Virus record (IMG/VR): IMGVR_UViG_3300005859_000002
Coordinates: 1 to 40,729 of that record
Reading direction: 5' to 3' (one strand)
DNA: 40,729 nt
In this document: positions 1-40,729 of the stretch, piece after piece
Layout: the number at the start of each line of letters is the position of its first letter
Position numbering within the stretch: position 1 is the stretch's first letter
Program-made: the position numbers and the translations under genes
Notes under the pieces: generated by a model
The model's input: the letters and a program-made list of their open reading frames with translations, nothing else
The model's database searches: none
Told to the model about the DNA's origin: nothing

Positions 1-99
1 TTAGAAATTTCTTCATTTGTCTAATTTTTTTATTTTTATTTTTTTAAATTAATTTTTTGTAGGGTTATTGGTAATTTTTTTCAGTGATGTTATAATATT
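1..99. repeat. Inner remnant of left inverted terminal repeat
   Basis: Exact reverse complement of 39149-39247; includes the last codons (LEISSFV*) of the 66-aa ITR ORF. Confidence 0.95.
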
Positions 100-149
100 C
101 CTAGTTTGAGGAGAAATTCTAGATGAAGTACTTAATAGTAAAACAGTAG

Positions 150-212
150 AGAGATAGAAAAAGTTATGAAAAATTATTTAGAAGTTGAGAAAAATGAGGA
201 ATAAAAAAAAGA
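150..212. repeat. 63-bp inverted repeat of 38520-38582
   Basis: AGAGATAGAAAAAGTTATGAAAAATTATTTAGAAGTTGAGAAAAATGAGGAATAAAAAAAAGA is the reverse complement of 38520-38582. Confidence 0.9.
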
Positions 213-326
213 GGTTTGATAAAAAAATAATTTATAAACTGTTTCCTATTTTATTAACTTAACGAAATTTTGCAGAGTCTAGTTAATTATTATTCTGGTT
301 TCGATAGATAAAAACGTAAAAGTTTA

Positions 327-342
327 GAGAAAACTTTATTAA
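327..342 (+). promoter_or_regulatory. Strong BRE-TATA (early-type) promoter
   Basis: GAGAAAACTTTATTAA about 35 nt upstream of ATG 378; same motif recurs before other terminal genes. Confidence 0.8.
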
Positions 343-377
343 GGTTGGAGGATAGAATAGATATTAGGGTTTAAGAT

Positions 378-815
378 ATGTCAGAAGAAAAGGTTCAAAT
401 AAATTCAAATTTGGAAAGGCAAGCTAGACATAAGATTATAACTTTCCCTTATCGTAATACTACTGCGGGTGGAAAAGACGATACACTATTAATTTCTCTT
501 AGAACAGGCAATATAATACCTTCAAATTTGCATTTATCAAGGTCTGGTTCTCATGGAAGTCGAAATTATAAGCTTTTACCAGCGAAATATCTAATGTATA
601 AAGTAAAAAGGAGCAATTTAGGTAACACTTACATAATAGTTTCAATAATTCTGTTAAAAGAAGATGGAGCTATTGAGACTCTTTTCGAATGGAAATTATA
701 TGAGGGTAAGAAAAATAGAATCCTTTTGGGACAGTTGCCTGAGAAGATTGAGCAAATTTTACTTTCAAGTAAAGAGCAACTACCGCTTTTTAATTATATT
801 TATAATTTTGGTTAG
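378..815 (+). CDS. Hypothetical early protein, candidate anti-defence
   Basis: 145-aa ORF with promoter, RBS and long T-rich terminator. Confidence 0.75.
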   Translation: MSEEKVQINSNLERQARHKIITFPYRNTTAGGKDDTLLISLRTGNIIPSNLHLSRSGSHGSRNYKLLPAKYLMYKVKRSNLGNTYIIVSIILLKEDGAIETLFEWKLYEGKKNRILLGQLPEKIEQILLSSKEQLPLFNYIYNFG

Positions 816-816
816 C

Positions 817-910
817 TTTTTTTATTTTATATTTTTTTATTCGTTATATTTTTATTATATTCGTTTTATTAAATCCTCTTTTATTTATTTCATTTTCTAT
901 TTCTATTTAT
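817..910 (+). terminator. Extended oligo-T terminator region
   Basis: Multiple T runs directly after the stop at 815. Confidence 0.6.
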
Positions 911-1025
911 AATTTTTCTCATCTTTCAAATAATTTTGCTATTGTTCTAAGAATTTCATGAAACTAAAAATAAAGATGTTTTTATATTTGTCATAATGAA
1001 TAAGCTACTTTTAGGTTGAAAGGGA

Positions 1026-1349
1026 ATGGTATCGTTATATAAATTACAAGAAGGAGATGATCTGTTAGGAGACATAATAGTAAAGAAACATAGAGATTAT
1101 TTTAGAATTGTATTTACTGATGAATATAACTGTTTATTTACAGATCATCAGGGAAAAGCCTTTAAAATAGAACATATTGATAATAATGGAATTTTTGATA
1201 GTTGTTTTGTTTTTTATCATGAGCTAGGTGTAAAAAATATTGAAGAATTGTTTCTTTTAATAGTAAGAAATCCTAGAGAAATAATAAATCTGCTAACAGG
1301 GAACAATATTCCAGTATATAGACTTATAGTTGAATATTTTCAAGATTAA
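1026..1349 (+). CDS. Hypothetical protein
   Basis: 107 aa; upstream TTTATATTTGTCATAA promoter. Confidence 0.75.
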   Translation: MVSLYKLQEGDDLLGDIIVKKHRDYFRIVFTDEYNCLFTDHQGKAFKIEHIDNNGIFDSCFVFYHELGVKNIEELFLLIVRNPREIINLLTGNNIPVYRLIVEYFQD

Positions 1350-1427
1350 TTTTTTTTGCAATTTTTAAGTTTTAGACATTTTTGATGTTTTATATTTGTC
1401 ATAACTTATATATTCTTTCTGGTAAAA

Positions 1428-1751
1428 ATGGAAATACAAGAAGAGGAATTTATAAAAGATTTACAATTAGATTTTAATATTCAATTATTGAAATTTAAGA
1501 AATATGACGAAATTTATGATAAATTAAAAATAGACATAAAAGATATAAAAAACTCAAATGAAATTAAAACTAAATTCGGAATTATAAGTCCTGAAAAATA
1601 TCAAATTGAAGAAATATTAGACCAGATAGGTTCATATTATAGAACGTATAAAGTTATGTCTAAATATCTAGGAAAAAGTGCAATGAATGAGAAACTTAAA
1701 GAGGAAATATGGTTTTTAATAAGTTTAGTAATTTGGAAATTGTACTATTAG
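1428..1751 (+). CDS. Hypothetical protein
   Basis: 107 aa; upstream TTTATATTTGTCATAA promoter. Confidence 0.75.
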   Translation: MEIQEEEFIKDLQLDFNIQLLKFKKYDEIYDKLKIDIKDIKNSNEIKTKFGIISPEKYQIEEILDQIGSYYRTYKVMSKYLGKSAMNEKLKEEIWFLISLVIWKLYY

Positions 1752-1817
1752 AGTAACTAAAATAAAGGAATTTTTAAGTTTGTCATAAATTGTATGATCT
1801 TTTACATGTGATGAAAA

Positions 1818-2003
1818 ATGGTAAAGTCTTATAATTTAACAGATGAACAAAAAAGAATTTTGAAAAGAATGCATGAAAGAACAGAATATATTGTAAAGAA
1901 TTATAAAGAATATCTAGATGCATTAGCTGAATATGATAAAACTGGAATTTTGAAAATTCATGGGAAAGTTCTTTATGAAAGACGTTATAATAACGAAAAA
2001 TAG
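1818..2003 (+). CDS. Small protein, possible antitoxin mimic
   Basis: 61 aa; TATA-GTCATA promoter, GTGA RBS; IVKNYKEYLDALAE helix. Confidence 0.7.
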   Translation: MVKSYNLTDEQKRILKRMHERTEYIVKNYKEYLDALAEYDKTGILKIHGKVLYERRYNNEK

Positions 2004-2018
2004 AGATCTAAAAAGATA

Positions 2019-2034
2019 GAGAAAACTTTATATA
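2019..2034 (+). promoter_or_regulatory. Strong BRE-TATA (early-type) promoter
   Basis: GAGAAAACTTTATATA upstream of ATG 2070. Confidence 0.8.
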
Positions 2035-2069
2035 CTAATGAAGACAGATGATATATTAGGGATAAAAAG

Positions 2070-2240
2070 ATGAAAGAGATAAGAGTTAAAAATACAGTAT
2101 ATGTAATTAATACTGAAGATGAGATGATTGATTTAGTTCATGAGTTGGCTAGAGAGGGCTATACAGTTAAAGAAATAGCACAAATTCTGTCTATTGGCAA
2201 GAGAAAAATAGTTAAAATGCTACAAGATTGTTGGGGATGA
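2070..2240 (+). CDS. HTH protein, SIRV1 ORF55/56a (gp1) family; not in ORF track
   Basis: Hand translation MKEIRVKNTVYVINTEDEMIDLVHELAREGYTVKEIAQILSIGKRKIVKMLQDCWG; matches remembered SIRV gp1 pattern HELAxxGYTVxxIAxxL. Confidence 0.88.
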   Translation: MKEIRVKNTVYVINTEDEMIDLVHELAREGYTVKEIAQILSIGKRKIVKMLQDCWG

Positions 2241-2491
2241 TGAAGATGAGTTTTAAAGAATTAAAAGAAGAAATTATATCTCAACTAGAAAATTATCATC
2301 CTTTAACAGGTGCTGAAACTTTTTATTTACATTATCTTCTTGTAGAAGCTAGAGTTTTAAGAGAGAATGAAATAGAAATTTTTTATAAAGATCTTATCGG
2401 TATAAGTACAGATAATCATATAACATATAACTTTCAAGTTTTTTTAAGAAAAATAGTAAATTTAATAAAAGAAAATTATAGTCTCGAATAA
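2237..2491 (+). CDS. Hypothetical protein (start 2237 or 2246)
   Basis: ATG overlaps the stop of the upstream HTH gene; T-rich terminator follows. Confidence 0.7.
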   Translation: MMKMSFKELKEEIISQLENYHPLTGAETFYLHYLLVEARVLRENEIEIFYKDLIGISTDNHITYNFQVFLRKIVNLIKENYSLE

Positions 2492-2682
2492 ATTTATTTT
2501 TTTTCTGTTTTATTTTTTCTTTTCTAACTTTATTTTCTAGCTTTCTTTTCTTATCAATAATTTTTCTCAAGTATGTTATATTATTTTAAACTATTTAGAA
2601 TTAGGTAAATTTGAAGTGAAGTTATAGAAATTTAGAGAAAACTTTAAAAATGTGTTTTTATAGATTATATATAAGTGATAAA

Positions 2683-2931
2683 ATGAGTTTTGAAGAAAGT
2701 TCAAAAGTTAAGTTAGGAAAAAAAGAAAAAGCTGTTATTTTTTACTTAACGCAAAATTCAGGTTCAGCGTGGCAAGAGGATATAGTAGCGTATTTCTCTT
2801 GGGCTAAAAAATACCAGAGTGTTATTTTGAAAAGATTATACAAGATGCAAGAAAAAGGTCTAATAAAGATTCGGGAGGAAATAAATCCTGATACTGGTAG
2901 GGTCAAGAAGAGGGTTTACTTAATTCAATAA
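2683..2931 (+). CDS. Winged-helix DNA-binding protein, possible Aca-like regulator
   Basis: KRLYKMQEKGLI recognition helix and wing NPDTGRVKKRVYL; start moved to 2683 because the promoter is at 2635-2650 and a GTGA RBS precedes it. Confidence 0.8.
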   Translation: MSFEESSKVKLGKKEKAVIFYLTQNSGSAWQEDIVAYFSWAKKYQSVILKRLYKMQEKGLIKIREEINPDTGRVKKRVYLIQ

Positions 2932-3066
2932 TTTTTTTCTTTAAGTTTTTTCTTTTTTTATTACATATTTTAAGCTAATATTGACTATAATTTTTATCAA
3001 AATTTAGATTATACTTCTTAACATAAATTAAAAAAACGGTTTAAACTTAAGTTTTTAAAGTTTTAG

Positions 3067-3264
3067 TTACACTGATTTTAGTTCTAATATAATATCATCT
3101 AATTCATCTATCATTTCTTCTATTTCTTTTTTCCTAGTTATTAACTGAAGTTGCCCTTTACTATCTTTATCAGTTTCTATTATTTCCCCTATTTTTTTTT
3201 CTGAACTTTCTAGATAATGTTTTGCATATTCTAGTTTTAATACTATTTCACTGTAATTCCCCAT
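3067..3264 (-). CDS. Small coiled-coil protein
   Basis: 65 aa heptad-like; coupled to the upstream ORF. Confidence 0.7.
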   Translation of the reverse strand: MGNYSEIVLKLEYAKHYLESSEKKIGEIIETDKDSKGQLQLITRKKEIEEMIDELDDIILELKSV

Positions 3265-3267
3265 TAT

Positions 3268-3546
3268 TTACTCCTCCTTAATATGTTTCGACGATTTTCC
3301 AATTTCAATAGTTATATCGTTATACATTATGCTAAACCATATTTTGAATTGTAATATTTTATTAGAAATTTTCAGGTATCCGTATACTGAATTTTCTGTA
3401 TTCGTATATAGCAGTATTCTTGGTTTTTCTGTGAAAGTAAAAGCTTTACTTAGAACATTTATTATATCTTCTTCTTTCATACTTTTTACTTTATTTCTTA
3501 TTTCTTCTCTCCTAATTTGAGTTCTTTCTATTCTATCTGAATCCAT
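3268..3546 (-). CDS. Hypothetical protein
   Basis: 92 aa; GTCATA promoter motif near 3570 on the minus strand. Confidence 0.75.
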   Translation of the reverse strand: MDSDRIERTQIRREEIRNKVKSMKEEDIINVLSKAFTFTEKPRILLYTNTENSVYGYLKISNKILQFKIWFSIMYNDITIEIGKSSKHIKEE

Positions 3547-3696
3547 TTTTACCTAACTAATGTTATGCCTTATGACAGCTAAAAATAATTTTATTTTTAT
3601 AACTTTGAATTTAAGATACAGTTTCTTATTTTTTCTCTAGCCAATTTTTTGAAATAACAGAAATCTTTAAATAGGTCAGAATTAAATTATTTATTA

Positions 3697-3750
3697 GGCG
3701 TAGCGTCAAAAGTGAGGGGACTATCGACGTAGCGTCGTATGTCCCTGATT
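3697..3750 (+). ncRNA. Putative small structured RNA with k-turn (box C/D-like)
   Basis: GC-rich intergenic island about 24 nt downstream of TTTAAATA (3666-3673); two hairpins with CG-UAG-CG loops; GUGA...CUGA closing a GGGGAC/GUCCCU stem. Confidence 0.6.
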
Positions 3751-3801
3751 AATTTAATAAAAAAATATATATTTTAATTTTCAAGTTAGTGAGAAAATAA
3801 A

Positions 3802-4134
3802 TTATTTTTCTTCTCTCCATAAAATTTCTAATCCTTCAATTCTGTCGTATCTTATTCTTGCATTTTTTAATTCTATTTTATTGTAAGTATCTACTTTTCC
3901 AATTATAATTTCAATGTTTGAACTTGTCTTGAAGATTTGCAGAAAATTAAAATCACTATTTTCTATAATAAAATTTATTTCTATAGAATTTTCATAATCA
4001 GCAAAACTGAAACTTAATAATCTTAAATTGAAAATATGTATATCGTATAGACCATCTTGTTCTTTCCAATACTTGAAATCTAATTTATTTTGTTTTAGAA
4101 ATTCTAAAATATCTTTTCCATCTTTTATTATCAT
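3802..4134 (-). CDS. Hypothetical protein
   Basis: 110 aa; ATGA overlap with the thyX stop. Confidence 0.75.
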
Positions 4135-4889
4135 TTTATTTCACCTCTTGAATTATTTATGCATTTTACTATATTATCTCTTGAAACTCCTTCTATGCAC
4201 CTTTCAGATACGAAGGTTCCTAATTTTTCAAGAGTCATTGGATTTTCTCTTATGAAGTTCTCATGAATTAGACATGATGGACTTGCATATTTGAAAAGGA
4301 TTGGATGAACTTTTTTCACTTCATCTAACATAGCCCATGCTATTTTTCTAATTTCCCATTGTGATCTTGAGCATAAACGAAGAGAAAAGAAATTGTATAA
4401 TTCTCTTGCGTTCATTGTAACTACAATATTTGTATTTACACCATTAGGCAAAATATATCTTGCATCTTCTTCAGGTATGCCATTTTTTAATAATTCGTAA
4501 TAATAACTATAAATTTCATTATATACATTTTCAGTAAGATTTTTTGCTCTTTTTTCTACAGATGGTGGAATAATTGGTTGATAAAATTCATCTATTGGTT
4601 TAGCGAATCTATGAGACATTTGAGTGAATGAAGCTATTCTATGCCTTACTAGTTGATGCGATGATACTCTAGAAATATTTTCAATTGAGAAAGTATAATT
4701 ACTATGTTCAAGAGGTGACCAATAACCATGAACTATTGCATCTGTTATCCATGTTTCAATTTCTTTTTCTGTCATATTTTCTTCATGATGTTTCCAACCT
4801 TTTCTACTTCTAGACATTTTAGAAGCTATTGCTACTATTTTTTCTCCGTTAATTGTATATGAAACTAGTGAAATATTCAATCTGCACAC
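4131..4889 (-). CDS. thyX: Flavin-dependent thymidylate synthase
   Basis: SPLEH, ThyX motif [11 protein letters not shown] (RHRx7S), [19 protein letters not shown]. Confidence 0.96.
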
Positions 4890-4895
4890 CTTTTT

Positions 4896-5087
4896 TTAAT
4901 CAAATTTCATTATTTTTACAACTTTTGCCTTATGAATTATCTCGTCGTCGTTTTGATTTTCTAAAAAATTTTGCAAAATTAGTCTAATTGCTTCACTTCC
5001 AAGCATTTTGTTTTCTTTAGCATATTTATCTAATTGCTCTAACAAATCCTGTTCAATTTTGAATGTTACAACTTTTAATCTACCCAT
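4896..5087 (-). CDS. Ribbon-helix-helix (CopG) regulator
   Basis: VVTFKIEQDLLEQLDKYA...SEAIRLIL. Confidence 0.88.
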   Translation of the reverse strand: MGRLKVVTFKIEQDLLEQLDKYAKENKMLGSEAIRLILQNFLENQNDDEIIHKAKVVKIMKFD

Positions 5088-5149
5088 TTTAACTCATGAA
5101 AATTACGTTGTATGACATCTTAAAAGATTTTTAATTTTAGATTTTTAGA

Positions 5150-5770
5150 TTAAAACAAAGTTCCATAGCATTTTCCTTTAAACTCACAATTTTTGCAGAA
5201 AAACGAATTCGCAATAGGTATAGTTTTATAATCTTCTTTTTTCATATATTCTTTGAAATTTTTTATCCAATCTATCGTTTTTTGCAAATATTCGTCTAAT
5301 ACTTTTTTGCTTATTTGAAATTGTTTAACTTCCCTATTTACTCTATTGAGATATATGATATAGATATTGTCAATTTGATAATTTTGTTGTGATAATAGAT
5401 AGTAATATATTGAAACTTGATATAAGTGATATTCTCTTACATGAAAATAATTGCTTGAAATTGTTTTTAACTCAATTAAGTCGTTTCCGCAAATTAAATC
5501 TATACGACCTGAAATTTTCATACCTTCAATTTCTCCTTTTACTTCAATTTCACTTTTACAATTCAATTTTTCTATAAGATGATTTTCTATTCTTTCATGA
5601 TATTGTTCTCCTAAATCAAGAACTATTTCATTAATTCCTCTTTCAAATTCAAATTTTCTAGCAAAGTAACTTTTTCTATAACAAATTCCAAGTTCACTAG
5701 GGAATATTGTATCTTCTGGATATTTTATTTTGAAACTTTGTTTTACTATTTCTTCATAGTTCATGATCAT
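5150..5770 (-). CDS. cas4: Cas4-like PD-(D/E)xK nuclease (SIRV2 gp19-like)
   Basis: N-terminal CYRK, GRIDL, ELKT, QVSIY, C-terminal [10 protein letters not shown] Fe-S ligands. Confidence 0.93.
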
Positions 5771-7074
5771 TCCACCAGGTTAGAATATCTCATTAAATTA
5801 ATTATTTTATTGCAAATTTCTTCATCTGACTGTCTTCCAATTTGAATATCTATGTCTAGAGCTTGCAACATTATCTGCATATCTATCGCTTGTTCTTGTC
5901 TTCTAGATTCCAGATTATTGCAAACTACATAATTATTTACAGTGTTTATTTTCTGTTGAATTAGATCAACTAAAGCTCGCAAAATTGAAGGATACAGAAC
6001 TCGTGAATTTATCACTTTTTCATAAGTTTTCTTAATTGCTAACTGAATAATGTGAATTCTGTCCAGAATAGCTGAAGTAAATACTTGATAATTTGCAAGA
6101 TAATCTTCAACCTCAGGAGTTCTTAACCTGTCAATTGTTGTAGAATAAGGATTTCCTGCATAAATTATTGGAATACATTTTTGAATAGTTGCAGATTTTG
6201 ATTCTGTTCCAGCTCCACGAGTCCAAATACAATTTTCCAAACCTGTTGAAAGTGTAGCATTTATTGAACCTAATTCTTTAGCACTAAATCCCTCTTTCCA
6301 ATTCTGAATTTCATCAAAAATTAGACCATTTGATAAAAATACTGCTCCGTACATATTATTCCTAGCATCAAAGATTAAATTAGCATAAGTTGGCGACTCT
6401 GTATAATATCTGAAATTGAAAACTTCCTGAAGAATCATGAAAGTAGTAGTTTTTCCAGTTCCTCTATTAGAAATTTCAATGTAGTTAATTTGTCGTTTAG
6501 TAATTGGAGATTTGAAAAGTGGAAATAATCTAGGTAGGAAAACTAATATATCACTAACTTCCATTTTTGTTGGATCATATCCAAATGCCTGCAACAATAA
6601 CGCCCATAATTGCTTTTCAGAATTTGCTAATTCAAATATTTCTTTCGCAATTTCATAATTATTTGGTGGTTCTATAGAATAAATATCATCTATATACCAA
6701 TCATCTGAGCTTTTCTTAATTTTTACAAACATATAAGAAGAAATTAAATTATAGAAATCATCTGGATTATTTGCAATTAGATGTGGATCGAAAGAGGCAG
6801 TGAAACCATTTTGAAATCTCGCTATTATTTCATCTCCTTTAACTTTGAAATTAGTAATTTTAGAGATAAACTTAACTTCATTGTAAAAAGCTAAATTTGA
6901 AGCAAAATATTGCTGGTCAATTCCTCTTTTGTAAGCTTTAAGAATTTCGTTTTTCTTTTGCTCTTCAATTTGTTTTTCACCTATAATTATGTTAAGAATT
7001 CGTTCAGTGTCACGAGGATTGTAAAAAAAAGTATGTGGTTTGACTTTATCTAAAAAAGATAAATAACTACTCAT
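5767..7074 (-). CDS. P-loop AAA+ ATPase (SIRV2 gp18-like)
   Basis: Walker A NRGTGKTT, Walker B LIFDE, SAILDR; lies between the ssb and cas4 genes as in rudiviruses. Confidence 0.9.
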
Positions 7075-7099
7075 AAAGAAAAAAAGATCTTATGACAGT

Positions 7100-7501
7100 T
7101 TAAAACTCGTCTTCTACGTTTCGCTTTTCTCTTTTTTGCTCTTTTTTGTTATCTTTTTCATTATTTTCATCTTCTTCTATATCTAATTCTTCCTCTTGAA
7201 CTGCATTGTTATTTCTTCTAGTATATTTTATGTATTCATTTAGCAAATCTGCATATTTATTTAGAAACTCTGAGATTAACCTTAGATCTTCTGCATCATT
7301 AGCAGTTATTCCAATTTGTTTTCTGAAATTATTTTGTGGATGTATAGTAATACTATATCTTACATTTCCGTTTTCTGGAACTGCATTTAACTGAACTACT
7401 ATTCTCTTTATTCCCTTAATTTTTAAAACTCGAGATGCTATTTTGTTTGATTGTTTTGCACTTTTCCCTAATTGATCTATTATTTCTTTTAAACTACTCA
7501 T
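7100..7501 (-). CDS. Single-stranded DNA-binding protein (SIRV2 gp17-like)
   Basis: RIVVQLNAVP...NNFRKQIGIT core with acidic disordered tail; synteny. Confidence 0.85.
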   Translation of the reverse strand: MSSLKEIIDQLGKSAKQSNKIASRVLKIKGIKRIVVQLNAVPENGNVRYSITIHPQNNFRKQIGITANDAEDLRLISEFLNKYADLLNEYIKYTRRNNNAVQEEELDIEEDENNEKDNKKEQKREKRNVEDEF

Positions 7502-7601
7502 CTTATTCGCCTAATTAATAGCTAGCAATATGACATATTTATATATTGAAAAAGATCTAGATTGTGACTTTTGTTAGTAAAAAAATCCTTTAAAAAAATA
7601 T

Positions 7602-7892
7602 TTAACTTAATTGGAAGAATACGGATCTTATTATTTTCGCTATTTTGATATTATACCTTTTAGCTAATTCTTCTAATTTTTGATAATACAATTGGTCTAC
7701 CGTAAAAAAAACACGTTCGTCGTAAACCTCACTACCTTCTAGTTCCTTGAATTCTTTTTCAGAATTTATTATTTTATTAATTTCTTCTTTTATTAATTCT
7801 CTTTTCTCATAAAAAATAGATTTATATTTTCCTGGTATTCTCAACTCTATATACTTGTTTTTTTGCTGTTTCATAATTTTCCATTCTTTCAA
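7602..7892 (-). CDS. RHH-like DNA-binding protein
   Basis: RVFFTVDQLYYQKLEELAKRYNIKIAKIIR. Confidence 0.7.
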   Translation of the reverse strand: MKEWKIMKQQKNKYIELRIPGKYKSIFYEKRELIKEEINKIINSEKEFKELEGSEVYDERVFFTVDQLYYQKLEELAKRYNIKIAKIIRSVFFQLS

Positions 7893-7945
7893 GTATCGTA
7901 TAAATATGACATATACATTTAACTGTCAGGTATTCATTTACGTAT

Positions 7946-8296
7946 GTGGATTATGAAAAAGTTTTTACTTATCACTTTCTTTATTCTTATACATATTTTG
8001 TCACAATCACGACAAATTATCGATATAATTCAACAACTGAAATTTTTCAGAAATTTCGGCAATATGTATATAATCATGATGAAAATTCTCATGTTTTCAG
8101 CGTTAAGGAATATACAACTAAATTGAAAGGACTTCATTATCATATTCTAGTTTTTACAAATAAGAAACTTGATTATTCAAAAATTCATAAAAAAATGCTT
8201 GAGCATTCAGATATAAATATTCAATTAGTTCCAAAAACAAAAACAGATATAAAAAATGTATTTAAATATATGATGAAGCAGAAATTAGGATTTTGA
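7946..8296 (+). CDS. rep: HUH endonuclease Rep (SIRV ORF119-like)
   Basis: Motif I FVTITT, motif II LHYHILV, motif III YMMK. Confidence 0.92.
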   Translation: MDYEKVFTYHFLYSYTYFVTITTNYRYNSTTEIFQKFRQYVYNHDENSHVFSVKEYTTKLKGLHYHILVFTNKKLDYSKIHKKMLEHSDINIQLVPKTKTDIKNVFKYMMKQKLGF

Positions 8297-8479
8297 ACTT
8301 CTTTCTTTTCCTAATTGATAACCGCCATGAATTAATAAGGTTGATAGAAGAATATACAAAATATTTACATAAGTTGAATTATTTAAAAACGAAGGATTTA
8401 CTGATATAAAAACTAACATCAATACAAATAAAATGCTGTGAATTGTAAAAGCAATTATACTAAATGTTTCATCTGTCAT
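8285..8479 (-). CDS. Small two-helix membrane protein
   Basis: 64 aa with two hydrophobic segments. Confidence 0.65.
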   Translation of the reverse strand: MTDETFSIIAFTIHSILFVLMLVFISVNPSFLNNSTYVNILYILLSTLLIHGGYQLGKERSSKS

Positions 8480-8579
8480 ATGATAATTATTATTTTTAAG
8501 CTACTTATAAATTATCATGAAAAAATTAAAAAAGATATAAAAAAAGTTTTGACTTTTATGTTAAGGAATAAGAAATAAT

Positions 8580-8867
8580 TTATTTAGCTTGAGTGTTCTT
8601 ATCTTGTTCAGCTTTCTTTTGAGCTAAACTATTTACGTCTTTAAGTGTGTCCATATTCAAAATTGCATTAATTCCAAGAGTTGTAGTATCTTTTATACTT
8701 TCTACTGCTGAAATTGTTGATTTTGTCATTTCGTTAATTGAATTTTGGAATGTTTCGTTGTTTTGTTTTTGATTGTACAAATGTACAACTTCTCCTACAA
8801 TATATGAGCCAACTAATGTTCCCATTAGAATTAAGAACCCTTCTAGTGCATATTCTGGGATGTTCAT
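8580..8867 (-). CDS. Virus-associated pyramid protein PVAP (SIRV2 P98/STIV c92 family)
   Basis: N-terminal TM then GEVVHLYN...ESIKDTTTLGINAILNMDTL, matching remembered P98. Confidence 0.93.
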   Translation of the reverse strand: MNIPEYALEGFLILMGTLVGSYIVGEVVHLYNQKQNNETFQNSINEMTKSTISAVESIKDTTTLGINAILNMDTLKDVNSLAQKKAEQDKNTQAK

Positions 8868-8984
8868 TCTAATTCTATTTTATACAATTTGCTTAATATT
8901 AAACTTTATGCAAAAAATCGAAATATATTTATCTTTTTATTTTTCGTAATAAGTTTATTATTGTCAAGTTACTTTTCTAGTATT

Positions 8985-9683
8985 ATGCAGAAGCAATTAT
9001 TAGAAAAAATAAGACAAAATCCTTATTTTTCAGTTGAAAAATTTGATGAAACTGAATTTAATAAGTTACCTGAAGAAAATAAAAGAATAGATTACGGCGT
9101 AACTTATCAAAATTTTGATAAAAATACAGGCTGTCTTAATTGGCTAATTTACAATAATACTTCATTTGATTATGATTTTGTGTTAGTTAGAGGAACTCCT
9201 CTTGTAAAACCTTACGCATTTTTGAATTTTTATACTGAAGTATACAAAGCATTTGAAATCATCAATTTTATAACTAGTGATAATAGACATTTAGATTATA
9301 ACTACGATAATCCGTACAGAGTTGCATTAGTTCAAGATTCAAAAAATAATGTAAATTATGCAGGAGTTTTCTACGTTCCTGCAAAAAAGAAATTAGTGTT
9401 AGAAGAGTGTGGATTTTCTGAACCTAACAATTTACCTAATTTCTATGAAATTTTTCCAGCATTTCCAGAAAAAACATATGAATATTTTGTCGAATATAAC
9501 CCAGTTGAAATAGCTTTATACACTATGGAAACTGGAATTCCAGTATTAAATGCACCATTTCCAATATATCTCCAAGAAGTTGAAAAATATACAGTTGATC
9601 ATAAAATACCTTTTGCTAATCCTAGAAATTTTATAACTGCAAATTGGCTAAAGAAAAAGATATTTAGATATCTAGGGATTTAA
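8985..9683 (+). CDS. Hypothetical protein
   Basis: Long ORF; start moved to MQKQ at 8985, downstream of a TATA-GTC motif near 8955. Confidence 0.75.
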   Translation: MQKQLLEKIRQNPYFSVEKFDETEFNKLPEENKRIDYGVTYQNFDKNTGCLNWLIYNNTSFDYDFVLVRGTPLVKPYAFLNFYTEVYKAFEIINFITSDNRHLDYNYDNPYRVALVQDSKNNVNYAGVFYVPAKKKLVLEECGFSEPNNLPNFYEIFPAFPEKTYEYFVEYNPVEIALYTMETGIPVLNAPFPIYLQEVEKYTVDHKIPFANPRNFITANWLKKKIFRYLGI

Positions 9684-9685
9684 TA

Positions 9686-10252
9686 ATGCTAACTAAATAT
9701 TTGTTTTTTAAGGTAATATTTATTGTTATTTTTTCAATTATTTATGCATTTGTTGAAGTTAAAACACCGTTCTATTATTACATTAATATTTATATTTATC
9801 GTATAATTTATTTTATTTTATTTTTTACAATTTCTTTAGTCCCAAGTATTAAATTAACTTTTTCACTTTTTTTCTATAGCATGTCACTAGAAGACATATT
9901 TTATTGGTTTTTTGATAATAAATTACCAGTTTCTTATTGTTGGTATTATCCAGTTTTTTATCATATCCCAATTGTTGATATTATTGAAATTTTAATTGCA
10001 ACTATTTTATTAAAGTTTAAAACTTCTAATTTTAGAATTCAAGAGTTTCATAATTCAGAATCTTGTGGTATGTGGTATTATTTTACTCATGGGAAAACTC
10101 ATGATTTATATGGTCTTTTAATTCTAATTCTATTTAACATAATTTTGTATTTTACAACTAATATTTCTCTAGTTAAGTTTATCTCAATTGCTGATATTAT
10201 AATATCTGTTGCGATATTTGTAGATTTATGGAGTCATTGTTTTCATCATTAG
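9686..10252 (+). CDS. Polytopic membrane protein
   Basis: 188 aa with several hydrophobic segments; coupled to the upstream ORF. Confidence 0.75.
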   Translation: MLTKYLFFKVIFIVIFSIIYAFVEVKTPFYYYINIYIYRIIYFILFFTISLVPSIKLTFSLFFYSMSLEDIFYWFFDNKLPVSYCWYYPVFYHIPIVDIIEILIATILLKFKTSNFRIQEFHNSESCGMWYYFTHGKTHDLYGLLILILFNIILYFTTNISLVKFISIADIIISVAIFVDLWSHCFHH

Positions 10253-10333
10253 ATATTTATTTAGAAATAGAATCTATAGAAAAAATCTATATATATAAAT
10301 ATGTCATAATGAGTAAGTTTAAGTTAGATAAAA

Positions 10334-10501
10334 ATGTCAGGAGAAATATTAGAAAAAAGCAAAAAGGAAAAGGTTGTTTTTGGGATTAATATAGATAAGG
10401 AACTAAAAACCAAATTAAAAGTATATTGTGCAAATAATAACATAACAATGACAGAAGCGATAGAAGAAGCACTTACTGAATATTTACAGAAAAGGCAATA
10501 A
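10334..10501 (+). CDS. svtR: RHH transcriptional regulator SvtR; not in ORF track
   Basis: Hand translation MSGEILEKSKKEKVVFGINIDKELKTKLKVYCANNNITMTEAIEEALTEYLQKRQ, closely matching remembered SIRV1 ORF56b. Confidence 0.92.
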   Translation: MSGEILEKSKKEKVVFGINIDKELKTKLKVYCANNNITMTEAIEEALTEYLQKRQ

Positions 10502-10503
10502 AA

Positions 10504-10689
10504 ATGTATGTAATGTCAATTAAAGTTGATGAGAAATTTTTAGACGAAATTGACAAATACGCAGTAAATCATAGATTATACAGATCTGAAGTAGTAAGAT
10601 TAGCTCTAACTGAATTTCTAGATAAGCATAAAGAAGATAAAGAAATTGATCAGAGTACAGTAGAAAAAATTAGATTAAAAGAATATTAA
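10504..10689 (+). CDS. Ribbon-helix-helix regulator
   Basis: VMSIKVDEKFLDEIDKYA...RSEVVRLAL; paralogue of 4896-5087. Confidence 0.88.
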   Translation: MYVMSIKVDEKFLDEIDKYAVNHRLYRSEVVRLALTEFLDKHKEDKEIDQSTVEKIRLKEY

Positions 10690-10717
10690 ATAAAAAAAGT
10701 TATTATTTTTTTTCTTT

Positions 10718-11272
10718 CTAACTTGTGTACATTGCTCTTACATTTTTCTCTTTCTGAGTTTCGAATTTTGGAATTGTAACATTATTCTGTCCTTGATATT
10801 TTCCGTTATACGGCTTTTCGACTGGAGTTACTGTTTTTGCGAAAATTAAGTGTAGAAATCTTTCGCCAGTTCTTAATTTAACTGGAAATTCTGAGCCTAC
10901 AATTTCTATAGTTAGTTGCCCCTTAAATCCTGCATCTACAATCGTAGGAGGAATAAATAGCCCTAATCTCGCATAAGTAGAACGTAAATTGACAAAAGCC
11001 ATAACATCATTTGGCAATTCTATATTTTCCATTGTTGTCATTAGCACATGTTCATGCGGAAAAACTATGAAATGATCTGAATCTATCACAGTATAGAAAT
11101 CTTCAATTTTTTCTCCAACTTCAAAAACTTTGTCAATTTTTGATAATAAAGCAAATTGTCTGCCAATTCTTAAGTCAATTCCATTTTCTCTTACTATTTC
11201 TTCAGAAAAAGGATTAATTTTTATCAGATCTTTTTCCAAATAATATTTTAAATCTCTATCACTTAGAATCAT
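10718..11272 (-). CDS. dut: dUTPase / dCTP deaminase family protein
   Basis: MILSDRD start, [34 protein letters not shown]. Confidence 0.93.
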
Positions 11273-11315
11273 ATTCTTTCTATTTAAAAAAAGAAAATAT
11301 GACAAATATATTTTC

Positions 11316-11483
11316 TCAGTTCTTACCTTGAGATTTAGTTGTAATTATTTCTATAGCAGTATCATTTATAATTTTATATATTTTGCCGTTACATAAAATA
11401 AAATAATCCCCATTATCAAAAATTATTTTACTTTTATCATAATTTTCTAGATTTTTTGAATCTAAATCTTTTTGTTCTTTCAT
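11316..11483 (-). CDS. Small hypothetical protein; not in ORF track
   Basis: 55 aa [10 protein letters not shown]...SQGKN with TATAAATTTGTCATG promoter upstream. Confidence 0.6.
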
Positions 11484-11521
11484 GATTATAACTTTCTATA
11501 ACATGACAAATTTATACGCAG

Positions 11522-11764
11522 TTAATTTTTCCTTTTTAATCTTTTAATTTCATCTTTTAGATCATCAATTTCGTTGTAAATATCAGCAAAAATACTAAAC
11601 ATTTCTTCATATATTAATGCAAAAATTCCAGATATAAAAACCGCTAATATTATGGCTTCTAATATATTTTTTGATAAAATTTCTAATGTAAAAACTACAA
11701 AAGCTGGGAATATAAAAGTTAGGAAAGCTAAAAAGACAATTATTTTACCTCATGTTCTACCCAT
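11522..11764 (-). pseudogene. Membrane/coiled-coil protein gene with in-frame TGA at codon 5
   Basis: ATG GGT AGA ACA TGA GGT AAA ATA... then open to TAA at 11522-11524; promoter and GTGA RBS upstream. Confidence 0.6.
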
Positions 11765-11819
11765 TTTTTCACATTTTTATTTTTCATTTTGTGACAAATT
11801 TATGAGTATCTATTTTAAG

Positions 11820-11930
11820 TTATTTAGATTTATTTTCAATTATTTTAATTACTTCTTCAAACAATTCTTTTAATTCGTTAAAATCATCAAATTCAATAAA
11901 AATATCTTCCCTGTTTTTTATAGTCCTCAT
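11820..11930 (-). CDS. Possible 36-aa protein
   Basis: MRTIKNREDIFIEFDDFNELKELFEEVIKIIENKSK; TATA-like sequence upstream. Confidence 0.4.
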   Translation of the reverse strand: MRTIKNREDIFIEFDDFNELKELFEEVIKIIENKSK

Positions 11931-11986
11931 AAGTATATTTTAGCTATTATTTAATTTAAAAACTTTATATTTTCCTTAACTTTGAA

Positions 11987-12286
11987 TTAATGAATTTCAT
12001 TATTGTTTCTTCCACAAATAACTACAATATTAAACATATTCCTATTATATCTCCAATTTGCAGATATATATTGAGGATATCGAAAAGTCTTTATTATATA
12101 TCTTAAAATTCCAATTCCTCTTTTTTCATAAAATTTTATTGATGAATTCATTACAATTTTAATACTTACTATATTATTATCTTCTAAAACTAAATAATCA
12201 TAAAGATTATCAGGATAACGTATTTTTAACCATTTAAATAATTGTATTGTATATTTTCTACATTCGTTAGTCACTAGATTATCCAT
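11987..12286 (-). CDS. Hypothetical protein
   Basis: 99 aa, divergent from the MCP gene; GTCAT motif upstream. Confidence 0.75.
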   Translation of the reverse strand: MDNLVTNECRKYTIQLFKWLKIRYPDNLYDYLVLEDNNIVSIKIVMNSSIKFYEKRGIGILRYIIKTFRYPQYISANWRYNRNMFNIVVICGRNNNEIH

Positions 12287-12522
12287 AATTTAAATATAAA
12301 GAAATGACAACTAAATATTTTTTTCATATTTTTCGCATAGTAGTATAATTATCAATTTATTCTAAGAGTTATATATTTATTCTTAACTCATGATATATAT
12401 AATATTATGAATATGACTTTGTTTCTTAGAAAAAGAGCAATAAGAACAATAAATATACATTATATTTTGAATTAGCCGTGTAAATTTTTAATTACATAAT
12501 TAAAAATAATAATAGAGGAAAA

Positions 12523-12927
12523 ATGGCAAAAGGACACACACCCAGGTCATATAGTCAAAGATATGCTAAATGGAGTGCAAAGTTCACTGCATTTAGTAAT
12601 CCTACCGTCTCTAGCACCATATTAACAAATGTAGCTCCAGTAGCTCAAGAAAATTTCCAAACTAATGTACCTAAATTCACTGCAGTAAGTGAACAAGTAT
12701 CTTCAGTACTTTCAGAATATGGTATCACTGGACCCAATAGAGCAATATACCAAGGCTATGGATTAAAAGTTGCTAGAGCATTAAATAGAGTTGGCGGAGG
12801 ACCCGCATTAGTAAATATGATAAATGGACTAAAGGCATATTATATCTCTGCATTTAACGCTAATCCAACTGTTCTCGATGCAGTGACAAATATAATAACT
12901 GGATCTCCAACTGGATACGTAAGCTAA
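12523..12927 (+). CDS. Major capsid protein (SIRV ORF134)
   Basis: MAKGHTPRSYSQRYAKW...GITGPNRAIYQGYGLKVARALNR...GSPTGYVS. Confidence 0.98.
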   Translation: MAKGHTPRSYSQRYAKWSAKFTAFSNPTVSSTILTNVAPVAQENFQTNVPKFTAVSEQVSSVLSEYGITGPNRAIYQGYGLKVARALNRVGGGPALVNMINGLKAYYISAFNANPTVLDAVTNIITGSPTGYVS

Positions 12928-13074
12928 AACTAAATAGAATATCTTTAAAGCTATTTTATTTTTTTTCTTTTTTTATTCTTAGACTGTTTTTAGAATTCTT
13001 CTATTATAATTTAATAATTAACTAGTTGAAATTAGCAGTTTAAAAAAAATCAATTTTAACTTTTTAGCTTGAAA

Positions 13075-13245
13075 TTAATTACTATCTTCCGATTCAGTTT
13101 CAAGATATTCATATGTTTTAGCACTTATTCTTTTTACATCTCTCATTTTTATATTCGGGTGATGTTTTCTAAGATGATACATTATACTTCTTCTATTTTT
13201 GAATATTTTTTCACATACTGGGCATTCAAATAAAACTAGCCCCAT
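13075..13245 (-). CDS. C2H2 zinc-finger protein; not in ORF track
   Basis: Hand translation MGLVLFECPVCEKIFKNRRSIMYHLRKHHP... (56 aa). Confidence 0.85.
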   Translation of the reverse strand: MGLVLFECPVCEKIFKNRRSIMYHLRKHHPNIKMRDVKRISAKTYEYLETESEDSN

Positions 13246-13281
13246 GATATTTTTTATTTGTCATGACGCTAAAAAATCATT

Positions 13282-14298
13282 ATGGAAACTGTAATTTTAA
13301 CTATGAATTATTCATCAATTAGGAACGTTTCAGAAGATATAGCTCAAGTTCTAAGAGAAAATGGAGAAAAAGTAACAATTTCAACAAATCCATTTTTAGT
13401 CCCAGAATCTGATAAATTAATTATTTTTATGCCATTTCATCCATCTTCACTAAATCCTTATTTATACAAATTTAGAGAATTTAAAGGTAAGAAGTATTTT
13501 TATACTACATGTGACGGAATTCCTAACTTAGAAATTGTAAATAAGTATCTATTGGAAAATGTAACATTTATTCCGAATTCAAAGTTTTCAGCTAAGAATT
13601 TACAAGAAGTTGGTCTAAATGTCGATTTACCCGTTTTCCACGGGGTAAATTTTGAAATTGTGGAAAAAGCAGAACAATTATCTCAACAGATGAAGCAGAA
13701 ATTAGATGCTGATTTTCCAAATATTGTAAAATTTGGAATAGTTTCAGGATTAACTAAAAGAAAAAATATGGAGCTGATGCTAAAAGTTTTTCAGGAGATA
13801 AATACTAAAATTCCAGACCTAGCTAAGAAAATCCACTTTTTCGTTATTTCTCATAAGCAATTTAAAGATTTCGAGGTTCCAGGGAATGTACATTTTGTTT
13901 CAGAATTTGGACTAAATCCTAGAGAATACATTTTTGCGTTCTATCGCTCAATGGATTTTGTAATTGTTCCATCGGGGACTGAAGGATTTGGACTTCCAGT
14001 TCTTGAGTCAATGACAATGGGAACTCCAGTAATTCATCAACTAATGCCTCCGTTAGATGAATTTACATCTTGGCAATGGAACCTTTTGATAAAATCATCA
14101 GAGATTGAAGAATATTATGACAAAGATCACGGTCAAAAATGGAGAATTCATAAATTCGATATTCAAGATATGATAAATGCAATAATTATAGCTTCGGAAT
14201 TACAAGACAGAGATGAGAGAAGTAGAAATTTGAAAGATCTAGCTAAGAAATATGATATCAATAATTTATATGTCAGATTCTTAGATAATGATGAGTAA
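13282..14298 (+). CDS. GT-B (GT4) glycosyltransferase
   Basis: RKN and PSGTEGFGLPVLES (Ex7E) motifs. Confidence 0.93.
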   Translation: METVILTMNYSSIRNVSEDIAQVLRENGEKVTISTNPFLVPESDKLIIFMPFHPSSLNPYLYKFREFKGKKYFYTTCDGIPNLEIVNKYLLENVTFIPNSKFSAKNLQEVGLNVDLPVFHGVNFEIVEKAEQLSQQMKQKLDADFPNIVKFGIVSGLTKRKNMELMLKVFQEINTKIPDLAKKIHFFVISHKQFKDFEVPGNVHFVSEFGLNPREYIFAFYRSMDFVIVPSGTEGFGLPVLESMTMGTPVIHQLMPPLDEFTSWQWNLLIKSSEIEEYYDKDHGQKWRIHKFDIQDMINAIIIASELQDRDERSRNLKDLAKKYDINNLYVRFLDNDE

Positions 14299-14551
14299 AA
14301 TGGTTCAGCCTAGTTTAATTGAAATAAAAAATACGACAAATGAACAATATTTATGCAGTGACTGTAATAAAACATTACTTCAAGTTCAAAATAATTCAGT
14401 TAAAAATTTTCAAGATTGTGAACATTTTCATATTTCTAAAGTGCTTAAATATTTCTATTTACCGTCAATTTTTAGAAAACCTCAATTTATTTTAAAAGAT
14501 GGGAATTATTATTACTTATTTTTTTCAAAAATTAAAGATCAAAATAACTAG
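14288..14551 (+). CDS. Small putative metal-binding protein
   Basis: CSDC and CEHFH motifs. Confidence 0.7.
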   Translation: MMSKMVQPSLIEIKNTTNEQYLCSDCNKTLLQVQNNSVKNFQDCEHFHISKVLKYFYLPSIFRKPQFILKDGNYYYLFFSKIKDQNN

Positions 14552-14628
14552 TATTACTGCAATAATTGAAAGGATCGATAAATCGAGATATATATATTCG
14601 TCATAAAGCATATGTTAGAAGTGAGAAC

Positions 14629-14754
14629 ATGACGGAAAAAATAGTTAATTGTAAAAATTCTGAAGAATATTTTTTTATATCTGAGGGTAAATTATCAGTT
14701 AAGGCTAGTTTAGACTTATGCGGGAAGCTAAAATTTGAAATTAAGGCGAATTAA
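14629..14754 (+). CDS. Small hypothetical protein
   Basis: Start moved to MTEK after TATA-GTCATA and GTGA RBS. Confidence 0.5.
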   Translation: MTEKIVNCKNSEEYFFISEGKLSVKASLDLCGKLKFEIKAN

Positions 14755-14757
14755 AAA

Positions 14758-14901
14758 ATGCCAAATGAGATTATAATTGAATGCAAAGGTCTTTCGACTT
14801 TTCATATAAATGAAAACGATAGAGAGTTACTAAAAAGAATAATAAAAATATGCGAAGACTATGACGTAGAAGTTAAATATTATCTTTCAGTGGTGAAATA
14901 A
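14758..14901 (+). CDS. Small hypothetical protein; not in ORF track
   Basis: 47 aa MPNEIIIECK...YLSVVK filling the gap between coupled ORFs. Confidence 0.55.
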   Translation: MPNEIIIECKGLSTFHINENDRELLKRIIKICEDYDVEVKYYLSVVK

Positions 14902-15213
14902 ATGCCTAAATACTATTATTGCTATATTTGTAAAAATAGATTTTCTGGAGAGAAGAAATTCAGAAAACATGCATCTATACATTACATTGCAGAGAAATGT
15001 CCATATTGTGGAATGAAAACTAGGAGATTTTCAACTCATTTTGCTTTATATCATATTAATGCTAATAAAAGACTAATATTACTTAGGGATTTAGCGAAAT
15101 TATGCAAAGAAGCAGGTACTGTAAATATTTTAAAGCAGAAAGATTTAGATTTAGGAATAAATATAGATAAAAGTCTAATAGACAGAATAAGAGTACTTAT
15201 GAAAAAGGTATAA
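14902..15213 (+). CDS. Double C2H2 zinc-finger protein
   Basis: CYIC...HASIH and CPYC...HFALYH. Confidence 0.85.
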   Translation: MPKYYYCYICKNRFSGEKKFRKHASIHYIAEKCPYCGMKTRRFSTHFALYHINANKRLILLRDLAKLCKEAGTVNILKQKDLDLGINIDKSLIDRIRVLMKKV

Positions 15214-15278
15214 TCTTTTTTTCTTTTTTCGAGTATTTTATATTTGTCATATTACATGTTTTTATTAAAGGTGTAAAA

Positions 15279-15602
15279 ATGGAAAACGTAAAGGATTATG
15301 AGTTAGATGATCTAGATGTAGCAATAATTCTTGCTATAGGCAAAAAGTGGAATTCTAATAGAAAAACTCAAAAAATAGCTTTAGAGATTTCTAAACTACT
15401 AGGTCTAAAGATAGAATGTATAGACAGCTACTGTGAAGACATAGTAGAAAGACTAAACTCTGGTTCTAGAATGCCATTCTGGGTAAAAATGAATTATAGA
15501 TATATGCTAACAAAATTAGGAAGAATCGCATATGATTTTTTAGTACAAAAATTAAAAGAGAAAAAAAGGGAAGATATCTTAAAAATATTAAATCTAGCTT
15601 AG
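15279..15602 (+). CDS. Putative winged-helix protein
   Basis: LDDLDVAIIL...YMLTKLGR pattern; TATA-GTCAT promoter. Confidence 0.65.
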   Translation: MENVKDYELDDLDVAIILAIGKKWNSNRKTQKIALEISKLLGLKIECIDSYCEDIVERLNSGSRMPFWVKMNYRYMLTKLGRIAYDFLVQKLKEKKREDILKILNLA

Positions 15603-15631
15603 ATAATATTTTTTTCTTCTTATTTTGTTTT

Positions 15632-15856
15632 TTAAGACTTCTTATCTTTCGTAATTTTATGTAACATTATATCTATTTCTGTATTTACATCAGAAATAGT
15701 ATTTTTCATACTCAGTAATAATGTCATTAAGTCGTCATTACTTAGTAATGTATTATTTGATATTTCTTCAGATACTTCGTATAACCATTTAACGAATAAT
15801 TTAATTCTTATTATACTTATATCGTTTTCCATTTTTTCACTTACATAAAAACTCAT
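15632..15856 (-). CDS. Hypothetical helical protein
   Basis: 74-aa ORF. Confidence 0.6.
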   Translation of the reverse strand: MSFYVSEKMENDISIIRIKLFVKWLYEVSEEISNNTLLSNDDLMTLLLSMKNTISDVNTEIDIMLHKITKDKKS

Positions 15857-15886
15857 AGTATGACAGATATAAAATATTCTAAATTA

Positions 15887-16108
15887 TTATTCTAATTTCT
15901 TTTTCAGTTCTTCAACTTGTTTAGCCAATTCTTTTTGATTTATTTTCAGCTCCTCAATTTCTTCCTTCAAACTTTGTAATTGTGAATTTACAATTTCCTT
16001 AACTGCATCTTTTAGAGCTTGCTTTATCTTTAAGTAAAGTTGAGCAATTGCAAATATTGTAGTTGCAAATGTAGAGATTATAGTTAAAATGAGTGTATAT
16101 TCACTCAT
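15887..16108 (-). CDS. Membrane-anchored coiled-coil protein
   Basis: N-terminal TM then heptads; start probably MSEY at 16108. Confidence 0.75.
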   Translation of the reverse strand: MSEYTLILTIISTFATTIFAIAQLYLKIKQALKDAVKEIVNSQLQSLKEEIEELKINQKELAKQVEELKKKLE

Positions 16109-16469
16109 CTTCTTCGCCTTTATCATTATTATCTTCATCTGTTATATTATTATACATTGTATCAGCTTTTTGAAAATTTGATGTAGGATAAACAACACGC
16201 ATATCATCTATGAAAATTTGTTTAGTTTTTTCATCTTTTATTATCGCAAATTGGAAATAAAATGGAAATTCAGGAATATAAACATCAACTAATAATGGAT
16301 AATCTATTGTTTTCATTACAATAACTGAATTTGGAAGATAGCGTGAAAAGCCGTATATCTGTCCTCTATTTTCTAATTCTCTAATTTTGTCAATTGCTAT
16401 TCTAACAATTCCAAATATGTTTTGAAATGGATCTATTTGCGAATTATTCTGAATTTGAGAGCGTGACAT
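16101..16469 (-). CDS. Conserved rudiviral hypothetical protein
   Basis: 122 aa with acidic tail. Confidence 0.75.
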   Translation of the reverse strand: MSRSQIQNNSQIDPFQNIFGIVRIAIDKIRELENRGQIYGFSRYLPNSVIVMKTIDYPLLVDVYIPEFPFYFQFAIIKDEKTKQIFIDDMRVVYPTSNFQKADTMYNNITDEDNNDKGEEDE

Positions 16470-16618
16470 AAATATAATTTCTCAGTTTGAAGATAAAAAC
16501 AAATCACGCCTAACATGATATATACATAATATAATGTATATCACTGTGTTAGTTAGAACGATAAACATGATAGAAAGATTTATATATTTCGAAATCGAGT
16601 TATATATAGGCGAAAAAG

Positions 16619-16807
16619 ATGAGATGTAGAAAACAAAGCTCAAAGAAAAATTCAAGAAAAGAAATCGACGTAGAGAACGATCCGTTATTTAGAAGAGCTT
16701 TCCTTGACGACCCTGAATACAGGGCAGTTTTAGTGAAGATGAAAGTAAAGGAAGACAAAGATATGGAAAAAGTTACAGATGAGCTAGCAAAGCTCTTTCA
16801 AGAGTGA
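16619..16807 (+). CDS. Small protein under early-type promoter
   Basis: GAAAGATTTATATA at about 16573-16586, GGCGA RBS, T-rich terminator. Confidence 0.65.
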   Translation: MRCRKQSSKKNSRKEIDVENDPLFRRAFLDDPEYRAVLVKMKVKEDKDMEKVTDELAKLFQE

Positions 16808-16942
16808 ATTTTATTTTTTATTTTTCTATTTTCAATTCTTCTTCTATCACTATGCCTAATTTTTCTCATTTATCAAATACTATTTCTAATTGTTTTGAAA
16901 AAGAACATGAAAGATTTACTTATTTAACTAATTAGAAGTAGA

Positions 16943-17087
16943 TAAATTCAAAGGTGATTTCATATATATATTATAATATGTATATCTCTATGTCTGTCTT
17001 AATCAGCAAAGAGTAATTGAGAAATTTACTTTTTCTAAAAAACTGAACAACTTAAATTCAAAGGTGATTTCATATATATATTATAAT
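16943..17087. repeat. Two identical 35-bp direct repeats, 110-bp period
   Basis: TAAATTCAAAGGTGATTTCATATATATATTATAAT at 16943-16977 and 17053-17087. Confidence 0.9.
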
Positions 17088-17103
17088 GTATACCTCTCTA
17101 TCT

Positions 17104-17289
17104 TCACTTGCAGATTATTTCTTGAATTTTCTTTTTATCTATTTTATTAGAAATATAGAACTTCTCGTCGCAATTACAAGGTTCATCATAAAATATTTTT
17201 ATTTTTTTATATACTGGTTCTCCATATACTATGTCTATTTTCGGATGACATGGCTCATCATACCAGATTTTTTTCTTTTTAGTATACAT
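17104..17289 (-). CDS. Small protein with three 12-aa repeats
   Basis: KKKIWYDEPCHP / KIDIVYGEPVYK / KIKIFYDEPCNC; GAGGG RBS. Confidence 0.65.
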   Translation of the reverse strand: MYTKKKKIWYDEPCHPKIDIVYGEPVYKKIKIFYDEPCNCDEKFYISNKIDKKKIQEIICK

Positions 17290-17302
17290 TTTCCCTCATT
17301 AT

Positions 17303-18712
17303 TTATCTATTTGCTATATTATTAAAGTTTTTATAATAGAAAATTGTCTTATACTGTTTCGCTTTAGCACCTTTTTGAGCCAGCTTTAATCTATTTTCAA
17401 TTTTAGCTTGTCCTTGAATTTTCTCTCCATATTCTTGAGCAAATTGTAAATCTGCATTTGATAAGCCGTAGAATGCCCATTTAGTTTTCCAGTAATTTAG
17501 GAAATCAGGATATGAAAGCGTTCTTTTTCCTGAATTATAACTATAGTTTTGTTGATACGGATATCTTGCAATTTCCAAAATTGCACTAGCTACCATTTTT
17601 GCATACCATAAATTAGAATATTTCTTATTTACAAGTTGTTGTATATGTAGAAATTGTTGATATGTAACTGCATAATTCTCAATTTCTGAACTATAAGTAA
17701 TATTTTGTCCACCTGGTGAAGGATCGTAAAGATGCATCTTAAATAGATTTCCAAATATTGAAATTACAGTTTTATCTGCTGTTAAAATTGCGACTAAATC
17801 TAATTCATTAACTTTATTTGGATTGAATTCAGGAATTAGAATAGCAAGATCTAGAGGGGTATAATCTAAAATCATTCCGAATATATTAGCGAAATTTTGG
17901 AGAATCATATTATTTTTTAATTGTACTTTATAAGTTGGATTTTCCTCAATCTCAGGATCTAAAACACAACGATCTAACCAACCTACGTCTAATGCAAAAC
18001 CGCTATTAATTATTTCATTTAAGTTGGGAATAAATGCAACTATGAATTTTGCTAAATCTGGAAGTTGATTATAGTTTAAATTTAACGCGTTTAATAAATC
18101 TTCAACACCTGTATTTTGAACATTTGATATTGAATAATTATCAACACTAGGAATATTAGTTTTCCCAACACCTAAAGTTTGTAAATTAAGAGCTATATTT
18201 GAATAACTTAAAGTATTGAAATATTGTTCTATTTTTTTACATGCTTGATTTCTATTAATTATTGTATTCGCTGGTTGATAAACTGAAAGATCGAAATAAG
18301 TTTCATCAAAAACTGCAGGTTGATACAGAACACTACAAAGATCTACATAATTATCATATTCTTGCGTAAAACTATTAATTGCTTGAATTCCTGAAGTTTG
18401 TCCAAAAATTGAACTTTGTCCTAATTGTAGAAAATTAAACGAATTAGTTTGAGGATTAAATTTTGAAATTGCTAAATTGTTTAATCCTGATAAAAGAGCT
18501 GAAATAATTGAAGCGTATGCAATTCCATAATTTGTGTTTAAGCCTGGTGGAATTTCAATATTTTCAAGTGGAGTTGGCAGAACTGACTCAACTCCTGCAT
18601 TGAACATTGAAGAAAAAGCTGGGAATGTTTTTCTGCTAATTGTTTTATGATATAAGTGGTATTTCATTGAAGCGATTGATCGTTTTCCAACACTCTTCCC
18701 CATATTTCTCAT
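17303..18712 (-). CDS. Minor virion protein (SIRV2 ORF488-like)
   Basis: Size, position, AVFDETYFDLSVY and LDVGWLDR motifs. Confidence 0.82.
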   Translation of the reverse strand: MRNMGKSVGKRSIASMKYHLYHKTISRKTFPAFSSMFNAGVESVLPTPLENIEIPPGLNTNYGIAYASIISALLSGLNNLAISKFNPQTNSFNFLQLGQSSIFGQTSGIQAINSFTQEYDNYVDLCSVLYQPAVFDETYFDLSVYQPANTIINRNQACKKIEQYFNTLSYSNIALNLQTLGVGKTNIPSVDNYSISNVQNTGVEDLLNALNLNYNQLPDLAKFIVAFIPNLNEIINSGFALDVGWLDRCVLDPEIEENPTYKVQLKNNMILQNFANIFGMILDYTPLDLAILIPEFNPNKVNELDLVAILTADKTVISIFGNLFKMHLYDPSPGGQNITYSSEIENYAVTYQQFLHIQQLVNKKYSNLWYAKMVASAILEIARYPYQQNYSYNSGKRTLSYPDFLNYWKTKWAFYGLSNADLQFAQEYGEKIQGQAKIENRLKLAQKGAKAKQYKTIFYYKNFNNIANR

Positions 18713-18789
18713 GAATATTATAAATTCTGAAAAGAAAAACTCACTAGATTCATTATGTATATATATGTCATATATTGATCTCGTAATAT

Positions 18790-19248
18790 ATGAAAATGGA
18801 ATTTAGAGTAGATGAAGCAACAGATCACAATATGATAAAATTTGTTAGGACATTAATTGATTATTATCATCAACAAGGGATGCCGAACGGCGGTGGAGCA
18901 GGAAAGAACAGTAGATATTTTATGTATATTGCTAAAGAAGATATACAAAATTTCATAGTTGCAGTAGCTTGGATTCATGACAATACACCTTTTCGCTACA
19001 TAGCCAGTCAATATAAAATTCCAGCTGATAGATCATATTTTATTAGGAGAATTACAAAAACTGCACCTGGAGATTACGACATTAATTTTTTGATTGATTT
19101 AGGTAAAAAGTTAAAAAATGAAGATTCTGAAGTAATTTGGACTTTAGGAATTCCAGGTAGTCAAAATACAATTTTCAAAAAAGCAGGTTTTGAACAGGTT
19201 GGCGTGACAAATAGGTCAGGTCATCCAGTTTTTGTTAAAAAATTATGA
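18790..19248 (+). CDS. GNAT-like protein (SIRV ORF154-like)
   Basis: YFIRRITK, FKKAGFEQVG; synteny. Confidence 0.7.
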   Translation: MKMEFRVDEATDHNMIKFVRTLIDYYHQQGMPNGGGAGKNSRYFMYIAKEDIQNFIVAVAWIHDNTPFRYIASQYKIPADRSYFIRRITKTAPGDYDINFLIDLGKKLKNEDSEVIWTLGIPGSQNTIFKKAGFEQVGVTNRSGHPVFVKKL

Positions 19249-19560
19249 TTTATCTTTAAAAACTTTATTTGCTAAATATGAAGCTTCGATAAGCGAAACA
19301 AAAATTTCGAGTTCTGATTCATTATTTATTAAAATTCCAAAAACATACCCGAAGAAAATAATTAATGAGTCAATACCTATTTTTTCATTTTTAATCTTAC
19401 CGTCATAACTTTCCAAAATATCATAAAAAGAGTATTCCAAATAGCTAACTTGTTTTTTTATTCTCTTTTCATCTTTTTTACTTATTTTGAAAGTTTGTTT
19501 ATAAACTTCTATCAAATTTTCAAGTGCTTTATCCATGTTAATCAACTTAAGAACATACAA
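19243..19560 (-). CDS. Hypothetical helical protein, paralogue of 21714-22004
   Basis: KIS...I.K.V.YL...L.SY-DGKI shared with 21714-22004. Confidence 0.7.
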   Translation of the reverse strand: MYVLKLINMDKALENLIEVYKQTFKISKKDEKRIKKQVSYLEYSFYDILESYDGKIKNEKIGIDSLIIFFGYVFGILINNESELEIFVSLIEASYLANKVFKDKS

Positions 19561-19587
19561 TATGACATATATAAATTAAAAAGTTTT

Positions 19588-21120
19588 CTATTTTTCTAAA
19601 ATAATAAGATTAATTATTCTGTTTTTGGATCTTCCAAATTTTCCAGGAGATTCGCCTACTATATTGTACCTATTTATAACATTAAGTTCTGACTTTTCTA
19701 TAATTTCATCGAGTTTATTCAATTTATTTTTCATATTAATCATCAGCACAATTCTTCCGTTATCTTTTAACGCTTCCTTACTCCTTATCAGAATCTTAAG
19801 GATTTTTTCGAAATAGTCAATATTTCCTATCTCTTTATTTAGAGATTCTTCTAATTGCAATCTTTCAAACTGATTAGCTACTACAACATGGGGAAAGCTT
19901 ATAGAAGCGTAACTTGGAGCAAGACCGTAGTAAGGAGGATCTATGACTATTAGATCGCTTTTTGGATAAATAACTGTTAAAGCATCGCCTTGAATAGCGT
20001 TTATTTCTCCTCTGAAATTGAATTTCTTTACAAGTTGCTGATTTTTAATACTAGAAAATATTGAGCTTCTAGCATGTAAAGATAATGGATTTGTTTCTAC
20101 AGTATATTTAGGTATCCAAAATGATTTTAATCCCCCTGCAAAAGGTATCGGTTCATTTTGTGAAGGATACCATCTTGACAATATAGAACATGTCTTTACT
20201 GAATCGCTAACGCTTAGCATTAAAAGTAGTCTTTCATTTTCTTCAAGATTTTTTGATTTTTCAGCAATTTTTTGAAAAGTGAGCAATTGTGCTTTAGTAA
20301 ATAATTGTTCAGGATTAGTAATTCCGGACCGTAACAGTCTTTTTCCTTCTTTCAATTCGTCTATATTAACATCAATTACAATATTATGATTCTCGTCTAA
20401 CAACTTAGTTCTTTCAATTAACCAATCTCTATCGAAGACAAACTTCTTTTTAACAATAAATCCAAAAACTTTCCAATTCGAATACATAACGAAATTCCGT
20501 GGTTCGTAATACGGTCCTATGGTAATTTTTATATTGTAATTGCAGTATGGACAATTAGTTTCATCAGTACTTTGTGTTTTAAACGTTTTTGCACAATTAG
20601 GACAAAGAATTACTTTTTCCTTTTTTTCAGTCATGATCCATGATGGTACTTTTCCCCTTGTAATAAGGAAATAAGAAACGTCTTGTCCTTTATAGGTCCA
20701 TACTGCAGACAGCTCATTTTTTACTTCTTCAATTATAGAAGTAATTTGATTGAAATTAACATTACCACGTAATACGGAATATCCTCGAATTATCTTTACT
20801 GCTAATGGATTAATATCTATACCGTAGGAAGTAAAATTATATAGTGAAGCTTCAACAATTCCTGTACCACCACCAGCTAAAGGTTCTAGGTATACTAGTC
20901 CATTTGCATCTAATATCTCTGGTTTTTCGATAGCTTCAAAAAATCTGCTTTCACCATTTAATAAAAACGATGAAAAAATACTTCTATATAAATAAATAAA
21001 ACGTTTGGACCACCATCTATGTAAACTTACTTCTCGTTTCCTTCCACCTTTTTCCTTCTCTAATATCAACTTCTCTATCTTAGGAATGTAATGCTCCAAA
21101 TTATCTAATAATCTTTCCAA
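19588..21120 (-). CDS. Amino-DNA (m6A/m4C) methyltransferase with Zn ribbon, DUF1156/COG1743-like
   Basis: LHRWWSKR, motif I EPLAGGGTG, GIDINP, CPNC/CPYC, motif IV IDPPYY. Confidence 0.88.
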   Translation of the reverse strand: MERLLDNLEHYIPKIEKLILEKEKGGRKREVSLHRWWSKRFIYLYRSIFSSFLLNGESRFFEAIEKPEILDANGLVYLEPLAGGGTGIVEASLYNFTSYGIDINPLAVKIIRGYSVLRGNVNFNQITSIIEEVKNELSAVWTYKGQDVSYFLITRGKVPSWIMTEKKEKVILCPNCAKTFKTQSTDETNCPYCNYNIKITIGPYYEPRNFVMYSNWKVFGFIVKKKFVFDRDWLIERTKLLDENHNIVIDVNIDELKEGKRLLRSGITNPEQLFTKAQLLTFQKIAEKSKNLEENERLLLMLSVSDSVKTCSILSRWYPSQNEPIPFAGGLKSFWIPKYTVETNPLSLHARSSIFSSIKNQQLVKKFNFRGEINAIQGDALTVIYPKSDLIVIDPPYYGLAPSYASISFPHVVVANQFERLQLEESLNKEIGNIDYFEKILKILIRSKEALKDNGRIVLMINMKNKLNKLDEIIEKSELNVINRYNIVGESPGKFGRSKNRIINLIILEK

Positions 21121-21204
21121 GACAGTACACCGTCTTTTCTATTCGAGAAGTCATAAAATGACATATATATATTTATATGTGTCATAATTTTTAAGTTAAA
21201 ACTG

Positions 21205-21570
21205 ATGAATTTTCGAGAATCTGGACGATATTATGAGTATAAGACAATTAATTATCTTCAGAAAAATGGTTACAATGCTGTAAGAATTCCAGTTTCAGGA
21301 ACTGGAAAGCAAGCAATTCCAGATATTATAGCTACTAAGGACAATACAATATTTCCAATTGAAGTTAAATCAACTTCACAAAATCATGTTACAGTAGATA
21401 ATTTCCAAATTGAAAAATTGTTTAAGTTTTGTGAGATGTTTAATTTTTGTAATTGTCAGCCGTTAGTTTTAGTTCATTATAAAAAATATAAAAGCGTCAT
21501 AATATATAATTTAGGGCAAGATGTCAGAAGTAAAAAAGAAATCAAATTTAACTTCAGAAGTAACAGCTAA
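21205..21570 (+). CDS. hjc: Holliday junction resolvase
   Basis: GRYYE, RIPVSG, PDIIA, IEVKS. Confidence 0.96.
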   Translation: MNFRESGRYYEYKTINYLQKNGYNAVRIPVSGTGKQAIPDIIATKDNTIFPIEVKSTSQNHVTVDNFQIEKLFKFCEMFNFCNCQPLVLVHYKKYKSVIIYNLGQDVRSKKEIKFNFRSNS

Positions 21571-21730
21571 ACTGTATTTAGCTTTAGATGATTTGACAAT
21601 GGCACTTGCTACCTGTGATGAAGAAAATATTAGGAAATCTGAAGTTTTTAAGAAAGCGTTAGAAGTTGTTAAAGTTGTAAAAGAAATGCGAAAAATACAA
21701 GTTAAGTCTGAAGATGAACAAAATGGGTAA
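21521..21730 (+). CDS. Conserved rudiviral protein (ORF69-like)
   Basis: Overlaps the hjc 3' end as in SIRV; LYLALDDLTMALA. Confidence 0.7.
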   Translation: MSEVKKKSNLTSEVTAKLYLALDDLTMALATCDEENIRKSEVFKKALEVVKVVKEMRKIQVKSEDEQNG

Positions 21731-22004
21731 ATTTAAAGACGGGTTAAAAGCATATCTAAGTCTGATAAAATTACAGTATAAAATCAGTAATGAAAGAATG
21801 AAAGAGATACAAAAAGAAGTAGAATATTTAGATGAAGAAATAAGAAAAACATTAAATAGTTATCCAGATGGAAAAATAGAAATGTTTTCATTTATTATTT
21901 ATATAGCTTACTTGATGAGTGCAGTTATAGACAATGATGGACTTCTTGAAAGCTTCATAAAAATATTGAAAGAATTATATAATAATAAAAAAGAAACATC
22001 TTAA
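21714..22004 (+). CDS. Hypothetical helical protein, paralogue of 19243-19560
   Basis: 96 aa; visible similarity to 19243-19560. Confidence 0.7.
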   Translation: MNKMGKFKDGLKAYLSLIKLQYKISNERMKEIQKEVEYLDEEIRKTLNSYPDGKIEMFSFIIYIAYLMSAVIDNDGLLESFIKILKELYNNKKETS

Positions 22005-22348
22005 AAAGCAAATATTAAATTCCATTTTTTTTCAACTTAAAAAGATAACGAGTTTGATACAGCCTTTTTACGCTAAAATCTTTTTCTTTATAAACGTATT
22101 TACGTCGTTATTCTGCGTAATTCTACATTAACAAAAACAAAAATTACGTTAGATAAAGGTTTAAAAATATTTCTAGTAAAATGACGTTTCTAGTTTATAT
22201 ACTCATAATAACAATTTCTTATAAATACAAAGAAAAAAAGCAGTAAACGTTTAATTGAAACAACTTTTACTCTTGTATTTTTCTGCATAAAGTAATTTTT
22301 ACTTTTATGACAATACTTATAATTTAATAAGATAAACATAATAATAAT

Positions 22349-25300
22349 ATGAGCTTCCTTTTAAACTTAGGAGATTTAGGAACATTCTTCAGCGATGAAC
22401 TCTCAGCATTAGAAAATTTTGTAAATTTCTTAAGCTCTGATATTATTAACTTTTTTAATACTGTAGTTGATGACGTTGAAAATACTGTAAGTTTCATTGG
22501 TCAAGCAATTAGTGATATTCCAACTTTCATGCAAAATATTGCTAATAATTTCTTAACTATCTTGCAAAATTTTGTTCAAACAGCATCCTCTGCAATTTCT
22601 GGATTTGTATCATGGTTTTCAAAACAAGTCCAGGGCTTTTTCGGAGATTTAGCAAATTTAGCTTCTGGATTTTTAAATGATGCATATGGATTTTTTACAA
22701 ATGTAGCTAATGCATTTGCATCAATTGTAAGTTCTGTCGTTAGAGATTTAATAAATGGATTTGGGCAAAATATGAAACATATAGCTTCAGCTGTAGGGCA
22801 ACTAACACAATTTTTAACTCCGTTTATTGCACCAATTACAGTTGCTAAATTTCTTCCAGCGATAACTGATAAATTAGCAGATATTCTTCCAGAAGTTGAA
22901 ATTTCTTTATCGCCTATCGGATTAGGTGGAAAAGTCCCAATAAAATTTGGAGAAATAGTAAAAGCATTCGCTGAAACAACTACGGATTTCTTCGATGAAG
23001 TTAGGAACGAAGTCCAATCTACTCTTAAGGAATTTATTAAGGAGCCGTTTGTAAGTGATTTTAAGATATCAGCAAGAGAAATTTTCAATGAAGTTGGACT
23101 TGGAGATTTACCATTTGCAGATCCACCTTTTGCACAAATTGCAAATTGGGTAGGTGCAAGGTCTTATAACGAAATTAAAGATCATCTCAAGGAAACAATA
23201 TATCTAACAGGATATGCCCAATGGTTCACAGATGCATATTTATCTCCTCCAGTTGATGATTTTGTACCTAGAAATCCATTATTTAAACCCGTGAATATAA
23301 AAGATGTAATTTTAGCATCTCAATATGGAATTTTAGATTCTAAAACAGTTTCACAATATGCTGAAAATAATTTGATAACTCCAAAAACTGCTAATTTGAT
23401 GTATAATAACCAAACTGCGAGATTATTACAAAGGGCTGTGGAACAAGGAATTAGACAATTTGTAGTAACTCCTGAAAAAGCATATGAAGAAATTATAAAA
23501 AATGTAAATCTATCTGGAAAAGATTTATTTGAAAAAGTATTTTCACTCGAATATAATTATGCAGTTCAGAGAATAGTGAGACAATTCCTAAGATCACTTT
23601 TATCTAGGGCTTTATCAAATTTTGGAAGACCTTATGTCGATTTAAAGTATTTAGAAACAACAGTTGAAAAATTATTTAAAGAGCTTAATTATCCTAAAGA
23701 AGTTGAAAATGTCTTTAATATTATGATTCAAGAATCTCAACTTGTTTACAGTAATCAATTATTATTAAGACAACTACAAGAAATTACAAAATTAGGAATA
23801 TTCGACGAAAAGAAAATAAAAGGTGAATTGAAAGCTAATAACTTTAATGAAATAGTAGCTTTACAAATTTTAAACTATCAATTAGAGTATGTAAGATTGC
23901 AGTATATCCTTAAAGAGTTTCAATTTAAATTACAAAATTACATTATTAGCTCAAGAGATGCAGAACATCAGTTAAAAACAATAGGATTTGATCCATCGAT
24001 AATTTCTGAAATAATTTTTGAATATCAAACTGCTCCATTAACTAAATATCAAATTTCGCAAATTGAAAGTTTAGCTAAAAAAGGATATATTTCAAGTGAT
24101 GAGATCAAAAAGCAATTACATTCGCTAGGAGTTATAAAAGAATTTGAAGATATTTTTATAAATTATACAAATCAAGAATTTCAATTATCTTCAACTATTT
24201 CGCTTTTAAAAGAACAATTGAAAAACTTCTTGATAGATCCTAAAACTGTTGATGTTGAACTAAAGAAATTGAAAATTAATGAAATCCTAGCTAATCAAAT
24301 AATACAAGAAAATTATGATATAAACATCTCGAAATTACATTTATCATATTTAGAAACTTTAGCTAAAGATTTATACTACGATCAAGCTCAATTATCAGGA
24401 GAATTATCTAAAATATTGAAAGATAAAACTGCAATTGACTTATATTCTCATAAGTTCTATTATGATTATATATTTCCAAAAATTGTAGATTATCATGTTT
24501 CATTAGCTAAACATGGAATAAGTTCAGATATTTCCAAATTGCCGAAAGAAATTGTAGATTACGAAATAAAGCCTGCATTATTAGAATATCAAGTAAATCT
24601 AGAAATTGAATATATTAAGTCATTAATAAAAGATTTACAAATTAAACCAGATATTGCAATTCAAGAACTTAGTAAATTAGGAATACAAAAAGATTTAGCT
24701 AGTTTAATTGTACAAACTTATATTCCTACAATTTACAATATTCATACTATAATTGGAAATATTGTAAATGGACAACTTTACAAGGTTGGAAAAGTTCCCA
24801 TTAATTTAGGAAATGCGGAATCAGAATTAAAAAAATTAGGAATTCCAGATAATCAGATAAAGATATTGTTAGATCAATATGCTTCCAGTTTCGGTTTAGA
24901 AATTTGGAAGAGATATTTACCTTCATTGAATGAAATTGAAAAAGCGTTTAAATATAATTATAAAATTAACAAACTTATAGATTTGTCTTATATCCCTAGC
25001 GAATTCATAAATCTGTATTTAGATGTCTATCAACATGAATTAATTGGAGTTTATGTTCACACGCTGAAAAACGAGTATGTGGAGAGTTTGATTTATGGAA
25101 TTCAAAATCCACAGTTAGAGAATTTAATGAAGCAATATGGAATAAATGAAGTGTTTTTAGGAGTTTTAAAATTATCAGCACAAATTAAGAAAATATTAAC
25201 TGCTTATCAGGAGCTTTATCTAACTCCTTCAAAAGCAATTTCAATAAGTGAATACATTAGTAATCCTAATCAATTACTGCAAAAAGTATTTTCAGAATTC

Positions 25301-25525
25301 CAAGTTCCTAGCGATCTTCAAAATACATATCTTGAATATGCGAGAAATAGAAGAGTAAAAACTTATGTAAATGATATAATTACAACGATCAATTTATTAT
25401 TTGAAAAACATAAAATAGATCAGAACACTGCACAATCATATCTGCAACAACTAAAGAAATATGGATTAACAGATGAAGAAATTCAATTGATATTATTAAA
25501 CTGGCAATTGAGGGCTAACTACTAA
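22349..25525 (+). CDS. Large virion/terminal fibre protein (SIRV2 ORF1070-like)
   Basis: 1058 aa; N-terminal amphipathic repeats and repeated 'LKKLGI'-type helical units; synteny. Confidence 0.9.
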   Translation: MSFLLNLGDLGTFFSDELSALENFVNFLSSDIINFFNTVVDDVENTVSFIGQAISDIPTFMQNIANNFLTILQNFVQTASSAISGFVSWFSKQVQGFFGDLANLASGFLNDAYGFFTNVANAFASIVSSVVRDLINGFGQNMKHIASAVGQLTQFLTPFIAPITVAKFLPAITDKLADILPEVEISLSPIGLGGKVPIKFGEIVKAFAETTTDFFDEVRNEVQSTLKEFIKEPFVSDFKISAREIFNEVGLGDLPFADPPFAQIANWVGARSYNEIKDHLKETIYLTGYAQWFTDAYLSPPVDDFVPRNPLFKPVNIKDVILASQYGILDSKTVSQYAENNLITPKTANLMYNNQTARLLQRAVEQGIRQFVVTPEKAYEEIIKNVNLSGKDLFEKVFSLEYNYAVQRIVRQFLRSLLSRALSNFGRPYVDLKYLETTVEKLFKELNYPKEVENVFNIMIQESQLVYSNQLLLRQLQEITKLGIFDEKKIKGELKANNFNEIVALQILNYQLEYVRLQYILKEFQFKLQNYIISSRDAEHQLKTIGFDPSIISEIIFEYQTAPLTKYQISQIESLAKKGYISSDEIKKQLHSLGVIKEFEDIFINYTNQEFQLSSTISLLKEQLKNFLIDPKTVDVELKKLKINEILANQIIQENYDINISKLHLSYLETLAKDLYYDQAQLSGELSKILKDKTAIDLYSHKFYYDYIFPKIVDYHVSLAKHGISSDISKLPKEIVDYEIKPALLEYQVNLEIEYIKSLIKDLQIKPDIAIQELSKLGIQKDLASLIVQTYIPTIYNIHTIIGNIVNGQLYKVGKVPINLGNAESELKKLGIPDNQIKILLDQYASSFGLEIWKRYLPSLNEIEKAFKYNYKINKLIDLSYIPSEFINLYLDVYQHELIGVYVHTLKNEYVESLIYGIQNPQLENLMKQYGINEVFLGVLKLSAQIKKILTAYQELYLTPSKAISISEYISNPNQLLQKVFSEFQVPSDLQNTYLEYARNRRVKTYVNDIITTINLLFEKHKIDQNTAQSYLQQLKKYGLTDEEIQLILLNWQLRANY

Positions 25526-25556
25526 ATAAATTTGTCATATTTACTAGTTTCTACTC

Positions 25557-26372
25557 ATGAGCGTTAATTTATGTAAATATGAGGCACAGAATATTAGTTA
25601 CATTGATTTAGAAAAATTAGGAGAAAATGCTTATTATGAGATTAAATATGATGGAACTCATATTTGCTTGAAATATGAAGCAGACCTGAAAATTAATACT
25701 AGAAATGACATACCTCACGACAAAGGATATCAAAATTTATTTTATCAGGTTCCAGGAATTGAACAAGTTATAAATTACATAAAAGAAAATGATCAATATA
25801 TTTTACACGGAGAACTTGTTCATAAAAAAACATCTGGAATGCAAATACATGCAAATGAAATACCTCAATTTATCTTATATGATATATTCGATAAAGAAAA
25901 TAACAAATATATAGAGCCGTTAAATTTCGATAATGAAATTTTCTTTTGGCAACCGATAATTTATTTGGAAACTGATTATATTCTGCAAAATATTTTGAAA
26001 GAAAGATTAGAGGGAATTGTTGCTAAAAGCTATAATCAAAATATTGAAATTTGTAAAGAGGGAATAAATTTTAACTTATGTGTTTTTAAATACAAACCTT
26101 TTTATGCGACTCTAGGAGTTATATTCAAGCCAGTTAGGAAAGAAATCGATACTAAAAAATTATCATTTTTATTAGGAGAAATTGATAACGATCTAAAATA
26201 TAATAAAAATAATTGGAAAGAAAATCATCCAGAACTTTATGAATTCTTTATTAAAAATAAAGATAAGATAATAAAAATACTTCAAAATCAAAATATTATA
26301 TCGCAAATAGAGAAAGATACACATCTAGATATTAAAAAAATTAAAGAACATATAGAAAATTTCGCAAGATAA
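25557..26372 (+). CDS. ATP-dependent polynucleotide ligase, probably an RNA ligase
   Basis: Motifs I EIKYDGT, III LHGELV, IIIa FILYDI, IV EGIVAK, V FKYK; helical C-terminus with no evident OB domain. Confidence 0.82.
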   Translation: MSVNLCKYEAQNISYIDLEKLGENAYYEIKYDGTHICLKYEADLKINTRNDIPHDKGYQNLFYQVPGIEQVINYIKENDQYILHGELVHKKTSGMQIHANEIPQFILYDIFDKENNKYIEPLNFDNEIFFWQPIIYLETDYILQNILKERLEGIVAKSYNQNIEICKEGINFNLCVFKYKPFYATLGVIFKPVRKEIDTKKLSFLLGEIDNDLKYNKNNWKENHPELYEFFIKNKDKIIKILQNQNIISQIEKDTHLDIKKIKEHIENFAR

Positions 26373-26398
26373 GTATAATCAAAAATGGCGATTAAAAC

Positions 26399-26722
26399 AT
26401 GAAGATTGTAATAATGGATTTTAAATTAGAGGACTACGTATGTAGCCCCATCCTGGACGGAAGGACAATGGAACCCTTAAATGAAGAACAATTCAAAGAA
26501 TACCTTTCGGCAATGGACACGAATTGGCTCCCAAACGAAAATATAGAAATATATTTTGTAGATGTGGAAGACAAAACTTGGAATAAATTCAAAACAAAAA
26601 ATTCAAAAAGACTCGAATTAACATTAGACCAATTAAACGAATTATTACAAAAATCATCATCCTTATACCTGATAAAGGAAAGTCGTGTAGAAACTTGTAG
26701 ACGTTATTCAAAAAACGATTAG
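26399..26722 (+). CDS. Hypothetical protein
   Basis: 107 aa; GGCGA RBS; follows the ligase gene. Confidence 0.7.
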   Translation: MKIVIMDFKLEDYVCSPILDGRTMEPLNEEQFKEYLSAMDTNWLPNENIEIYFVDVEDKTWNKFKTKNSKRLELTLDQLNELLQKSSSLYLIKESRVETCRRYSKND

Positions 26723-26801
26723 AGAATTAGAACACATGATATACATTATATAATATATGAGAATTGTACATTTATTTTTGTCATCTTACTAATTCTTTCA
26801 T

Positions 26802-28574
26802 ATGAGCTTACCGTATAAAACACGTTTCAAGCTTCCGTTAGAATTCCTAACTTTGCAAGATTGGAATAATTTTGTAAATAACTTACTATTTCTGAATAAA
26901 TATGGATCTGCTAAATTATTAAATTACTATCAAGATGGAAACTTTCAAAATCTAAATGAAGTCTTTTCAAAATATTTAAACGTATCACAATTAATAATAA
27001 ATGGATATGAAGCGTTATATAATCTCAAGGCTGTAGAAGCTTATACGTTTGGTCAAGGAGACATTCAGCCTTTTCAAGACATGTCAAATAGACCAACTGT
27101 AAATTTTCCTTATGAAGTACCTTTTCAATTTATACAATTTTATCCAATGTCTAAATTACCTAATTATAAACTTCCAGCTTTCCAAGTTGAGAAACTAAAA
27201 GTTCAATTAGCTCAAGTTAGTAAACAATTACAACTATTAATCCCGAAATTAACAAGTAAAATTGTAACTCCTACACAAATTGCAGGAACTCAATTTCAAT
27301 TTTCTGGAACTGCAAATTTGGAACAAATAACTTCACAATATTTAGAACCTGCATATTTAGAAACTTGGAGAGAAATTACAATTCAAAATTTAGGCAATTC
27401 TCCAGTTCAAATAAACAATTCTATCTATTTAATGCCTAAAAATTGCTTGAAATTAACTGCAAGTTCACCAAGTGAAATTGAACTAACTGCACAAAATCCA
27501 ACACTTTTATCTGAAGAAATTGAATTTACTGGAACTCCTATTACTACTTATATAATTACAATAACAAATTCTCAAGCTGATCCGACTCCAAGTCAATTTC
27601 AACAATTACTAAATTTGAATTTATCATCATTACTATCAAGCTCTAGCCAATTATTGAATTTACAATTCTGCTTAGATGCACAATGTAATACACCATTATA
27701 TGCTTGGATATCTCAATATAATTCTAATTTATCAACTGTTTATATTTGGATAAAATTACCAACTTCGGTTCCAGCTAATGGATCATTAACTATCTATATG
27801 TTTTTAAGAAATTCAAATCAATATCCTTATACTGGAATAAATGCATATTATAATACAGCTTATGATAACGGAAATTACGTTTTTGACGCTTATATAAACG
27901 CAATGGGTACATCATATTTGCCTAGTAATTTACAAATATCTTCAAACTTATATTCGTCAATTCAATTTACTCCACAAAGTGGTTCAACTCCTGGATATAT
28001 CCTAATGTTAGATAATCAAGGTGGATCATATAATATAATTTATCTAGATTCTACAAATGCTAATAATATAAATGAAATATTTGAAAGTGTAGAATATTAC
28101 AACGGAAGTGCTGATCAACAAGCTATAGAATTCCTCGGAAATACTAGTAGTTTCTGTGCAGGTTCAAACGGAGATTCGGTATTCATGAGTAACGGTTACG
28201 CAGTTTCATGGGACCCATACAACGGTGACGGTTATATTTGGTCTGGTTGTAATCAAGAAGTTTCTTCGTCGGAAAGCGTTTTCACTTCTTCTGGTTATAA
28301 TTTCTATCAAGCAATAGTTACAGAATCCGAAATTGAATATTATGGTCAAACTATCAATTCTCCAATTGTAGATCTACCACAATTAAATTTACAAGAAGTT
28401 ACAATTTGGAATTCTTCAATTACTCCAAACGGTTCAGCTTTCGTAATAATGGATTGCTCAGGCGGTGCAACCCATATTGGATATTTCTATTGGGCTAGAG
28501 CAAGAAAATTACCTCCTAACAACGTTATGCCTTCAAATTCTCAACCGCAAAAAACAATAATTCTAGTATCATAA
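26802..28574 (+). CDS. Minor virion protein (SIRV2 ORF564-like) with DUF2341-like domain
   Basis: ITITNSQ..PTPSQFQQLL, LYAWI, VYIWIKLP, WARAR..PPNNVMPS. Confidence 0.85.
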   Translation: MSLPYKTRFKLPLEFLTLQDWNNFVNNLLFLNKYGSAKLLNYYQDGNFQNLNEVFSKYLNVSQLIINGYEALYNLKAVEAYTFGQGDIQPFQDMSNRPTVNFPYEVPFQFIQFYPMSKLPNYKLPAFQVEKLKVQLAQVSKQLQLLIPKLTSKIVTPTQIAGTQFQFSGTANLEQITSQYLEPAYLETWREITIQNLGNSPVQINNSIYLMPKNCLKLTASSPSEIELTAQNPTLLSEEIEFTGTPITTYIITITNSQADPTPSQFQQLLNLNLSSLLSSSSQLLNLQFCLDAQCNTPLYAWISQYNSNLSTVYIWIKLPTSVPANGSLTIYMFLRNSNQYPYTGINAYYNTAYDNGNYVFDAYINAMGTSYLPSNLQISSNLYSSIQFTPQSGSTPGYILMLDNQGGSYNIIYLDSTNANNINEIFESVEYYNGSADQQAIEFLGNTSSFCAGSNGDSVFMSNGYAVSWDPYNGDGYIWSGCNQEVSSSESVFTSSGYNFYQAIVTESEIEYYGQTINSPIVDLPQLNLQEVTIWNSSITPNGSAFVIMDCSGGATHIGYFYWARARKLPPNNVMPSNSQPQKTIILVS

Positions 28575-28701
28575 TTCATCTAGTAAGATATAATATTTCT
28601 AGCAAAGTTACAAATTAGTACATTTTTTAAGTTGATAATACAAAAATTATGAAAAAAGCTTTAAACTATTTATTTGGAAATAAGCACATAATGAGCTAAA
28701 A

Positions 28702-29670
28702 ATGCCAGATATTATTGAAACACAACCCCAACTCTACTGCAAATCAATTTACCAAATTGCTAATTTATTAGCTCCTCCATCAAAATATTCTGTAATATCT
28801 TCAAAATTATGGAACGAAATTGTACAAGATTTATATCTAACATATAATGTTTTCGAATACATTAATTATTTAACACAATATCAGTATTTAAGAATTATAC
28901 CTTCAATAATTAATATATTTTATAATTCTGACCAATTCTTTAAACCGTACGAATTTACTTCAATTTTATATGCAAAAAAAGGAATATCGCTAACTGTAGA
29001 TGATTTTAATAAACTTATTGACGCAATTATAGAATTAGCTAATAAAAATAATATAAAATTGCAAAAAAGACTTTCTCATGTACAGCATGACCAAATTGTA
29101 AAATCTGAACAATTTTCAGATATAGTTTATGATATTAACCAATTCATAACTTTCAATTATAACCAATACTTTTTATTAGATTGTAATGGATATAAATTTA
29201 GTAACTTATTAAACTCCATAAAAACATTTTTAACTGTTTTGATTAATGAACTTAAAACAAGTATAACAGTTCTTACAAATACATATATTAAAAATTTTTT
29301 AATTAATAATAATAATCAAACAATTAATATATTTGGTTCAATAGATAAATTTTTAATCAATAAAAATTATGAGATAATTACAATAGATGATAATGCTTCT
29401 ATAAATATATTAAAAGTTGGCGTTAATACTTTGATAATTACAATTAATAATAACGCTTATATAAATACATTACATGTTGAAGTAAATTTTGGAAGTATTA
29501 TAATTAATAATAACTCTAACATAAACACATTAAGAATTAACGATAATGCAGATACAATTCAAATTAACGATAATGTAACAATTAAAAACTTTATTTGTGG
29601 TATAAATACTGGAAATGTAATTATTTCACCGAATGCAAAAATTATAAATAATCAATGTACTAAATCATAA
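28702..29670 (+). CDS. Protein with C-terminal beta-solenoid repeats (ORF309-like)
   Basis: About 20-aa Ile/Asn repeats such as INTLHVEVNFGSIIINNNSN. Confidence 0.75.
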   Translation: MPDIIETQPQLYCKSIYQIANLLAPPSKYSVISSKLWNEIVQDLYLTYNVFEYINYLTQYQYLRIIPSIINIFYNSDQFFKPYEFTSILYAKKGISLTVDDFNKLIDAIIELANKNNIKLQKRLSHVQHDQIVKSEQFSDIVYDINQFITFNYNQYFLLDCNGYKFSNLLNSIKTFLTVLINELKTSITVLTNTYIKNFLINNNNQTINIFGSIDKFLINKNYEIITIDDNASINILKVGVNTLIITINNNAYINTLHVEVNFGSIIINNNSNINTLRINDNADTIQINDNVTIKNFICGINTGNVIISPNAKIINNQCTKS

Positions 29671-30141
29671 ATGACAAAAAACAAATTCTCTATTATCTTC
29701 AGATATGAAAGTTAAAATTGTTCCGTAGAGTTTCTTCATCAATTGGAATCTATTTTCAGTCCAGTCATGAATTGCTATACAATATTGTTTATATTTTTGC
29801 AATTGTGAAACATCTAGATTTTTTTCACAGCCCTCACAGTCCATTATAAAAATATCTGTATTTGGATATATATTTCCTGACCATTCTCCATTAATCTCAA
29901 CTTTATCGCAAATATTAAATTCTTTACAAACTTTTTCTTTGAATTTCTTATTAAGTTCATCACTTTTTTCATAACCTATAATTTTTTTAGCACCTTTTAG
30001 CAAAAAGTATAAAGCTGAACTTCCACAGTCATTTCCAATAATTGTAATTGTTTTATCTTTTACTTCTAATTTTCCATAAGCCTGATCGAATTCATGCCAA
30101 TAACAACATTCCATTTTACAGAAATATTCTTTATAATTCAT
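29665..30141 (-). CDS. SAM-dependent methyltransferase (FkbM-like, SIRV ORF158-like)
   Basis: IIGNDCGSSALYF, IIGYE, MDCEGCE. Confidence 0.85.
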   Translation of the reverse strand: MNYKEYFCKMECCYWHEFDQAYGKLEVKDKTITIIGNDCGSSALYFLLKGAKKIIGYEKSDELNKKFKEKVCKEFNICDKVEINGEWSGNIYPNTDIFIMDCEGCEKNLDVSQLQKYKQYCIAIHDWTENRFQLMKKLYGTILTFISEDNREFVFCHL

Positions 30142-30149
30142 AATTTCAC

Positions 30150-31103
30150 CTAACTATTAATAATTTCAAACAATGCATAAACTTGACATTTTCCAGTTGC
30201 CCATGCATAAACATTTTTAGGATTATTAACATGAATTTCTAGCGAATCATTTGGCAAAATTGGAAAATTGTTATAAAGATTATTCCCAATATAGATGATA
30301 TAATTACTTAAATTCTGTAAAATTATTCTAACAGTTTCTAACGTTGAACCTGAATAAAGTGGAGCTGGTGTAGTTGAAACATCAAGCTGTAGACCTTGAA
30401 TTGTCGGCGGAGATAAATACAAACCTAATTTATTAATTGTATTAGCTAAACCTACAGTTGCTAAATATACATATGTAAGTGCATATTCGATAGAACCTGC
30501 AACAAAATAAATAGCATCTTGTATAGAAATTCCTAATCTTTTAGATATAGAATCTATTAATTCATAAAATGAAGTATAGAAATTTTGCAAATCTTCTTTT
30601 ATTATAGTTCTAGACTCTTCAACATTTGAAATTAAGTAATTTACAACATTATAAATTGTTTCGTATAAAGCTTCAGTATCTTTTGAAAGAATCGAGGTAA
30701 CAGTAGGTACTGCTACTATAATTTTCTGATAAATTTCTTCAGGTAATTGAGTAATTGAATAATATAATTGTTCATTTGAATTTATAATATCGTAAATTTG
30801 TTGTTGTGCAGTAGAAATAAATGCAGAGATATAAATTGGATCTTCTTCAGTTAGTACTGGCTGACCTGAAACATATACATCATTAGCAAAATTCCCTTGT
30901 AATGCGAAAATATTATTAGGAATGTATAAATTTCCATTTTTTAGAATTGAAGTAACTGCATTTCCACCAGTTTCATATAATTGAATTAAAAGAAGATTCG
31001 CTGTGTTCCACATTGCAGATGTTAATCTTTGGAAAGGTGAAGCTAATAATTCTGAAATAGATGTATAATTAACGCTCACATCATTTTTATCTAAATACGA
31101 CAT
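30150..31103 (-). CDS. Conserved rudiviral protein (ORF269-like)
   Basis: 317 aa; LLASPFQRLTSAMWN; synteny. Confidence 0.75.
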   Translation of the reverse strand: MSYLDKNDVSVNYTSISELLASPFQRLTSAMWNTANLLLIQLYETGGNAVTSILKNGNLYIPNNIFALQGNFANDVYVSGQPVLTEEDPIYISAFISTAQQQIYDIINSNEQLYYSITQLPEEIYQKIIVAVPTVTSILSKDTEALYETIYNVVNYLISNVEESRTIIKEDLQNFYTSFYELIDSISKRLGISIQDAIYFVAGSIEYALTYVYLATVGLANTINKLGLYLSPPTIQGLQLDVSTTPAPLYSGSTLETVRIILQNLSNYIIYIGNNLYNNFPILPNDSLEIHVNNPKNVYAWATGKCQVYALFEIINS

Positions 31104-31210
31104 AAAAAACTATTCTCAACTTATATGTCATATTATGTATATTATGTGTTCTAATTGTTCTCCTAATGAGTAAATATAACTAATATTTGTCATAATTTCA
31201 GAATAATGTT

Positions 31211-31816
31211 ATGAAAGTCTTCACATTTGCAGGATTTACAAAACATTTACTTGAACTGGATTTTGATTACGTTGTAGTCTATAAAACATTTAATGATTTA
31301 ACTCCTGAATTAAACGAAAAATTTGCAAATAAGATAATTTGGAATGAAACTAAGAGTAATATAAGATGGATAAGAATTGCAAAACAACTGTTAAAAATTC
31401 TAGATGTAGCAAAAAATGAAAATGATGACAAATTTGCAATTATAGACAGTGACTTAATAGTTCCAAAAATTAGAGAAGTAGACCCTCAAAATAGAATATT
31501 ATCATTATGTTATTGGCTTTATTACGATTGGGCAAATGAGATTAGACCATTTTGTTCAGGAACAAATTACATATTCAATAAAAAACATATTCCAGTTTTA
31601 GAAACTATATTAAACTTATACATAGAAAAAGAATATTATAAAGAATTTCCAGTTGATATATTTCTACATGATCATATTTCTCATTTGAACATATTGAAAC
31701 TTGGAACTATTCATTATATAAAAAATCCAGAGGGAGAAAAGAAAATGGAATTTAAATTTGAAGACATATCTAAAGTGTTTAAGCATATTCCTGAATTTGT
31801 TTTAATTAGCTGGTGA
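31211..31816 (+). CDS. GT-A-like glycosyltransferase
   Basis: IIDSD (DxD) motif; adjacent to a GT4 gene. Confidence 0.7.
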   Translation: MKVFTFAGFTKHLLELDFDYVVVYKTFNDLTPELNEKFANKIIWNETKSNIRWIRIAKQLLKILDVAKNENDDKFAIIDSDLIVPKIREVDPQNRILSLCYWLYYDWANEIRPFCSGTNYIFNKKHIPVLETILNLYIEKEYYKEFPVDIFLHDHISHLNILKLGTIHYIKNPEGEKKMEFKFEDISKVFKHIPEFVLISW

Positions 31817-31823
31817 GATCAAA

Positions 31824-32888
31824 ATGCAGAAACCAATTTATTACGTTTATCCACAACATCATGATGTTTCATTCAAATTCGTAGCTAGAGAACATATAAA
31901 AATGCTAAAAGAAAAATATTTAGTTTATGAAATTCCTGCTTTATCATTTTATCAATTTACGCCTTTTAGAAACCCAATATCAATAATTCATCCCTTCTTT
32001 TATTCAATGTGGAAATGGACAAACGTGGAATTTTCATTTTTTAAAAAATATAGATCAAAAGTTAGCGAAATAATTGGAGTTGAAGTAGCTGATTCTGACA
32101 AAATTTCCGAAAAATTCGTAGATTATGCTAATAACCTAGCTGATAAAATAATTGTAAATTCGGAATGGTCAAAAAACGCGTTTAAAAATTCTGGATTAAA
32201 AATTCCAATTTATAAAGTTGTACATAATTTTAATGAAAGACTTCTAGCTGATGATAATGAACTAAAAGTTGATGATCAACTTAAATATATTGAAAAAGTC
32301 AAGAAAGAGAAGAAAATTAAGCTAATAATGATATCTCTTTGGCATTCAGATTTTCGAAAAGGAGCTGATATTTTTCACGTAATAGCAAAAGAAATTCAAA
32401 AAGAAAGAGATGATATTTATTTTCTAGTAAAAAGTGGCGGAGCTAGAACAGATTTTAAAGATATAAAAATGTTCAACTTAACAGGAAATACTGATTTTGA
32501 TAATATAATAAAAATGTATAGAATTTCAGATTTGTATTTATTAACTTCAAGAGGCGGAAGTTTTGAATTAAACGGTTTAGAAGCGTTCGTTTCCAAAATT
32601 CCAACGATTGCGACAAAAGACGGTGCATGGGAAGAATATTTTCCAAATGAGTTAAAAGATTTACTAGTTGAACCTTGTGATCGTCCAACTGTTCTTCCAA
32701 ATAATTCAATACATATCGGTCAAGGAGTTCAAATGTGTATAAATGAAGCAGTTGAGAAAATACTAAATGTCCTAGATAATTATGACAAATATAAATCTAA
32801 AATTGAAGAGTATTACAACTTCTGGATTGAAAATTTCAGTTATGAAAGTGTTAAAAAACAACTTTTTAATGCTTTAGAATCAAGCTAA
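31824..32888 (+). CDS. GT-B (GT4) glycosyltransferase
   Basis: RKGAD and TSRGGSFELNGLEA. Confidence 0.92.
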   Translation: MQKPIYYVYPQHHDVSFKFVAREHIKMLKEKYLVYEIPALSFYQFTPFRNPISIIHPFFYSMWKWTNVEFSFFKKYRSKVSEIIGVEVADSDKISEKFVDYANNLADKIIVNSEWSKNAFKNSGLKIPIYKVVHNFNERLLADDNELKVDDQLKYIEKVKKEKKIKLIMISLWHSDFRKGADIFHVIAKEIQKERDDIYFLVKSGGARTDFKDIKMFNLTGNTDFDNIIKMYRISDLYLLTSRGGSFELNGLEAFVSKIPTIATKDGAWEEYFPNELKDLLVEPCDRPTVLPNNSIHIGQGVQMCINEAVEKILNVLDNYDKYKSKIEEYYNFWIENFSYESVKKQLFNALESS

Positions 32889-33118
32889 GAATTTTCTAAA
32901 TTCTTCTTTTTTCGTTCAGAAACTAAATTAGAATATAATTCATCCGCATATTTTTTATCAGTTCCTTTATAAACTGTTTCGATATATTCACTATTTTCAT
33001 TTTTCCTTAAACCAACTAAAAACTCTGGATTTTTCTTATGCCTAAAACATTTTCCAAATATTACTCCTAGTTCTTCTTTTTCAAGTGTGTACATACATTG
33101 AGTTTCAAAACTTGTCAT
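32885..33118 (-). CDS. Hypothetical protein
   Basis: 77 aa; GTGA RBS. Confidence 0.65.
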   Translation of the reverse strand: MTSFETQCMYTLEKEELGVIFGKCFRHKKNPEFLVGLRKNENSEYIETVYKGTDKKYADELYSNLVSERKKKNLENS

Positions 33119-33125
33119 ATTTTTA

Positions 33126-33491
33126 TCACATTCTTTTTAATAACTTTTCAAAGTCTTCTAAAACTTTATCCGCTTCTGAAAAATTCATATTAAATAACTT
33201 ATCTGCAAATTTTCCGCAAAAATCGGCAATTTTCAAGTTCTGTAGCACTTCTTCAATAATCTTAATATCGAATTTTCCAGTTTTTTCAACTAAAGTGTAA
33301 ACTTTTCCTGCAATTTCTTCAGTATTGAATTTTTCAAATTTTATAGTGGTACTATCTTTATCATATTTGGCAACAATCTCGTCCTTATTTAGGATTATTT
33401 GTAGCACATATTCATTTTCTACAATTATTTTAGCTTTATTATCGTTAAATTTTACTTTTGTAGTTGAATTATAATTTATAGTTGCACTCAT
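33126..33491 (-). CDS. Hypothetical protein
   Basis: Start moved to MSAT at 33491, after TATATGTCATA motif near 33509. Confidence 0.7.
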   Translation of the reverse strand: MSATINYNSTTKVKFNDNKAKIIVENEYVLQIILNKDEIVAKYDKDSTTIKFEKFNTEEIAGKVYTLVEKTGKFDIKIIEEVLQNLKIADFCGKFADKLFNMNFSEADKVLEDFEKLLKRM

Positions 33492-33574
33492 AGTTAGCTG
33501 ATAAGTTTTATGACATATATATCTCTTTAAATTTATGATAAGAATTAAATTGGTCATAAAAACTGTTCCAAATA

Positions 33575-34768
33575 ATGGAATTGGAAAGAAAAAGTTCTGG
33601 ATTTTTAAAAAGCTTCTCAACACTAGATGTTTTTTCAATTAATCTACTTTATATGGGAATTTTAAGCGGAATTAGTTATCCCCTTTTTGTATCAAGCTTA
33701 CTAAAATCTGTAAATTTGTTACTTGCAGTTTTAATAGGTGCAATTTTCGAAATTCCATTATTAGTAATGTATTATATGCTAACTAAGAAAATTCCAATAA
33801 ATGGAGGAGATTATGCATATATTCGTTCAGCATTTTCTCCGAAGTTTTATACAGTTTTCGGAATTTCACTATGGCTAATTTATGTATTTTCAGCACCAGT
33901 GTTAGCTAATCTAGTTCTCATGAATTTCAATATCTCAATAATTGACAAATTCTTTATTTCGGAACTATTATTTGGAACTGCCCTAATTACAATAACTAGA
34001 AAATCAATTTACGCTTATATAGTAGATGCATTAGCTATATTGCAAATAATCGTAGCTCTGTTTTTGCCAATTTCAAGTTTTCATTTTCAAATTCAAAACT
34101 TCACAATATCGAATACTGTTCTTTCAGCATTGCTATTTGATTTATCCATGTTCATATTTCTAAATGCAATTAGTTACATAGCTGGAGAAATAAAAAGCAT
34201 AAGCAGAAACGTAAAAATTGGCTATTTTGCAAGTTATTTAACAGTTGCAGTATTAGCAATTTTTGATAGTTATTCAAACCTAGATATATTACTTGCTTTA
34301 TTCCCAATTTGGTATATGAGCTATATTTTTATCACAACAATGATTCAAAGTCGTTTAGTTCAAAATTTAGCATTTGACAGAGTTTTACCTGAAAAATTCG
34401 CAAAGATAACCCCAAATGTCTTACTATTGATTTTTGTAGCTGATACAATTACAAATGTTCTAGAAAACTTGCTGAACTTTTCAATTTCATTTGGTTTTGA
34501 CGGCTTATTATTCATCTTTTGGAATTTCCTAATTGTTAGTTTAGCATTCCTAAAATTGACAAATAACAAATTAGTATTTTCAATAGCAATATCTAGCTTA
34601 ATCTTACAAATCTTTCTATTCTTCTACTTAGGAATTCAGAATAGTATATTTTACAACTTTGTAATTCAAGGAAATACATTATTTACGATATTAAGAATAT
34701 TAATAATACCTACTATCGGTGCAATTATTTACTTACTTAGAAGAAAAACTATAAACGTAGATCTGTAA
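33575..34768 (+). CDS. APC-family amino-acid permease-like transporter
   Basis: About 11-12 TM segments; PINGGDYAYI, AGEIK, LAFDRVLP. Confidence 0.88.
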   Translation: MELERKSSGFLKSFSTLDVFSINLLYMGILSGISYPLFVSSLLKSVNLLLAVLIGAIFEIPLLVMYYMLTKKIPINGGDYAYIRSAFSPKFYTVFGISLWLIYVFSAPVLANLVLMNFNISIIDKFFISELLFGTALITITRKSIYAYIVDALAILQIIVALFLPISSFHFQIQNFTISNTVLSALLFDLSMFIFLNAISYIAGEIKSISRNVKIGYFASYLTVAVLAIFDSYSNLDILLALFPIWYMSYIFITTMIQSRLVQNLAFDRVLPEKFAKITPNVLLLIFVADTITNVLENLLNFSISFGFDGLLFIFWNFLIVSLAFLKLTNNKLVFSIAISSLILQIFLFFYLGIQNSIFYNFVIQGNTLFTILRILIIPTIGAIIYLLRRKTINVDL

Positions 34769-35661
34769 TGAAGCTAATATTCGGCGTTAATACGTCCAAT
34801 AGTTATCTCTTTAAAACTAAATTTCCAGTTTTAATAAATCAACTAAAATTAAAAGAAATAAAATGGAGAAATGAAACTTGGGTTGATAGTGGCGGGTTTC
34901 AAATAATTTCACATAATCTAAAGATTTCTGTAGATGATGTTCTAAAAAAGTATAAAAATGTTAGTGCTTATGCATTTTTTTCGCTCGATATTCCTAGTGT
35001 TTTTTCGTCAATAGATAAAAGAAATTTCGAATATTTTGAGTATCTCTATACAAAAATAGAATCAATTGAGAAAATCATACCTGTACTTCATATTTATCCT
35101 ATAAAAGATCTAGATGAAGCTATAGATTTCTATAAACAATATAGTTATTATTTCGCAATTGGTGCAATAATGACTTCTAGTAAATTGAAAGTTTTGAAAT
35201 ATGCAATTCCGTGGATTTATTATGTAAAAAAGAAAGTTCCGTATCTTCATGTTCTAGGCATGTCTTCTCCATATTTTTTGCAGATTTTTAACAATATGCA
35301 AAGTATGGATACTGCAATTTGTTCAACAATTTCTTCTTTCAAAGAAATAATTTGGTTTGACGCTTCTAGAAGATACGTCGGAAATATGAAAACTCCGAGA
35401 GAAAGATATAGAATAAAAAAAGAAGAAGCAGAAGAACTTTTCAAATTTTTAGATAAGAATAACTTCCTATTCGAATATAACTTAGAAGATAGTAAAATTT
35501 TAGAAATGATAAATGCGTATATGTTACTATATAATAACTGGAGAATTGAAAATAAGTATACAGAATACGCAGAGAGAATAAGAAGAATGAGTTTAGACAG
35601 ACTAACGATAGAACTAATAAGAAATTATAAAATCGGGAAAGAAATATTATTAAAAAAGTGA
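34768..35661 (+). CDS. tRNA-guanine transglycosylase / DpdA-like protein
   Basis: VDSGGFQ, SLDIP, LHVLG, SMDT; TAATG overlap with the permease. Confidence 0.85.
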   Translation: MKLIFGVNTSNSYLFKTKFPVLINQLKLKEIKWRNETWVDSGGFQIISHNLKISVDDVLKKYKNVSAYAFFSLDIPSVFSSIDKRNFEYFEYLYTKIESIEKIIPVLHIYPIKDLDEAIDFYKQYSYYFAIGAIMTSSKLKVLKYAIPWIYYVKKKVPYLHVLGMSSPYFLQIFNNMQSMDTAICSTISSFKEIIWFDASRRYVGNMKTPRERYRIKKEEAEELFKFLDKNNFLFEYNLEDSKILEMINAYMLLYNNWRIENKYTEYAERIRRMSLDRLTIELIRNYKIGKEILLKK

Positions 35662-35693
35662 TAAAAATTATCGATAAAAAAAGAAAGAAAAAT

Positions 35694-36518
35694 TTAGTCT
35701 GCTGTCTCAGTCCTGGGTCTTCTGTGACTGAACAGATACAGTTCTTTAGACGCTAAACTTACTGTCATCTCTTCATGATCAGGCGAAAATAACTTTGTCT
35801 GCACTGATTCATAGTTTTGATTATAAATAAGTTGTGCGTTTCCGCCAAACACATTTATATCGAATTTTATAACTTCTTTGTTAAAATTTACTGTATGATT
35901 GTATATATATATATCAGTAACTTTTTCAAAATGCAAGGCTTTAGGTAACTTAGGAATCCAGCTTACGTAAAGATGTCCCTGCTGAGCCTCTAATGGGAAT
36001 TTCAATATCTTCCCCTTGATAAATTTGTTAAATATTGATACATTATAATTGTCATAACTTATTAATATCTCCTGTTTATTCGGATCTATCTCTAAATTCT
36101 GCGTTATTTCAGAATCTTGCAATAACTGCCCTAACATTATTTGTTTAACTAGCCAGTCTATCCCATTAAGACTTCTAGTCATCTTTCTCGTAGAATTTAT
36201 AGATAATATCGGATTAGTAGTGACACGATAAATGCCCCTTGCATCTTTTAATTCGCCGTTTTTATACTGCATACAACCTTGGAATGTCATGCTTGATCTC
36301 GAAACGTATTGGGAGCAGTTAATATAATTATTATCTAAAGCAATTTTAACATAGCTGTAACCGTCGATAAAAACCTTAGGTAATTGAGTAAACACGTGTT
36401 CTGTAGTAGCAGTTATATGCCTTGCATACATCGAATTAAATATTTCCTCTTCCTGACTTAACTTACTTTCTTCTTGACTTGAAATTTCTTGAACTTGACT
36501 TTCTTTTTCTTCTGACAT
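35694..36518 (-). CDS. acrIIIB1: Anti-CRISPR AcrIIIB1 homologue (SIRV2 gp48-like)
   Basis: ALDNNYINC...SRSSMTFQGC, FPLEAQQGHL, IYNH, SPDH, LFSHRRPR correspond to remembered AcrIIIB1 motifs. Confidence 0.82.
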   Translation of the reverse strand: MSEEKESQVQEISSQEESKLSQEEEIFNSMYARHITATTEHVFTQLPKVFIDGYSYVKIALDNNYINCSQYVSRSSMTFQGCMQYKNGELKDARGIYRVTTNPILSINSTRKMTRSLNGIDWLVKQIMLGQLLQDSEITQNLEIDPNKQEILISYDNYNVSIFNKFIKGKILKFPLEAQQGHLYVSWIPKLPKALHFEKVTDIYIYNHTVNFNKEVIKFDINVFGGNAQLIYNQNYESVQTKLFSPDHEEMTVSLASKELYLFSHRRPRTETAD

Positions 36519-36553
36519 ATCTAAACCCCTAATATCTATTCTATAAGAACGAG

Positions 36554-36569
36554 TTAATAAAGTTTTCTT
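36554..36569 (-). promoter_or_regulatory. Strong BRE-TATA (early-type) promoter of the acrIIIB1 homologue
   Basis: AAGAAAACTTTATTAA on the minus strand. Confidence 0.8.
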
Positions 36570-36605
36570 TATCTTTTTAGATCTCTACCTATCGTTATCT
36601 TTACG

Positions 36606-37127
36606 TTAGTTATCGCTGATAATTTTTTCTAACTTCTGACCAAATTTAGCTTTTATCTCATCAGTCGATAATATTTGATATACTTTTTCGCTAAGAAATT
36701 CAGAAATTATATCAATATCTTTTTCTTCAAAATCACCAATAATACAGTCTTTAAGATGATTTTTATAATTTATTATTTTATCTAGATAAAATTCGGCAAT
36801 TTTCTTTTTCTCTTCTATCGAAAAATTAAACTCTACAGTAATTTCTTTAAAAGTGTAATCTGATCCATCTACTCTTTTATGCAGACCTACAGTGATTTCA
36901 GAATTCTCCATAAATGAATTAAATAATTTTTCAGATTTATCCTTATTGAAACTTTGCAAACACCACTCGTCTTTTTCTAAATCTTCAGCAATTGTATCGA
37001 TTAATGTCTCAATTAGAATTTCCCTAAAATTAGTGTGGCATTTCTCGTAAAATTCGTCGGCTCGAAGAGAAGAAAAAATATTTTTACTAAATTTTTCTAA
37101 ATCTATTTCTCTTAATAAGGCAGTCAT
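36606..37127 (-). CDS. Acidic hypothetical protein
   Basis: 173 aa; GTCATA promoter near 37153, GAGG RBS. Confidence 0.75.
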   Translation of the reverse strand: MTALLREIDLEKFSKNIFSSLRADEFYEKCHTNFREILIETLIDTIAEDLEKDEWCLQSFNKDKSEKLFNSFMENSEITVGLHKRVDGSDYTFKEITVEFNFSIEEKKKIAEFYLDKIINYKNHLKDCIIGDFEEKDIDIISEFLSEKVYQILSTDEIKAKFGQKLEKIISDN

Positions 37128-37278
37128 AATGCCTCGATTTTTATTTTTTTGTATGACATATTTATGCTCCTTTCATTAAATATAGTCAATGAAATTTTAA
37201 AACAGAATTGAGAAAAATAATCAATAGAAATAGAAAATAGAAACTAGAAAATAAAAAAATGGAAATAATAGAAAAAAA

Positions 37279-37584
37279 TTATTGTTTTTTAGCTTCTAAG
37301 TAGAGCTTTATTGCGTATTTAATTAGATCCAATCCATAAAAATCTTTCTCTGTATCAACTTCAGCACTTTTTTCATCATGATCGAAGACGTATCTCAATT
37401 TAAATTCATTATCATAAACTAAAAAAATATCAACAACCTTATATCCAACATCTTCAAAATCGTCGTCATCATCATAAACAAATCCCGCATCTTCCAATTC
37501 TTTTGGTGTTAAAGAGACTAAAAAAACGGATCCTTTTTCTTTTGCTTCTCTCAAGAGTTTTTCTACCTCTTCTTCTATGCCCAT
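37279..37584 (-). CDS. Highly acidic early protein, candidate Acr/DNA mimic
   Basis: About 28 of 101 residues D/E; GAGAAAACTTTAAATA promoter at 37620-37635. Confidence 0.75.
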   Translation of the reverse strand: MGIEEEVEKLLREAKEKGSVFLVSLTPKELEDAGFVYDDDDDFEDVGYKVVDIFLVYDNEFKLRYVFDHDEKSAEVDTEKDFYGLDLIKYAIKLYLEAKKQ

Positions 37585-37759
37585 TTTTCTTACCTTATCC
37601 TAACCTCTTTAGCTATTACTATTTAAAGTTTTCTCTAAACTTTTAGATATCTAACCTTTTATCTTTTATTTGGTTTAAACTAGAAATATTAAAACAGTTT
37701 TGAGAAAAATTATCAATAATCTAAGCCAAAAATACAAATAAAAAATAAAAAAATAAAAC

Positions 37760-37972
37760 TTAATCAGGTGTGAAAATTCTTAAAAAATATTGGTTTAAAA
37801 AAAGCTTTTTCTCTTTATGTAGAGATACTAAAATATATTCTTTTTTTGTCACAAAATAATAAGACTTCTCATCGATAACGTAAAATGTTTTAAAATCAGA
37901 ACTGTTTTTAAAAAAGGACAAAAGTTCCATAAACTTATTTTTATTTATTCTAATTGTAACTTCCTCTTTCAT
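37760..37972 (-). CDS. Small early protein
   Basis: GAGAAAGTTTTAAATA promoter at 38004-38019. Confidence 0.65.
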   Translation of the reverse strand: MKEEVTIRINKNKFMELLSFFKNSSDFKTFYVIDEKSYYFVTKKEYILVSLHKEKKLFLNQYFLRIFTPD

Positions 37973-38145
37973 CTTGCGTCATTATTACTCTTATCCTCAT
38001 CGCTATTTAAAACTTTCTCTATTTCTTTATCTCTCTATCTCTCGTTCTTTCTACCGATGAACCTTCAAAAAACCCGTCATCTGTCACATGAAAATCTACA
38101 AAAAACTTTATATATCTAAATCTCTAAAACATAATTAGATGTTAT

Positions 38146-38505
38146 ATGAGTGGAGAAGAGATAGAGAAAAGATGGAATTTAATAGGAGTAATAATTAAAA
38201 ATTTAACAAGAAATCAAATAAAAACGCTATTAACACAAATATTTGAAATTGATGAAATGCCTAACGTCATCGCAGTAAACAGAAAAAGCAGGAAAATAGA
38301 AGGTTTCGTGATGCTAAAGAAAAAAATGCTGAGATACGAAATACAATTTTTTGCGTTAGAACCTATAGATGAAATCATAGTATCATTAGGACAAGGTTAT
38401 TTGAAAATACAATTAATAGAAAAGATAGTAATTGAAGAAAAAGGAAATTGTATTGAAGTTTATTTGAAAAACAATAAGCAATATCTTTTTAGCGTATTTT
38501 TATAA
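38146..38505 (+). CDS. Hypothetical protein
   Basis: 119 aa; AAAAACTTTATATA promoter at about 38101. Confidence 0.7.
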   Translation: MSGEEIEKRWNLIGVIIKNLTRNQIKTLLTQIFEIDEMPNVIAVNRKSRKIEGFVMLKKKMLRYEIQFFALEPIDEIIVSLGQGYLKIQLIEKIVIEEKGNCIEVYLKNNKQYLFSVFL

Positions 38506-38728
38506 CCCTGAAGCTATTTTCTTTTTTTTATTCCTCATTTTTCTCAACTTCTAAATAATTTTTCATAACTTTTTCTATCTCTTCATCTTTCTAACGCTTA
38601 GAATCAGCCTTAGAAATTCCTCTATATCTTCAAATTCTATAACATTCCTGATAAAAATAATTGATGAAAATAGAAACAGAAAATAAAAAATAATAAAATA
38701 AAAAGAAAAACTAAAAAAATAAGGAAAA

Positions 38729-39025
38729 TTAACTTTGAGATGACAATAATAAATAAACAGAAAAGAAATCATAAATATTCAAAACAGATTTCTGCTTTAT
38801 CTTAGAAATTTCATCAAAATTACTAATCCTGCTAAATCCGATAAAAGAAGTTATGGACATGCTCTCCCAGTGGAAATGCTCACAGCTATTCCTTAACCCG
38901 TATCTGCCATCGCTGTCAGTAACCAGCAATAGCTGATTATCTAATGGGCAGTAGAAATATCTACTACCATCCATCTCCTCAATTCTTAACTGATCTTTTA
39001 TTTGATTTAATTCTATTGCAACCAT
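38729..39025 (-). CDS. Small early protein with CEHFH motif
   Basis: GAGAAAGATTTATATA promoter at 39060-39075; YFYCPLD...CEHFHW. Confidence 0.75.
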   Translation of the reverse strand: MVAIELNQIKDQLRIEEMDGSRYFYCPLDNQLLLVTDSDGRYGLRNSCEHFHWESMSITSFIGFSRISNFDEISKIKQKSVLNIYDFFSVYLLLSSQS

Positions 39026-39223
39026 TTCTTTTCCCTGATATATCGTCTGTCATAACAGATATATAAATCTTTCTCTATTCTTTTATCTTTCTATTTCACG
39101 CTATTTTTAACGTTTAGAACTAGCCTTAGAATTTTATATTCGAATAGAAATATTATAACATCACTGAAAAAAATTACCAATAACCCTACAAAAAATTAAT
39201 TTAAAAAAATAAAAATAAAAAAA

Positions 39224-39424
39224 TTAGACAAATGAAGAAATTTCTAAATAATAGATTCCGTCAAAATTATAAATTGTGATTTTTGTTCCGCCTATCTTAT
39301 CACTAAAACTGTAATATCCATTTGTCTCAGAACTTTTTTCAAAAAAATTTGAATTTCCCTGAAACTGGTTTAAAAGTTCTTTAAATTGTTTTTCTGAAAT
39401 TTTTATTGCTATATAGTGACTCAT
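39224..39424 (-). CDS. Small early protein inside the ITR
   Basis: GAGAAAGATTTATTAA promoter at 39456-39471, GAGGT RBS. Confidence 0.72.
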   Translation of the reverse strand: MSHYIAIKISEKQFKELLNQFQGNSNFFEKSSETNGYYSFSDKIGGTKITIYNFDGIYYLEISSFV

Positions 39425-39759
39425 TTTACCTCATTATCATCTCTATCTTCAAGCATTAATAAATCTTTCTCTATTCTTTTATCTCTCTATCTCTCTACTT
39501 TTTTATCTTTATTTTTCATTTTTTATCTCTCGACATATTTTTCTCTTAGCTGTAATAATAACTCAAGATAGAAGCAAAAAACTAGAAACGGACCTGCAGC
39601 AGAAACTATTTTTCTAAAACGGACCTAACAAAATTCCTAGCTGAACGGTGAAAAGTTCTAAAAATATATAATTCAAACTAAGTCCTATATTATAAATTAT
39701 AACTAGTAACTATCTAGTTGCTATATTATAATATACAATATACTAACTAGTAGTTACAT

Positions 39760-39804
39760 AACTAGCTAATTATACAACTAGCTAATTATACAACTAGCTA
39801 ATTA
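39760..39804. repeat. 16-bp tandem repeat, about 2.8 copies
   Basis: AACTAGCTAATTATAC units. Confidence 0.9.
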
Positions 39805-39987
39805 GCGTAATATTTCACAAATTTGTAATAATAAAAAAAAATATATAATAATAAGAAGAAAGATACTATTCACTACTAATATCAAATGCTTTCTTCTAGT
39901 ATTTAAATATTTCTTTCTAAGTTTCCAATTTTTCAACTCTAAACTGCAAAAAATTAGGAGCTGAAACGTTGGAGATCTGTAACTGCT

Positions 39988-40240
39988 AATTAGGAATATG
40001 TTTAGTATATTATAATATGTCAGCGTCAAAGTTTTGGTTTCTCCTAATTAATAACTATATAATTGACAAGTTATAAATTACGTAAATTAACAATATGTTT
40101 AGTATATTATAATATGTTGCCGTAAAAGTTTTGGTTTTTCTTAACTACTAATTAATAGTTGGCAAATTATTAGTTACATAAATTAGGAATATGTTTAGTA
40201 TATTATTAATTATAAAATAGAGTTTTGGTTTTCTCTAGTT
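39988..40240. repeat. Three imperfect 96-97-bp repeats
   Basis: AATATGTTTAGTATATTAT at 39995, 40092 and 40188, each followed by GTTTTGGTTT. Confidence 0.9.
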
Positions 40241-40479
40241 ATTAATTAATAGTTACATAGCTCCTAACTATTAATATCTGAAAATGTACATTTATTTCTA
40301 ATTTCCGAATTTCATATTTGTAAATTTTTTTAAGCAAATTACGCAATATGACAGATTATTTGTAAATTAGGAATTCCCAATTTTTTAACTTTTTTACACA
40401 ACATGACAAATTAATTGGAATTTAGGAGATTACAATTATTTAACTTTATTGCGAAAAATACGCGAAATGACAGATTAAT

Positions 40480-40665
40480 TGGAAATTAGGAATTTACTAA
40501 TTTTGTAATTTAGTAATTTAGGAATTTTGTAAGTTAGGAATTTCCTAAAATAGGAATTTAGTAATTTACTAATTTAGGAATTTAGGAACTTAGGAAAATA
40601 GGAAATTAGGAATTTAGTAAATTAGGAATTTAGGAAAATAGGAATTTAGGAATTTAGGAATTTCC
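40480..40665 (+). repeat. Telomere-like 9-bp repeats (AATTTAGG/TA)
   Basis: Many TAGGAATT units including AATTTAGGAATTTAGGAATTT, known near rudiviral termini. Confidence 0.92.
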
Positions 40666-40667
40666 TA

Positions 40668-40729
40668 GACCGCCAACTTCTTAGTTAAAATTTTGCAATT
40701 GCAGAGGTCTAATTAAGGAATTAGCGGTC
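40668..40729. other. Imperfect terminal palindrome, probable covalently closed hairpin end
   Basis: 31-nt arms centred at 40698/40699; 23 of 31 positions complementary. Confidence 0.78.

What the first reader, a model, noticed from the sequence alone, without database searches (positions are those of the whole stretch)
327..39471. About ten small genes share one strong promoter with the acrIIIB1 homologue: an anti-defence regulon
Seen: a GAGAAA(A/G)(C/A/T)TTTAWWWA-like motif sits about 30-35 nt upstream of starts at 378, 2070, 2683, 16619, 38146 (+) and 36518, 37584, 37972, 39025, 39424 (-). It differs from the TATA-GTCATA promoters of core genes. Established: rudiviral Acr genes are immediate-early and conserved strong promoters have been used to predict anti-defence genes. 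Inference: the uncharacterised members are new anti-defence candidates.
Basis: partly seen in the sequence, partly recalled or inferred. Interest (0 to 1): 0.7.

Follow-up and report, generated by a model that had tools for sequence, protein, structure and literature searches.

The report
Rudivirus early anti-defence promoter set
Ten genes near the ends of this uncultivated archaeal rod-shaped virus genome share one strong host-type promoter, the same one already published in 2024 as the marker of early anti-defence genes in related viruses, so the pattern is real but largely already explained.

Summary
Seven of the ten sites match it exactly, two have one mismatch and one has two (9 hits at ≤1 mismatch against 1.65 expected). 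A matrix built only from SIRV2 early promoters scores eight window sites at 19-34 bits (best shuffle 16.4). Sites 16561 and 38089 are marginal on score.

The motif is a purine-rich BRE plus TATA box. It ends 31-35 nt before each ATG. Nine of the ten sites lie at the genome termini. It never overlaps the TATA-GTCATA class, which precedes 27 other genes.

The window is IMG/VR contig 3300005859_000002, a new relative of the Usarudiviruses. The architecture is the Aca8-linked early regulatory sequence of Bhoobalan-Chitty et al. 2024, who analysed all cultured relatives this way.

Gene 36518 is a true AcrIIIB1 homologue. Seven other members fall in published families ADG.02, .07, .10 (two copies), .11, .20 and .21. 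Only ORF 16619 and the 84-aa gene co-transcribed with aca8 are new.

Early timing and anti-defence activity remain untested.

New here: a conserved terminator-like element follows every early unit.

The parts
317..342 (+). Early promoter (extended BRE + TATA) of gene 378
   Evidence: 30.9 bits with the window matrix and 23.3 bits with the independent SIRV2 matrix. TATA end to ATG is 35 nt.
378..815 (+). 145-aa protein, ADG.11 family (SBRV1 gp53-like)
   Evidence: tblastn gives 45.5% identity to SBRV1 gp53 (E 3e-28) and 38% to SFV1 and SBFV1. gp53 is listed as ADG.11 'ADG/Acr'. AF2 model has pLDDT 89 and is a beta-sandwich plus C-terminal helices. Best informative PDB match is AFV1 ORF157, 3ii2, TM 0.45, E 1e-4.
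2009..2034 (+). Early promoter of the aca8 operon
   Evidence: 32.3 bits with both matrices.
2070..2240 (+). Aca8 homologue, a 56-aa HTH protein and the predicted repressor of the regulon
   Evidence: 41-51% identity to the C-terminal 55 aa of SIRV2 gp01/gp54, SIRV8 gp09 and SIRV10 gp04. Weak Pfam HTH matches. PHROG 7067, E 7e-21.
2237..2491 (+). 84-aa gene overlapping the aca8 stop by 4 nt (co-transcribed); a new candidate family
   Evidence: No match in 50,697 phage records. Only 2 representative clusters in 1.84 billion proteins. The same promoter-aca8-homologue order occurs in L026-L028 and L016. Four-helix bundle, pLDDT 95, with no informative PDB match.
2625..2650 (+). Early promoter of gene 2683
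   Evidence: 28.3 bits and 21.9 bits.
2683..2931 (+). 82-aa winged-helix protein, ADG.02 family (MarR-like)
   Evidence: 52% identity to SIRV8 gp11, which is listed as ADG.02 'putative transcriptional regulator (MarR)'. PHROG 9113, E 1e-27. Pfam DUF7343, E 1e-4.
16561..16586 (+). Weak, variant early-type promoter in mid-genome
   Evidence: 18.4 bits but only 12.7 bits with the independent matrix, which is within shuffle range. Aligns with the weak site before SIRV8 gp35, an ADG.04 gene.
16619..16807 (+). 62-aa orphan ORF; gene status uncertain
   Evidence: No phage match. The only IMG/VR hit is the same virus at 99.2% identity. The promoter and first codons align with the SIRV8 gp35 locus but the ORF body does not. 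The cassette is absent from SIRV10 and SIRV2.
35694..36518 (-). AcrIIIB1 homologue, 274 aa, with an acidic 45-aa N-terminal extension
   Evidence: tblastn: SIRV2 gp48 31.9% over 254 aa (E 1e-34 to 3e-35), SIRV8 gp56 36%, SIRV10 gp45 36%. PHROG 6092, E 3e-54. SIRV8 gp56 is listed as AcrIIIB1.
36554..36579 (-). Early promoter of the acrIIIB1 homologue
   Evidence: 26.7 bits and 19.4 bits. The BRE reads AAGAAA, one mismatch.
37279..37584 (-). 101-aa acidic protein, ADG.07 family
   Evidence: 37-44% identity to SIRV10 gp01 and SIRV8 gp06, both listed as ADG.07. All 4 homologues found carry the early promoter.
37620..37645 (-). Early promoter of gene 37584
   Evidence: 31.5 bits and 32.3 bits.
37760..37972 (-). 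70-aa protein, probable diverged paralogue of the ADG.10 gene at 39224
   Evidence: Pairwise BLASTP E 3e-4 over the N-terminal 43 aa. DNA repeat 37681-37789 against 39145-39253 at 71%. No phage match.
38004..38029 (-). Early promoter of gene 37972, back-to-back with the next entry
   Evidence: 26.3 bits and 27.8 bits.
38089..38114 (+). Weak variant promoter of gene 38146
   Evidence: 22.8 bits but 11.2 bits with the independent matrix. The same divergent arrangement and the same deviant BRE occur before SIRV8 gp59.
38146..38505 (+). 119-aa protein, ADG.21 family
   Evidence: 34% identity to SIRV8 gp59, listed as ADG.21. PHROG 28348, E 3e-15.
38729..39025 (-). 98-aa Cys/His-containing protein, weak ADG.20 relative
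   Evidence: 31.6% identity over 96% of its length to OM401714 32224-32505, E 7e-3. That ORF is listed as ADG.20.
39060..39085 (-). Early promoter of gene 39025
   Evidence: 31.4 bits and 33.6 bits.
39224..39424 (-). 66-aa protein, ADG.10 family; a second, truncated inverted copy ends at window bases 1-24
   Evidence: 42% identity to SIRV8 gp01, listed as ADG.10. Left-end inverted repeat 1-160 against 39088-39247 at 84%.
39456..39481 (-). Early promoter of gene 39424
   Evidence: 29.8 bits and 24.6 bits.
908..921 (+). Conserved 3' terminator-like element (ATAATTTTTCTCA type) after gene 378. Equivalent copies: 2556-2569, 2986-2999, 16855-16868, 38533-38546 (+); 35659-35672, 37209-37222, 37701-37714, 38649-38662, 39165-39178 (-)
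   Evidence: ATTTTTMTCA occurs 15 times against 2.8 expected. A copy lies 8-96 nt after the stop of every early unit on the same strand. The element is conserved in SIRV2, SIRV8 and SIRV10.

Best explanation
The ten sites are copies of the early regulatory sequence of Aca8-encoding rudiviruses. Each is a near-optimal archaeal core promoter: a purine-rich TFB-recognition element (TAGAGAAAR) directly upstream of a TATA box (TTTAWWWA). Conserved flanks surround it: TAAAAG upstream, and an A(T/C)AGA box about 10-15 nt downstream.

The proposed mechanism runs as follows. Host TBP, TFB and RNA polymerase should recognise these sites without any viral factor, so transcription starts as soon as the genome enters the cell. 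The predicted transcripts have a 9-13 nt leader with a G-rich Shine-Dalgarno-like box. They encode one small protein each, or two for the aca8 operon. They end at a conserved TTTTTCT-containing element.

The products are an AcrIIIB1 homologue, seven proteins of published predicted anti-defence families, one orphan, and the HTH protein Aca8. Aca8 sits behind the same promoter. It is predicted to shut the whole set off, itself included, once it accumulates.

Shown here: the motif, its exclusivity, its geometry, its terminal location, the homologies, and conservation of the same motif before homologous and non-homologous genes in other rudiviruses.

Inferred from SIRV2 data and the literature: promoter strength, immediate-early timing, repression by Aca8, and anti-defence activity of members other than the AcrIIIB1 homologue.
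For: Motif statistics and exclusivity.

Conservation is concentrated in the core. Mean pairwise identity is 70% at -20..+8, against 38-42% in the flanks.

There are two non-overlapping promoter classes, and the early class is terminal.

An AcrIIIB1 homologue and an Aca8 homologue both sit behind the motif.

The window-derived matrix recovers 11 sites in SIRV2, before gp01/54, 02/53, 03, 05, 07, 08, 47, 48 and 52. This matches the '11 of 13 early genes' of the paper. It also recovers the listed ADG promoters in SIRV8 and SIRV10 and in 12 IMG/VR loci that encode Aca8 (paper).

Promoter class is mostly conserved within a family: Aca8 19 of 21 early, ADG.07 4 of 4, ADG.02 6 of 9, whereas the 36606 family is 12 of 13 GTCAT type.

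ADG.11 homologues in unrelated viral contigs also carry a strong BRE/TATA at the same distance from the ATG.

The published framework, SIRV2 early expression and the strong-BRE claim come from PMC11065993.
Against: There are no expression data for this virus, which is an uncultivated metagenomic genome.

Two of the ten sites (16561, 38089) are not significant on score with the independent matrix. The ORF behind 16561 has no homologue.

Part of the similarity is recent common descent rather than selection. 352-391 against 36505-36544 is 95% identical, the genes at 37760 and 39224 are paralogues, and the left end is an inverted copy of the right end.

Aca8 binding to these sequences is only predicted in the literature; I found no published binding experiment.

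Only AcrIIIB1 among the families present has experimental support. Most ADG families are untested predictions.
Confidence: 0.8

Rival explanations
1. This is a generic strong promoter and not a dedicated regulon. The shared sequence is simply the optimum for host TBP and TFB. Unrelated highly expressed genes converge on it, and no common viral regulator or common function exists.
For: The core is the canonical BRE plus TATA. The paper itself notes that the same promoter sequence drives host cren7 and the type I-A cas genes. ADG.11 homologues in unrelated contigs have the strong BRE/TATA with entirely different flanks.
Against: Conservation extends beyond BRE/TATA, to the upstream TAAAAG and the downstream A(T/C)AGA box. 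The highly expressed major capsid gene (12523) lacks the motif. An Aca8 homologue is itself behind the motif in 19 of 21 loci. Members cluster at the termini.
Confidence: 0.1
2. The pattern is a duplication artefact. The copies are alike because terminal segments, including the inverted terminal repeat, were recently duplicated and shuffled. On this view the motif reflects ancestry and not function.
For: The left end 1-160 is an inverted copy of 39088-39247. 150-212 is 100% identical to 38520-38582. 352-391 is 95% identical to 36505-36544. The genes at 37760 and 39224 are paralogues whose promoters were duplicated with them.
Against: Flanks outside the core have decayed to 38-42% identity while the core stays at 70%. 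The same 26-nt sequence is kept in Icelandic, US and Japanese viruses before non-homologous genes. Most window members are unrelated proteins.
Confidence: 0.05
3. It is an early regulon, but mainly for host takeover and regulation rather than anti-defence. Members would be early transcription factors or cell-cycle and metabolic modulators, and 'anti-defence' would hold only for the AcrIIIB1 homologue.
For: Two of the ten members are HTH or winged-helix proteins. ADG families are predictions, with few validated. The ADG.11-like model resembles a viral nuclease-class fold, AFV1 ORF157 (the nuclease assignment is from my own memory of the literature).
Against: In SIRV2 such early accessory genes are dispensable in a CRISPR-deficient host. 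An early HTH protein, SIRV2 gp47 (AcrIA3), is itself an anti-CRISPR that acts on the host cas promoter. The families are patchy and fast-evolving, as expected of counter-defence genes.
Confidence: 0.25

Closest known systems
Aca8-associated early regulatory sequence and ADG regulon of Rudiviridae (Bhoobalan-Chitty et al., Nat Commun 2024, PMC11065993)
   Same: The BRE plus TATA core is the same, almost base for base: the window-derived and SIRV2-derived matrices cross-detect each other's sites. The motif also precedes small single genes at both genome termini. It includes acrIIIB1 and aca8. Aca8 is itself behind the motif. Most members fall in that paper's ADG families.
   Different: This genome (IMG/VR 3300005859_000002, about 79% identical to SIRV11 and SIRV4 over about 55% of the core region 12000-32000) was not in that study. 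The box 10-15 nt downstream of the TATA reads A(T/C)AGA here, where most relatives have ACATA(T/A)G. No AcrID1 homologue was found among the terminal ORFs. aca8 heads a two-gene operon with an unlisted 84-aa family.
SIRV8, SIRV9 and SIRV10 (Usarudivirus) terminal gene sets
   Same: They share ADG.10, ADG.07, the gp07-like 173-aa gene, Aca8, ADG.02, ADG.21, AcrIIIB1 and ADG.17, with partly conserved order. They also share the divergent promoter pair before ADG.21 and a mid-genome early-type site after the gp34 homologue.
   Different: Cassettes are swapped. ADG.11, ADG.20 and the second ADG.10-like gene are here, in place of SIRV8 gp02-gp04. The 1428 family carries the early promoter in SIRV8 and SIRV10 but the GTCATA promoter here.
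Bacterial phage acr-aca operons
   Same: A small HTH protein is encoded with anti-defence genes behind a strong promoter that it is expected to repress (the analogy is drawn in PMC11065993).
   Different: Here there is no single operon. About ten dispersed single-gene units share the promoter. aca8 is the first gene of its unit, not the last. The promoter is archaeal BRE/TATA, not sigma-70.
GTC-type rudiviral promoters (Kessler et al. 2004, cited in PMC5569661)
   Same: Both use a host-type TATA box. The window shows the known virus-specific GTC element immediately downstream of the TATA in 27 genes.
   Different: The ten early sites lack GTC and have the strong purine BRE. They sit 39-43 nt (TTTA to ATG) from the start, which predicts a short leader. 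GTCAT lies mostly 22-36 nt from the ATG, which predicts leaderless or near-leaderless mRNAs.

Membership tests
Aca8-type early/ADG regulatory sequence (PMC11065993) | Purine-rich BRE directly upstream of a TTTAWATA TATA box, shared by several single genes of one genome | tested here: met
   9 hits against 1.65 expected. Eight sites score 19-34 bits with a matrix built from SIRV2 early promoters only.
Aca8-type early/ADG regulatory sequence (PMC11065993) | Conserved regulatory sequence around the core promoter within the same genome | tested here: met
   The core -20..+8 is 70% identical on average, against 38-42% in the flanks. There is an upstream TAAAAG and a downstream A(T/C)AGA box.
Aca8-type early/ADG regulatory sequence (PMC11065993) | An aca8 gene is present and is itself preceded by the motif | tested here: met
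   Gene 2070-2240 is 41-51% identical to Aca8 of SIRV2, SIRV8 and SIRV10. Its promoter at 2009-2034 is among the best-scoring sites.
Aca8-type early/ADG regulatory sequence (PMC11065993) | Members cluster at the ends of the linear genome and are small, mostly uncharacterised genes | tested here: met
   Nine of ten are terminal (Fisher p = 3e-7). Median length is 98 aa.
Aca8-type early/ADG regulatory sequence (PMC11065993) | MEME p-value or RSAT e-value below 1e-8 against the virus-specific matrix (the paper's formal cut-off) | not tested
   MEME and RSAT were not available, so log-odds matrices with shuffles were used instead. Sites 16561 and 38089 would probably fail such a cut-off.
Aca8-type early/ADG regulatory sequence (PMC11065993) | Transcription immediately after infection, followed by shut-off | not testable with these tools
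   This is known only for SIRV2 (Quax 2013, as re-analysed in PMC11065993).
AcrIIIB1 (SIRV2 gp48) | Full-length sequence homology to SIRV2 gp48 | tested here: met
   31.9% identity over 254 aa (E about 1e-35). 36% identity to SIRV8 gp56, which is listed as AcrIIIB1. PHROG 6092, E 3e-54.
AcrIIIB1 (SIRV2 gp48) | Inhibits type III-B (and I-A) CRISPR interference | not testable with these tools
   Activity is reported for SIRV2 gp48 only. No solved structure has detectable sequence similarity.
Aca8 | HTH protein of about 55 aa homologous to the C-terminal part of SIRV2 gp01/gp54 | tested here: met
   Alignment A1 has 14 invariant columns and 41-51% identity. There are weak Pfam HTH matches.
Aca8 | Binds the regulatory sequence and represses the early genes | not testable with these tools
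   This is only predicted in the literature I could find.
Bacterial-type acr-aca operon | acr gene(s) followed by aca in one autoregulated operon | tested here: not met
   aca8 is the first gene of a two-gene unit (2070-2491). The other members are separate transcription units on both strands.

The most novel reading that the evidence does not exclude
The early genes are modular cassettes with conserved boundaries on both sides. The 5' boundary is the promoter with its leader. The 3' boundary is an element of about 14-35 nt (ATAATTTTTCTCA, then about 6 nt, then AAATAnTAnTTCTAA). The shared flanks may act as homology handles that let co-infecting rudiviruses swap anti-defence cargo, giving an integron-like gene pool without an integrase.

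In addition, the 84-aa four-helix protein co-transcribed with aca8 would be a new Aca8-linked anti-defence family.
Probability: 0.2. Interest if true: 0.5.

Novelty: new member of a known kind. Interest (0 to 1): 0.25.

Why it matters
The result shows that the published promoter-based method carries over unchanged to an uncultivated rudivirus from IMG/VR. It gives a ranked gene list for that virus:
- one AcrIIIB1 homologue;
- one Aca8;
- seven members of published but untested ADG families;
- two unlisted candidates: the 84-aa aca8 partner, which is credible because the operon is conserved in four other contigs, and ORF 16619, which is doubtful.

It also warns that a motif-only list is incomplete. 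The homologue of the Phd-like antitoxin family ADG.17 uses the late-type promoter here, and so does a gene family that is 'early' in SIRV8 and SIRV10.

The conserved 3' element and the promoter-and-leader swaps between unrelated genes are small additions to what is known. They could bear on how these gene sets are shuffled.

Tried and rejected
1. AcrIIIB1 relation of gene 378. The shared MSEEK start suggested that 378 is a truncated AcrIIIB1 paralogue. This was rejected: BLASTP finds no similarity beyond the first five codons. Only the promoter, leader and first codons are shared, at 95% over 40 nt.

2. ORF 16619 as a diverged ADG.04. This is not supported at protein level (E 0.2). Only the promoter and first codons align with the SIRV8 locus.

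3. A dyad-symmetric operator in the motif. AAAGTTT...AAACTTT is present at two or three sites only and is not consistent across sites (read), so the idea was dropped.

4. 21714-22004 as an AcrIII-1 (DUF1874) homologue in the Hjc operon. There is no Pfam support.

5. Single-protein scans of IMG/VR with the AcrIIIB1 and Aca8 homologues returned only the window itself. An alignment query was needed.

6. A literature search for 'Aca8' alone returned plant calcium-pump papers.

7. The promoter-class tally for AcrIIIB1 homologues is unreliable. The window protein's 45-aa extension shifts the inferred start sites, so I did not use it.

8. Fold searches. The 84-aa protein gave only generic helical bundles. 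The ADG.11-like protein gave a modest match to AFV1 ORF157, which I treat as a lead only.

Full report
WHAT THE WINDOW IS

The window has 24-29% G+C. It encodes a Sulfolobus rod-virus coat protein (Pfam Sulf_coat_C, E 3e-75). Its nearest records are the Yellowstone Usarudiviruses SIRV11, SIRV4, SIRV10, SIRV8 and others, at about 79% identity over 31-56% of the core region 12000-32000.

It is the whole of IMG/VR contig IMGVR_UViG_3300005859_000002. The same virus occurs at 99.2% identity in a second metagenome. It is therefore an uncultivated rudivirus that is not among the genomes analysed in the literature cited below.

THE OBSERVATION

All ten sites are present at the stated positions. At up to one mismatch there are 9 hits against 1.65 expected, and no shuffle reached 9.

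It is about 26 nt, TAAAAGnnTAGAGAAARnTTTAWWWA. Two further elements follow it: an A(T/C)AGA box 10-15 nt downstream, and a G-rich Shine-Dalgarno-like box 6-11 nt before the ATG.

Mean pairwise identity is 70% in the core, against 38-42% in the 50-nt flanks.

A matrix built from the ten sites finds nothing else in the window above 10 bits, but that test is circular. The independent test uses a matrix built only from SIRV2 sites. Eight window sites score 19.4-33.6 bits, while the best of 25 shuffles reached 16.4. Sites 16561 and 38089 score 12.7 and 11.2, which chance can reach. Those two are kept only because of their distance to an ATG and because SIRV8 has equally weak sites at the syntenic places, before gp35 and gp59.

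THE TWO PROMOTER CLASSES

I made a simple gene call of 66 ORFs. In it, 27 genes have a TATA box immediately followed by (T)GTCAT(A). These include terminal genes 1026, 1428, 1818 and 36606. No gene has both motif types. The GTC element downstream of the TATA box is a known rudiviral feature (Kessler 2004, as cited in PMC5569661).

Early-type genes are terminal: 9 terminal against 0 in the core by a strict regex, Fisher p = 3e-7.

Geometry also differs between the classes:
- In the early class, TTTA lies 39-43 nt before the ATG. Assuming the usual TATA position at about -26/-27 (established knowledge), this predicts a 9-13 nt leader.
- In the other class, GTCAT lies mostly 22-36 nt before the ATG. 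This predicts little or no leader.

WHAT THE GENES ARE

| Gene | Identification |
|---|---|
| 35694-36518 (-) | AcrIIIB1 homologue; 31.9% identity to SIRV2 gp48 over 254 aa, 36% to SIRV8 gp56; PHROG 6092, E 3e-54 |
| 2070-2240 | Aca8, the 55-aa HTH form of SIRV2 gp01/gp54; 41-51% identity |
| 2683-2931 | ADG.02, MarR-like winged helix |
| 37279-37584 (-) | ADG.07 |
| 39224-39424 (-) | ADG.10 |
| 38146-38505 | ADG.21 |
| 378-815 | ADG.11; SBRV1 gp53, 45.5% identity |
| 38729-39025 (-) | Weak ADG.20 relative; E 7e-3 |
| 37760-37972 (-) | Probable diverged paralogue of 39224 |
| 16619-16807 | Orphan |

The ADG family names are those of Supplementary Data 1 of PMC11065993.

An eleventh gene belongs to the set. 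ORF 2237-2491 (84 aa) overlaps the aca8 stop codon by 4 nt. It has no match in phage records and only two representative clusters in 1.84 billion proteins. The order early promoter, aca8, homologue, 3' element recurs in contigs L026-L028 and L016. Its model is a confident four-helix bundle (pLDDT 95) with no informative structural neighbour.

The ADG.11-like protein models confidently (pLDDT 89) as a beta-sandwich with C-terminal helices. It gives a modest match to AFV1 ORF157 (3ii2, TM 0.45, E 1e-4).

COMPARISON WITH WHAT IS KNOWN

Bhoobalan-Chitty et al. 2024 (PMC11065993) reported that 11 of 13 SIRV2 early genes share a regulatory sequence. These genes include aca8, acrID1 and acrIIIB1. The sequence has a purine-rich BRE and a TTTAWATA box. 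They used virus-specific versions of it to predict anti-defence genes in all Aca8-encoding rudiviruses. They also proposed that Aca8 represses the set.

The window-derived matrix recovers exactly such sites in other genomes:
- SIRV2: 11 sites, before gp01/54, 02/53, 03, 05, 07, 08, 47, 48 and 52.
- SIRV8 and SIRV10: before the listed ADGs.
- 12 IMG/VR loci that encode Aca8.

The finding is therefore a correct rediscovery of a published architecture in a genome that paper did not include.

Differences seen here:
- The post-TATA box reads A(T/C)AGA, where most relatives have ACATA(T/A)G. I suggest, without a test, that this may go with the only 36-53% identity of this Aca8 to all others.
- None of the window's terminal ORFs matched SIRV2, whose termini carry the AcrID1-family genes, other than the Aca8 and AcrIIIB1 homologues and an ITR ORF.
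- aca8 heads a two-gene operon.

MECHANISM

The best-supported model is host TBP/TFB-driven, factor-independent immediate-early transcription from near-optimal promoters. The transcripts would be short-leadered monocistronic mRNAs. Aca8 would then shut the set off, itself included. My confidence in this architecture is about 0.8.

Everything about timing, strength and repression is inferred from SIRV2 and from analogy with bacterial Aca proteins. I found no published Aca8 binding experiment.

The anti-defence role is experimentally grounded only for the AcrIIIB1 family. HTH members need not be mere regulators: SIRV2 gp47 (AcrIA3) is an early HTH protein that blocks induction of the host cas promoter. 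ADG.02 could act similarly, which is my inference.

RIVAL EXPLANATIONS

- Generic strong promoter with no dedicated regulon. The flank conservation, the Aca8 linkage and the absence of the motif before the capsid gene argue against it.
- Pure duplication artefact. The decayed flanks and conservation across continents before non-homologous genes argue against it. Some copies are nevertheless recent duplicates.
- Early regulon devoted mainly to host takeover. This is not excluded.

WHAT THE MOTIF LIST MISSES

ORF 1818-2003 is 59-72% identical to members of ADG.17, the Phd-like viral antitoxin family validated with SMV1 gp44. Here, and in 4 of 5 relatives, it has the GTCATA promoter.

The 1428-1751 family has the early promoter in SIRV8, SIRV10 and L010, but GTCATA here.

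ADDITIONAL OBSERVATIONS

1. Every early unit is followed, 8-96 nt after its stop and on the same strand, by an element of the type ATAATTTTTCTCA.
   - ATTTTTMTCA occurs 15 times against 2.8 expected (coordinates).
   - It is often followed by AAATAnTAnTTCTAA.
   - It is conserved in SIRV2, SIRV8 and SIRV10.
   - Across four genomes it follows 26 of 34 early genes against 20 of 196 others. Several of those 'others' are misclassified early units.
   - It contains the Sulfolobus TTTTTYT termination signal (my own knowledge). A terminator is therefore the simplest reading.
   - Caveat: single-gene units need terminators and operon-internal genes do not.

2. Promoter, leader and the first five codons are 95% identical between the unrelated genes 378 and acrIIIB1.

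3. The mid-genome site shares its promoter and first codons with the SIRV8 gp35 locus, but not the ORF body. The cassette is absent from SIRV10 and SIRV2.

4. The contig starts inside an inverted second copy of the ADG.10 gene: bases 1-24 read the same seven C-terminal residues plus stop. The left terminus is therefore truncated, and an eleventh promoter copy probably lies beyond it.

Together these observations suggest cassette-wise shuffling with conserved 5' and 3' boundaries. This is speculative; I put it at about 0.2.

VERDICT

Novelty: a new member of a known kind. Interest: about 0.25.

Noticed in passing
window 1-212 vs 38520-39247: The left contig end is an inverted, patchy copy of the right-end region (1-160 is 84% identical to 39088-39247, and 150-212 is 100% identical to 38520-38582). 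Bases 1-24 read the last seven codons plus stop of a second copy of the ADG.10 gene. The contig is therefore truncated inside the inverted terminal repeat, and a further promoter copy probably lies beyond it.
   Followed up: partly
window 352-391 vs 36505-36544: The promoter-proximal box, 5' leader and first five codons (MSEEK) are 95% identical between two unrelated genes, the ADG.11-like gene at 378 and the acrIIIB1 homologue. This looks like a promoter and leader swap by recombination.
   Followed up: yes
window 908-921, 2556-2569, 2986-2999, 16855-16868, 38533-38546 (+); 35659-35672, 37209-37222, 37701-37714, 38649-38662, 39165-39178 (-): A conserved terminator-like 3' element (ATAATTTTTCTCA type, containing TTTTTCT) follows every early transcription unit. 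It is also conserved after early genes in SIRV2, SIRV8 and SIRV10. Conservation extends beyond a plain T-run.
   Followed up: partly
window 1818-2003 (+): This is a homologue (59-72% identity) of the ADG.17 Phd-like viral antitoxin family, whose member SMV1 gp44 was shown to neutralise a host Doc toxin. Here it sits behind a GTCATA-type promoter, not the early motif, so a motif-based list misses it. It is also about 76% identical at DNA level to ATSV and SMV3.
   Followed up: partly
window 1428-1751 (+): This gene family switches promoter class between genomes. It has GTCATA here and in L014 and L015, and the early motif in SIRV8 gp58, SIRV10 gp46 and L010.
   Followed up: partly
window 2070-2491; L026 285-706; L016 453-886: There is a conserved two-gene operon of aca8 followed by an 81-91-aa four-helix-bundle protein. 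The family is very rare, with 2 representative clusters in 1.84 billion proteins.
   Followed up: yes
window 16470-17101: The mid-genome cassette (weak early-type promoter, 62-aa ORF, 3' element) is absent from SIRV10 and SIRV2. It is followed by two direct repeats (16898-16991 and 17008-17101, 77% identical) that look like decayed copies of the promoter region.
   Followed up: partly
window 38004-38114: Two promoters lie back to back in a 173-nt divergent intergenic region (genes 37972 on - and 38146 on +). The same arrangement, with the same deviant BRE on the + side, is conserved in SIRV8 (gp58 and gp59).
   Followed up: partly
window 40459-40690: About 25 tandem copies of an 8-nt unit (AGGAATTT and variants) lie at the right terminus. 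Further repeats with a period of about 95 nt lie at 39988-40254.
   Followed up: no
window 378-815 (+): The AlphaFold model of the ADG.11-like protein (pLDDT 89) gives its best informative PDB match to AFV1 ORF157 (3ii2, TM 0.45, E 1e-4). Homologues in unrelated viral contigs (L023-L025) also carry a strong BRE/TATA promoter, with different flanks.
   Followed up: partly
window 5150-5770 (-): A Cas4-like PD-(D/E)XK nuclease (Pfam PDDEXK_1, E 1e-9; Cas_Cas4, E 3e-6) lies in the conserved core, as in SIRV8 gp14.
   Followed up: no
L029 (IMGVR_UViG_3300025462_000009): The same virus, at 99.2% identity over 4.1 kb, is present in a second metagenome. A second, different Aca8-encoding rudivirus contig (L018) comes from the same metagenome as the window.
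   Followed up: no

What the first reader, a model, noticed from the sequence alone, without database searches (positions are those of the whole stretch)
3660..3755. Promoter-driven ~54-nt RNA with a k-turn and two identical UAG-loop hairpins
Seen: BRE/TATA GAAATCTTTAAATA plus GTC, then a GC-rich island with no ORF. Hairpin 1 is GGCG-UAG-CGUC (3697-3707). Hairpin 2 is GGGGAC-uau-CGACG-UAG-CGUCG-uau-GUCCCU (3716-3746), closed by AGU-GA (3711-3715) and GA (3747-3748), i.e. tandem sheared G.A pairs with a 3-nt bulge ending in U and a box-D CUGA. Established: this is k-turn geometry bound by archaeal L7Ae. There is no single-stranded guide, so it is not an ordinary C/D guide. Inference: a viral decoy or scaffold RNA presenting a repeated CGUAGCG loop to a host or viral protein, possibly an RNA-based counter-defence. 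The outer helix is weak (2 A-U pairs). Small RNAs may have been noted in other rudiviruses, so novelty needs checking.
Basis: partly seen in the sequence, partly recalled or inferred. Interest (0 to 1): 0.8.

Follow-up and report, generated by a model that had tools for sequence, protein, structure and literature searches.

The report
Conserved small structured RNA in rudiviruses
A GC-rich stretch of an uncultivated rod-shaped archaeal virus looks like a previously undescribed small non-coding RNA gene with its own viral promoter and a likely docking site for the host protein L7Ae, conserved in a few related hot-spring viruses; its job is unknown.

Summary
3697-3750 is the only non-coding stretch among the most GC-rich 40-nt windows of this 26% GC rudivirus-like contig. 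It holds two copies of GRCGTAGCGTC found nowhere else in the window, and no ORF.

Homologues occur only in AT-rich relatives of this virus, in three sequence lineages across about nine contigs, always at the 3' end of the leftward ThyX operon. Across these lineages:
- there are no indels over 54 nt;
- all 14 core base pairs are kept, through C-G/U-A, A-U/G.U/G-C and G.U/G-C changes;
- both UAG loops, the UGA and the GAUU are invariant;
- the upstream TATA+GTC promoter is invariant and places the start at G3697.

A + strand T-run at +72 to +80 suggests an RNA of about 75-85 nt, not 54.

The k-turn reading fits at sequence level: a 3-nt bulge, tandem G.A pairs, and a 3b.3n pair that switches between G.U and A.G. 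Its C helix, however, is only 1-2 weak pairs.

It is not a C/D or H/ACA guide, matches no Rfam family, and has no copy in sequenced host genomes or cultured viruses. The decoy or counter-defence idea is untested.

Verdict: a probable new viral small RNA family, likely bound by L7Ae, of unknown function, resting on shallow phylogeny and no expression data.

The parts
3660..3677 (+). Archaeal/rudiviral promoter: BRE-like GAAATC, TATA box TTTAAATA (3666-3673) and the virus-specific GTC (3675-3677).
   Evidence: TTWAWATNNGTC gives 8 matches in the window against 1.6 expected, and 6 of the other 7 lie 33-45 nt before an ORF start. GAAA, TTTAAAT and GTCA are invariant in all 9 homologous loci, while the 19 nt that follow vary. 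A GTC motif downstream of TATA is described for SIRV1/2 promoters (PMC5569661).
3697..3707 (+). Hairpin 1, at the predicted 5' end of the RNA (start predicted at G3697 +/- 2): GGCG-UAG-CGUC.
   Evidence: The start is inferred from the TATA-to-start distance of 31-33 nt seen at leaderless genes of this virus. The stem is kept in all lineages with a G.U to G-C change, and gains a fifth G-C pair in L010.
3708..3715 (+). Linker and bulged strand of the putative k-turn: A3709-A3710 (weak C helix), bulge A3711 G3712 U3713, then G3714 A3715.
   Evidence: UGA (3713-3715) is invariant while the five preceding positions vary: AAAAG, CUAAA, AAGGA, AAAAA. The length is fixed at 8 nt.
3716..3746 (+). Hairpin 2. 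Outer stem 3717-3721 with 3741-3745, plus G3716.U3746 at the 3b.3n position. 3x3 internal loop 3722-3724 / 3738-3740. Inner stem 3725-3729 with 3733-3737. UAG loop 3730-3732.
   Evidence: It is the minimum-free-energy structure at 37, 75 and 85 C. The inner stem shows C-G to U-A and A-U to G.U to G-C changes. The outer stem is invariant. The 3b.3n position switches from G.U to A.G.
3747..3750 (+). Non-bulged strand of the putative k-turn: G3747 A3748, then U3749 U3750 pairing with A3710 A3709.
   Evidence: GAUU is invariant in all 9 loci, while the sequence after it diverges.
3751..3781 (+). A/U-rich 3' tail and probable termination region: T-runs 3772-3775 and 3778-3781 for the + strand RNA, and an A-run 3759-3765 that reads as T7 on the minus strand.
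   Evidence: A + strand T4-T5 run lies at +72 to +80 in all three lineages. A minus-strand T-run lies between the convergent stop codon and the hairpin in all lineages.

Best explanation
The element is an independently transcribed, virus-encoded small non-coding RNA.

Predicted transcript. Host RNA polymerase starts at about G3697 from a rudivirus-type TATA+GTC promoter. It stops at T-runs about 75-85 nt downstream, convergent with the end of the leftward operon (435-aa protein, Cas4-like nuclease, RHH, ThyX, 110-aa protein).

Predicted fold. The first 54 nt form a 5'-terminal UAG-triloop hairpin and then a two-tier hairpin capped by the same CGUAGCG sequence. The base of the second hairpin is flanked by invariant UGA (5') and GA-UU (3'). 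These can form a 3-nt bulge plus tandem sheared G.A pairs, that is, a box-C/D-like k-turn. Hairpin 1 stacks next to its very short C helix.

Inferred mechanism. Host L7Ae binds and locks this kink, which matters because the RNA is only marginally stable at host temperature. This produces a small RNP that displays two identical hairpin loops to a second, probably dimeric or two-site, partner.

Function. The RNA has no single-stranded guide, so it would act by binding protein, as a scaffold, sequestering or regulatory RNA, not by guiding modification.

Shown: conservation, fold-preserving substitutions, promoter conservation and absence of coding capacity. Inferred: transcription, strand, the 3' end, L7Ae binding and any partner.

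Sub-confidences:
- conserved structured element: 0.9
- acts as a + strand RNA: 0.7
- k-turn bound by L7Ae: 0.45
- decoy or counter-defence: about 0.1
For: 1. Homologues exist in three sequence lineages, all in AT-rich rudivirus-like contigs and all at the same genomic position: W; L010/L045/L050; L036=L054/L046/L053/L056/L047.
2. There are no indels over the 54-nt core although the flanks have them. Core identity of about 74-76% (13-14 ungapped differences in 54 nt) equals that of the neighbouring ThyX coding sequence, 71-76%.
3. All 14 core pairs are kept in every variant, with two double-sided compensatory changes and G.U intermediates. Sliding the pairing partners by 1-3 columns drops pairing from 85% to 31-41%. 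P is about 0.001 that the 13-14 observed substitutions would spare every pair if placed at random.
4. Of 26 unpaired core positions, the 15 invariant ones are mostly the two UAG loops, the UGA and the GAUU (13 of the 15; the other two are A3739 and U3740 in the internal loop). The variable ones lie in the linker, the internal loop and the 3b.3n position.
5. The promoter core is invariant and matches this virus's own promoter signature. The spacing puts the start on the first base of hairpin 1 in all lineages.
6. Strand: the G.U pairs in W and L010 become A.C on the minus strand. Minus-strand T-runs precede the hairpin, and a + strand T-run is conserved at +72 to +80.
7. K-turn: the layout matches the published definition of a 3-nt bulge followed by G.A and A.G pairs (PMC5061560). 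The 3b.3n states seen here, A.G and G.U, both occur in natural k-turns (PMC4382518).
8. L005, a relative, carries at the same place an unrelated GC-rich hairpin. It also lies 23 nt after a TATA box, and its internal loop (GA opposite AAUGA, C-G at -1b.-1n) is a textbook k-turn.
Against: - There are no expression data of any kind.
- Phylogenetic depth is shallow. There are effectively three lineages, two of them close. The column-shuffle control is only 24/500 for covariation.
- The outer stem never varies, so it gives no covariation.
- The C helix of the proposed k-turn is only A-U/A-U (W), A-U/U.U (L010) or G.U/A-U (L054), which is unusual.
- CUGA is not conserved.
- Thermodynamics do not favour the + strand. 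In the type-3 variants the minus strand folds equally well or better.
- The near-identity of the two 11-mers within each genome is also what a pair of DNA operator sites would show.
- The element is absent from close relatives L006, L064, L065, L008 and L009, and from SIRV8-10, so it is dispensable.
Confidence: 0.55

Rival explanations
1. The structure acts on the minus strand, as the 3' end of the leftward operon mRNA (ThyX / 110-aa gene). It would be a GC-rich hairpin that helps termination or protects the mRNA 3' end from exonucleases.
For: - It always lies 26-63 nt downstream of the last stop codon of that operon.
- L005 has another GC hairpin at the same place, followed on the minus strand by a T6 run.
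- The minus-strand fold is as stable as the + strand fold in type-3 variants.
Against: - In every lineage a T4-T7 run on the minus strand comes before the hairpin, so archaeal RNAP should already have terminated.
- No T-run is conserved after the hairpin on that strand (UCACUUUU, UUCAUUUAG, UUCAUCCUU).
- The G.U pairs of W and L010 become A.C mismatches.
- It does not explain the invariant, correctly spaced + strand TATA+GTC promoter, nor the invariant UGA/GAUU.
- Relatives L006, L064 and L065 end the same operon without any hairpin.
Confidence: 0.15
2. It is a DNA-level element. The two 11-bp imperfect palindromes (GGCG-TAG-CGYC, 29 bp apart) would be operators for a dimeric viral or host DNA-binding protein, such as the neighbouring RHH or winged-helix proteins. 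This protein would control the back-to-back promoters of this intergenic region.
For: - The two 11-mers stay nearly identical within each genome: 1 mismatch in W and L010, none in L054.
- Symmetric half-site changes can mimic covariation.
- RHH and wHTH genes are adjacent.
- RHH repressors of rudiviruses are known (SvtR; PMC5569661).
Against: - It does not explain the invariant GGGAC/GTCCC outer stem, the fixed 3x3 loop, or the UGA and GAUU flanks.
- It does not explain why the sites sit exactly at +1 and +30 of a promoter that drives no gene.
- The G.T states break the palindrome.
- The motif occurs nowhere else in 40.7 kb, so it is not a regulon site.
Confidence: 0.12
3. The promoter drives a longer antisense transcript across the 3' part of the 110-aa gene and ThyX. 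The 54-nt structure would only be a 5' stabilising leader.
For: - The orientation is convergent, and the T-runs after the element are short (T4-T5), which may allow read-through.
- In L054 and L056 the ThyX stop is only 26 nt away.
Against: - T-runs are conserved at +72 to +80, with further runs within 120 nt.
- The downstream gene differs between lineages (110-aa gene or ThyX), so no antisense target is conserved.
- The invariant loops and GA motifs are not explained by a simple stabiliser.
Confidence: 0.1
4. It is a CRISPR-repeat mimic: an RNA anti-CRISPR of the solitary-repeat type that titrates host Cas proteins.
For: - It is a viral, promoter-driven, palindromic unit of about 30 nt.
- Such RNAs exist in phages (PMC10651486).
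- It lies in the variable arm of the genome.
Against: - A scan of 185,579 species-representative genomes for the hairpin-2 pattern found only 4 chance bacterial hits, and no archaeal array.
- The metagenome scan found it only in the viral contigs, never in arrays.
- From my own knowledge, Sulfolobales repeats are AT-rich and unstructured.
Confidence: 0.03

Closest known systems
Terminal box C/D k-turn of archaeal C/D box sRNAs (L7Ae-binding)
   Same: - A purine-UGA on the 5' strand faces xGA on the 3' strand at the base of a helix.
- The bulge is 3 nt and ends in U.
- The terminal (C) stem is very short; from my own knowledge this is common in archaeal C/D sRNAs.
- W even has an exact CUGA.
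   Different: - There are no C'/D' boxes.
- There is no 10-12 nt single-stranded guide, because the whole interior is a stable hairpin.
- Box C is GUGAGGG or AUGAAGG rather than RUGAUGA.
- Box D is CGGA in most members.
- No Rfam C/D model matches, even at E <= 10.
Protein-dependent k-turn hairpins: the L7Ae mRNA 5' leader in Sulfolobus (PMC5539422, PMC6298567) and the U4 snRNA 5' stem-loop
   Same: - A single k-turn embedded in a short stem-loop serves purely as a protein-binding site.
- A G-U or G-C pair at 3b.3n, as in W, implies folding only on protein binding (PMC4382518).
   Different: - Those are cis-regulatory or spliceosomal elements of cellular RNAs.
- This one is a separate viral transcript with an extra 5' hairpin and duplicated loops.
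- Most members have A.G at 3b.3n, which is predicted to fold without protein.
Virus-encoded protein-binding ncRNAs of eukaryotic viruses (adenovirus VA RNA, EBV EBERs; reviewed in PMC4378190) and phage RNA anti-CRISPRs (PMC10651486)
   Same: It is a small, highly structured, promoter-driven viral RNA without coding or guide capacity, presumed to work by binding host proteins.
   Different: - The domain of life, the polymerase and the motifs are all different.
- There is no sequence or structural homology.
- No host target has been identified here.

Membership tests
Standard simple k-turn | Three-nucleotide bulge followed on the same strand by G then A, facing G-A on the other strand in the right register (tandem G.A / A.G) | tested here: met
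   Bulge 3711-3713, G3714 A3715, facing G3747 A3748. UGA and GA are invariant in 9 loci while the adjacent linker varies. This is tested at sequence level only.
Standard simple k-turn | Canonical (C) helix of Watson-Crick pairs directly 5' of the bulge | tested here: inconclusive
   Only A-U/A-U (W), A-U/U.U (L010) or G.U/A-U (L054) are available. Hairpin 1 abuts and could stack. This is weaker than in known k-turns.
Standard simple k-turn | NC helix continuing after the G.A pairs, with a 3b.3n pair of a type seen in natural k-turns | tested here: met
   3b.3n is G.U in W and A.G in the other lineages, followed by the invariant 5-bp GGGAC/GUCCC stem. Both states are reported in natural k-turns.
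Standard simple k-turn | Kinked geometry / high-affinity binding by L7Ae | not testable with these tools
   This needs EMSA, FRET or a solved structure.
Archaeal box C/D guide sRNA | Box C RUGAUGA and box D CUGA, plus internal C'/D' boxes | tested here: not met
   Box C is GUGAGGG or AUGAAGG. Box D is CUGA only in W and CGGA elsewhere. There is no C'/D'. No Rfam C/D hit at E <= 10.
Archaeal box C/D guide sRNA | Single-stranded guide of about 10-12 nt upstream of box D/D' | tested here: not met
   The whole interval between the boxes is base-paired, as hairpin 2.
Archaeal H/ACA sRNA | Pseudouridylation pocket (large internal loop) and a 3' ACA box | tested here: not met
   The internal loop is only 3x3 and becomes nearly paired in relatives. 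No ACA is conserved. The only Rfam H/ACA matches have E of 6-10, far below the gathering scores.
Any Rfam family / tRNA / tmRNA | Match to a curated covariance model or to ARAGORN | tested here: not met
   Searches gave no hit at gathering threshold in the whole window.
Rudiviral promoter (TATA box followed by GTC) | TATA-like octamer with GTC 2 nt downstream, about 31-33 nt upstream of the start | tested here: met
   The literature basis is PMC5569661, citing Kessler 2004.
RNA anti-CRISPR (solitary CRISPR repeat mimic) | Sequence identity to the repeats of a host CRISPR array | tested here: not met
   The hairpin-2 pattern was not found in any archaeal genome, nor in arrays in metagenomes. 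The test is limited to exact pattern matches.

The most novel reading that the evidence does not exclude
Rudivirus-like viruses of hot-spring archaea encode a class of small k-turn RNAs that recruit host L7Ae to build a viral RNP. Two unrelated sequences fill this role at one locus: the twin-UAG-hairpin RNA described here and the L005 hairpin. The displayed hairpins would sequester or redirect a host factor, for example an RNA-processing or defence protein. That would make it the first RNA-based host-manipulation device described in an archaeal virus.
Probability: 0.15. Interest if true: 0.85.

Novelty: new variant of a known kind. Interest (0 to 1): 0.62.

Why it matters
I found no description of a structured non-coding RNA gene in Rudiviridae or Adnaviria, nor of any archaeal-virus RNA with a k-turn, in Rfam or in the searchable literature.

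If it is expressed, this would be a compact and easily testable example of an archaeal virus using the host's universal k-turn protein. A 54-nt core, a defined promoter and clear mutant designs make the tests simple. It would also open the question of what the duplicated loops bind.

It shows as well that GC-island scanning plus virus-specific promoter motifs can find RNA genes in AT-rich archaeal viral metagenomes.

If it turns out to be only a terminator or an operator, it is ordinary.

Tried and rejected
- tRNA or tmRNA: none.
- Rfam: nothing at gathering threshold in the whole window; only two junk H/ACA matches with E of 6-10 near the element.
- Protein-coding: rejected. There is no ORF of 30 aa or more in W. 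The 67-aa ORF that crosses the element in L054 and L046 is not preserved in W, where there is a stop upstream and no start. The substitutions follow base pairing, not codons.
- C/D guide and H/ACA guide: rejected (see the membership tests).
- Bulge-helix-bulge splicing motif: rejected. The two 3-nt stretches face each other as an internal loop instead of being staggered by 4 bp.
- Host-derived RNA or CRISPR-repeat mimic: no archaeal genome match.
- Second copies or diverged copies: covariance model R1 finds only the known homologues. It finds nothing else in the window, in SIRV8-10 loci, or in L005, L006, L008, L009 and L064-L067.
- Cultured viruses: blastn against GenBank phage and archaeal-virus records gives only AT-rich chance hits. 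SIRV8-10 have 52 bp at the equivalent junction.
- Relatives of the L005 hairpin: none beyond itself.
- Promoter plus hairpin 1 with a different downstream part: none.
- Co-occurrence with the divergent 65-67-aa gene: rejected as a strict link, because SIRV10 has a syntenic 63-aa gene (36% identity across the full length, but not significant by BLASTP, E = 10) without the element.
- Thermodynamic strand discrimination: uninformative.

Full report
**What the window is.** The window is IMG/VR contig UViG_3300005859_000002. It is 40.7 kb and 26% GC. It is a rudivirus-like genome whose nearest cultured relatives, SIRV8-10 and ARV1, match only short stretches at about 70% nucleotide identity.

The finding lies in a 255-bp intergenic region, 3547-3801. 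To its left is a 92-aa gene (3268-3546, minus strand). To its right is a 110-aa gene (3802-4134, minus strand), the last gene of a leftward operon. That operon also encodes ThyX (PF02511), an RHH protein, a Cas4-like nuclease and a 435-aa ATPase-like protein.

**Observation.**
- The motif GRCGTAGCGTC occurs at 3697 and 3726 and nowhere else in the window, against 0.05 expected.
- The island ties for the highest GC of any 40-nt window in the contig. The windows that equal it lie in coding sequence.
- No ORF of 30 aa or more overlaps it.
- There is no tRNA and no Rfam family match.
- RNAfold recovers both hairpins on the + strand, with modest z-scores.
- Identical copies were assembled from five independent samples.

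**Relatives.** The 110-aa protein has only four clusters among 5.8 billion proteins. Fetching their contigs, and scanning IMG/VR and the JGI metagenomes with degenerate DNA patterns, gave homologues of the element in nine loci. These fall into three sequence lineages:
- W (this window);
- L010, L045 and L050;
- L036=L054, L046, L053, L056 and L047.

All are AT-rich viral contigs. The other pattern matches were GC-rich chance hits, and the scan of 185,579 reference genomes gave only four bacterial chance hits. GenBank viruses lack the element.

The position is syntenic. The element always sits at the 3' end of the leftward operon, after the 110-aa gene or directly after ThyX. It faces away from a divergently transcribed 65-67-aa gene, even though gene order around it has been rearranged.

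Close relatives L006, L064 and L065 have the two convergent genes abutting, with no element. L008 and L009 have another gene there. SIRV8-10 have neither the ThyX module nor the element. The element is therefore accessory.

**Structure.**
- The 54-nt core aligns without a single indel, although the flanks need gaps.
- W differs from the other lineages at 13-14 core positions. That is about 75% identity, like ThyX coding DNA at 71-76%.
- Every one of the 14 core pairs is kept in every variant.
- The outermost inner-stem pair changes from C-G to U-A.
- The third inner-stem pair runs A-U (W), G.U (L010), G-C (L054).
- Hairpin 1 changes from G.U to G-C and gains a fifth pair in L010.
- Random placement of the observed number of substitutions spares all pairs in about 0.1% of trials.
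- Sliding the pairing partners by 1-3 columns drops pairing from 85% to 31-41%.

There are caveats. There are effectively three lineages. The column-shuffle control is only 24/500. The outer stem is invariant, so it says nothing either way.

The invariant unpaired positions are the two UAG loops, UGA just 5' of hairpin 2, GAUU just 3' of it, and two positions of the internal loop (A3739, U3740). The five linker positions before UGA, most of the internal loop and the first non-canonical position all vary.

**Promoter and strand.** The motif TTWAWATNNGTC occurs 8 times in the window against 1.6 expected. Six of the other seven copies lie 33-45 nt before an ORF start, so it is this virus's own promoter signature. 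A GTC just after the TATA box is a described feature of SIRV1/2 promoters (PMC5569661).

In all nine loci GAAA, TTTAAAT and GTCA are invariant, while the next 19 nt vary. The spacing to hairpin 1 is fixed, which places the start on its first G, at 3697.

Three further points favour the + strand:
- The G.U pairs in W and L010 would be A.C on the minus strand.
- In every lineage a minus-strand T-run lies between the convergent stop codon and the hairpin, so the operon transcript should end before it.
- A + strand T4-T5 run is conserved at +72 to +80, which implies an RNA of about 75-85 nt.

Folding energies do not discriminate between the strands, and hairpin 1 of W melts at 75 C in silico.

**K-turn.** The layout is a 3-nt bulge ending in U, then G-A, then the helix, then G-A on the return strand. 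This matches the published definition of a standard k-turn (PMC5061560). It is also close to the terminal box C/D motif.

The 3b.3n position is G.U in W and A.G elsewhere. Both are natural states. A.G folds in metal ions alone, while G-U types need protein (PMC4382518).

The weak point is the C helix, which has only one or two A-U or G.U pairs. Hairpin 1 ends one or two nucleotides away and could stack on it, but this is inference.

The relative L005 gives independent support. At the same place it has a TATA box 23 nt upstream of an unrelated GC-rich hairpin. The internal loop of that hairpin has GA opposite AAUGA, a C-G pair at the start of a 7-bp C helix, and a 3-4-bp NC helix. It is a textbook k-turn in the opposite topology. 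It has no detectable relatives and is not recognised by the covariance model.

**Interpretation.** The best reading is a virus-encoded, promoter-driven small RNA that forms an L7Ae-type RNP and displays two identical hairpin loops to a second partner. It is not a C/D or H/ACA guide.

Three rivals remain open at lower probability: a minus-strand 3'-end structure, a pair of DNA operators, and the structured leader of a longer antisense RNA. A CRISPR-repeat mimic is essentially excluded.

Two facts are merely compatible with it. The element is dispensable. It lies 3.7 kb from the genome end, a region where, from my own knowledge, rudiviral anti-defence genes tend to cluster.

**Novelty.** Literature searches found no structured ncRNA gene described for rudiviruses and no k-turn RNA in any archaeal virus. 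I rate it a new variant of known kinds, namely k-turn small RNAs and viral protein-binding ncRNAs. Interest is moderate to high, held down by the lack of expression data and the shallow phylogeny.

Noticed in passing
L005:3426-3488 (minus strand of the locus; IMGVR_UViG_3300026885_000015): At the position equivalent to the element, a relative carries an unrelated GC-rich hairpin 23 nt after a TATA box (TTTATAAA). Its layout is UGG-GA-GUGUCCG-loop-CGGGCAC-AAU-GA-CCA, a textbook k-turn with the hairpin as the C helix. On the opposite strand it is followed by a T6 run.
   Followed up: partly
L010 (+58 to +63 from the predicted start) and L054 (+74 to +79): The 3' tails contain UUCAUU (L010) and UUCAUC (L054). 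These are exactly complementary to the k-turn 5' strand, AAUGAA and GAUGAA, including an A-to-G / U-to-C co-change. They lie at different distances, and W has no equivalent. This could be an alternative pairing that competes with the k-turn, or it could be chance in T-rich sequence.
   Followed up: no
window 32784-32795 (minus strand): A perfect copy of the viral promoter signature (TTTATATTTGTC) lies antisense inside the 354-aa ORF 31824-32888, with no ORF start nearby. It may be an antisense promoter or chance.
   Followed up: partly
window 3268-3546 compared with L054:5117-5395, L010 and L005: Gene order around the element is rearranged. In W the 92-aa gene sits between the element and the 65-aa gene. 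In relatives it lies inside the operon, between the Cas4-like and RHH genes. The 110-aa gene is present in W, L010, L005 and L006 but absent in L054, L046, L056 and L047.
   Followed up: partly
L054:6287-6490 (minus strand of the locus) and the same place in L046: A 67-aa ORF runs across the element on its RNA strand in type-3 contigs and was called as a gene. It is not conserved in W, so it is probably a spurious protein prediction in public databases.
   Followed up: yes
L050:1-450 (Ga0080006_1165939): The left part of this 2.4-kb contig is much more GC-rich, giving 40% GC overall. It encodes a fragment resembling the C-terminus of an IS200/605 TnpB-like protein. The contig is either chimeric or carries an IS next to the viral genes.
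   Followed up: no
window 1-212 compared with 38520-39247: The terminal inverted repeats are offset: 1-160 pairs with 39088-39247 (84%), and 150-212 pairs with 38520-38582 (100%). About 1.5 kb lies beyond the right arm. The contig ends may be rearranged or incompletely assembled.
   Followed up: no
window 3759-3775 and the equivalent positions in L010 and L054: An A-run followed by a T-run (for example A7-TATATA-T4) is conserved between the element and the convergent gene. It looks like a shared bidirectional oligo-T termination zone.
   Followed up: partly

What the first reader, a model, noticed from the sequence alone, without database searches (positions are those of the whole stretch)
19588..21120. 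Orphan DUF1156-type DNA methyltransferase captured by a rudivirus
Seen: intact motifs I and IV with a Zn ribbon between them, inserted between the ORF154-like gene and hjc (adjacent in SIRV2 as I recall), with no nuclease or ATPase partner. Established: DUF1156/COG1743 methylases normally sit in cellular defence operons with DUF499 ATPases and SNF2 helicases. Inference: the virus marks its DNA as self against such a system or against restriction.
Basis: partly seen in the sequence, partly recalled or inferred. Interest (0 to 1): 0.65.

Follow-up and report, generated by a model that had tools for sequence, protein, structure and literature searches.

The report
Rudivirus methylase taken from host defence
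An archaeal rod-shaped virus carries a stand-alone DNA-methylase gene whose cellular relatives sit next to a helicase-nuclease wherever their flanks are readable, so the virus most likely marks its own DNA to escape that still uncharacterised host defence system.

Summary
Window 19588-21120 (minus strand) is an intact 510-aa methyltransferase gene. It has motif I (EPLAGGGTG), a four-cysteine zinc ribbon and motif IV (DPPY). It lies in a ~1.58 kb insert in front of hjc that SIRV11 lacks.

By predicted fold and by profile comparison it is a short relative of DUF1156/COG1743 (HmaB/BR-type) methylases. It fails the curated HMM cut-offs and lacks their C-terminal DNA-binding part.

Its cellular relatives are not next to DUF499 and SNF2 genes. 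In about 25 cellular loci with readable flanks they sit beside an SF2 (DEAD/ResIII) helicase joined to a PLD nuclease, usually with an unknown ~460-aa protein. The defence-system (PADLOC) models I scanned give only weak partial helicase matches for this cluster.

The virus has none of these partners. The gene is not unique to this genome: at least four other metagenomic rudivirus contigs carry it in the same slot, under purifying selection. No sequenced isolate carries it.

The window's copy is closest (83% aa) to a copy linked to a helicase-nuclease gene. It keeps that copy's TTG start and leader and has intermediate GC3, which points to recent virus-host exchange.

The best reading is self-methylation against the cognate system. 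The origin is well supported. The activity, the substrate and the protective effect are inferred.

The parts
19588..21120 (-). Methyltransferase CDS, 510 aa, TTG start, TAG stop
   Evidence: Model pLDDT 89. dN/dS 0.14-0.27 against other viral copies.
21001..21021 (-). HRWWSKR motif in the N-terminal helical region (residues 34-40), the DUF1156-like part
   Evidence: Invariant H, R, W, W, S, R in 21 sequences. 9 of 21 relatives give weak PF06634 hits, best E 8.9e-5; the window protein gives none. Coordinates checked.
20860..20886 (-). Motif I (AdoMet binding), EPLAGGGTG, residues 79-87, after core strand 1
20011..20808 (-). Nested target-recognition insert (about residues 105-370), placed between core strand 2 and strand 3 of the Rossmann fold
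   Evidence: Secondary structure of the model. The architecture matches the nested TRD described for BR/PglXI methylases (10.1101/2025.10.09.681413). The boundaries are approximate.
20542..20604 (-). Four-cysteine zinc ribbon, CPNC..(13)..CPYC, residues 173-193, inside the nested insert
   Evidence: C173, C176, C190 and C193 are invariant. Many weak Zn-ribbon Pfam hits..
19930..19941 (-). Motif IV, DPPY, residues 394-397 (catalytic loop of amino-methyltransferases)
   Evidence: Invariant D, P, P, Y..
21121..21143 (-). 23-nt 5' leader shared with the helicase-linked copy L014; contains GGTG (21128-21131), a Shine-Dalgarno-like element, 8-11 nt before the TTG
   Evidence: blastn homology to L014 spans window 19586-21143 only. 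Leader comparison. The Shine-Dalgarno reading is inference.
19562..19573 (+). Left copy of the 12-nt direct repeat ATGACATATATA flanking the insert
   Evidence: 0.03 copies expected per strand; three found. SIRV11 has a single copy of the related element.
21158..21185 (+). Right copy of the 12-nt repeat. It is the first half of the only complete ATGACA..TGTCAT palindrome in the window, in the divergent MTase/hjc promoter region.
19243..19560 (-). Flanking gene: small usarudivirus ORF (homologue of SIRV11 ORF29). The likely start is the ATG at 19536.
21205..21570 (+). Flanking gene: Holliday junction resolvase Hjc
   Evidence: Pfam PF01870, 67 bits..

Best explanation
The gene encodes an active amino-methyltransferase, most likely an N6-adenine DNA methylase because of its DPPY motif.

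An ancestor of these North-American-type rudiviruses took it from the modification gene of a Sulfolobales gene cluster. That cluster consists of the methylase, an SF2 helicase joined to a PLD (HKD) nuclease, and an unknown ~460-aa protein.

The cluster has the make-up of a restriction-modification-like defence: the methylase marks self DNA and the helicase-nuclease attacks unmarked DNA. A virus that expresses the same methylase from its own promoter marks its replicating genome as self, and so escapes restriction in hosts that carry the cluster.

Shown here: the gene, its motifs and fold; its insertion point; the conserved cellular neighbourhood; the cell-to-virus direction; purifying selection in viruses.

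Inferred: DNA as substrate and the base modified; that the cluster is a defence system that spares methylated DNA; that the viral enzyme has the same specificity.

For: 2. Insert. SIRV11 and SIRV2 lack it. Homology to the helicase-linked copy covers just the ORF plus 23 nt.

3. Cellular neighbourhood. About 25 cellular loci from two subfamilies (50-61% and 29-35% identity, plus L014 at 83%) are flanked by the helicase and/or PLD protein, most of them also by the ~460-aa protein. The helicase and PLD are fused in Sulfolobales and split in the distant subfamily. The PLD HxK..SxN motif is conserved.

4. Direction. All deeper branches of the tree carry the cluster; the viral copies form or share one 99/99 clade. 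Monophyly of the viral copies is not rejected (AU p 0.505).

5. Selection. dN/dS is 0.14-0.27 among viral copies at dS 0.2-1.0. GC3 falls from 0.27-0.31 in the L014 and Stygiolobus copies (0.23 in L004) to 0.22 in the window and 0.12-0.16 in the other viral lineage.

6. The family is patchy in the host order: 26 of 301 genomes, as expected of mobile defence genes.

7. Precedent. Orphan viral methylases that evade restriction are well known, and DNA methyltransferases are reported in 295 of 3708 archaeal virus genomes (PMC13465236).
Against:
- The nearest solved structures of the catalytic core are tRNA m2G methylases (TrmN, Trm11, Trm14), and PF01170 is the Pfam family most members hit. An RNA substrate is therefore not excluded.
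- The one experimental test of a DUF1156 methylase that I found (HmaB in Halomonas) showed no effect of pre-methylation on phage escape (PMC11232893).
- The cellular cluster has never been tested. PADLOC models recognise only weak, partial helicase similarity.
- The host of this virus is unknown, and so is whether that host carries the cluster.
Confidence: 0.6

Rival explanations
1. The methylase serves the virus's own biology rather than escape from the cognate system. It might time replication or resolution of the linear genome next to hjc, regulate genes, or protect broadly against other restriction enzymes or methylation-sensitive nucleases.
For: The gene sits in the replication/recombination block beside hjc. 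In the second viral lineage it is driven by a duplicated copy of the neighbouring gene's promoter. It has been kept under purifying selection in diverged viruses.
Against: Most rudiviruses, including all sequenced isolates, do without it, so it cannot be a core replication function. The strict linkage of cellular relatives to a helicase-nuclease points to self/non-self marking.
Confidence: 0.15
2. The enzyme methylates RNA (for example tRNA or rRNA guanine-N2 or adenine-N6), not DNA, and changes host or viral translation.
Against: Only the ~170-residue Rossmann core aligns to the RNA enzymes. The THUMP-type RNA-binding parts are absent; a large nested insert with a zinc ribbon takes their place, as in PglXI/BR DNA methylases. 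Linkage to a helicase-PLD nuclease is typical of DNA restriction-modification.
Confidence: 0.08
3. The viral methylase acts on the host: it keeps the host chromosome methylated. As an antitoxin-like function this would stop the host's own helicase-nuclease from killing the cell or aborting infection once host gene expression is shut off.
For: The COG1743 methylase has been proposed to act as an antitoxin to its nuclease partner (PMC7641849). The closest relative of the viral gene is a cluster-linked copy.
Against: There is no direct evidence. The idea overlaps with the main explanation, since the same enzyme would protect both DNAs, so it cannot be separated by sequence alone.
Confidence: 0.07
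4. The gene is a recent passenger with no function in the virus.
For: The window's copy keeps host-like features: the TTG start, the leader and a higher GC3.
Against: It is intact, and also present at 100% identity on a second record, an IMG/VR contig numbered under another metagenome. At least four other diverged viral contigs keep it at the same slot with dN/dS around 0.2 and virus-like codon composition.
Confidence: 0.03

Closest known systems
DUF1156/COG1743 N6-adenine methylases (HmaB of the Hma system; 'BR-MTases' of DUF499-centred BREX-related systems; related to type 3 BREX PglXI)
   Same: - An N-terminal helical region with an H-x-W-W-x-x-R motif.
- A Rossmann core with motif I, then a large insert after strand 2 carrying one 4-Cys zinc finger, then DPPY.
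- Full-length fold match, TM 0.81-0.87.
- hhalign probability 98.9% to a canonical 933-aa member.
- Weak HmaB, PglXI and NF042963 HMM hits.
   Different: - 510 aa against 720-999 aa. The C-terminal ~300 residues (the triad of HTH-like domains described in 10.1101/2025.10.09.681413) are missing.
- Curated cut-offs are not reached.
- Cellular siblings are never next to DUF499 or SNF2 genes, whereas canonical members in the same archaeal order are.
Orphan (solitary) DNA methyltransferases of phages and archaeal viruses, used against restriction-modification
   Same: A methylase without a cognate nuclease in a viral genome, of evident cellular origin, with a predicted self-protective role (Murphy et al. 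2013, as cited in PMC13465236).
   Different: The source here is not a classical type I-III system but an undescribed helicase-PLD cluster. The gene has no tblastn match in 50,697 deposited phage/virus records and only two contigs in IMG/VR.
DISARM (DrmA helicase, DrmB DUF1998, DrmC PLD nuclease, DrmMI/MII methylase), as a comparison for the cellular cluster
   Same: A methylase combined with an SF2 helicase and a PLD-family nuclease. The helicase of the distant subfamily gives partial PADLOC DrmA hits (E 2e-13). A conserved C-x-D-G-C-x-x-C cluster precedes the PLD domain; from memory this recalls the DUF1998 zinc site.
   Different: Pfam does not detect DUF1998. No SNF2 DrmD or DrmE is present. 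The best PADLOC helicase hits are DpdJ/SngC at similar weak scores. The methylase is of the DUF1156 kind. An extra ~460-aa protein has no known family.
tRNA m2G methyltransferases TrmN/Trm11/Trm14 (PDB 3tma, 6zxv, 5e72, 3tlj)
   Different: Only a third of the protein aligns. There is no THUMP domain. The genomic context is DNA restriction-like.

Membership tests
Amino-methyltransferases of DNA (Pfam PF01555 N6_N4_Mtase class) | Motif I (FxGxG-type AdoMet loop) and motif IV ((D/N/S)PP(Y/F)) | tested here: met
   EPLAGGGTG and DPPY, invariant in 21 sequences.
Amino-methyltransferases of DNA (Pfam PF01555 N6_N4_Mtase class) | Score above Pfam's gathering threshold | tested here: not met
   22.6 bits against 26.7 for the window protein. 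19 of 21 relatives hit at E<=1, best 1.1e-6. PADLOC MTase_II PDLC03367 gives E 3.6e-16 over residues 72-471.
Amino-methyltransferases of DNA (Pfam PF01555 N6_N4_Mtase class) | Methyl transfer to DNA at a defined motif | not testable with these tools
DUF1156/COG1743 methylases (HmaB, BR-MTase) | N-terminal DUF1156 domain (PF06634, cut-off 24 bits) | tested here: not met
   The window protein gives no hit at E<=1. 9 of 21 relatives give sub-threshold hits, best E 8.9e-5. The search of the virus record with PF06634 was negative. The HRWWSKR motif is present.
DUF1156/COG1743 methylases (HmaB, BR-MTase) | Homology and shared fold over the methylase with its nested, zinc-finger-bearing recognition insert | tested here: met
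   ESM-Atlas TM 0.81-0.87 over residues 1-510 to clusters in which 49-91% of members carry PF06634. hhalign probability 98.9%, E 1.9e-17 to the L054 933-aa DUF1156 protein.
DUF1156/COG1743 methylases (HmaB, BR-MTase) | [quoted passage not shown] | tested here: not met
   The protein ends at residue 510. It aligns to residues 385-696 of a 933-aa member. Atlas matches are 720-999 aa.
DUF1156/COG1743 methylases (HmaB, BR-MTase) | Operon with a DUF499 ATPase and an SNF2 helicase(-nuclease) | tested here: not met
   None of the cellular loci of this subfamily has them. Canonical operons were recovered as positive controls.
DUF1156/COG1743 methylases (HmaB, BR-MTase) | NCBIfam NF042963 equivalog cut-off (1000 bits) | tested here: not met
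   22.5 bits, E 2.7e-5, partial match 247-490.
Orphan viral methyltransferase | No cognate nuclease or partner gene in the viral genome | tested here: met
   blastp and tblastn of the helicase, PLD and ~460-aa proteins against the window found nothing at E<=0.1. The record is rated 100% complete.
Orphan viral methyltransferase | Cellular origin from a restriction-modification-like locus | tested here: met
   Tree and neighbourhoods. That the locus restricts DNA is not tested.
DISARM (applied to the cellular cluster) | DrmA helicase + DrmB (DUF1998) + DrmC (PLD) core | tested here: inconclusive
   The PLD domain is present. DrmA hits are partial and weak. DUF1998 is not detected.

The most novel reading that the evidence does not exclude
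The methylase + helicase-PLD nuclease + ~460-aa protein cluster of Sulfolobales and their relatives is a new, compact restriction-like defence system. It is related to Hma/BR and DISARM but fits neither. Rudiviruses have repeatedly sampled its methylase, by capture and later allele exchange with hosts, as a dedicated counter-defence. The viral gene would then be a natural 'key' that identifies the system and reports its specificity, in a virus-host pair (SIRV-type rudiviruses and Sulfolobus) that can be handled genetically.
Probability: 0.45. Interest if true: 0.7.

Novelty: new variant of a known kind. Interest (0 to 1): 0.55.

Why it matters
Few defence systems of Thermoproteota beyond CRISPR-Cas have been tested, and few counter-defences of their viruses are known.

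This viral gene points to a conserved but undescribed gene trio in hyperthermophilic archaea. It also gives a ready experiment: put the cluster into a laboratory Sulfolobus strain and challenge it with a rudivirus, with and without the methylase.

It offers a minimal (510 aa) version of the DUF1156/PglXI-type methylase, a class with no solved structure among my search results and little biochemistry.

It also shows signs of ongoing virus-host gene flow at a defence locus: two viral lineages at one slot, with different degrees of adaptation to viral codon composition.

If the methylase proves inactive or unrelated to defence, the finding reduces to one more accessory gene in a variable rudivirus region.

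Tried and rejected
- tblastn of the protein against 50,697 phage/virus records: no match.
- phmmer against PDB sequences: none.
- Foldseek against PDB and BFVD: only generic Rossmann methylases, no full-length match.
- Two scans of genome contigs by peptide patterns found nothing, although Stygiolobus carries the gene. The genome search was used instead.
- The ~460-aa partner protein stayed unexplained:
  - no Pfam or PADLOC hits;
  - AlphaFold model too poor to search (pLDDT 50);
  - protein-atlas search gave no usable hit;
  - no Walker A motif;
  - homology between the Sulfolobales version and the distant-subfamily version is inconclusive (hhalign probability 7%, E 0.005).
- DUF1998 was looked for in the helicase-PLD proteins because of a conserved Cys cluster. 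Pfam did not detect it.
- I considered whether the window's neighbouring 469-aa ORF (17303-18712) is the ~460-aa partner. It is not: there is no similarity, and it is a conserved rudivirus gene also present in SIRV11 and SIRV2.
- Recombination: a sliding-window comparison and segment trees suggest a mosaic. Window nt 226-525 is 95-98% identical to the helicase-linked L014 copy, while nt 826-1200 is nearer to the viral copies. The segment trees are poorly resolved, so I report this as suggestive only.
No expression, population or methylation evidence could be obtained.
- No attempt was made to infer the recognition motif from k-mer depletion: I judged the power too low with few ~35 kb AT-rich genomes and unknown hosts.
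Full report
**What the window is.** The 40,729-base window is a rudivirus genome, JGI contig Ga0080003_1000217. IMG/VR and CheckV class it as linear and 100% complete. It is about 80% identical at the nucleotide level to the Yellowstone isolates SIRV4-11, genus Usarudivirus. It carries the usual rudivirus genes: ThyX, a Cas4-like nuclease, an ATPase, dCTP deaminase, Hjc and glycosyltransferases.

**The observation.** ORF 19588..21120 on the minus strand encodes 510 residues from a TTG start. That TTG aligns with the start codon of every relative.
An N-terminal HRWWSKR motif (34-40) is there as well. All are invariant in an alignment of 21 family members.
- An AlphaFold model built on that alignment is confident (pLDDT 89, pTM 0.90). 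It shows an N-terminal helical region, then Rossmann strands 1 and 2, then a ~265-residue insert that holds the zinc ribbon, then the rest of the Rossmann fold.

**The insertion.**
- SIRV2 has ORF488, ORF154 and hjc side by side. SIRV11 has ORF27, ORF28 (152 aa), ORF29 (93 aa, opposite strand) and hjc, with a 72-nt intergenic region.
- In the window the same genes are present (17303-18712, 18790-19248, 19243-19560, 21205-21570), and the methylase lies between the last two.
- Nucleotide homology to the closest non-viral copy (L014) covers window 19586-21143, that is the ORF plus 23 nt of leader.
- The insert is bracketed by a 12-nt direct repeat, ATGACATATATA, at 19562-19573 and 21158-21169. 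A third copy lies at 33510, against 0.03 expected per strand.
- The right-hand copy begins the only complete ATGACA..TGTCAT palindrome in the window. SIRV11 has a single such element in its empty site. I read this as insertion into, and partial duplication of, a divergent promoter/operator region. That reading is inference.

**What kind of methylase it is.**
- Curated sequence models do not reach threshold. Pfam N6_N4_Mtase scores 22.6 bits against 26.7, and there is no PF06634 (DUF1156) hit. NCBIfam DUF1156_antiphage scores 22.5 bits against 1000.
- The best PADLOC model is a type II methylase (E 3.6e-16, residues 72-471), with weaker HmaB, PglXI and mad2 hits. PHROG 10183, 'DNA methyltransferase', gives E 2.5e-13.
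- Nine of the 21 relatives give weak PF06634 hits, best E 8.9e-5.
- At the level of fold the answer is clear. The ESM-Atlas search returns clusters rich in PF06634 and PF01555 with TM 0.81-0.87 by query over residues 1-510, but these proteins are 720-999 aa long.
- As a direct control I fetched two canonical operons from genomes of the same archaeal order:
  - L054: DUF1156 methylase (933 aa, 33.4 bits) + DUF499 (392 bits) + SNF2 helicase.
  - L055: DUF1156 methylase + an unnamed 1042-aa protein + SNF2 helicase with a NOV_C nuclease.
- The family profile aligns to the L054 methylase with hhalign probability 98.9%, E 1.9e-17. Residues 261-510 of the window protein correspond to 385-696 of 933.
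- The protein is therefore a short relative of the DUF1156/COG1743 class. [quoted passage not shown]

**Where the relatives live.** The word-based search found 22 relatives. A metagenome scan found 23 loci. A search of 301 genomes of the order that contains Stygiolobus found matches in 26, a patchy distribution.

I classified every locus by blastp of its ORFs against the window's proteins and against the candidate partner proteins.

*Cellular type.*
- In Stygiolobus caldivivus (61% identity), a Sulfolobales single-cell genome (53%) and many metagenome contigs, the methylase lies next to two genes. One encodes a 1467-1726-aa protein with DEAD, ResIII and Helicase_C domains. The other encodes a 453-489-aa protein with no Pfam or PADLOC match.
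- In the distant subfamily (29-35% identity, ~600 aa, for example Zestosphaera) the partners are a ~710-aa helicase, a ~920-aa protein ending in a PLDc_2 domain, and a ~450-aa protein.
- The large Sulfolobales protein aligns end to end with helicase plus PLD protein, so it is their fusion.
- Its C-terminal domain keeps the HxK and (G/T)SxN signatures of PLD nucleases, preceded by a C-x-D-G-C-x-x-C cluster. Pfam PLDc_2 or NgoFVII-PLD hits appear in both subfamilies.
- PADLOC recognises only weak, partial helicase similarity (DpdJ, SngC, DrmA, Cas3, BrxH). No DUF499 or SNF2 domain was found.
- The combination of methylase, helicase and nuclease is that of a restriction-modification-like system. 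That it defends against viruses is inference.

*Viral type.* Four other contigs carry the methylase, at 74-76% identity, directly beside hjc, in the same slot and orientation as the window. L002/L012, L015 and L036 carry further rudivirus genes. The 2-kb L039 shows only the adjacent hjc fragment. An IMG/VR contig numbered under another metagenome (L011) carries a 100% identical copy with identical flanking genes.

*Other.* L037 (68% identity) has the methylase next to tandem C2H2 zinc-finger genes typical of Sulfolobales viruses. The element is unidentified.

No helicase, PLD or ~460-aa homologue exists in the window.

**Direction and history.**
- In the protein tree, rooted on the distant subfamily, all deep branches are cluster-linked genes. 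The viral copies fall in one clade with 99/99 support, together with L037 and with L014/L038.
- L014 (83% identity, the window's closest relative) lies convergent with, and overlaps, a 1676-aa helicase-PLD gene that is 55% identical to the Stygiolobus one. So transfer went from cell to virus.
- Monophyly of the viral copies is not rejected (AU p 0.505). The DNA tree, however, joins the window with L014/L038 (91/98).
- The window shares with L014 the TTG start and a leader with a GGTG element. The second viral lineage instead has ATG and a duplicated copy of the neighbouring gene's promoter.
- dS is 0.43 between the window and L014, against 0.83-1.01 between the window and the other viral copies.
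- GC3 runs from 0.27-0.31 in the L014 and Stygiolobus copies (0.23 in L004), to 0.22 in the window, to 0.12-0.16 in the second viral lineage. Ordinary viral genes have 0.15-0.20.
- Identity to L014 reaches 95-98% over nt 226-525 of the gene but drops below the identity to viral copies over nt 826-1200.
- Together this suggests one old capture at this slot, followed by replacement of part of the window's allele by recombination with a host copy. A second capture at the same slot is the alternative. The data do not decide between them.
- In every comparison among viral copies dN/dS is 0.14-0.27, so the gene is maintained by selection in viruses.

**Mechanism.**
- The most economical reading is that the virus methylates its own DNA with the host system's specificity and so passes as self.
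- DPPY favours adenine-N6. That rests on established knowledge of motif IV and was not tested here.
- The recognition insert is 81-85% identical between the window and L014 (residues 141-310). This is compatible with, but does not prove, the same specificity.
- The rivals are a role in the virus's own DNA transactions, an RNA substrate, protection of the host chromosome during infection, or no function. They are weighed in the structured fields.

**Comparison with what is known.**
- Orphan methylases are a classic phage counter-measure, and DNA methyltransferases are reported in 295 of 3708 archaeal virus genomes (PMC13465236).
- COG1743/DUF1156 methylases are known from the DUF499 + SNF2-nuclease operon, called Hma or 'BR' systems (PMC7641849, PMC11232893, 10.1101/2025.10.09.681413).
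- New here are the short methylase subfamily, its different and undescribed partner genes, and its presence in rudiviruses. It has no match among deposited phage/virus genomes and only two IMG/VR contigs besides the window.
- I did not find this cluster or this viral gene described in the papers I searched. That search covers open-access text only.

**Limits.**
- There is no experimental or read-level evidence.
- The host is unknown.
- Whether the metagenome that yielded L014 is the one that yielded the identical viral contig L011 could not be checked.

Noticed in passing
L003:10001-19232; L010:303-8550; L008:214-8532; L016:4534-12643; L005:3555-11857: A conserved cellular gene trio or quartet: the short DUF1156-like methylase, an SF2 helicase, a PLD nuclease (fused to the helicase or separate) and an unknown ~460-aa protein. 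No PADLOC system model matches it beyond weak helicase hits. It is a candidate for an undescribed archaeal defence system.
   Followed up: partly
L004:11568-16667 versus L016:7565-12643: In the Sulfolobales single-cell genome the PLD domain is a separate 166-aa ORF after a 1467-aa helicase. The 97%-identical metagenome copy is one 1692-aa protein. This is either a frameshift or inactivation of the nuclease, or a sequencing error.
   Followed up: no
L021:579-3619; G105:C1:386875-387621 and 1952828-1953175: Broken copies of the system. In L021 both the methylase and the ~460-aa gene are split in two. One 2.6 Mb genome holds methylase fragments with in-frame stops. The cluster appears to decay in some lineages.
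   Followed up: no
L010:303-1865: This methylase copy has GC 0.53 (GC3 0.69), while its adjacent helicase-PLD gene has GC 0.37 and all other family members have 0.26-0.35. The composition is odd for one gene of an operon.
   Followed up: no
L037:1-3116: A 68%-identical solo methylase lies next to three tandem ~105-aa ORFs; the two searched are C2H2 zinc-finger genes like those of fuselloviruses, bicaudaviruses and SBRV1. A 72-aa N6_N4_Mtase fragment lies upstream. It is probably another Sulfolobales mobile element that carries the gene.
   Followed up: partly
window 33510-33521: A third exact copy of the 12-mer ATGACATATATA lies about 65 nt upstream of the 397-aa ORF 33575-34768. That ORF has weak AA_permease_2 similarity below the cut-off. 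The motif may be a shared operator or promoter element.
   Followed up: no
window 19243-19560 and 21714-22004: The small ORFs on either side of the methylase-hjc block are paralogues of each other. The ORF93 proteins of the related viral contigs L002 and L036 match both.
   Followed up: no
window 25557-26372: A 271-aa ORF with RNA_ligase/DNA_ligase_A_M similarity (E 7e-8 and 8e-7), which suggests an ATP-dependent ligase-like gene downstream of the 1058-aa structural gene.
   Followed up: no
window 1-212 versus 38520-39247: The inverted terminal repeat arms are asymmetric. The left arm starts at base 1 but the right arm ends about 1.5 kb before the contig end, so the left terminus is probably truncated in the assembly.
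   Followed up: no
L054:1197-10360; L055:7422-16985: Canonical Hma/BR-type operons are present in genomes of the same archaeal order. One has a DUF1156 methylase + DUF499 + SNF2 helicase. The other has a DUF1156 methylase + an unnamed 1042-aa protein + an SNF2-NOV_C helicase-nuclease. The long and the short methylase subfamilies therefore coexist in this lineage.
   Followed up: partly

What the first reader, a model, noticed from the sequence alone, without database searches (positions are those of the whole stretch)
25557..26722. Compact OB-less ligase plus unknown partner inserted between two virion genes
Seen: all five nucleotidyltransferase motifs in about 180 aa, then a helical tail. It has its own promoter and is followed by a 107-aa gene. 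I do not recall a ligase in SIRV1/2. Established: ligases lacking an OB fold are usually RNA ligases, and phage RNA ligases repair tRNA cut by host nucleases. Inference: an archaeal viral RNA-repair module against VapC/HEPN/Csx1 nucleases, with the partner as end-healing or targeting factor. No kinase/phosphatase is recognisable. Alternative: motif I (ExKYDG) is DNA-ligase-like, so it could seal hairpin ends after Rep/Hjc cutting. It could also act on the small k-turn RNA.
Basis: partly seen in the sequence, partly recalled or inferred. Interest (0 to 1): 0.75.

Follow-up and report, generated by a model that had tools for sequence, protein, structure and literature searches.

The report
Compact RNA-ligase-like gene in a rudivirus
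A rod-shaped virus of hot-spring archaea carries a small, well-conserved enzyme gene of the RNA-ligase type with a tail domain seen nowhere else, while the small gene next to it is an unrelated mobile passenger rather than its partner.

Summary
ORF 25557-26372 (+, 271 aa) carries all the nucleotidyltransferase motifs within residues 28-181, followed by an all-helical tail with no OB fold. It sits behind its own copy of a recurrent promoter-like element, between two structural genes of a Yellowstone-type rudivirus (Usarudivirus).

The gene is not unique to this window. It occurs as an unstudied "hypothetical protein" in SIRV4-11 and V60 and in many metagenome contigs, always in the same slot. 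It is under purifying selection (dN/dS about 0.16). It is absent from SIRV3 and from isolate V65.

Profile and fold comparisons place it with RNA ligases (PF09414, Rnl3, Rnl5, Rnl2, Rnl1), not DNA ligases. The tail matches nothing known. Its only relatives are a small sister clade of about 320-aa proteins scattered in Sulfolobales chromosomes.

The "partner" idea fails. The 107-aa gene follows only 3 of 22 distinct ligases. 69 of its 73 homologue loci lie elsewhere, most in a gene block of SIFV-like lipothrixviruses. One contig keeps it after a clean deletion of the ligase. Its confident model matches no kinase, phosphatase or other solved fold.

No end-healing enzyme is recognisable in the virus.

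Best reading: an accessory stand-alone RNA-type ligase that seals 3'-OH/5'-phosphate breaks. Its biological role is unproven.

The parts
25522..25556 (+). Promoter-like element of the ligase gene: an A/T-rich TATA-like box (AAATAAATT) plus TTGTCAT. The TTGTCA starts 25 nt before the ATG, so a leaderless or near-leaderless mRNA is expected.
   Evidence: Conserved in most of 22 ligase loci. The same element lies 24-40 nt before 8 other ORF starts in the window, out of 42 TTGTCA sites in all. Inference only; no transcript data.
25557..26372 (+). Ligase-like gene, 271 aa. It is the homologue of SIRV4 ORF36 (phrog_12949).
   Evidence: All 22 distinct copies are intact at 270-272 aa, with dN/dS about 0.16.
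25557..26111 (+). Nucleotidyltransferase (adenylyltransferase) domain, residues 1-185. Motif I is at 25638-25655 (K30 at 25644-25646), motif III at 25806-25820, motif IIIa at 25869-25889, motif IV at 26010-26027 and motif V at 26085-26099.
   Evidence: PF09414 covers residues 28-180. Invariant columns are listed. hhalign against distant PF09414 proteins gives probability 99.4%, E 5e-21, over residues 20-160. Top Foldseek hits are RNA ligases.
26112..26369 (+). C-terminal all-helical domain, residues 186-271. It is private to this clade.
   Evidence: Helices 182-189, 199-215, 220-223, 225-241, 245-254 and 259-268, with block pLDDT 80-94. No Pfam or PDB sequence match at E up to 10. It aligns only with the tail of the Sulfolobales chromosomal sister clade. 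dN/dS is 0.157.
26373..26398 (+). 26-nt spacer between the ligase gene and the 107-aa gene. It lacks the TTGTCAT promoter element, so co-transcription with the ligase is likely.
   Evidence: Sequence. The same spacer sequence occurs in L082 and L051.
26399..26722 (+). 107-aa accessory gene of unknown function. It encodes a small alpha/beta protein and is a mobile passenger, not a dedicated ligase partner.
   Evidence: 36 homologous clusters, alignment A3, AF2 pLDDT 89, no fold match, and no match at significance in Pfam, PHROG, NCBIfam or PADLOC.
25950..26730 (.). Recombination patch relative to the nearest relative, contig L010. The flanks are 100% identical, but the 3' half of the ligase gene is only 75-94% identical and the 107-aa gene is present only in the window.
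22349..25525 (+). Upstream flanking structural gene, 1058 aa. Its homologues are annotated as minor capsid or coiled-coil structural protein.
   Evidence: It lies upstream of the ligase in all ligase loci examined.
26802..28574 (+). Downstream flanking gene, 590 aa, a DUF2341 protein. It has its own TATA-like + TTGTCAT element.

Best explanation
ORF 25557-26372 encodes a stand-alone, catalytically competent ATP-dependent polynucleotide ligase of the RNA-ligase branch.

Structure. It has an N-terminal nucleotidyltransferase domain with all the classic motifs. In place of an OB fold it has an all-helical C-terminal domain of about 85 aa. That domain is shared only with a small clade of about 320-aa proteins scattered in Sulfolobales chromosomes.

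Chemistry (inferred). The classic three-step pathway:
1. Lys30 takes AMP from ATP.
2. The AMP is passed to a 5'-phosphate end.
3. A 3'-OH attacks and seals the break.

Substrate (inferred). The virus encodes no recognisable end-healing enzyme. The natural substrates are therefore most likely ready 3'-OH/5'-phosphate breaks in RNA or in an RNA-containing duplex. Metal-dependent nucleases are expected to leave such ends. HEPN/Csx1 cuts are a less likely substrate.

Genetics (shown). The gene is an accessory, dispensable gene held at one fixed slot between two structural genes of usarudiviruses. It has its own copy of a recurrent viral promoter-like element and is under purifying selection.

The neighbour (shown). 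The 107-aa gene is an independent mobile accessory gene. It occurs mostly in SIFV-like lipothrixviruses. It was inserted downstream of the ligase in one rudiviral sub-lineage and is probably co-transcribed with it in this window. It does not depend on the ligase.
For: Motifs and domain:
- The motifs are invariant in 37 homologues.
- PF09414 is matched above its cut-off over the whole domain.
- All 22 distinct copies are intact, with dN/dS about 0.16 in both domains.
- The tail is helical at high confidence, with no strands.

RNA-type rather than DNA-type:
- Foldseek best hits are RNA ligases Rnl1, Rnl3, Rnl5 and Rnl2 (E 3e-6 to 1e-4). DNA ligases score weaker.
- A profile search of 1.84 billion proteins finds, beyond the family itself, a 67-aa fragment, two members of the Sulfolobales clade, and PF09414 proteins of about 195-330 aa.
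- hhalign to those PF09414 proteins gives probability 99.4%.
- Their profile hits Rnl3 and Rnl5 at about 1e-13 and no DNA ligase at E <= 1e-3.
- A joint profile also hits T4 Rnl2 at 5e-10, and DNA ligase 1 only at 2e-4 over motifs I-III.
- PMC7261155 states that all DNA ligases carry an OB domain, whereas RNA ligases join the NTase domain to diverse other domains.

Sister clade: hhalign gives probability 98.2% over 230 columns, including the tail.

Fixed slot and dispensability.

Promoter element.

Independence of the 107-aa gene.
Against: - No biochemical evidence exists for adenylylation or for any substrate.
- The full-length model is only moderate (pLDDT 74; residues 92-99 and 130-180 are poor). 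Foldseek TM-scores are low (0.33-0.42).
- The protein also passes the Pfam cut-off for DNA_ligase_A_M (29.4 against 26.2 bits), although only over motifs I-III.
- The link to solved RNA ligases is transitive, through distant metagenomic proteins. The family's own profile hits no PDB chain.
- Some enzymes called RNA ligases also join DNA, so a DNA substrate is not excluded.
- The genomic contexts of the cellular homologues give no functional clue.
- The fold of the C domain on its own was not compared with the C domains of Rnl1-Rnl6.
Confidence: 0.6

Rival explanations
1. The ligase and the 107-aa protein form a dedicated two-gene RNA-repair module against VapC, HEPN or Csx1 nucleases, and the 107-aa protein acts as the end-healing or targeting subunit.
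For: - The two genes are adjacent in three distinct ligase lineages: the window, L038-L040/L081, and L082.
- The spacer is short and promoter-less, which suggests co-transcription.
- In other viruses some 107-aa homologues lie just downstream of a DSPc-type phosphatase, an enzyme class that includes some enzymes acting on RNA ends.
Against: - 19 of 22 distinct ligases lack the 107-aa gene as neighbour.
- 69 of 73 homologue loci have no ligase nearby.
- Three viral contigs of 35-46 kb carry the 107-aa gene but did not appear in the ligase scan.
- L051 deleted the ligase and kept the 107-aa gene on the ligase promoter.
- No kinase or phosphatase signature or fold is found.
Confidence: 0.07
2. 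A DNA-sealing enzyme of the viral replication cycle. It would close nicks or hairpin ends after Rep or Hjc cutting, or seal nicks in the A-form DNA being packaged.
For: - Motifs I-III match DNA_ligase_A_M above its cut-off, and NCBIfam DNA-ligase models match weakly.
- The virus encodes Rep-like and Hjc proteins that make DNA ends.
- Some RNA-type ligases can join DNA ends (my knowledge).
Against: - There is no OB domain, which all DNA ligases have (PMC7261155).
- Motif I lacks the arginine usual in DNA ligases.
- Relatives and fold hits are RNA ligases.
- SIRV3 and isolate V65 have an empty slot, and no other rudivirus in the collection gives a tblastn hit, yet they share the same genome type.
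Confidence: 0.13
3. An RNA-processing rather than an RNA-repair enzyme. It would circularise or join particular viral or host RNAs, as archaeal Rnl3 enzymes circularise single-stranded RNA.
For: - The best TM-scores, and the best profile hits through distant relatives, are to Rnl3 enzymes.
- MthRnl circularises single-stranded RNA (abstract of PMC4797309).
Against: - It lacks the N-terminal and dimerisation domains of Rnl3, since the catalytic lysine is already at residue 30 of 271.
- No structured RNA family or tRNA is detected in the window.
Confidence: 0.15
4. A morphogenetic helper, with or without ligase activity. The parallel is T4 RNA ligase 1 (gp63), which also promotes tail-fibre attachment. 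This protein would help to mount the terminal fibre proteins encoded on either side.
For: - The gene always sits between the two large structural genes and carries the same promoter-like element as the downstream one.
- The top Foldseek hit is T4 Rnl1, and several viral hits are named 'RNA ligase and tail fiber attachment catalyst'.
Against: - Rudiviruses without the gene build the same virions.
- The catalytic residues are strictly conserved, which argues for enzymatic use.
- The protein does not match the Rnl1 Pfam family.
Confidence: 0.05

Closest known systems
T4 RNA ligase 2 and the Pfam RNA_ligase family (PF09414; Rnl2 type)
   Same: - N-terminal nucleotidyltransferase domain followed by an all-helical C-terminal domain of about 90 aa.
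- PF09414 is matched above its cut-off over the whole catalytic domain.
- A joint profile with distant relatives aligns to T4 Rnl2 residues 6-304 (E 5e-10).
   Different: - The tail has no detectable sequence similarity to the Rnl2 C domain or to any PDB chain.
- Motif I is KYDG rather than the KxHG of T4 Rnl2 (my knowledge).
- It is 271 aa, against 335 for the T4 Rnl2 chain.
- The family's own profile does not reach Rnl2.
Archaeal Rnl3 RNA ligases (Pyrococcus abyssi Pab1020, MthRnl, Palaeococcus pacificus)
   Same: - Archaeal and thermophilic, with a related NTase domain.
- Highest Foldseek TM-scores (0.41-0.42).
- Best PDB hits of the bridging profiles (E about 1e-13).
   Different: - It has no N-terminal domain and no dimerisation domain. 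The catalytic lysine is at residue 30, and the protein is 271 aa against about 380.
Rnl5 nick-sealing RNA ligases (Naegleria gruberi NgrRnl, Deinococcus DraRnl)
   Same: NTase domain similarity through the bridging profile (E about 5e-13) and in Foldseek.
   Different: Rnl5 has an N-terminal OB module before the NTase domain (PMC7261155). Here the NTase domain comes first, and no OB fold is present.
T4 RNA ligase 1 with polynucleotide kinase-phosphatase (the phage tRNA repair pathway)
   Same: - It is a virus-encoded RNA-type ligase.
- The best Foldseek E-value is to T4 Rnl1 (2.8e-6).
   Different: - No match to the Rnl1 Pfam family.
- No kinase-phosphatase is recognisable in the virus.
- TM-score is only 0.34.
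Minimal ATP-dependent DNA ligases (for example Chlorella virus DNA ligase, LigD ligase domain)
   Same: Motifs I-III match DNA_ligase_A_M (E 8e-7) and, weakly, NCBIfam DNA-ligase models.
   Different: - No OB domain and no motif VI.
- The match stops at residue 90.
- DNA ligases rank below RNA ligases in every comparison.
Uncharacterised ~320-aa proteins of Sulfolobales chromosomes (Stygiolobus caldivivus, Sulfurisphaera ohwakuensis, Metallosphaera javensis, a Thermoprotei MAG)
   Same: - Same two-domain build, tail included. hhalign gives probability 98.2%, E 4.5e-14, over 230 columns.
- The same catalytic motifs are present.
   Different: - About 27% identity.
- An extra N-terminal extension of about 45 aa.
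- Cellular, sporadic, and in variable regions.
- Mostly invisible to Pfam: 1 of 6 members matches.

Membership tests
Covalent nucleotidyltransferase superfamily (ATP-dependent polynucleotide ligases) | Motif I KxDG with the nucleophilic lysine | tested here: met
   EIKYDG, with K30, G33 invariant and D32 nearly invariant in 37 sequences. K30, D32 and G33 are also invariant in the alignment with distant relatives.
Covalent nucleotidyltransferase superfamily (ATP-dependent polynucleotide ligases) | Motifs Ia, III, IIIa, IV and V in the usual order and spacing | tested here: met
   R49, E86, D109, E152-G153-K157 and K178/K180 are invariant or nearly so. The Pfam match covers model positions 6-171 of 171.
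Covalent nucleotidyltransferase superfamily (ATP-dependent polynucleotide ligases) | Formation of a covalent enzyme-AMP adduct and strand joining | not testable with these tools
   Needs purified protein.
ATP-dependent DNA ligases | OB-fold domain (with motif VI) fused C-terminally to the NTase domain | tested here: not met
   The tail 182-268 is all helical at pLDDT 80-94. No OB or DNA_ligase_A_C Pfam match. The rule is stated in PMC7261155.
ATP-dependent DNA ligases | Full-length match to the DNA-ligase adenylation domain model | tested here: inconclusive
   PF01068 scores 29.4 bits (cut-off 26.2) but covers only residues 18-90, model positions 14-83 of 204.
Rnl2 family (T4 RNA ligase 2) | PF09414-type NTase domain | tested here: met
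   E 6.9e-8, 33.3 bits against a cut-off of 27. PF09414 is precomputed for 36 of 37 homologue clusters.
Rnl2 family (T4 RNA ligase 2) | Rnl2-type C-terminal domain | tested here: inconclusive
   By sequence there is no match: the tail profile A7 hits no PDB chain, T4 Rnl2 included, at E up to 10, and there is no Pfam hit.
Rnl3 family (Pab1020 / MthRnl) | N-terminal domain before the NTase domain, plus dimerisation and C-terminal domains (about 380 aa) | tested here: not met
   The lysine is at residue 30 and the total length is 271 aa. In Rnl3 chains the NTase match starts at about residue 75-85.
Rnl5 family (NgrRnl / DraRnl) | N-terminal OB module followed by the NTase domain | tested here: not met
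   There is no room before motif I, and the model has no OB fold.
Rnl1 family (T4 RNA ligase 1) | Match to the Rnl1 model (PF09511) | tested here: not met
   No PF09511 hit at E up to 1. The Foldseek similarity has TM 0.34 only.
Phage-type RNA repair system (ligase plus end-healing enzyme) | A polynucleotide kinase and/or phosphatase encoded with the ligase | tested here: not met
   No such Pfam family among 34 window ORFs scanned. The 107-aa neighbour has no family or fold match.
Proposed two-gene module (ligase + 107-aa protein) | Conserved co-occurrence of the two genes | tested here: not met
   3 of 22 distinct ligases have the neighbour. 4 of 73 homologue loci lie in the rudiviral slot, one of them without the ligase.

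The most novel reading that the evidence does not exclude
The usarudiviral protein and its Sulfolobales sister clade form a further, so far undescribed family of ATP-dependent RNA ligases: an NTase domain plus a private helical C domain. This would be the first RNA ligase of a crenarchaeal virus, working at about 80 C. The virus would use it to reseal RNAs nicked by the host's abundant metal-dependent toxins (VapC/PIN type), with no need for end healing.
Probability: 0.25. Interest if true: 0.65.

Novelty: new variant of a known kind. Interest (0 to 1): 0.48.

Why it matters
- In the paper library searched, no article links rudiviruses with an RNA ligase.
- A 2023 review states that only Rnl1-type ligases of moderately thermophilic phages have been characterised among thermophilic viruses (PMC10423840).
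- A 271-aa ligase from a virus of an acid hot-spring host, with a C domain unlike any known one, would add a new build to the RNA-ligase families and could be a useful thermostable reagent.
- Biologically, it is a variable accessory gene parked among structural genes, with cellular cousins in Sulfolobales. It therefore gives a concrete handle on RNA-level conflicts, or RNA processing, in archaeal virus infection.
- The case also shows that adjacency in one genome is a poor guide to partnership. The insertion slot carries four states: empty, ligase, ligase plus passenger, and passenger alone.

Tried and rejected
Searches that found nothing useful:
- Single-sequence and family-profile searches of PDB sequences with the ligase found nothing relevant. 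A bridge through distant relatives was needed.
- The sigma-70 promoter and terminator scan is not applicable to archaea and gave chance-level hits.
- For the 107-aa protein: no tblastn match in the phage collection. Pfam SduA_N (E 0.027) and PADLOC Csx21 (E 0.023) are dismissed as chance. The best Foldseek hits to DHFR-like folds have E 0.01 and TM 0.31, so they are dismissed.
- The PADLOC hit of the ligase tail (E 0.005, 14 bits) is dismissed.
- No paralogues of the 107-aa gene exist among the other 107-aa ORFs of the window.
- Rfam and tRNA scans of the window were empty.
- The supplements of the anti-defence gene paper do not list the ligase.
- Source names for the distant PF09414 relatives were not available.
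- The contig of the nearest distant relative, P0076, was too short to give context.

A conclusion I corrected:
- I first concluded that the 107-aa gene was unique to this window's ligase locus. Searches corrected this: two further ligase lineages carry it, and one contig carries it without the ligase.

Tests that were inconclusive:
- The tree of 107-aa homologues is too short to settle one origin against several.
Full report
**What the window is.** The window is IMG/VR contig UViG_3300005859_000002. It is a 26.5% G+C genome of a rod-shaped virus. Its closest isolates are the Yellowstone Sulfolobus islandicus rod-shaped viruses SIRV4-11, genus Usarudivirus, at about 74-77% nucleotide identity around the finding. 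Pfam scans of its larger ORFs give the usual rudiviral set: ThyX, a Cas4-like nuclease, an ATPase, a Rep-like protein, dUTPase, the major coat protein, glycosyltransferases and Hjc. No kinase or phosphatase appears.

**The observation.** The two ORFs are exactly as described: 25557-26372 (271 aa) and 26399-26722 (107 aa), both on the + strand.
- The 271-aa protein matches Pfam RNA_ligase (PF09414) over residues 28-180. This is above the curated cut-off and covers nearly the whole model. It matches DNA_ligase_A_M only over residues 18-90.
- 36 homologous clusters of 62-91% identity, nearly all of 270-272 aa, were found among 5.8 billion proteins.
- In their alignment the ligase motifs are invariant or nearly so: EIKYDG (K30), T48-R49, HGELV (E86), FILYDIF (D109), EGIVAK (E152, G153, K157) and FKYKP (K178, K180).
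- All 22 distinct copies recovered with their DNA are intact. The median dN/dS is about 0.16 in the catalytic part and in the tail alike.
- The AlphaFold2 model is moderate overall (pLDDT 74). It is confident for residues 181-270, which are purely helical, so there is no OB fold.

**The promoter claim.** This cannot be proved without transcripts, but it has sequence support.
- A TATA-like box followed by TTGTCAT lies 25 nt before the ATG. It is conserved in most ligase loci.
- The same element lies 24-40 nt before eight other ORF starts of the window, including the next structural gene.
- That makes nine of the 42 TTGTCA sites in the window, far more than chance placement would give. By my estimate about 0.4-0.5 would be expected.

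**Where the gene occurs.**
- In the phage and archaeal-virus collection, tblastn finds it only in 17 Usarudivirus records, which represent nine isolates: SIRV4-11 and V60. Where those records are annotated, it is called 'hypothetical protein'.
- One source (UniRef) already names it 'RNA ligase domain-containing protein'.
- SIRV3 and isolate V65 have the two flanking genes directly adjacent.
- In every ligase locus the gene lies right after the ~1058-aa structural gene. In 16 of 22 distinct cases the DUF2341 gene follows directly.
- It is therefore a dispensable accessory gene with a fixed address.

**What kind of ligase it is.**
- The family's own profile finds no solved structure by sequence.
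- A profile search of 1.84 billion representative proteins finds only 19 proteins at E <= 0.001. These are the family itself, a 67-aa fragment, two members of the Sulfolobales clade described below, and PF09414 proteins of about 195-330 aa.
- Profile-profile comparison with a set of these PF09414 proteins gives probability 99.4%, E 5e-21, over residues 20-160, that is motifs I-IV.
- Their profile hits Rnl3 ligases (Palaeococcus, Pab1020) and the Rnl5 ligase of Naegleria at about 1e-13. It hits no DNA ligase at E <= 0.001.
- A joint profile also reaches T4 Rnl2 (5e-10). It reaches human DNA ligase 1 only at 2e-4, over motifs I-III.
- Foldseek with the model puts RNA ligases first, both in the PDB (T4 Rnl1, Rnl3, Rnl5, Rnl2; E 3e-6 to 1e-4) and among viral models. 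DNA ligases rank behind. TM-scores are low, 0.33-0.42.
- The literature states that all DNA ligases have an OB domain after the NTase domain. RNA ligase families Rnl1-Rnl6 instead carry unrelated flanking domains (PMC7261155).
- Together these results place the protein on the RNA-ligase side. Its length and the position of the lysine exclude the Rnl3 and Rnl5 builds. It does not match the Rnl1 model.

**The tail and the sister clade.**
- The last ~90 residues match no Pfam family and no PDB sequence, even at E 10.
- The only relatives of the tail are in a small clade found through the best distant hit (P0076). These are ~320-aa proteins in the chromosomes of Stygiolobus caldivivus and Sulfurisphaera ohwakuensis, in a few metagenome contigs, and, by a genome scan, in Metallosphaera javensis and a Thermoprotei MAG.
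- hhalign between the viral and the cellular clade gives probability 98.2% over 230 columns, running through motif V into the tail.
- The cellular genes are sporadic and stand alone in variable regions with transposases, a HEPN-MNT pair and sugar-nucleotide genes. No conserved neighbour hints at function.
- The protein is thus a member of a Sulfolobales-restricted, undescribed ligase clade. By sequence its C domain defines a new variant.

**The 107-aa neighbour.**
- It is a real gene. There are 36 homologous clusters of 51-68% identity, clear conserved positions and a confident small alpha/beta model (pLDDT 89).
- It has no family match of any weight and no solved-structure match (best E 0.01, TM 0.31).
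- It is not a ligase partner in any regular sense. Of 73 metagenome loci with a homologue, 69 have no ligase or rudiviral structural gene nearby.
- Most of those 69 lie in a conserved gene block whose marker protein is the SIFV gp67/68 homologue of betalipothrixviruses. In the long contigs this block is a few kilobases from one end.
- Of 22 distinct ligases, three are followed by it: the window, the L038-40/L081 lineage, and L082.
- The window, L082 and L051 share the same junction sequences on both sides of the gene. The L038-40/L081 lineage has a different, shorter upstream junction.
- In L051 the ligase itself has been cleanly deleted. The ligase promoter and the first 11 codons are fused to the spacer, and the small gene is kept.
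- The closest relative of the window (contig L010) is 100% identical on both sides. It differs in a ~0.8-kb patch that starts inside the ligase gene, and it lacks the small gene.
- In a short tree, the four rudiviral copies fall in one subclade but are interleaved with copies from other contexts.
- The slot therefore exists in four states: empty, ligase, ligase plus passenger, and passenger alone. The two genes are gained and lost independently.

**How it most likely works.**
- Shown: an intact, selected NTase active site; no OB fold; RNA-ligase kinship; a fixed slot; dispensability.
- Inferred: the enzyme follows the classic ligase pathway through Lys30-AMP and seals 3'-OH/5'-phosphate breaks, most probably with an RNA 3'-OH strand.
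- The virus shows no recognisable end-healing enzyme. Cuts by metal-independent HEPN/Csx1-type RNases leave 2',3'-cyclic phosphate and 5'-OH (established knowledge). They would not be direct substrates.
- Ends left by metal-dependent nucleases such as PIN-domain toxins would be direct substrates. This last point is what the chemistry of such enzymes predicts; it has not been tested here.
- Whether the role is counter-defence repair, RNA processing, DNA sealing or help in assembly is open. I rank them in that order of likelihood.

**Comparison and novelty.**
- It works like an RNA ligase and belongs to the PF09414 branch by its catalytic domain.
- It fails the defining domain builds of DNA ligases, Rnl1, Rnl3 and Rnl5.
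- Its tail shows no sequence link to Rnl2.
- The gene has sat unnoticed in nine published genomes, so its existence is not new. Its assignment, its sister clade and its private C domain are new, as far as the searchable literature shows.
- I rate it a new variant of a known kind and of moderate interest.

Noticed in passing
window 25950-26730, compared with L010 (ENA contig k141_28832): The window and L010 are 100% identical over 23300-25950 and 26730-30300. In between, the 3' half of the ligase gene is only 75-94% identical, and the 107-aa gene is missing from L010. This is a recent ~0.8-kb recombination patch with one breakpoint inside the ligase gene.
   Followed up: yes
L051:200-300 (Ga0080003_1021536, same sample as the window): The ligase promoter and the first 11 ligase codons (MSVNLCHYEAQ) are fused to the ligase/107-aa spacer. 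The ligase has been cleanly deleted, and the 107-aa gene now sits behind the ligase promoter.
   Followed up: yes
window 988, 1396, 12310(-), 13258, 15244, 25532, 26778, 31187, 40069(-): A TATA-like box followed by TTGTCAT recurs 24-40 nt upstream of nine ORF starts. This looks like a shared viral promoter or initiator element.
   Followed up: partly
window 26741-26765; clearer in L001, L016, L019, L021 and others, about 40-60 nt before the DUF2341 gene start: A near-perfect palindrome (ATACATAATATTATGTAT) is conserved upstream of the promoter of the DUF2341 structural gene in most usarudivirus loci. It may be a regulator binding site. It is degenerate in the window.
   Followed up: no
L005:4368-5152; also L006-L009, L048, L049, L053: In one group of SIFV-like contigs the 107-aa homologue lies directly downstream of a 130-140-aa DSPc-type phosphatase (PF00782). 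It is upstream of a 156-159-aa gene whose homologue is window ORF 29665-30141(-).
   Followed up: partly
L120, L122, L124, L125 (Sulfolobales chromosomes): Three of the four cellular ligase-like homologues lie within a few kb of sugar-nucleotide or glycosylation genes (RmlD, epimerases, NTP_transferase). One is also next to a HEPN-MNT pair. The copy in the Thermoprotei MAG (L125) is split into two ORFs and may be broken.
   Followed up: partly
window 25557-26372 (protein residues C6, C37, C166, C175; H35, H54, H84, H89, H98): Four cysteines and several histidines are invariant across the viral ligase family. C166 and C175 lie in a family-specific insert between motifs IV and V that the model predicts poorly. 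They may form disulfides or a metal site.
   Followed up: no
window 1-212 versus 38520-39247: Terminal-type inverted repeats are present, but the right-hand copies lie about 1.5 kb inside the right end of the contig. The contig end may therefore be misassembled, or may carry extra sequence beyond the repeat.
   Followed up: no
window 22349-25525 (protein residues 23-264): The N-terminal part of the 1058-aa structural protein matches several phage tape-measure protein families in PHROGs (best E 1.6e-9).
   Followed up: no
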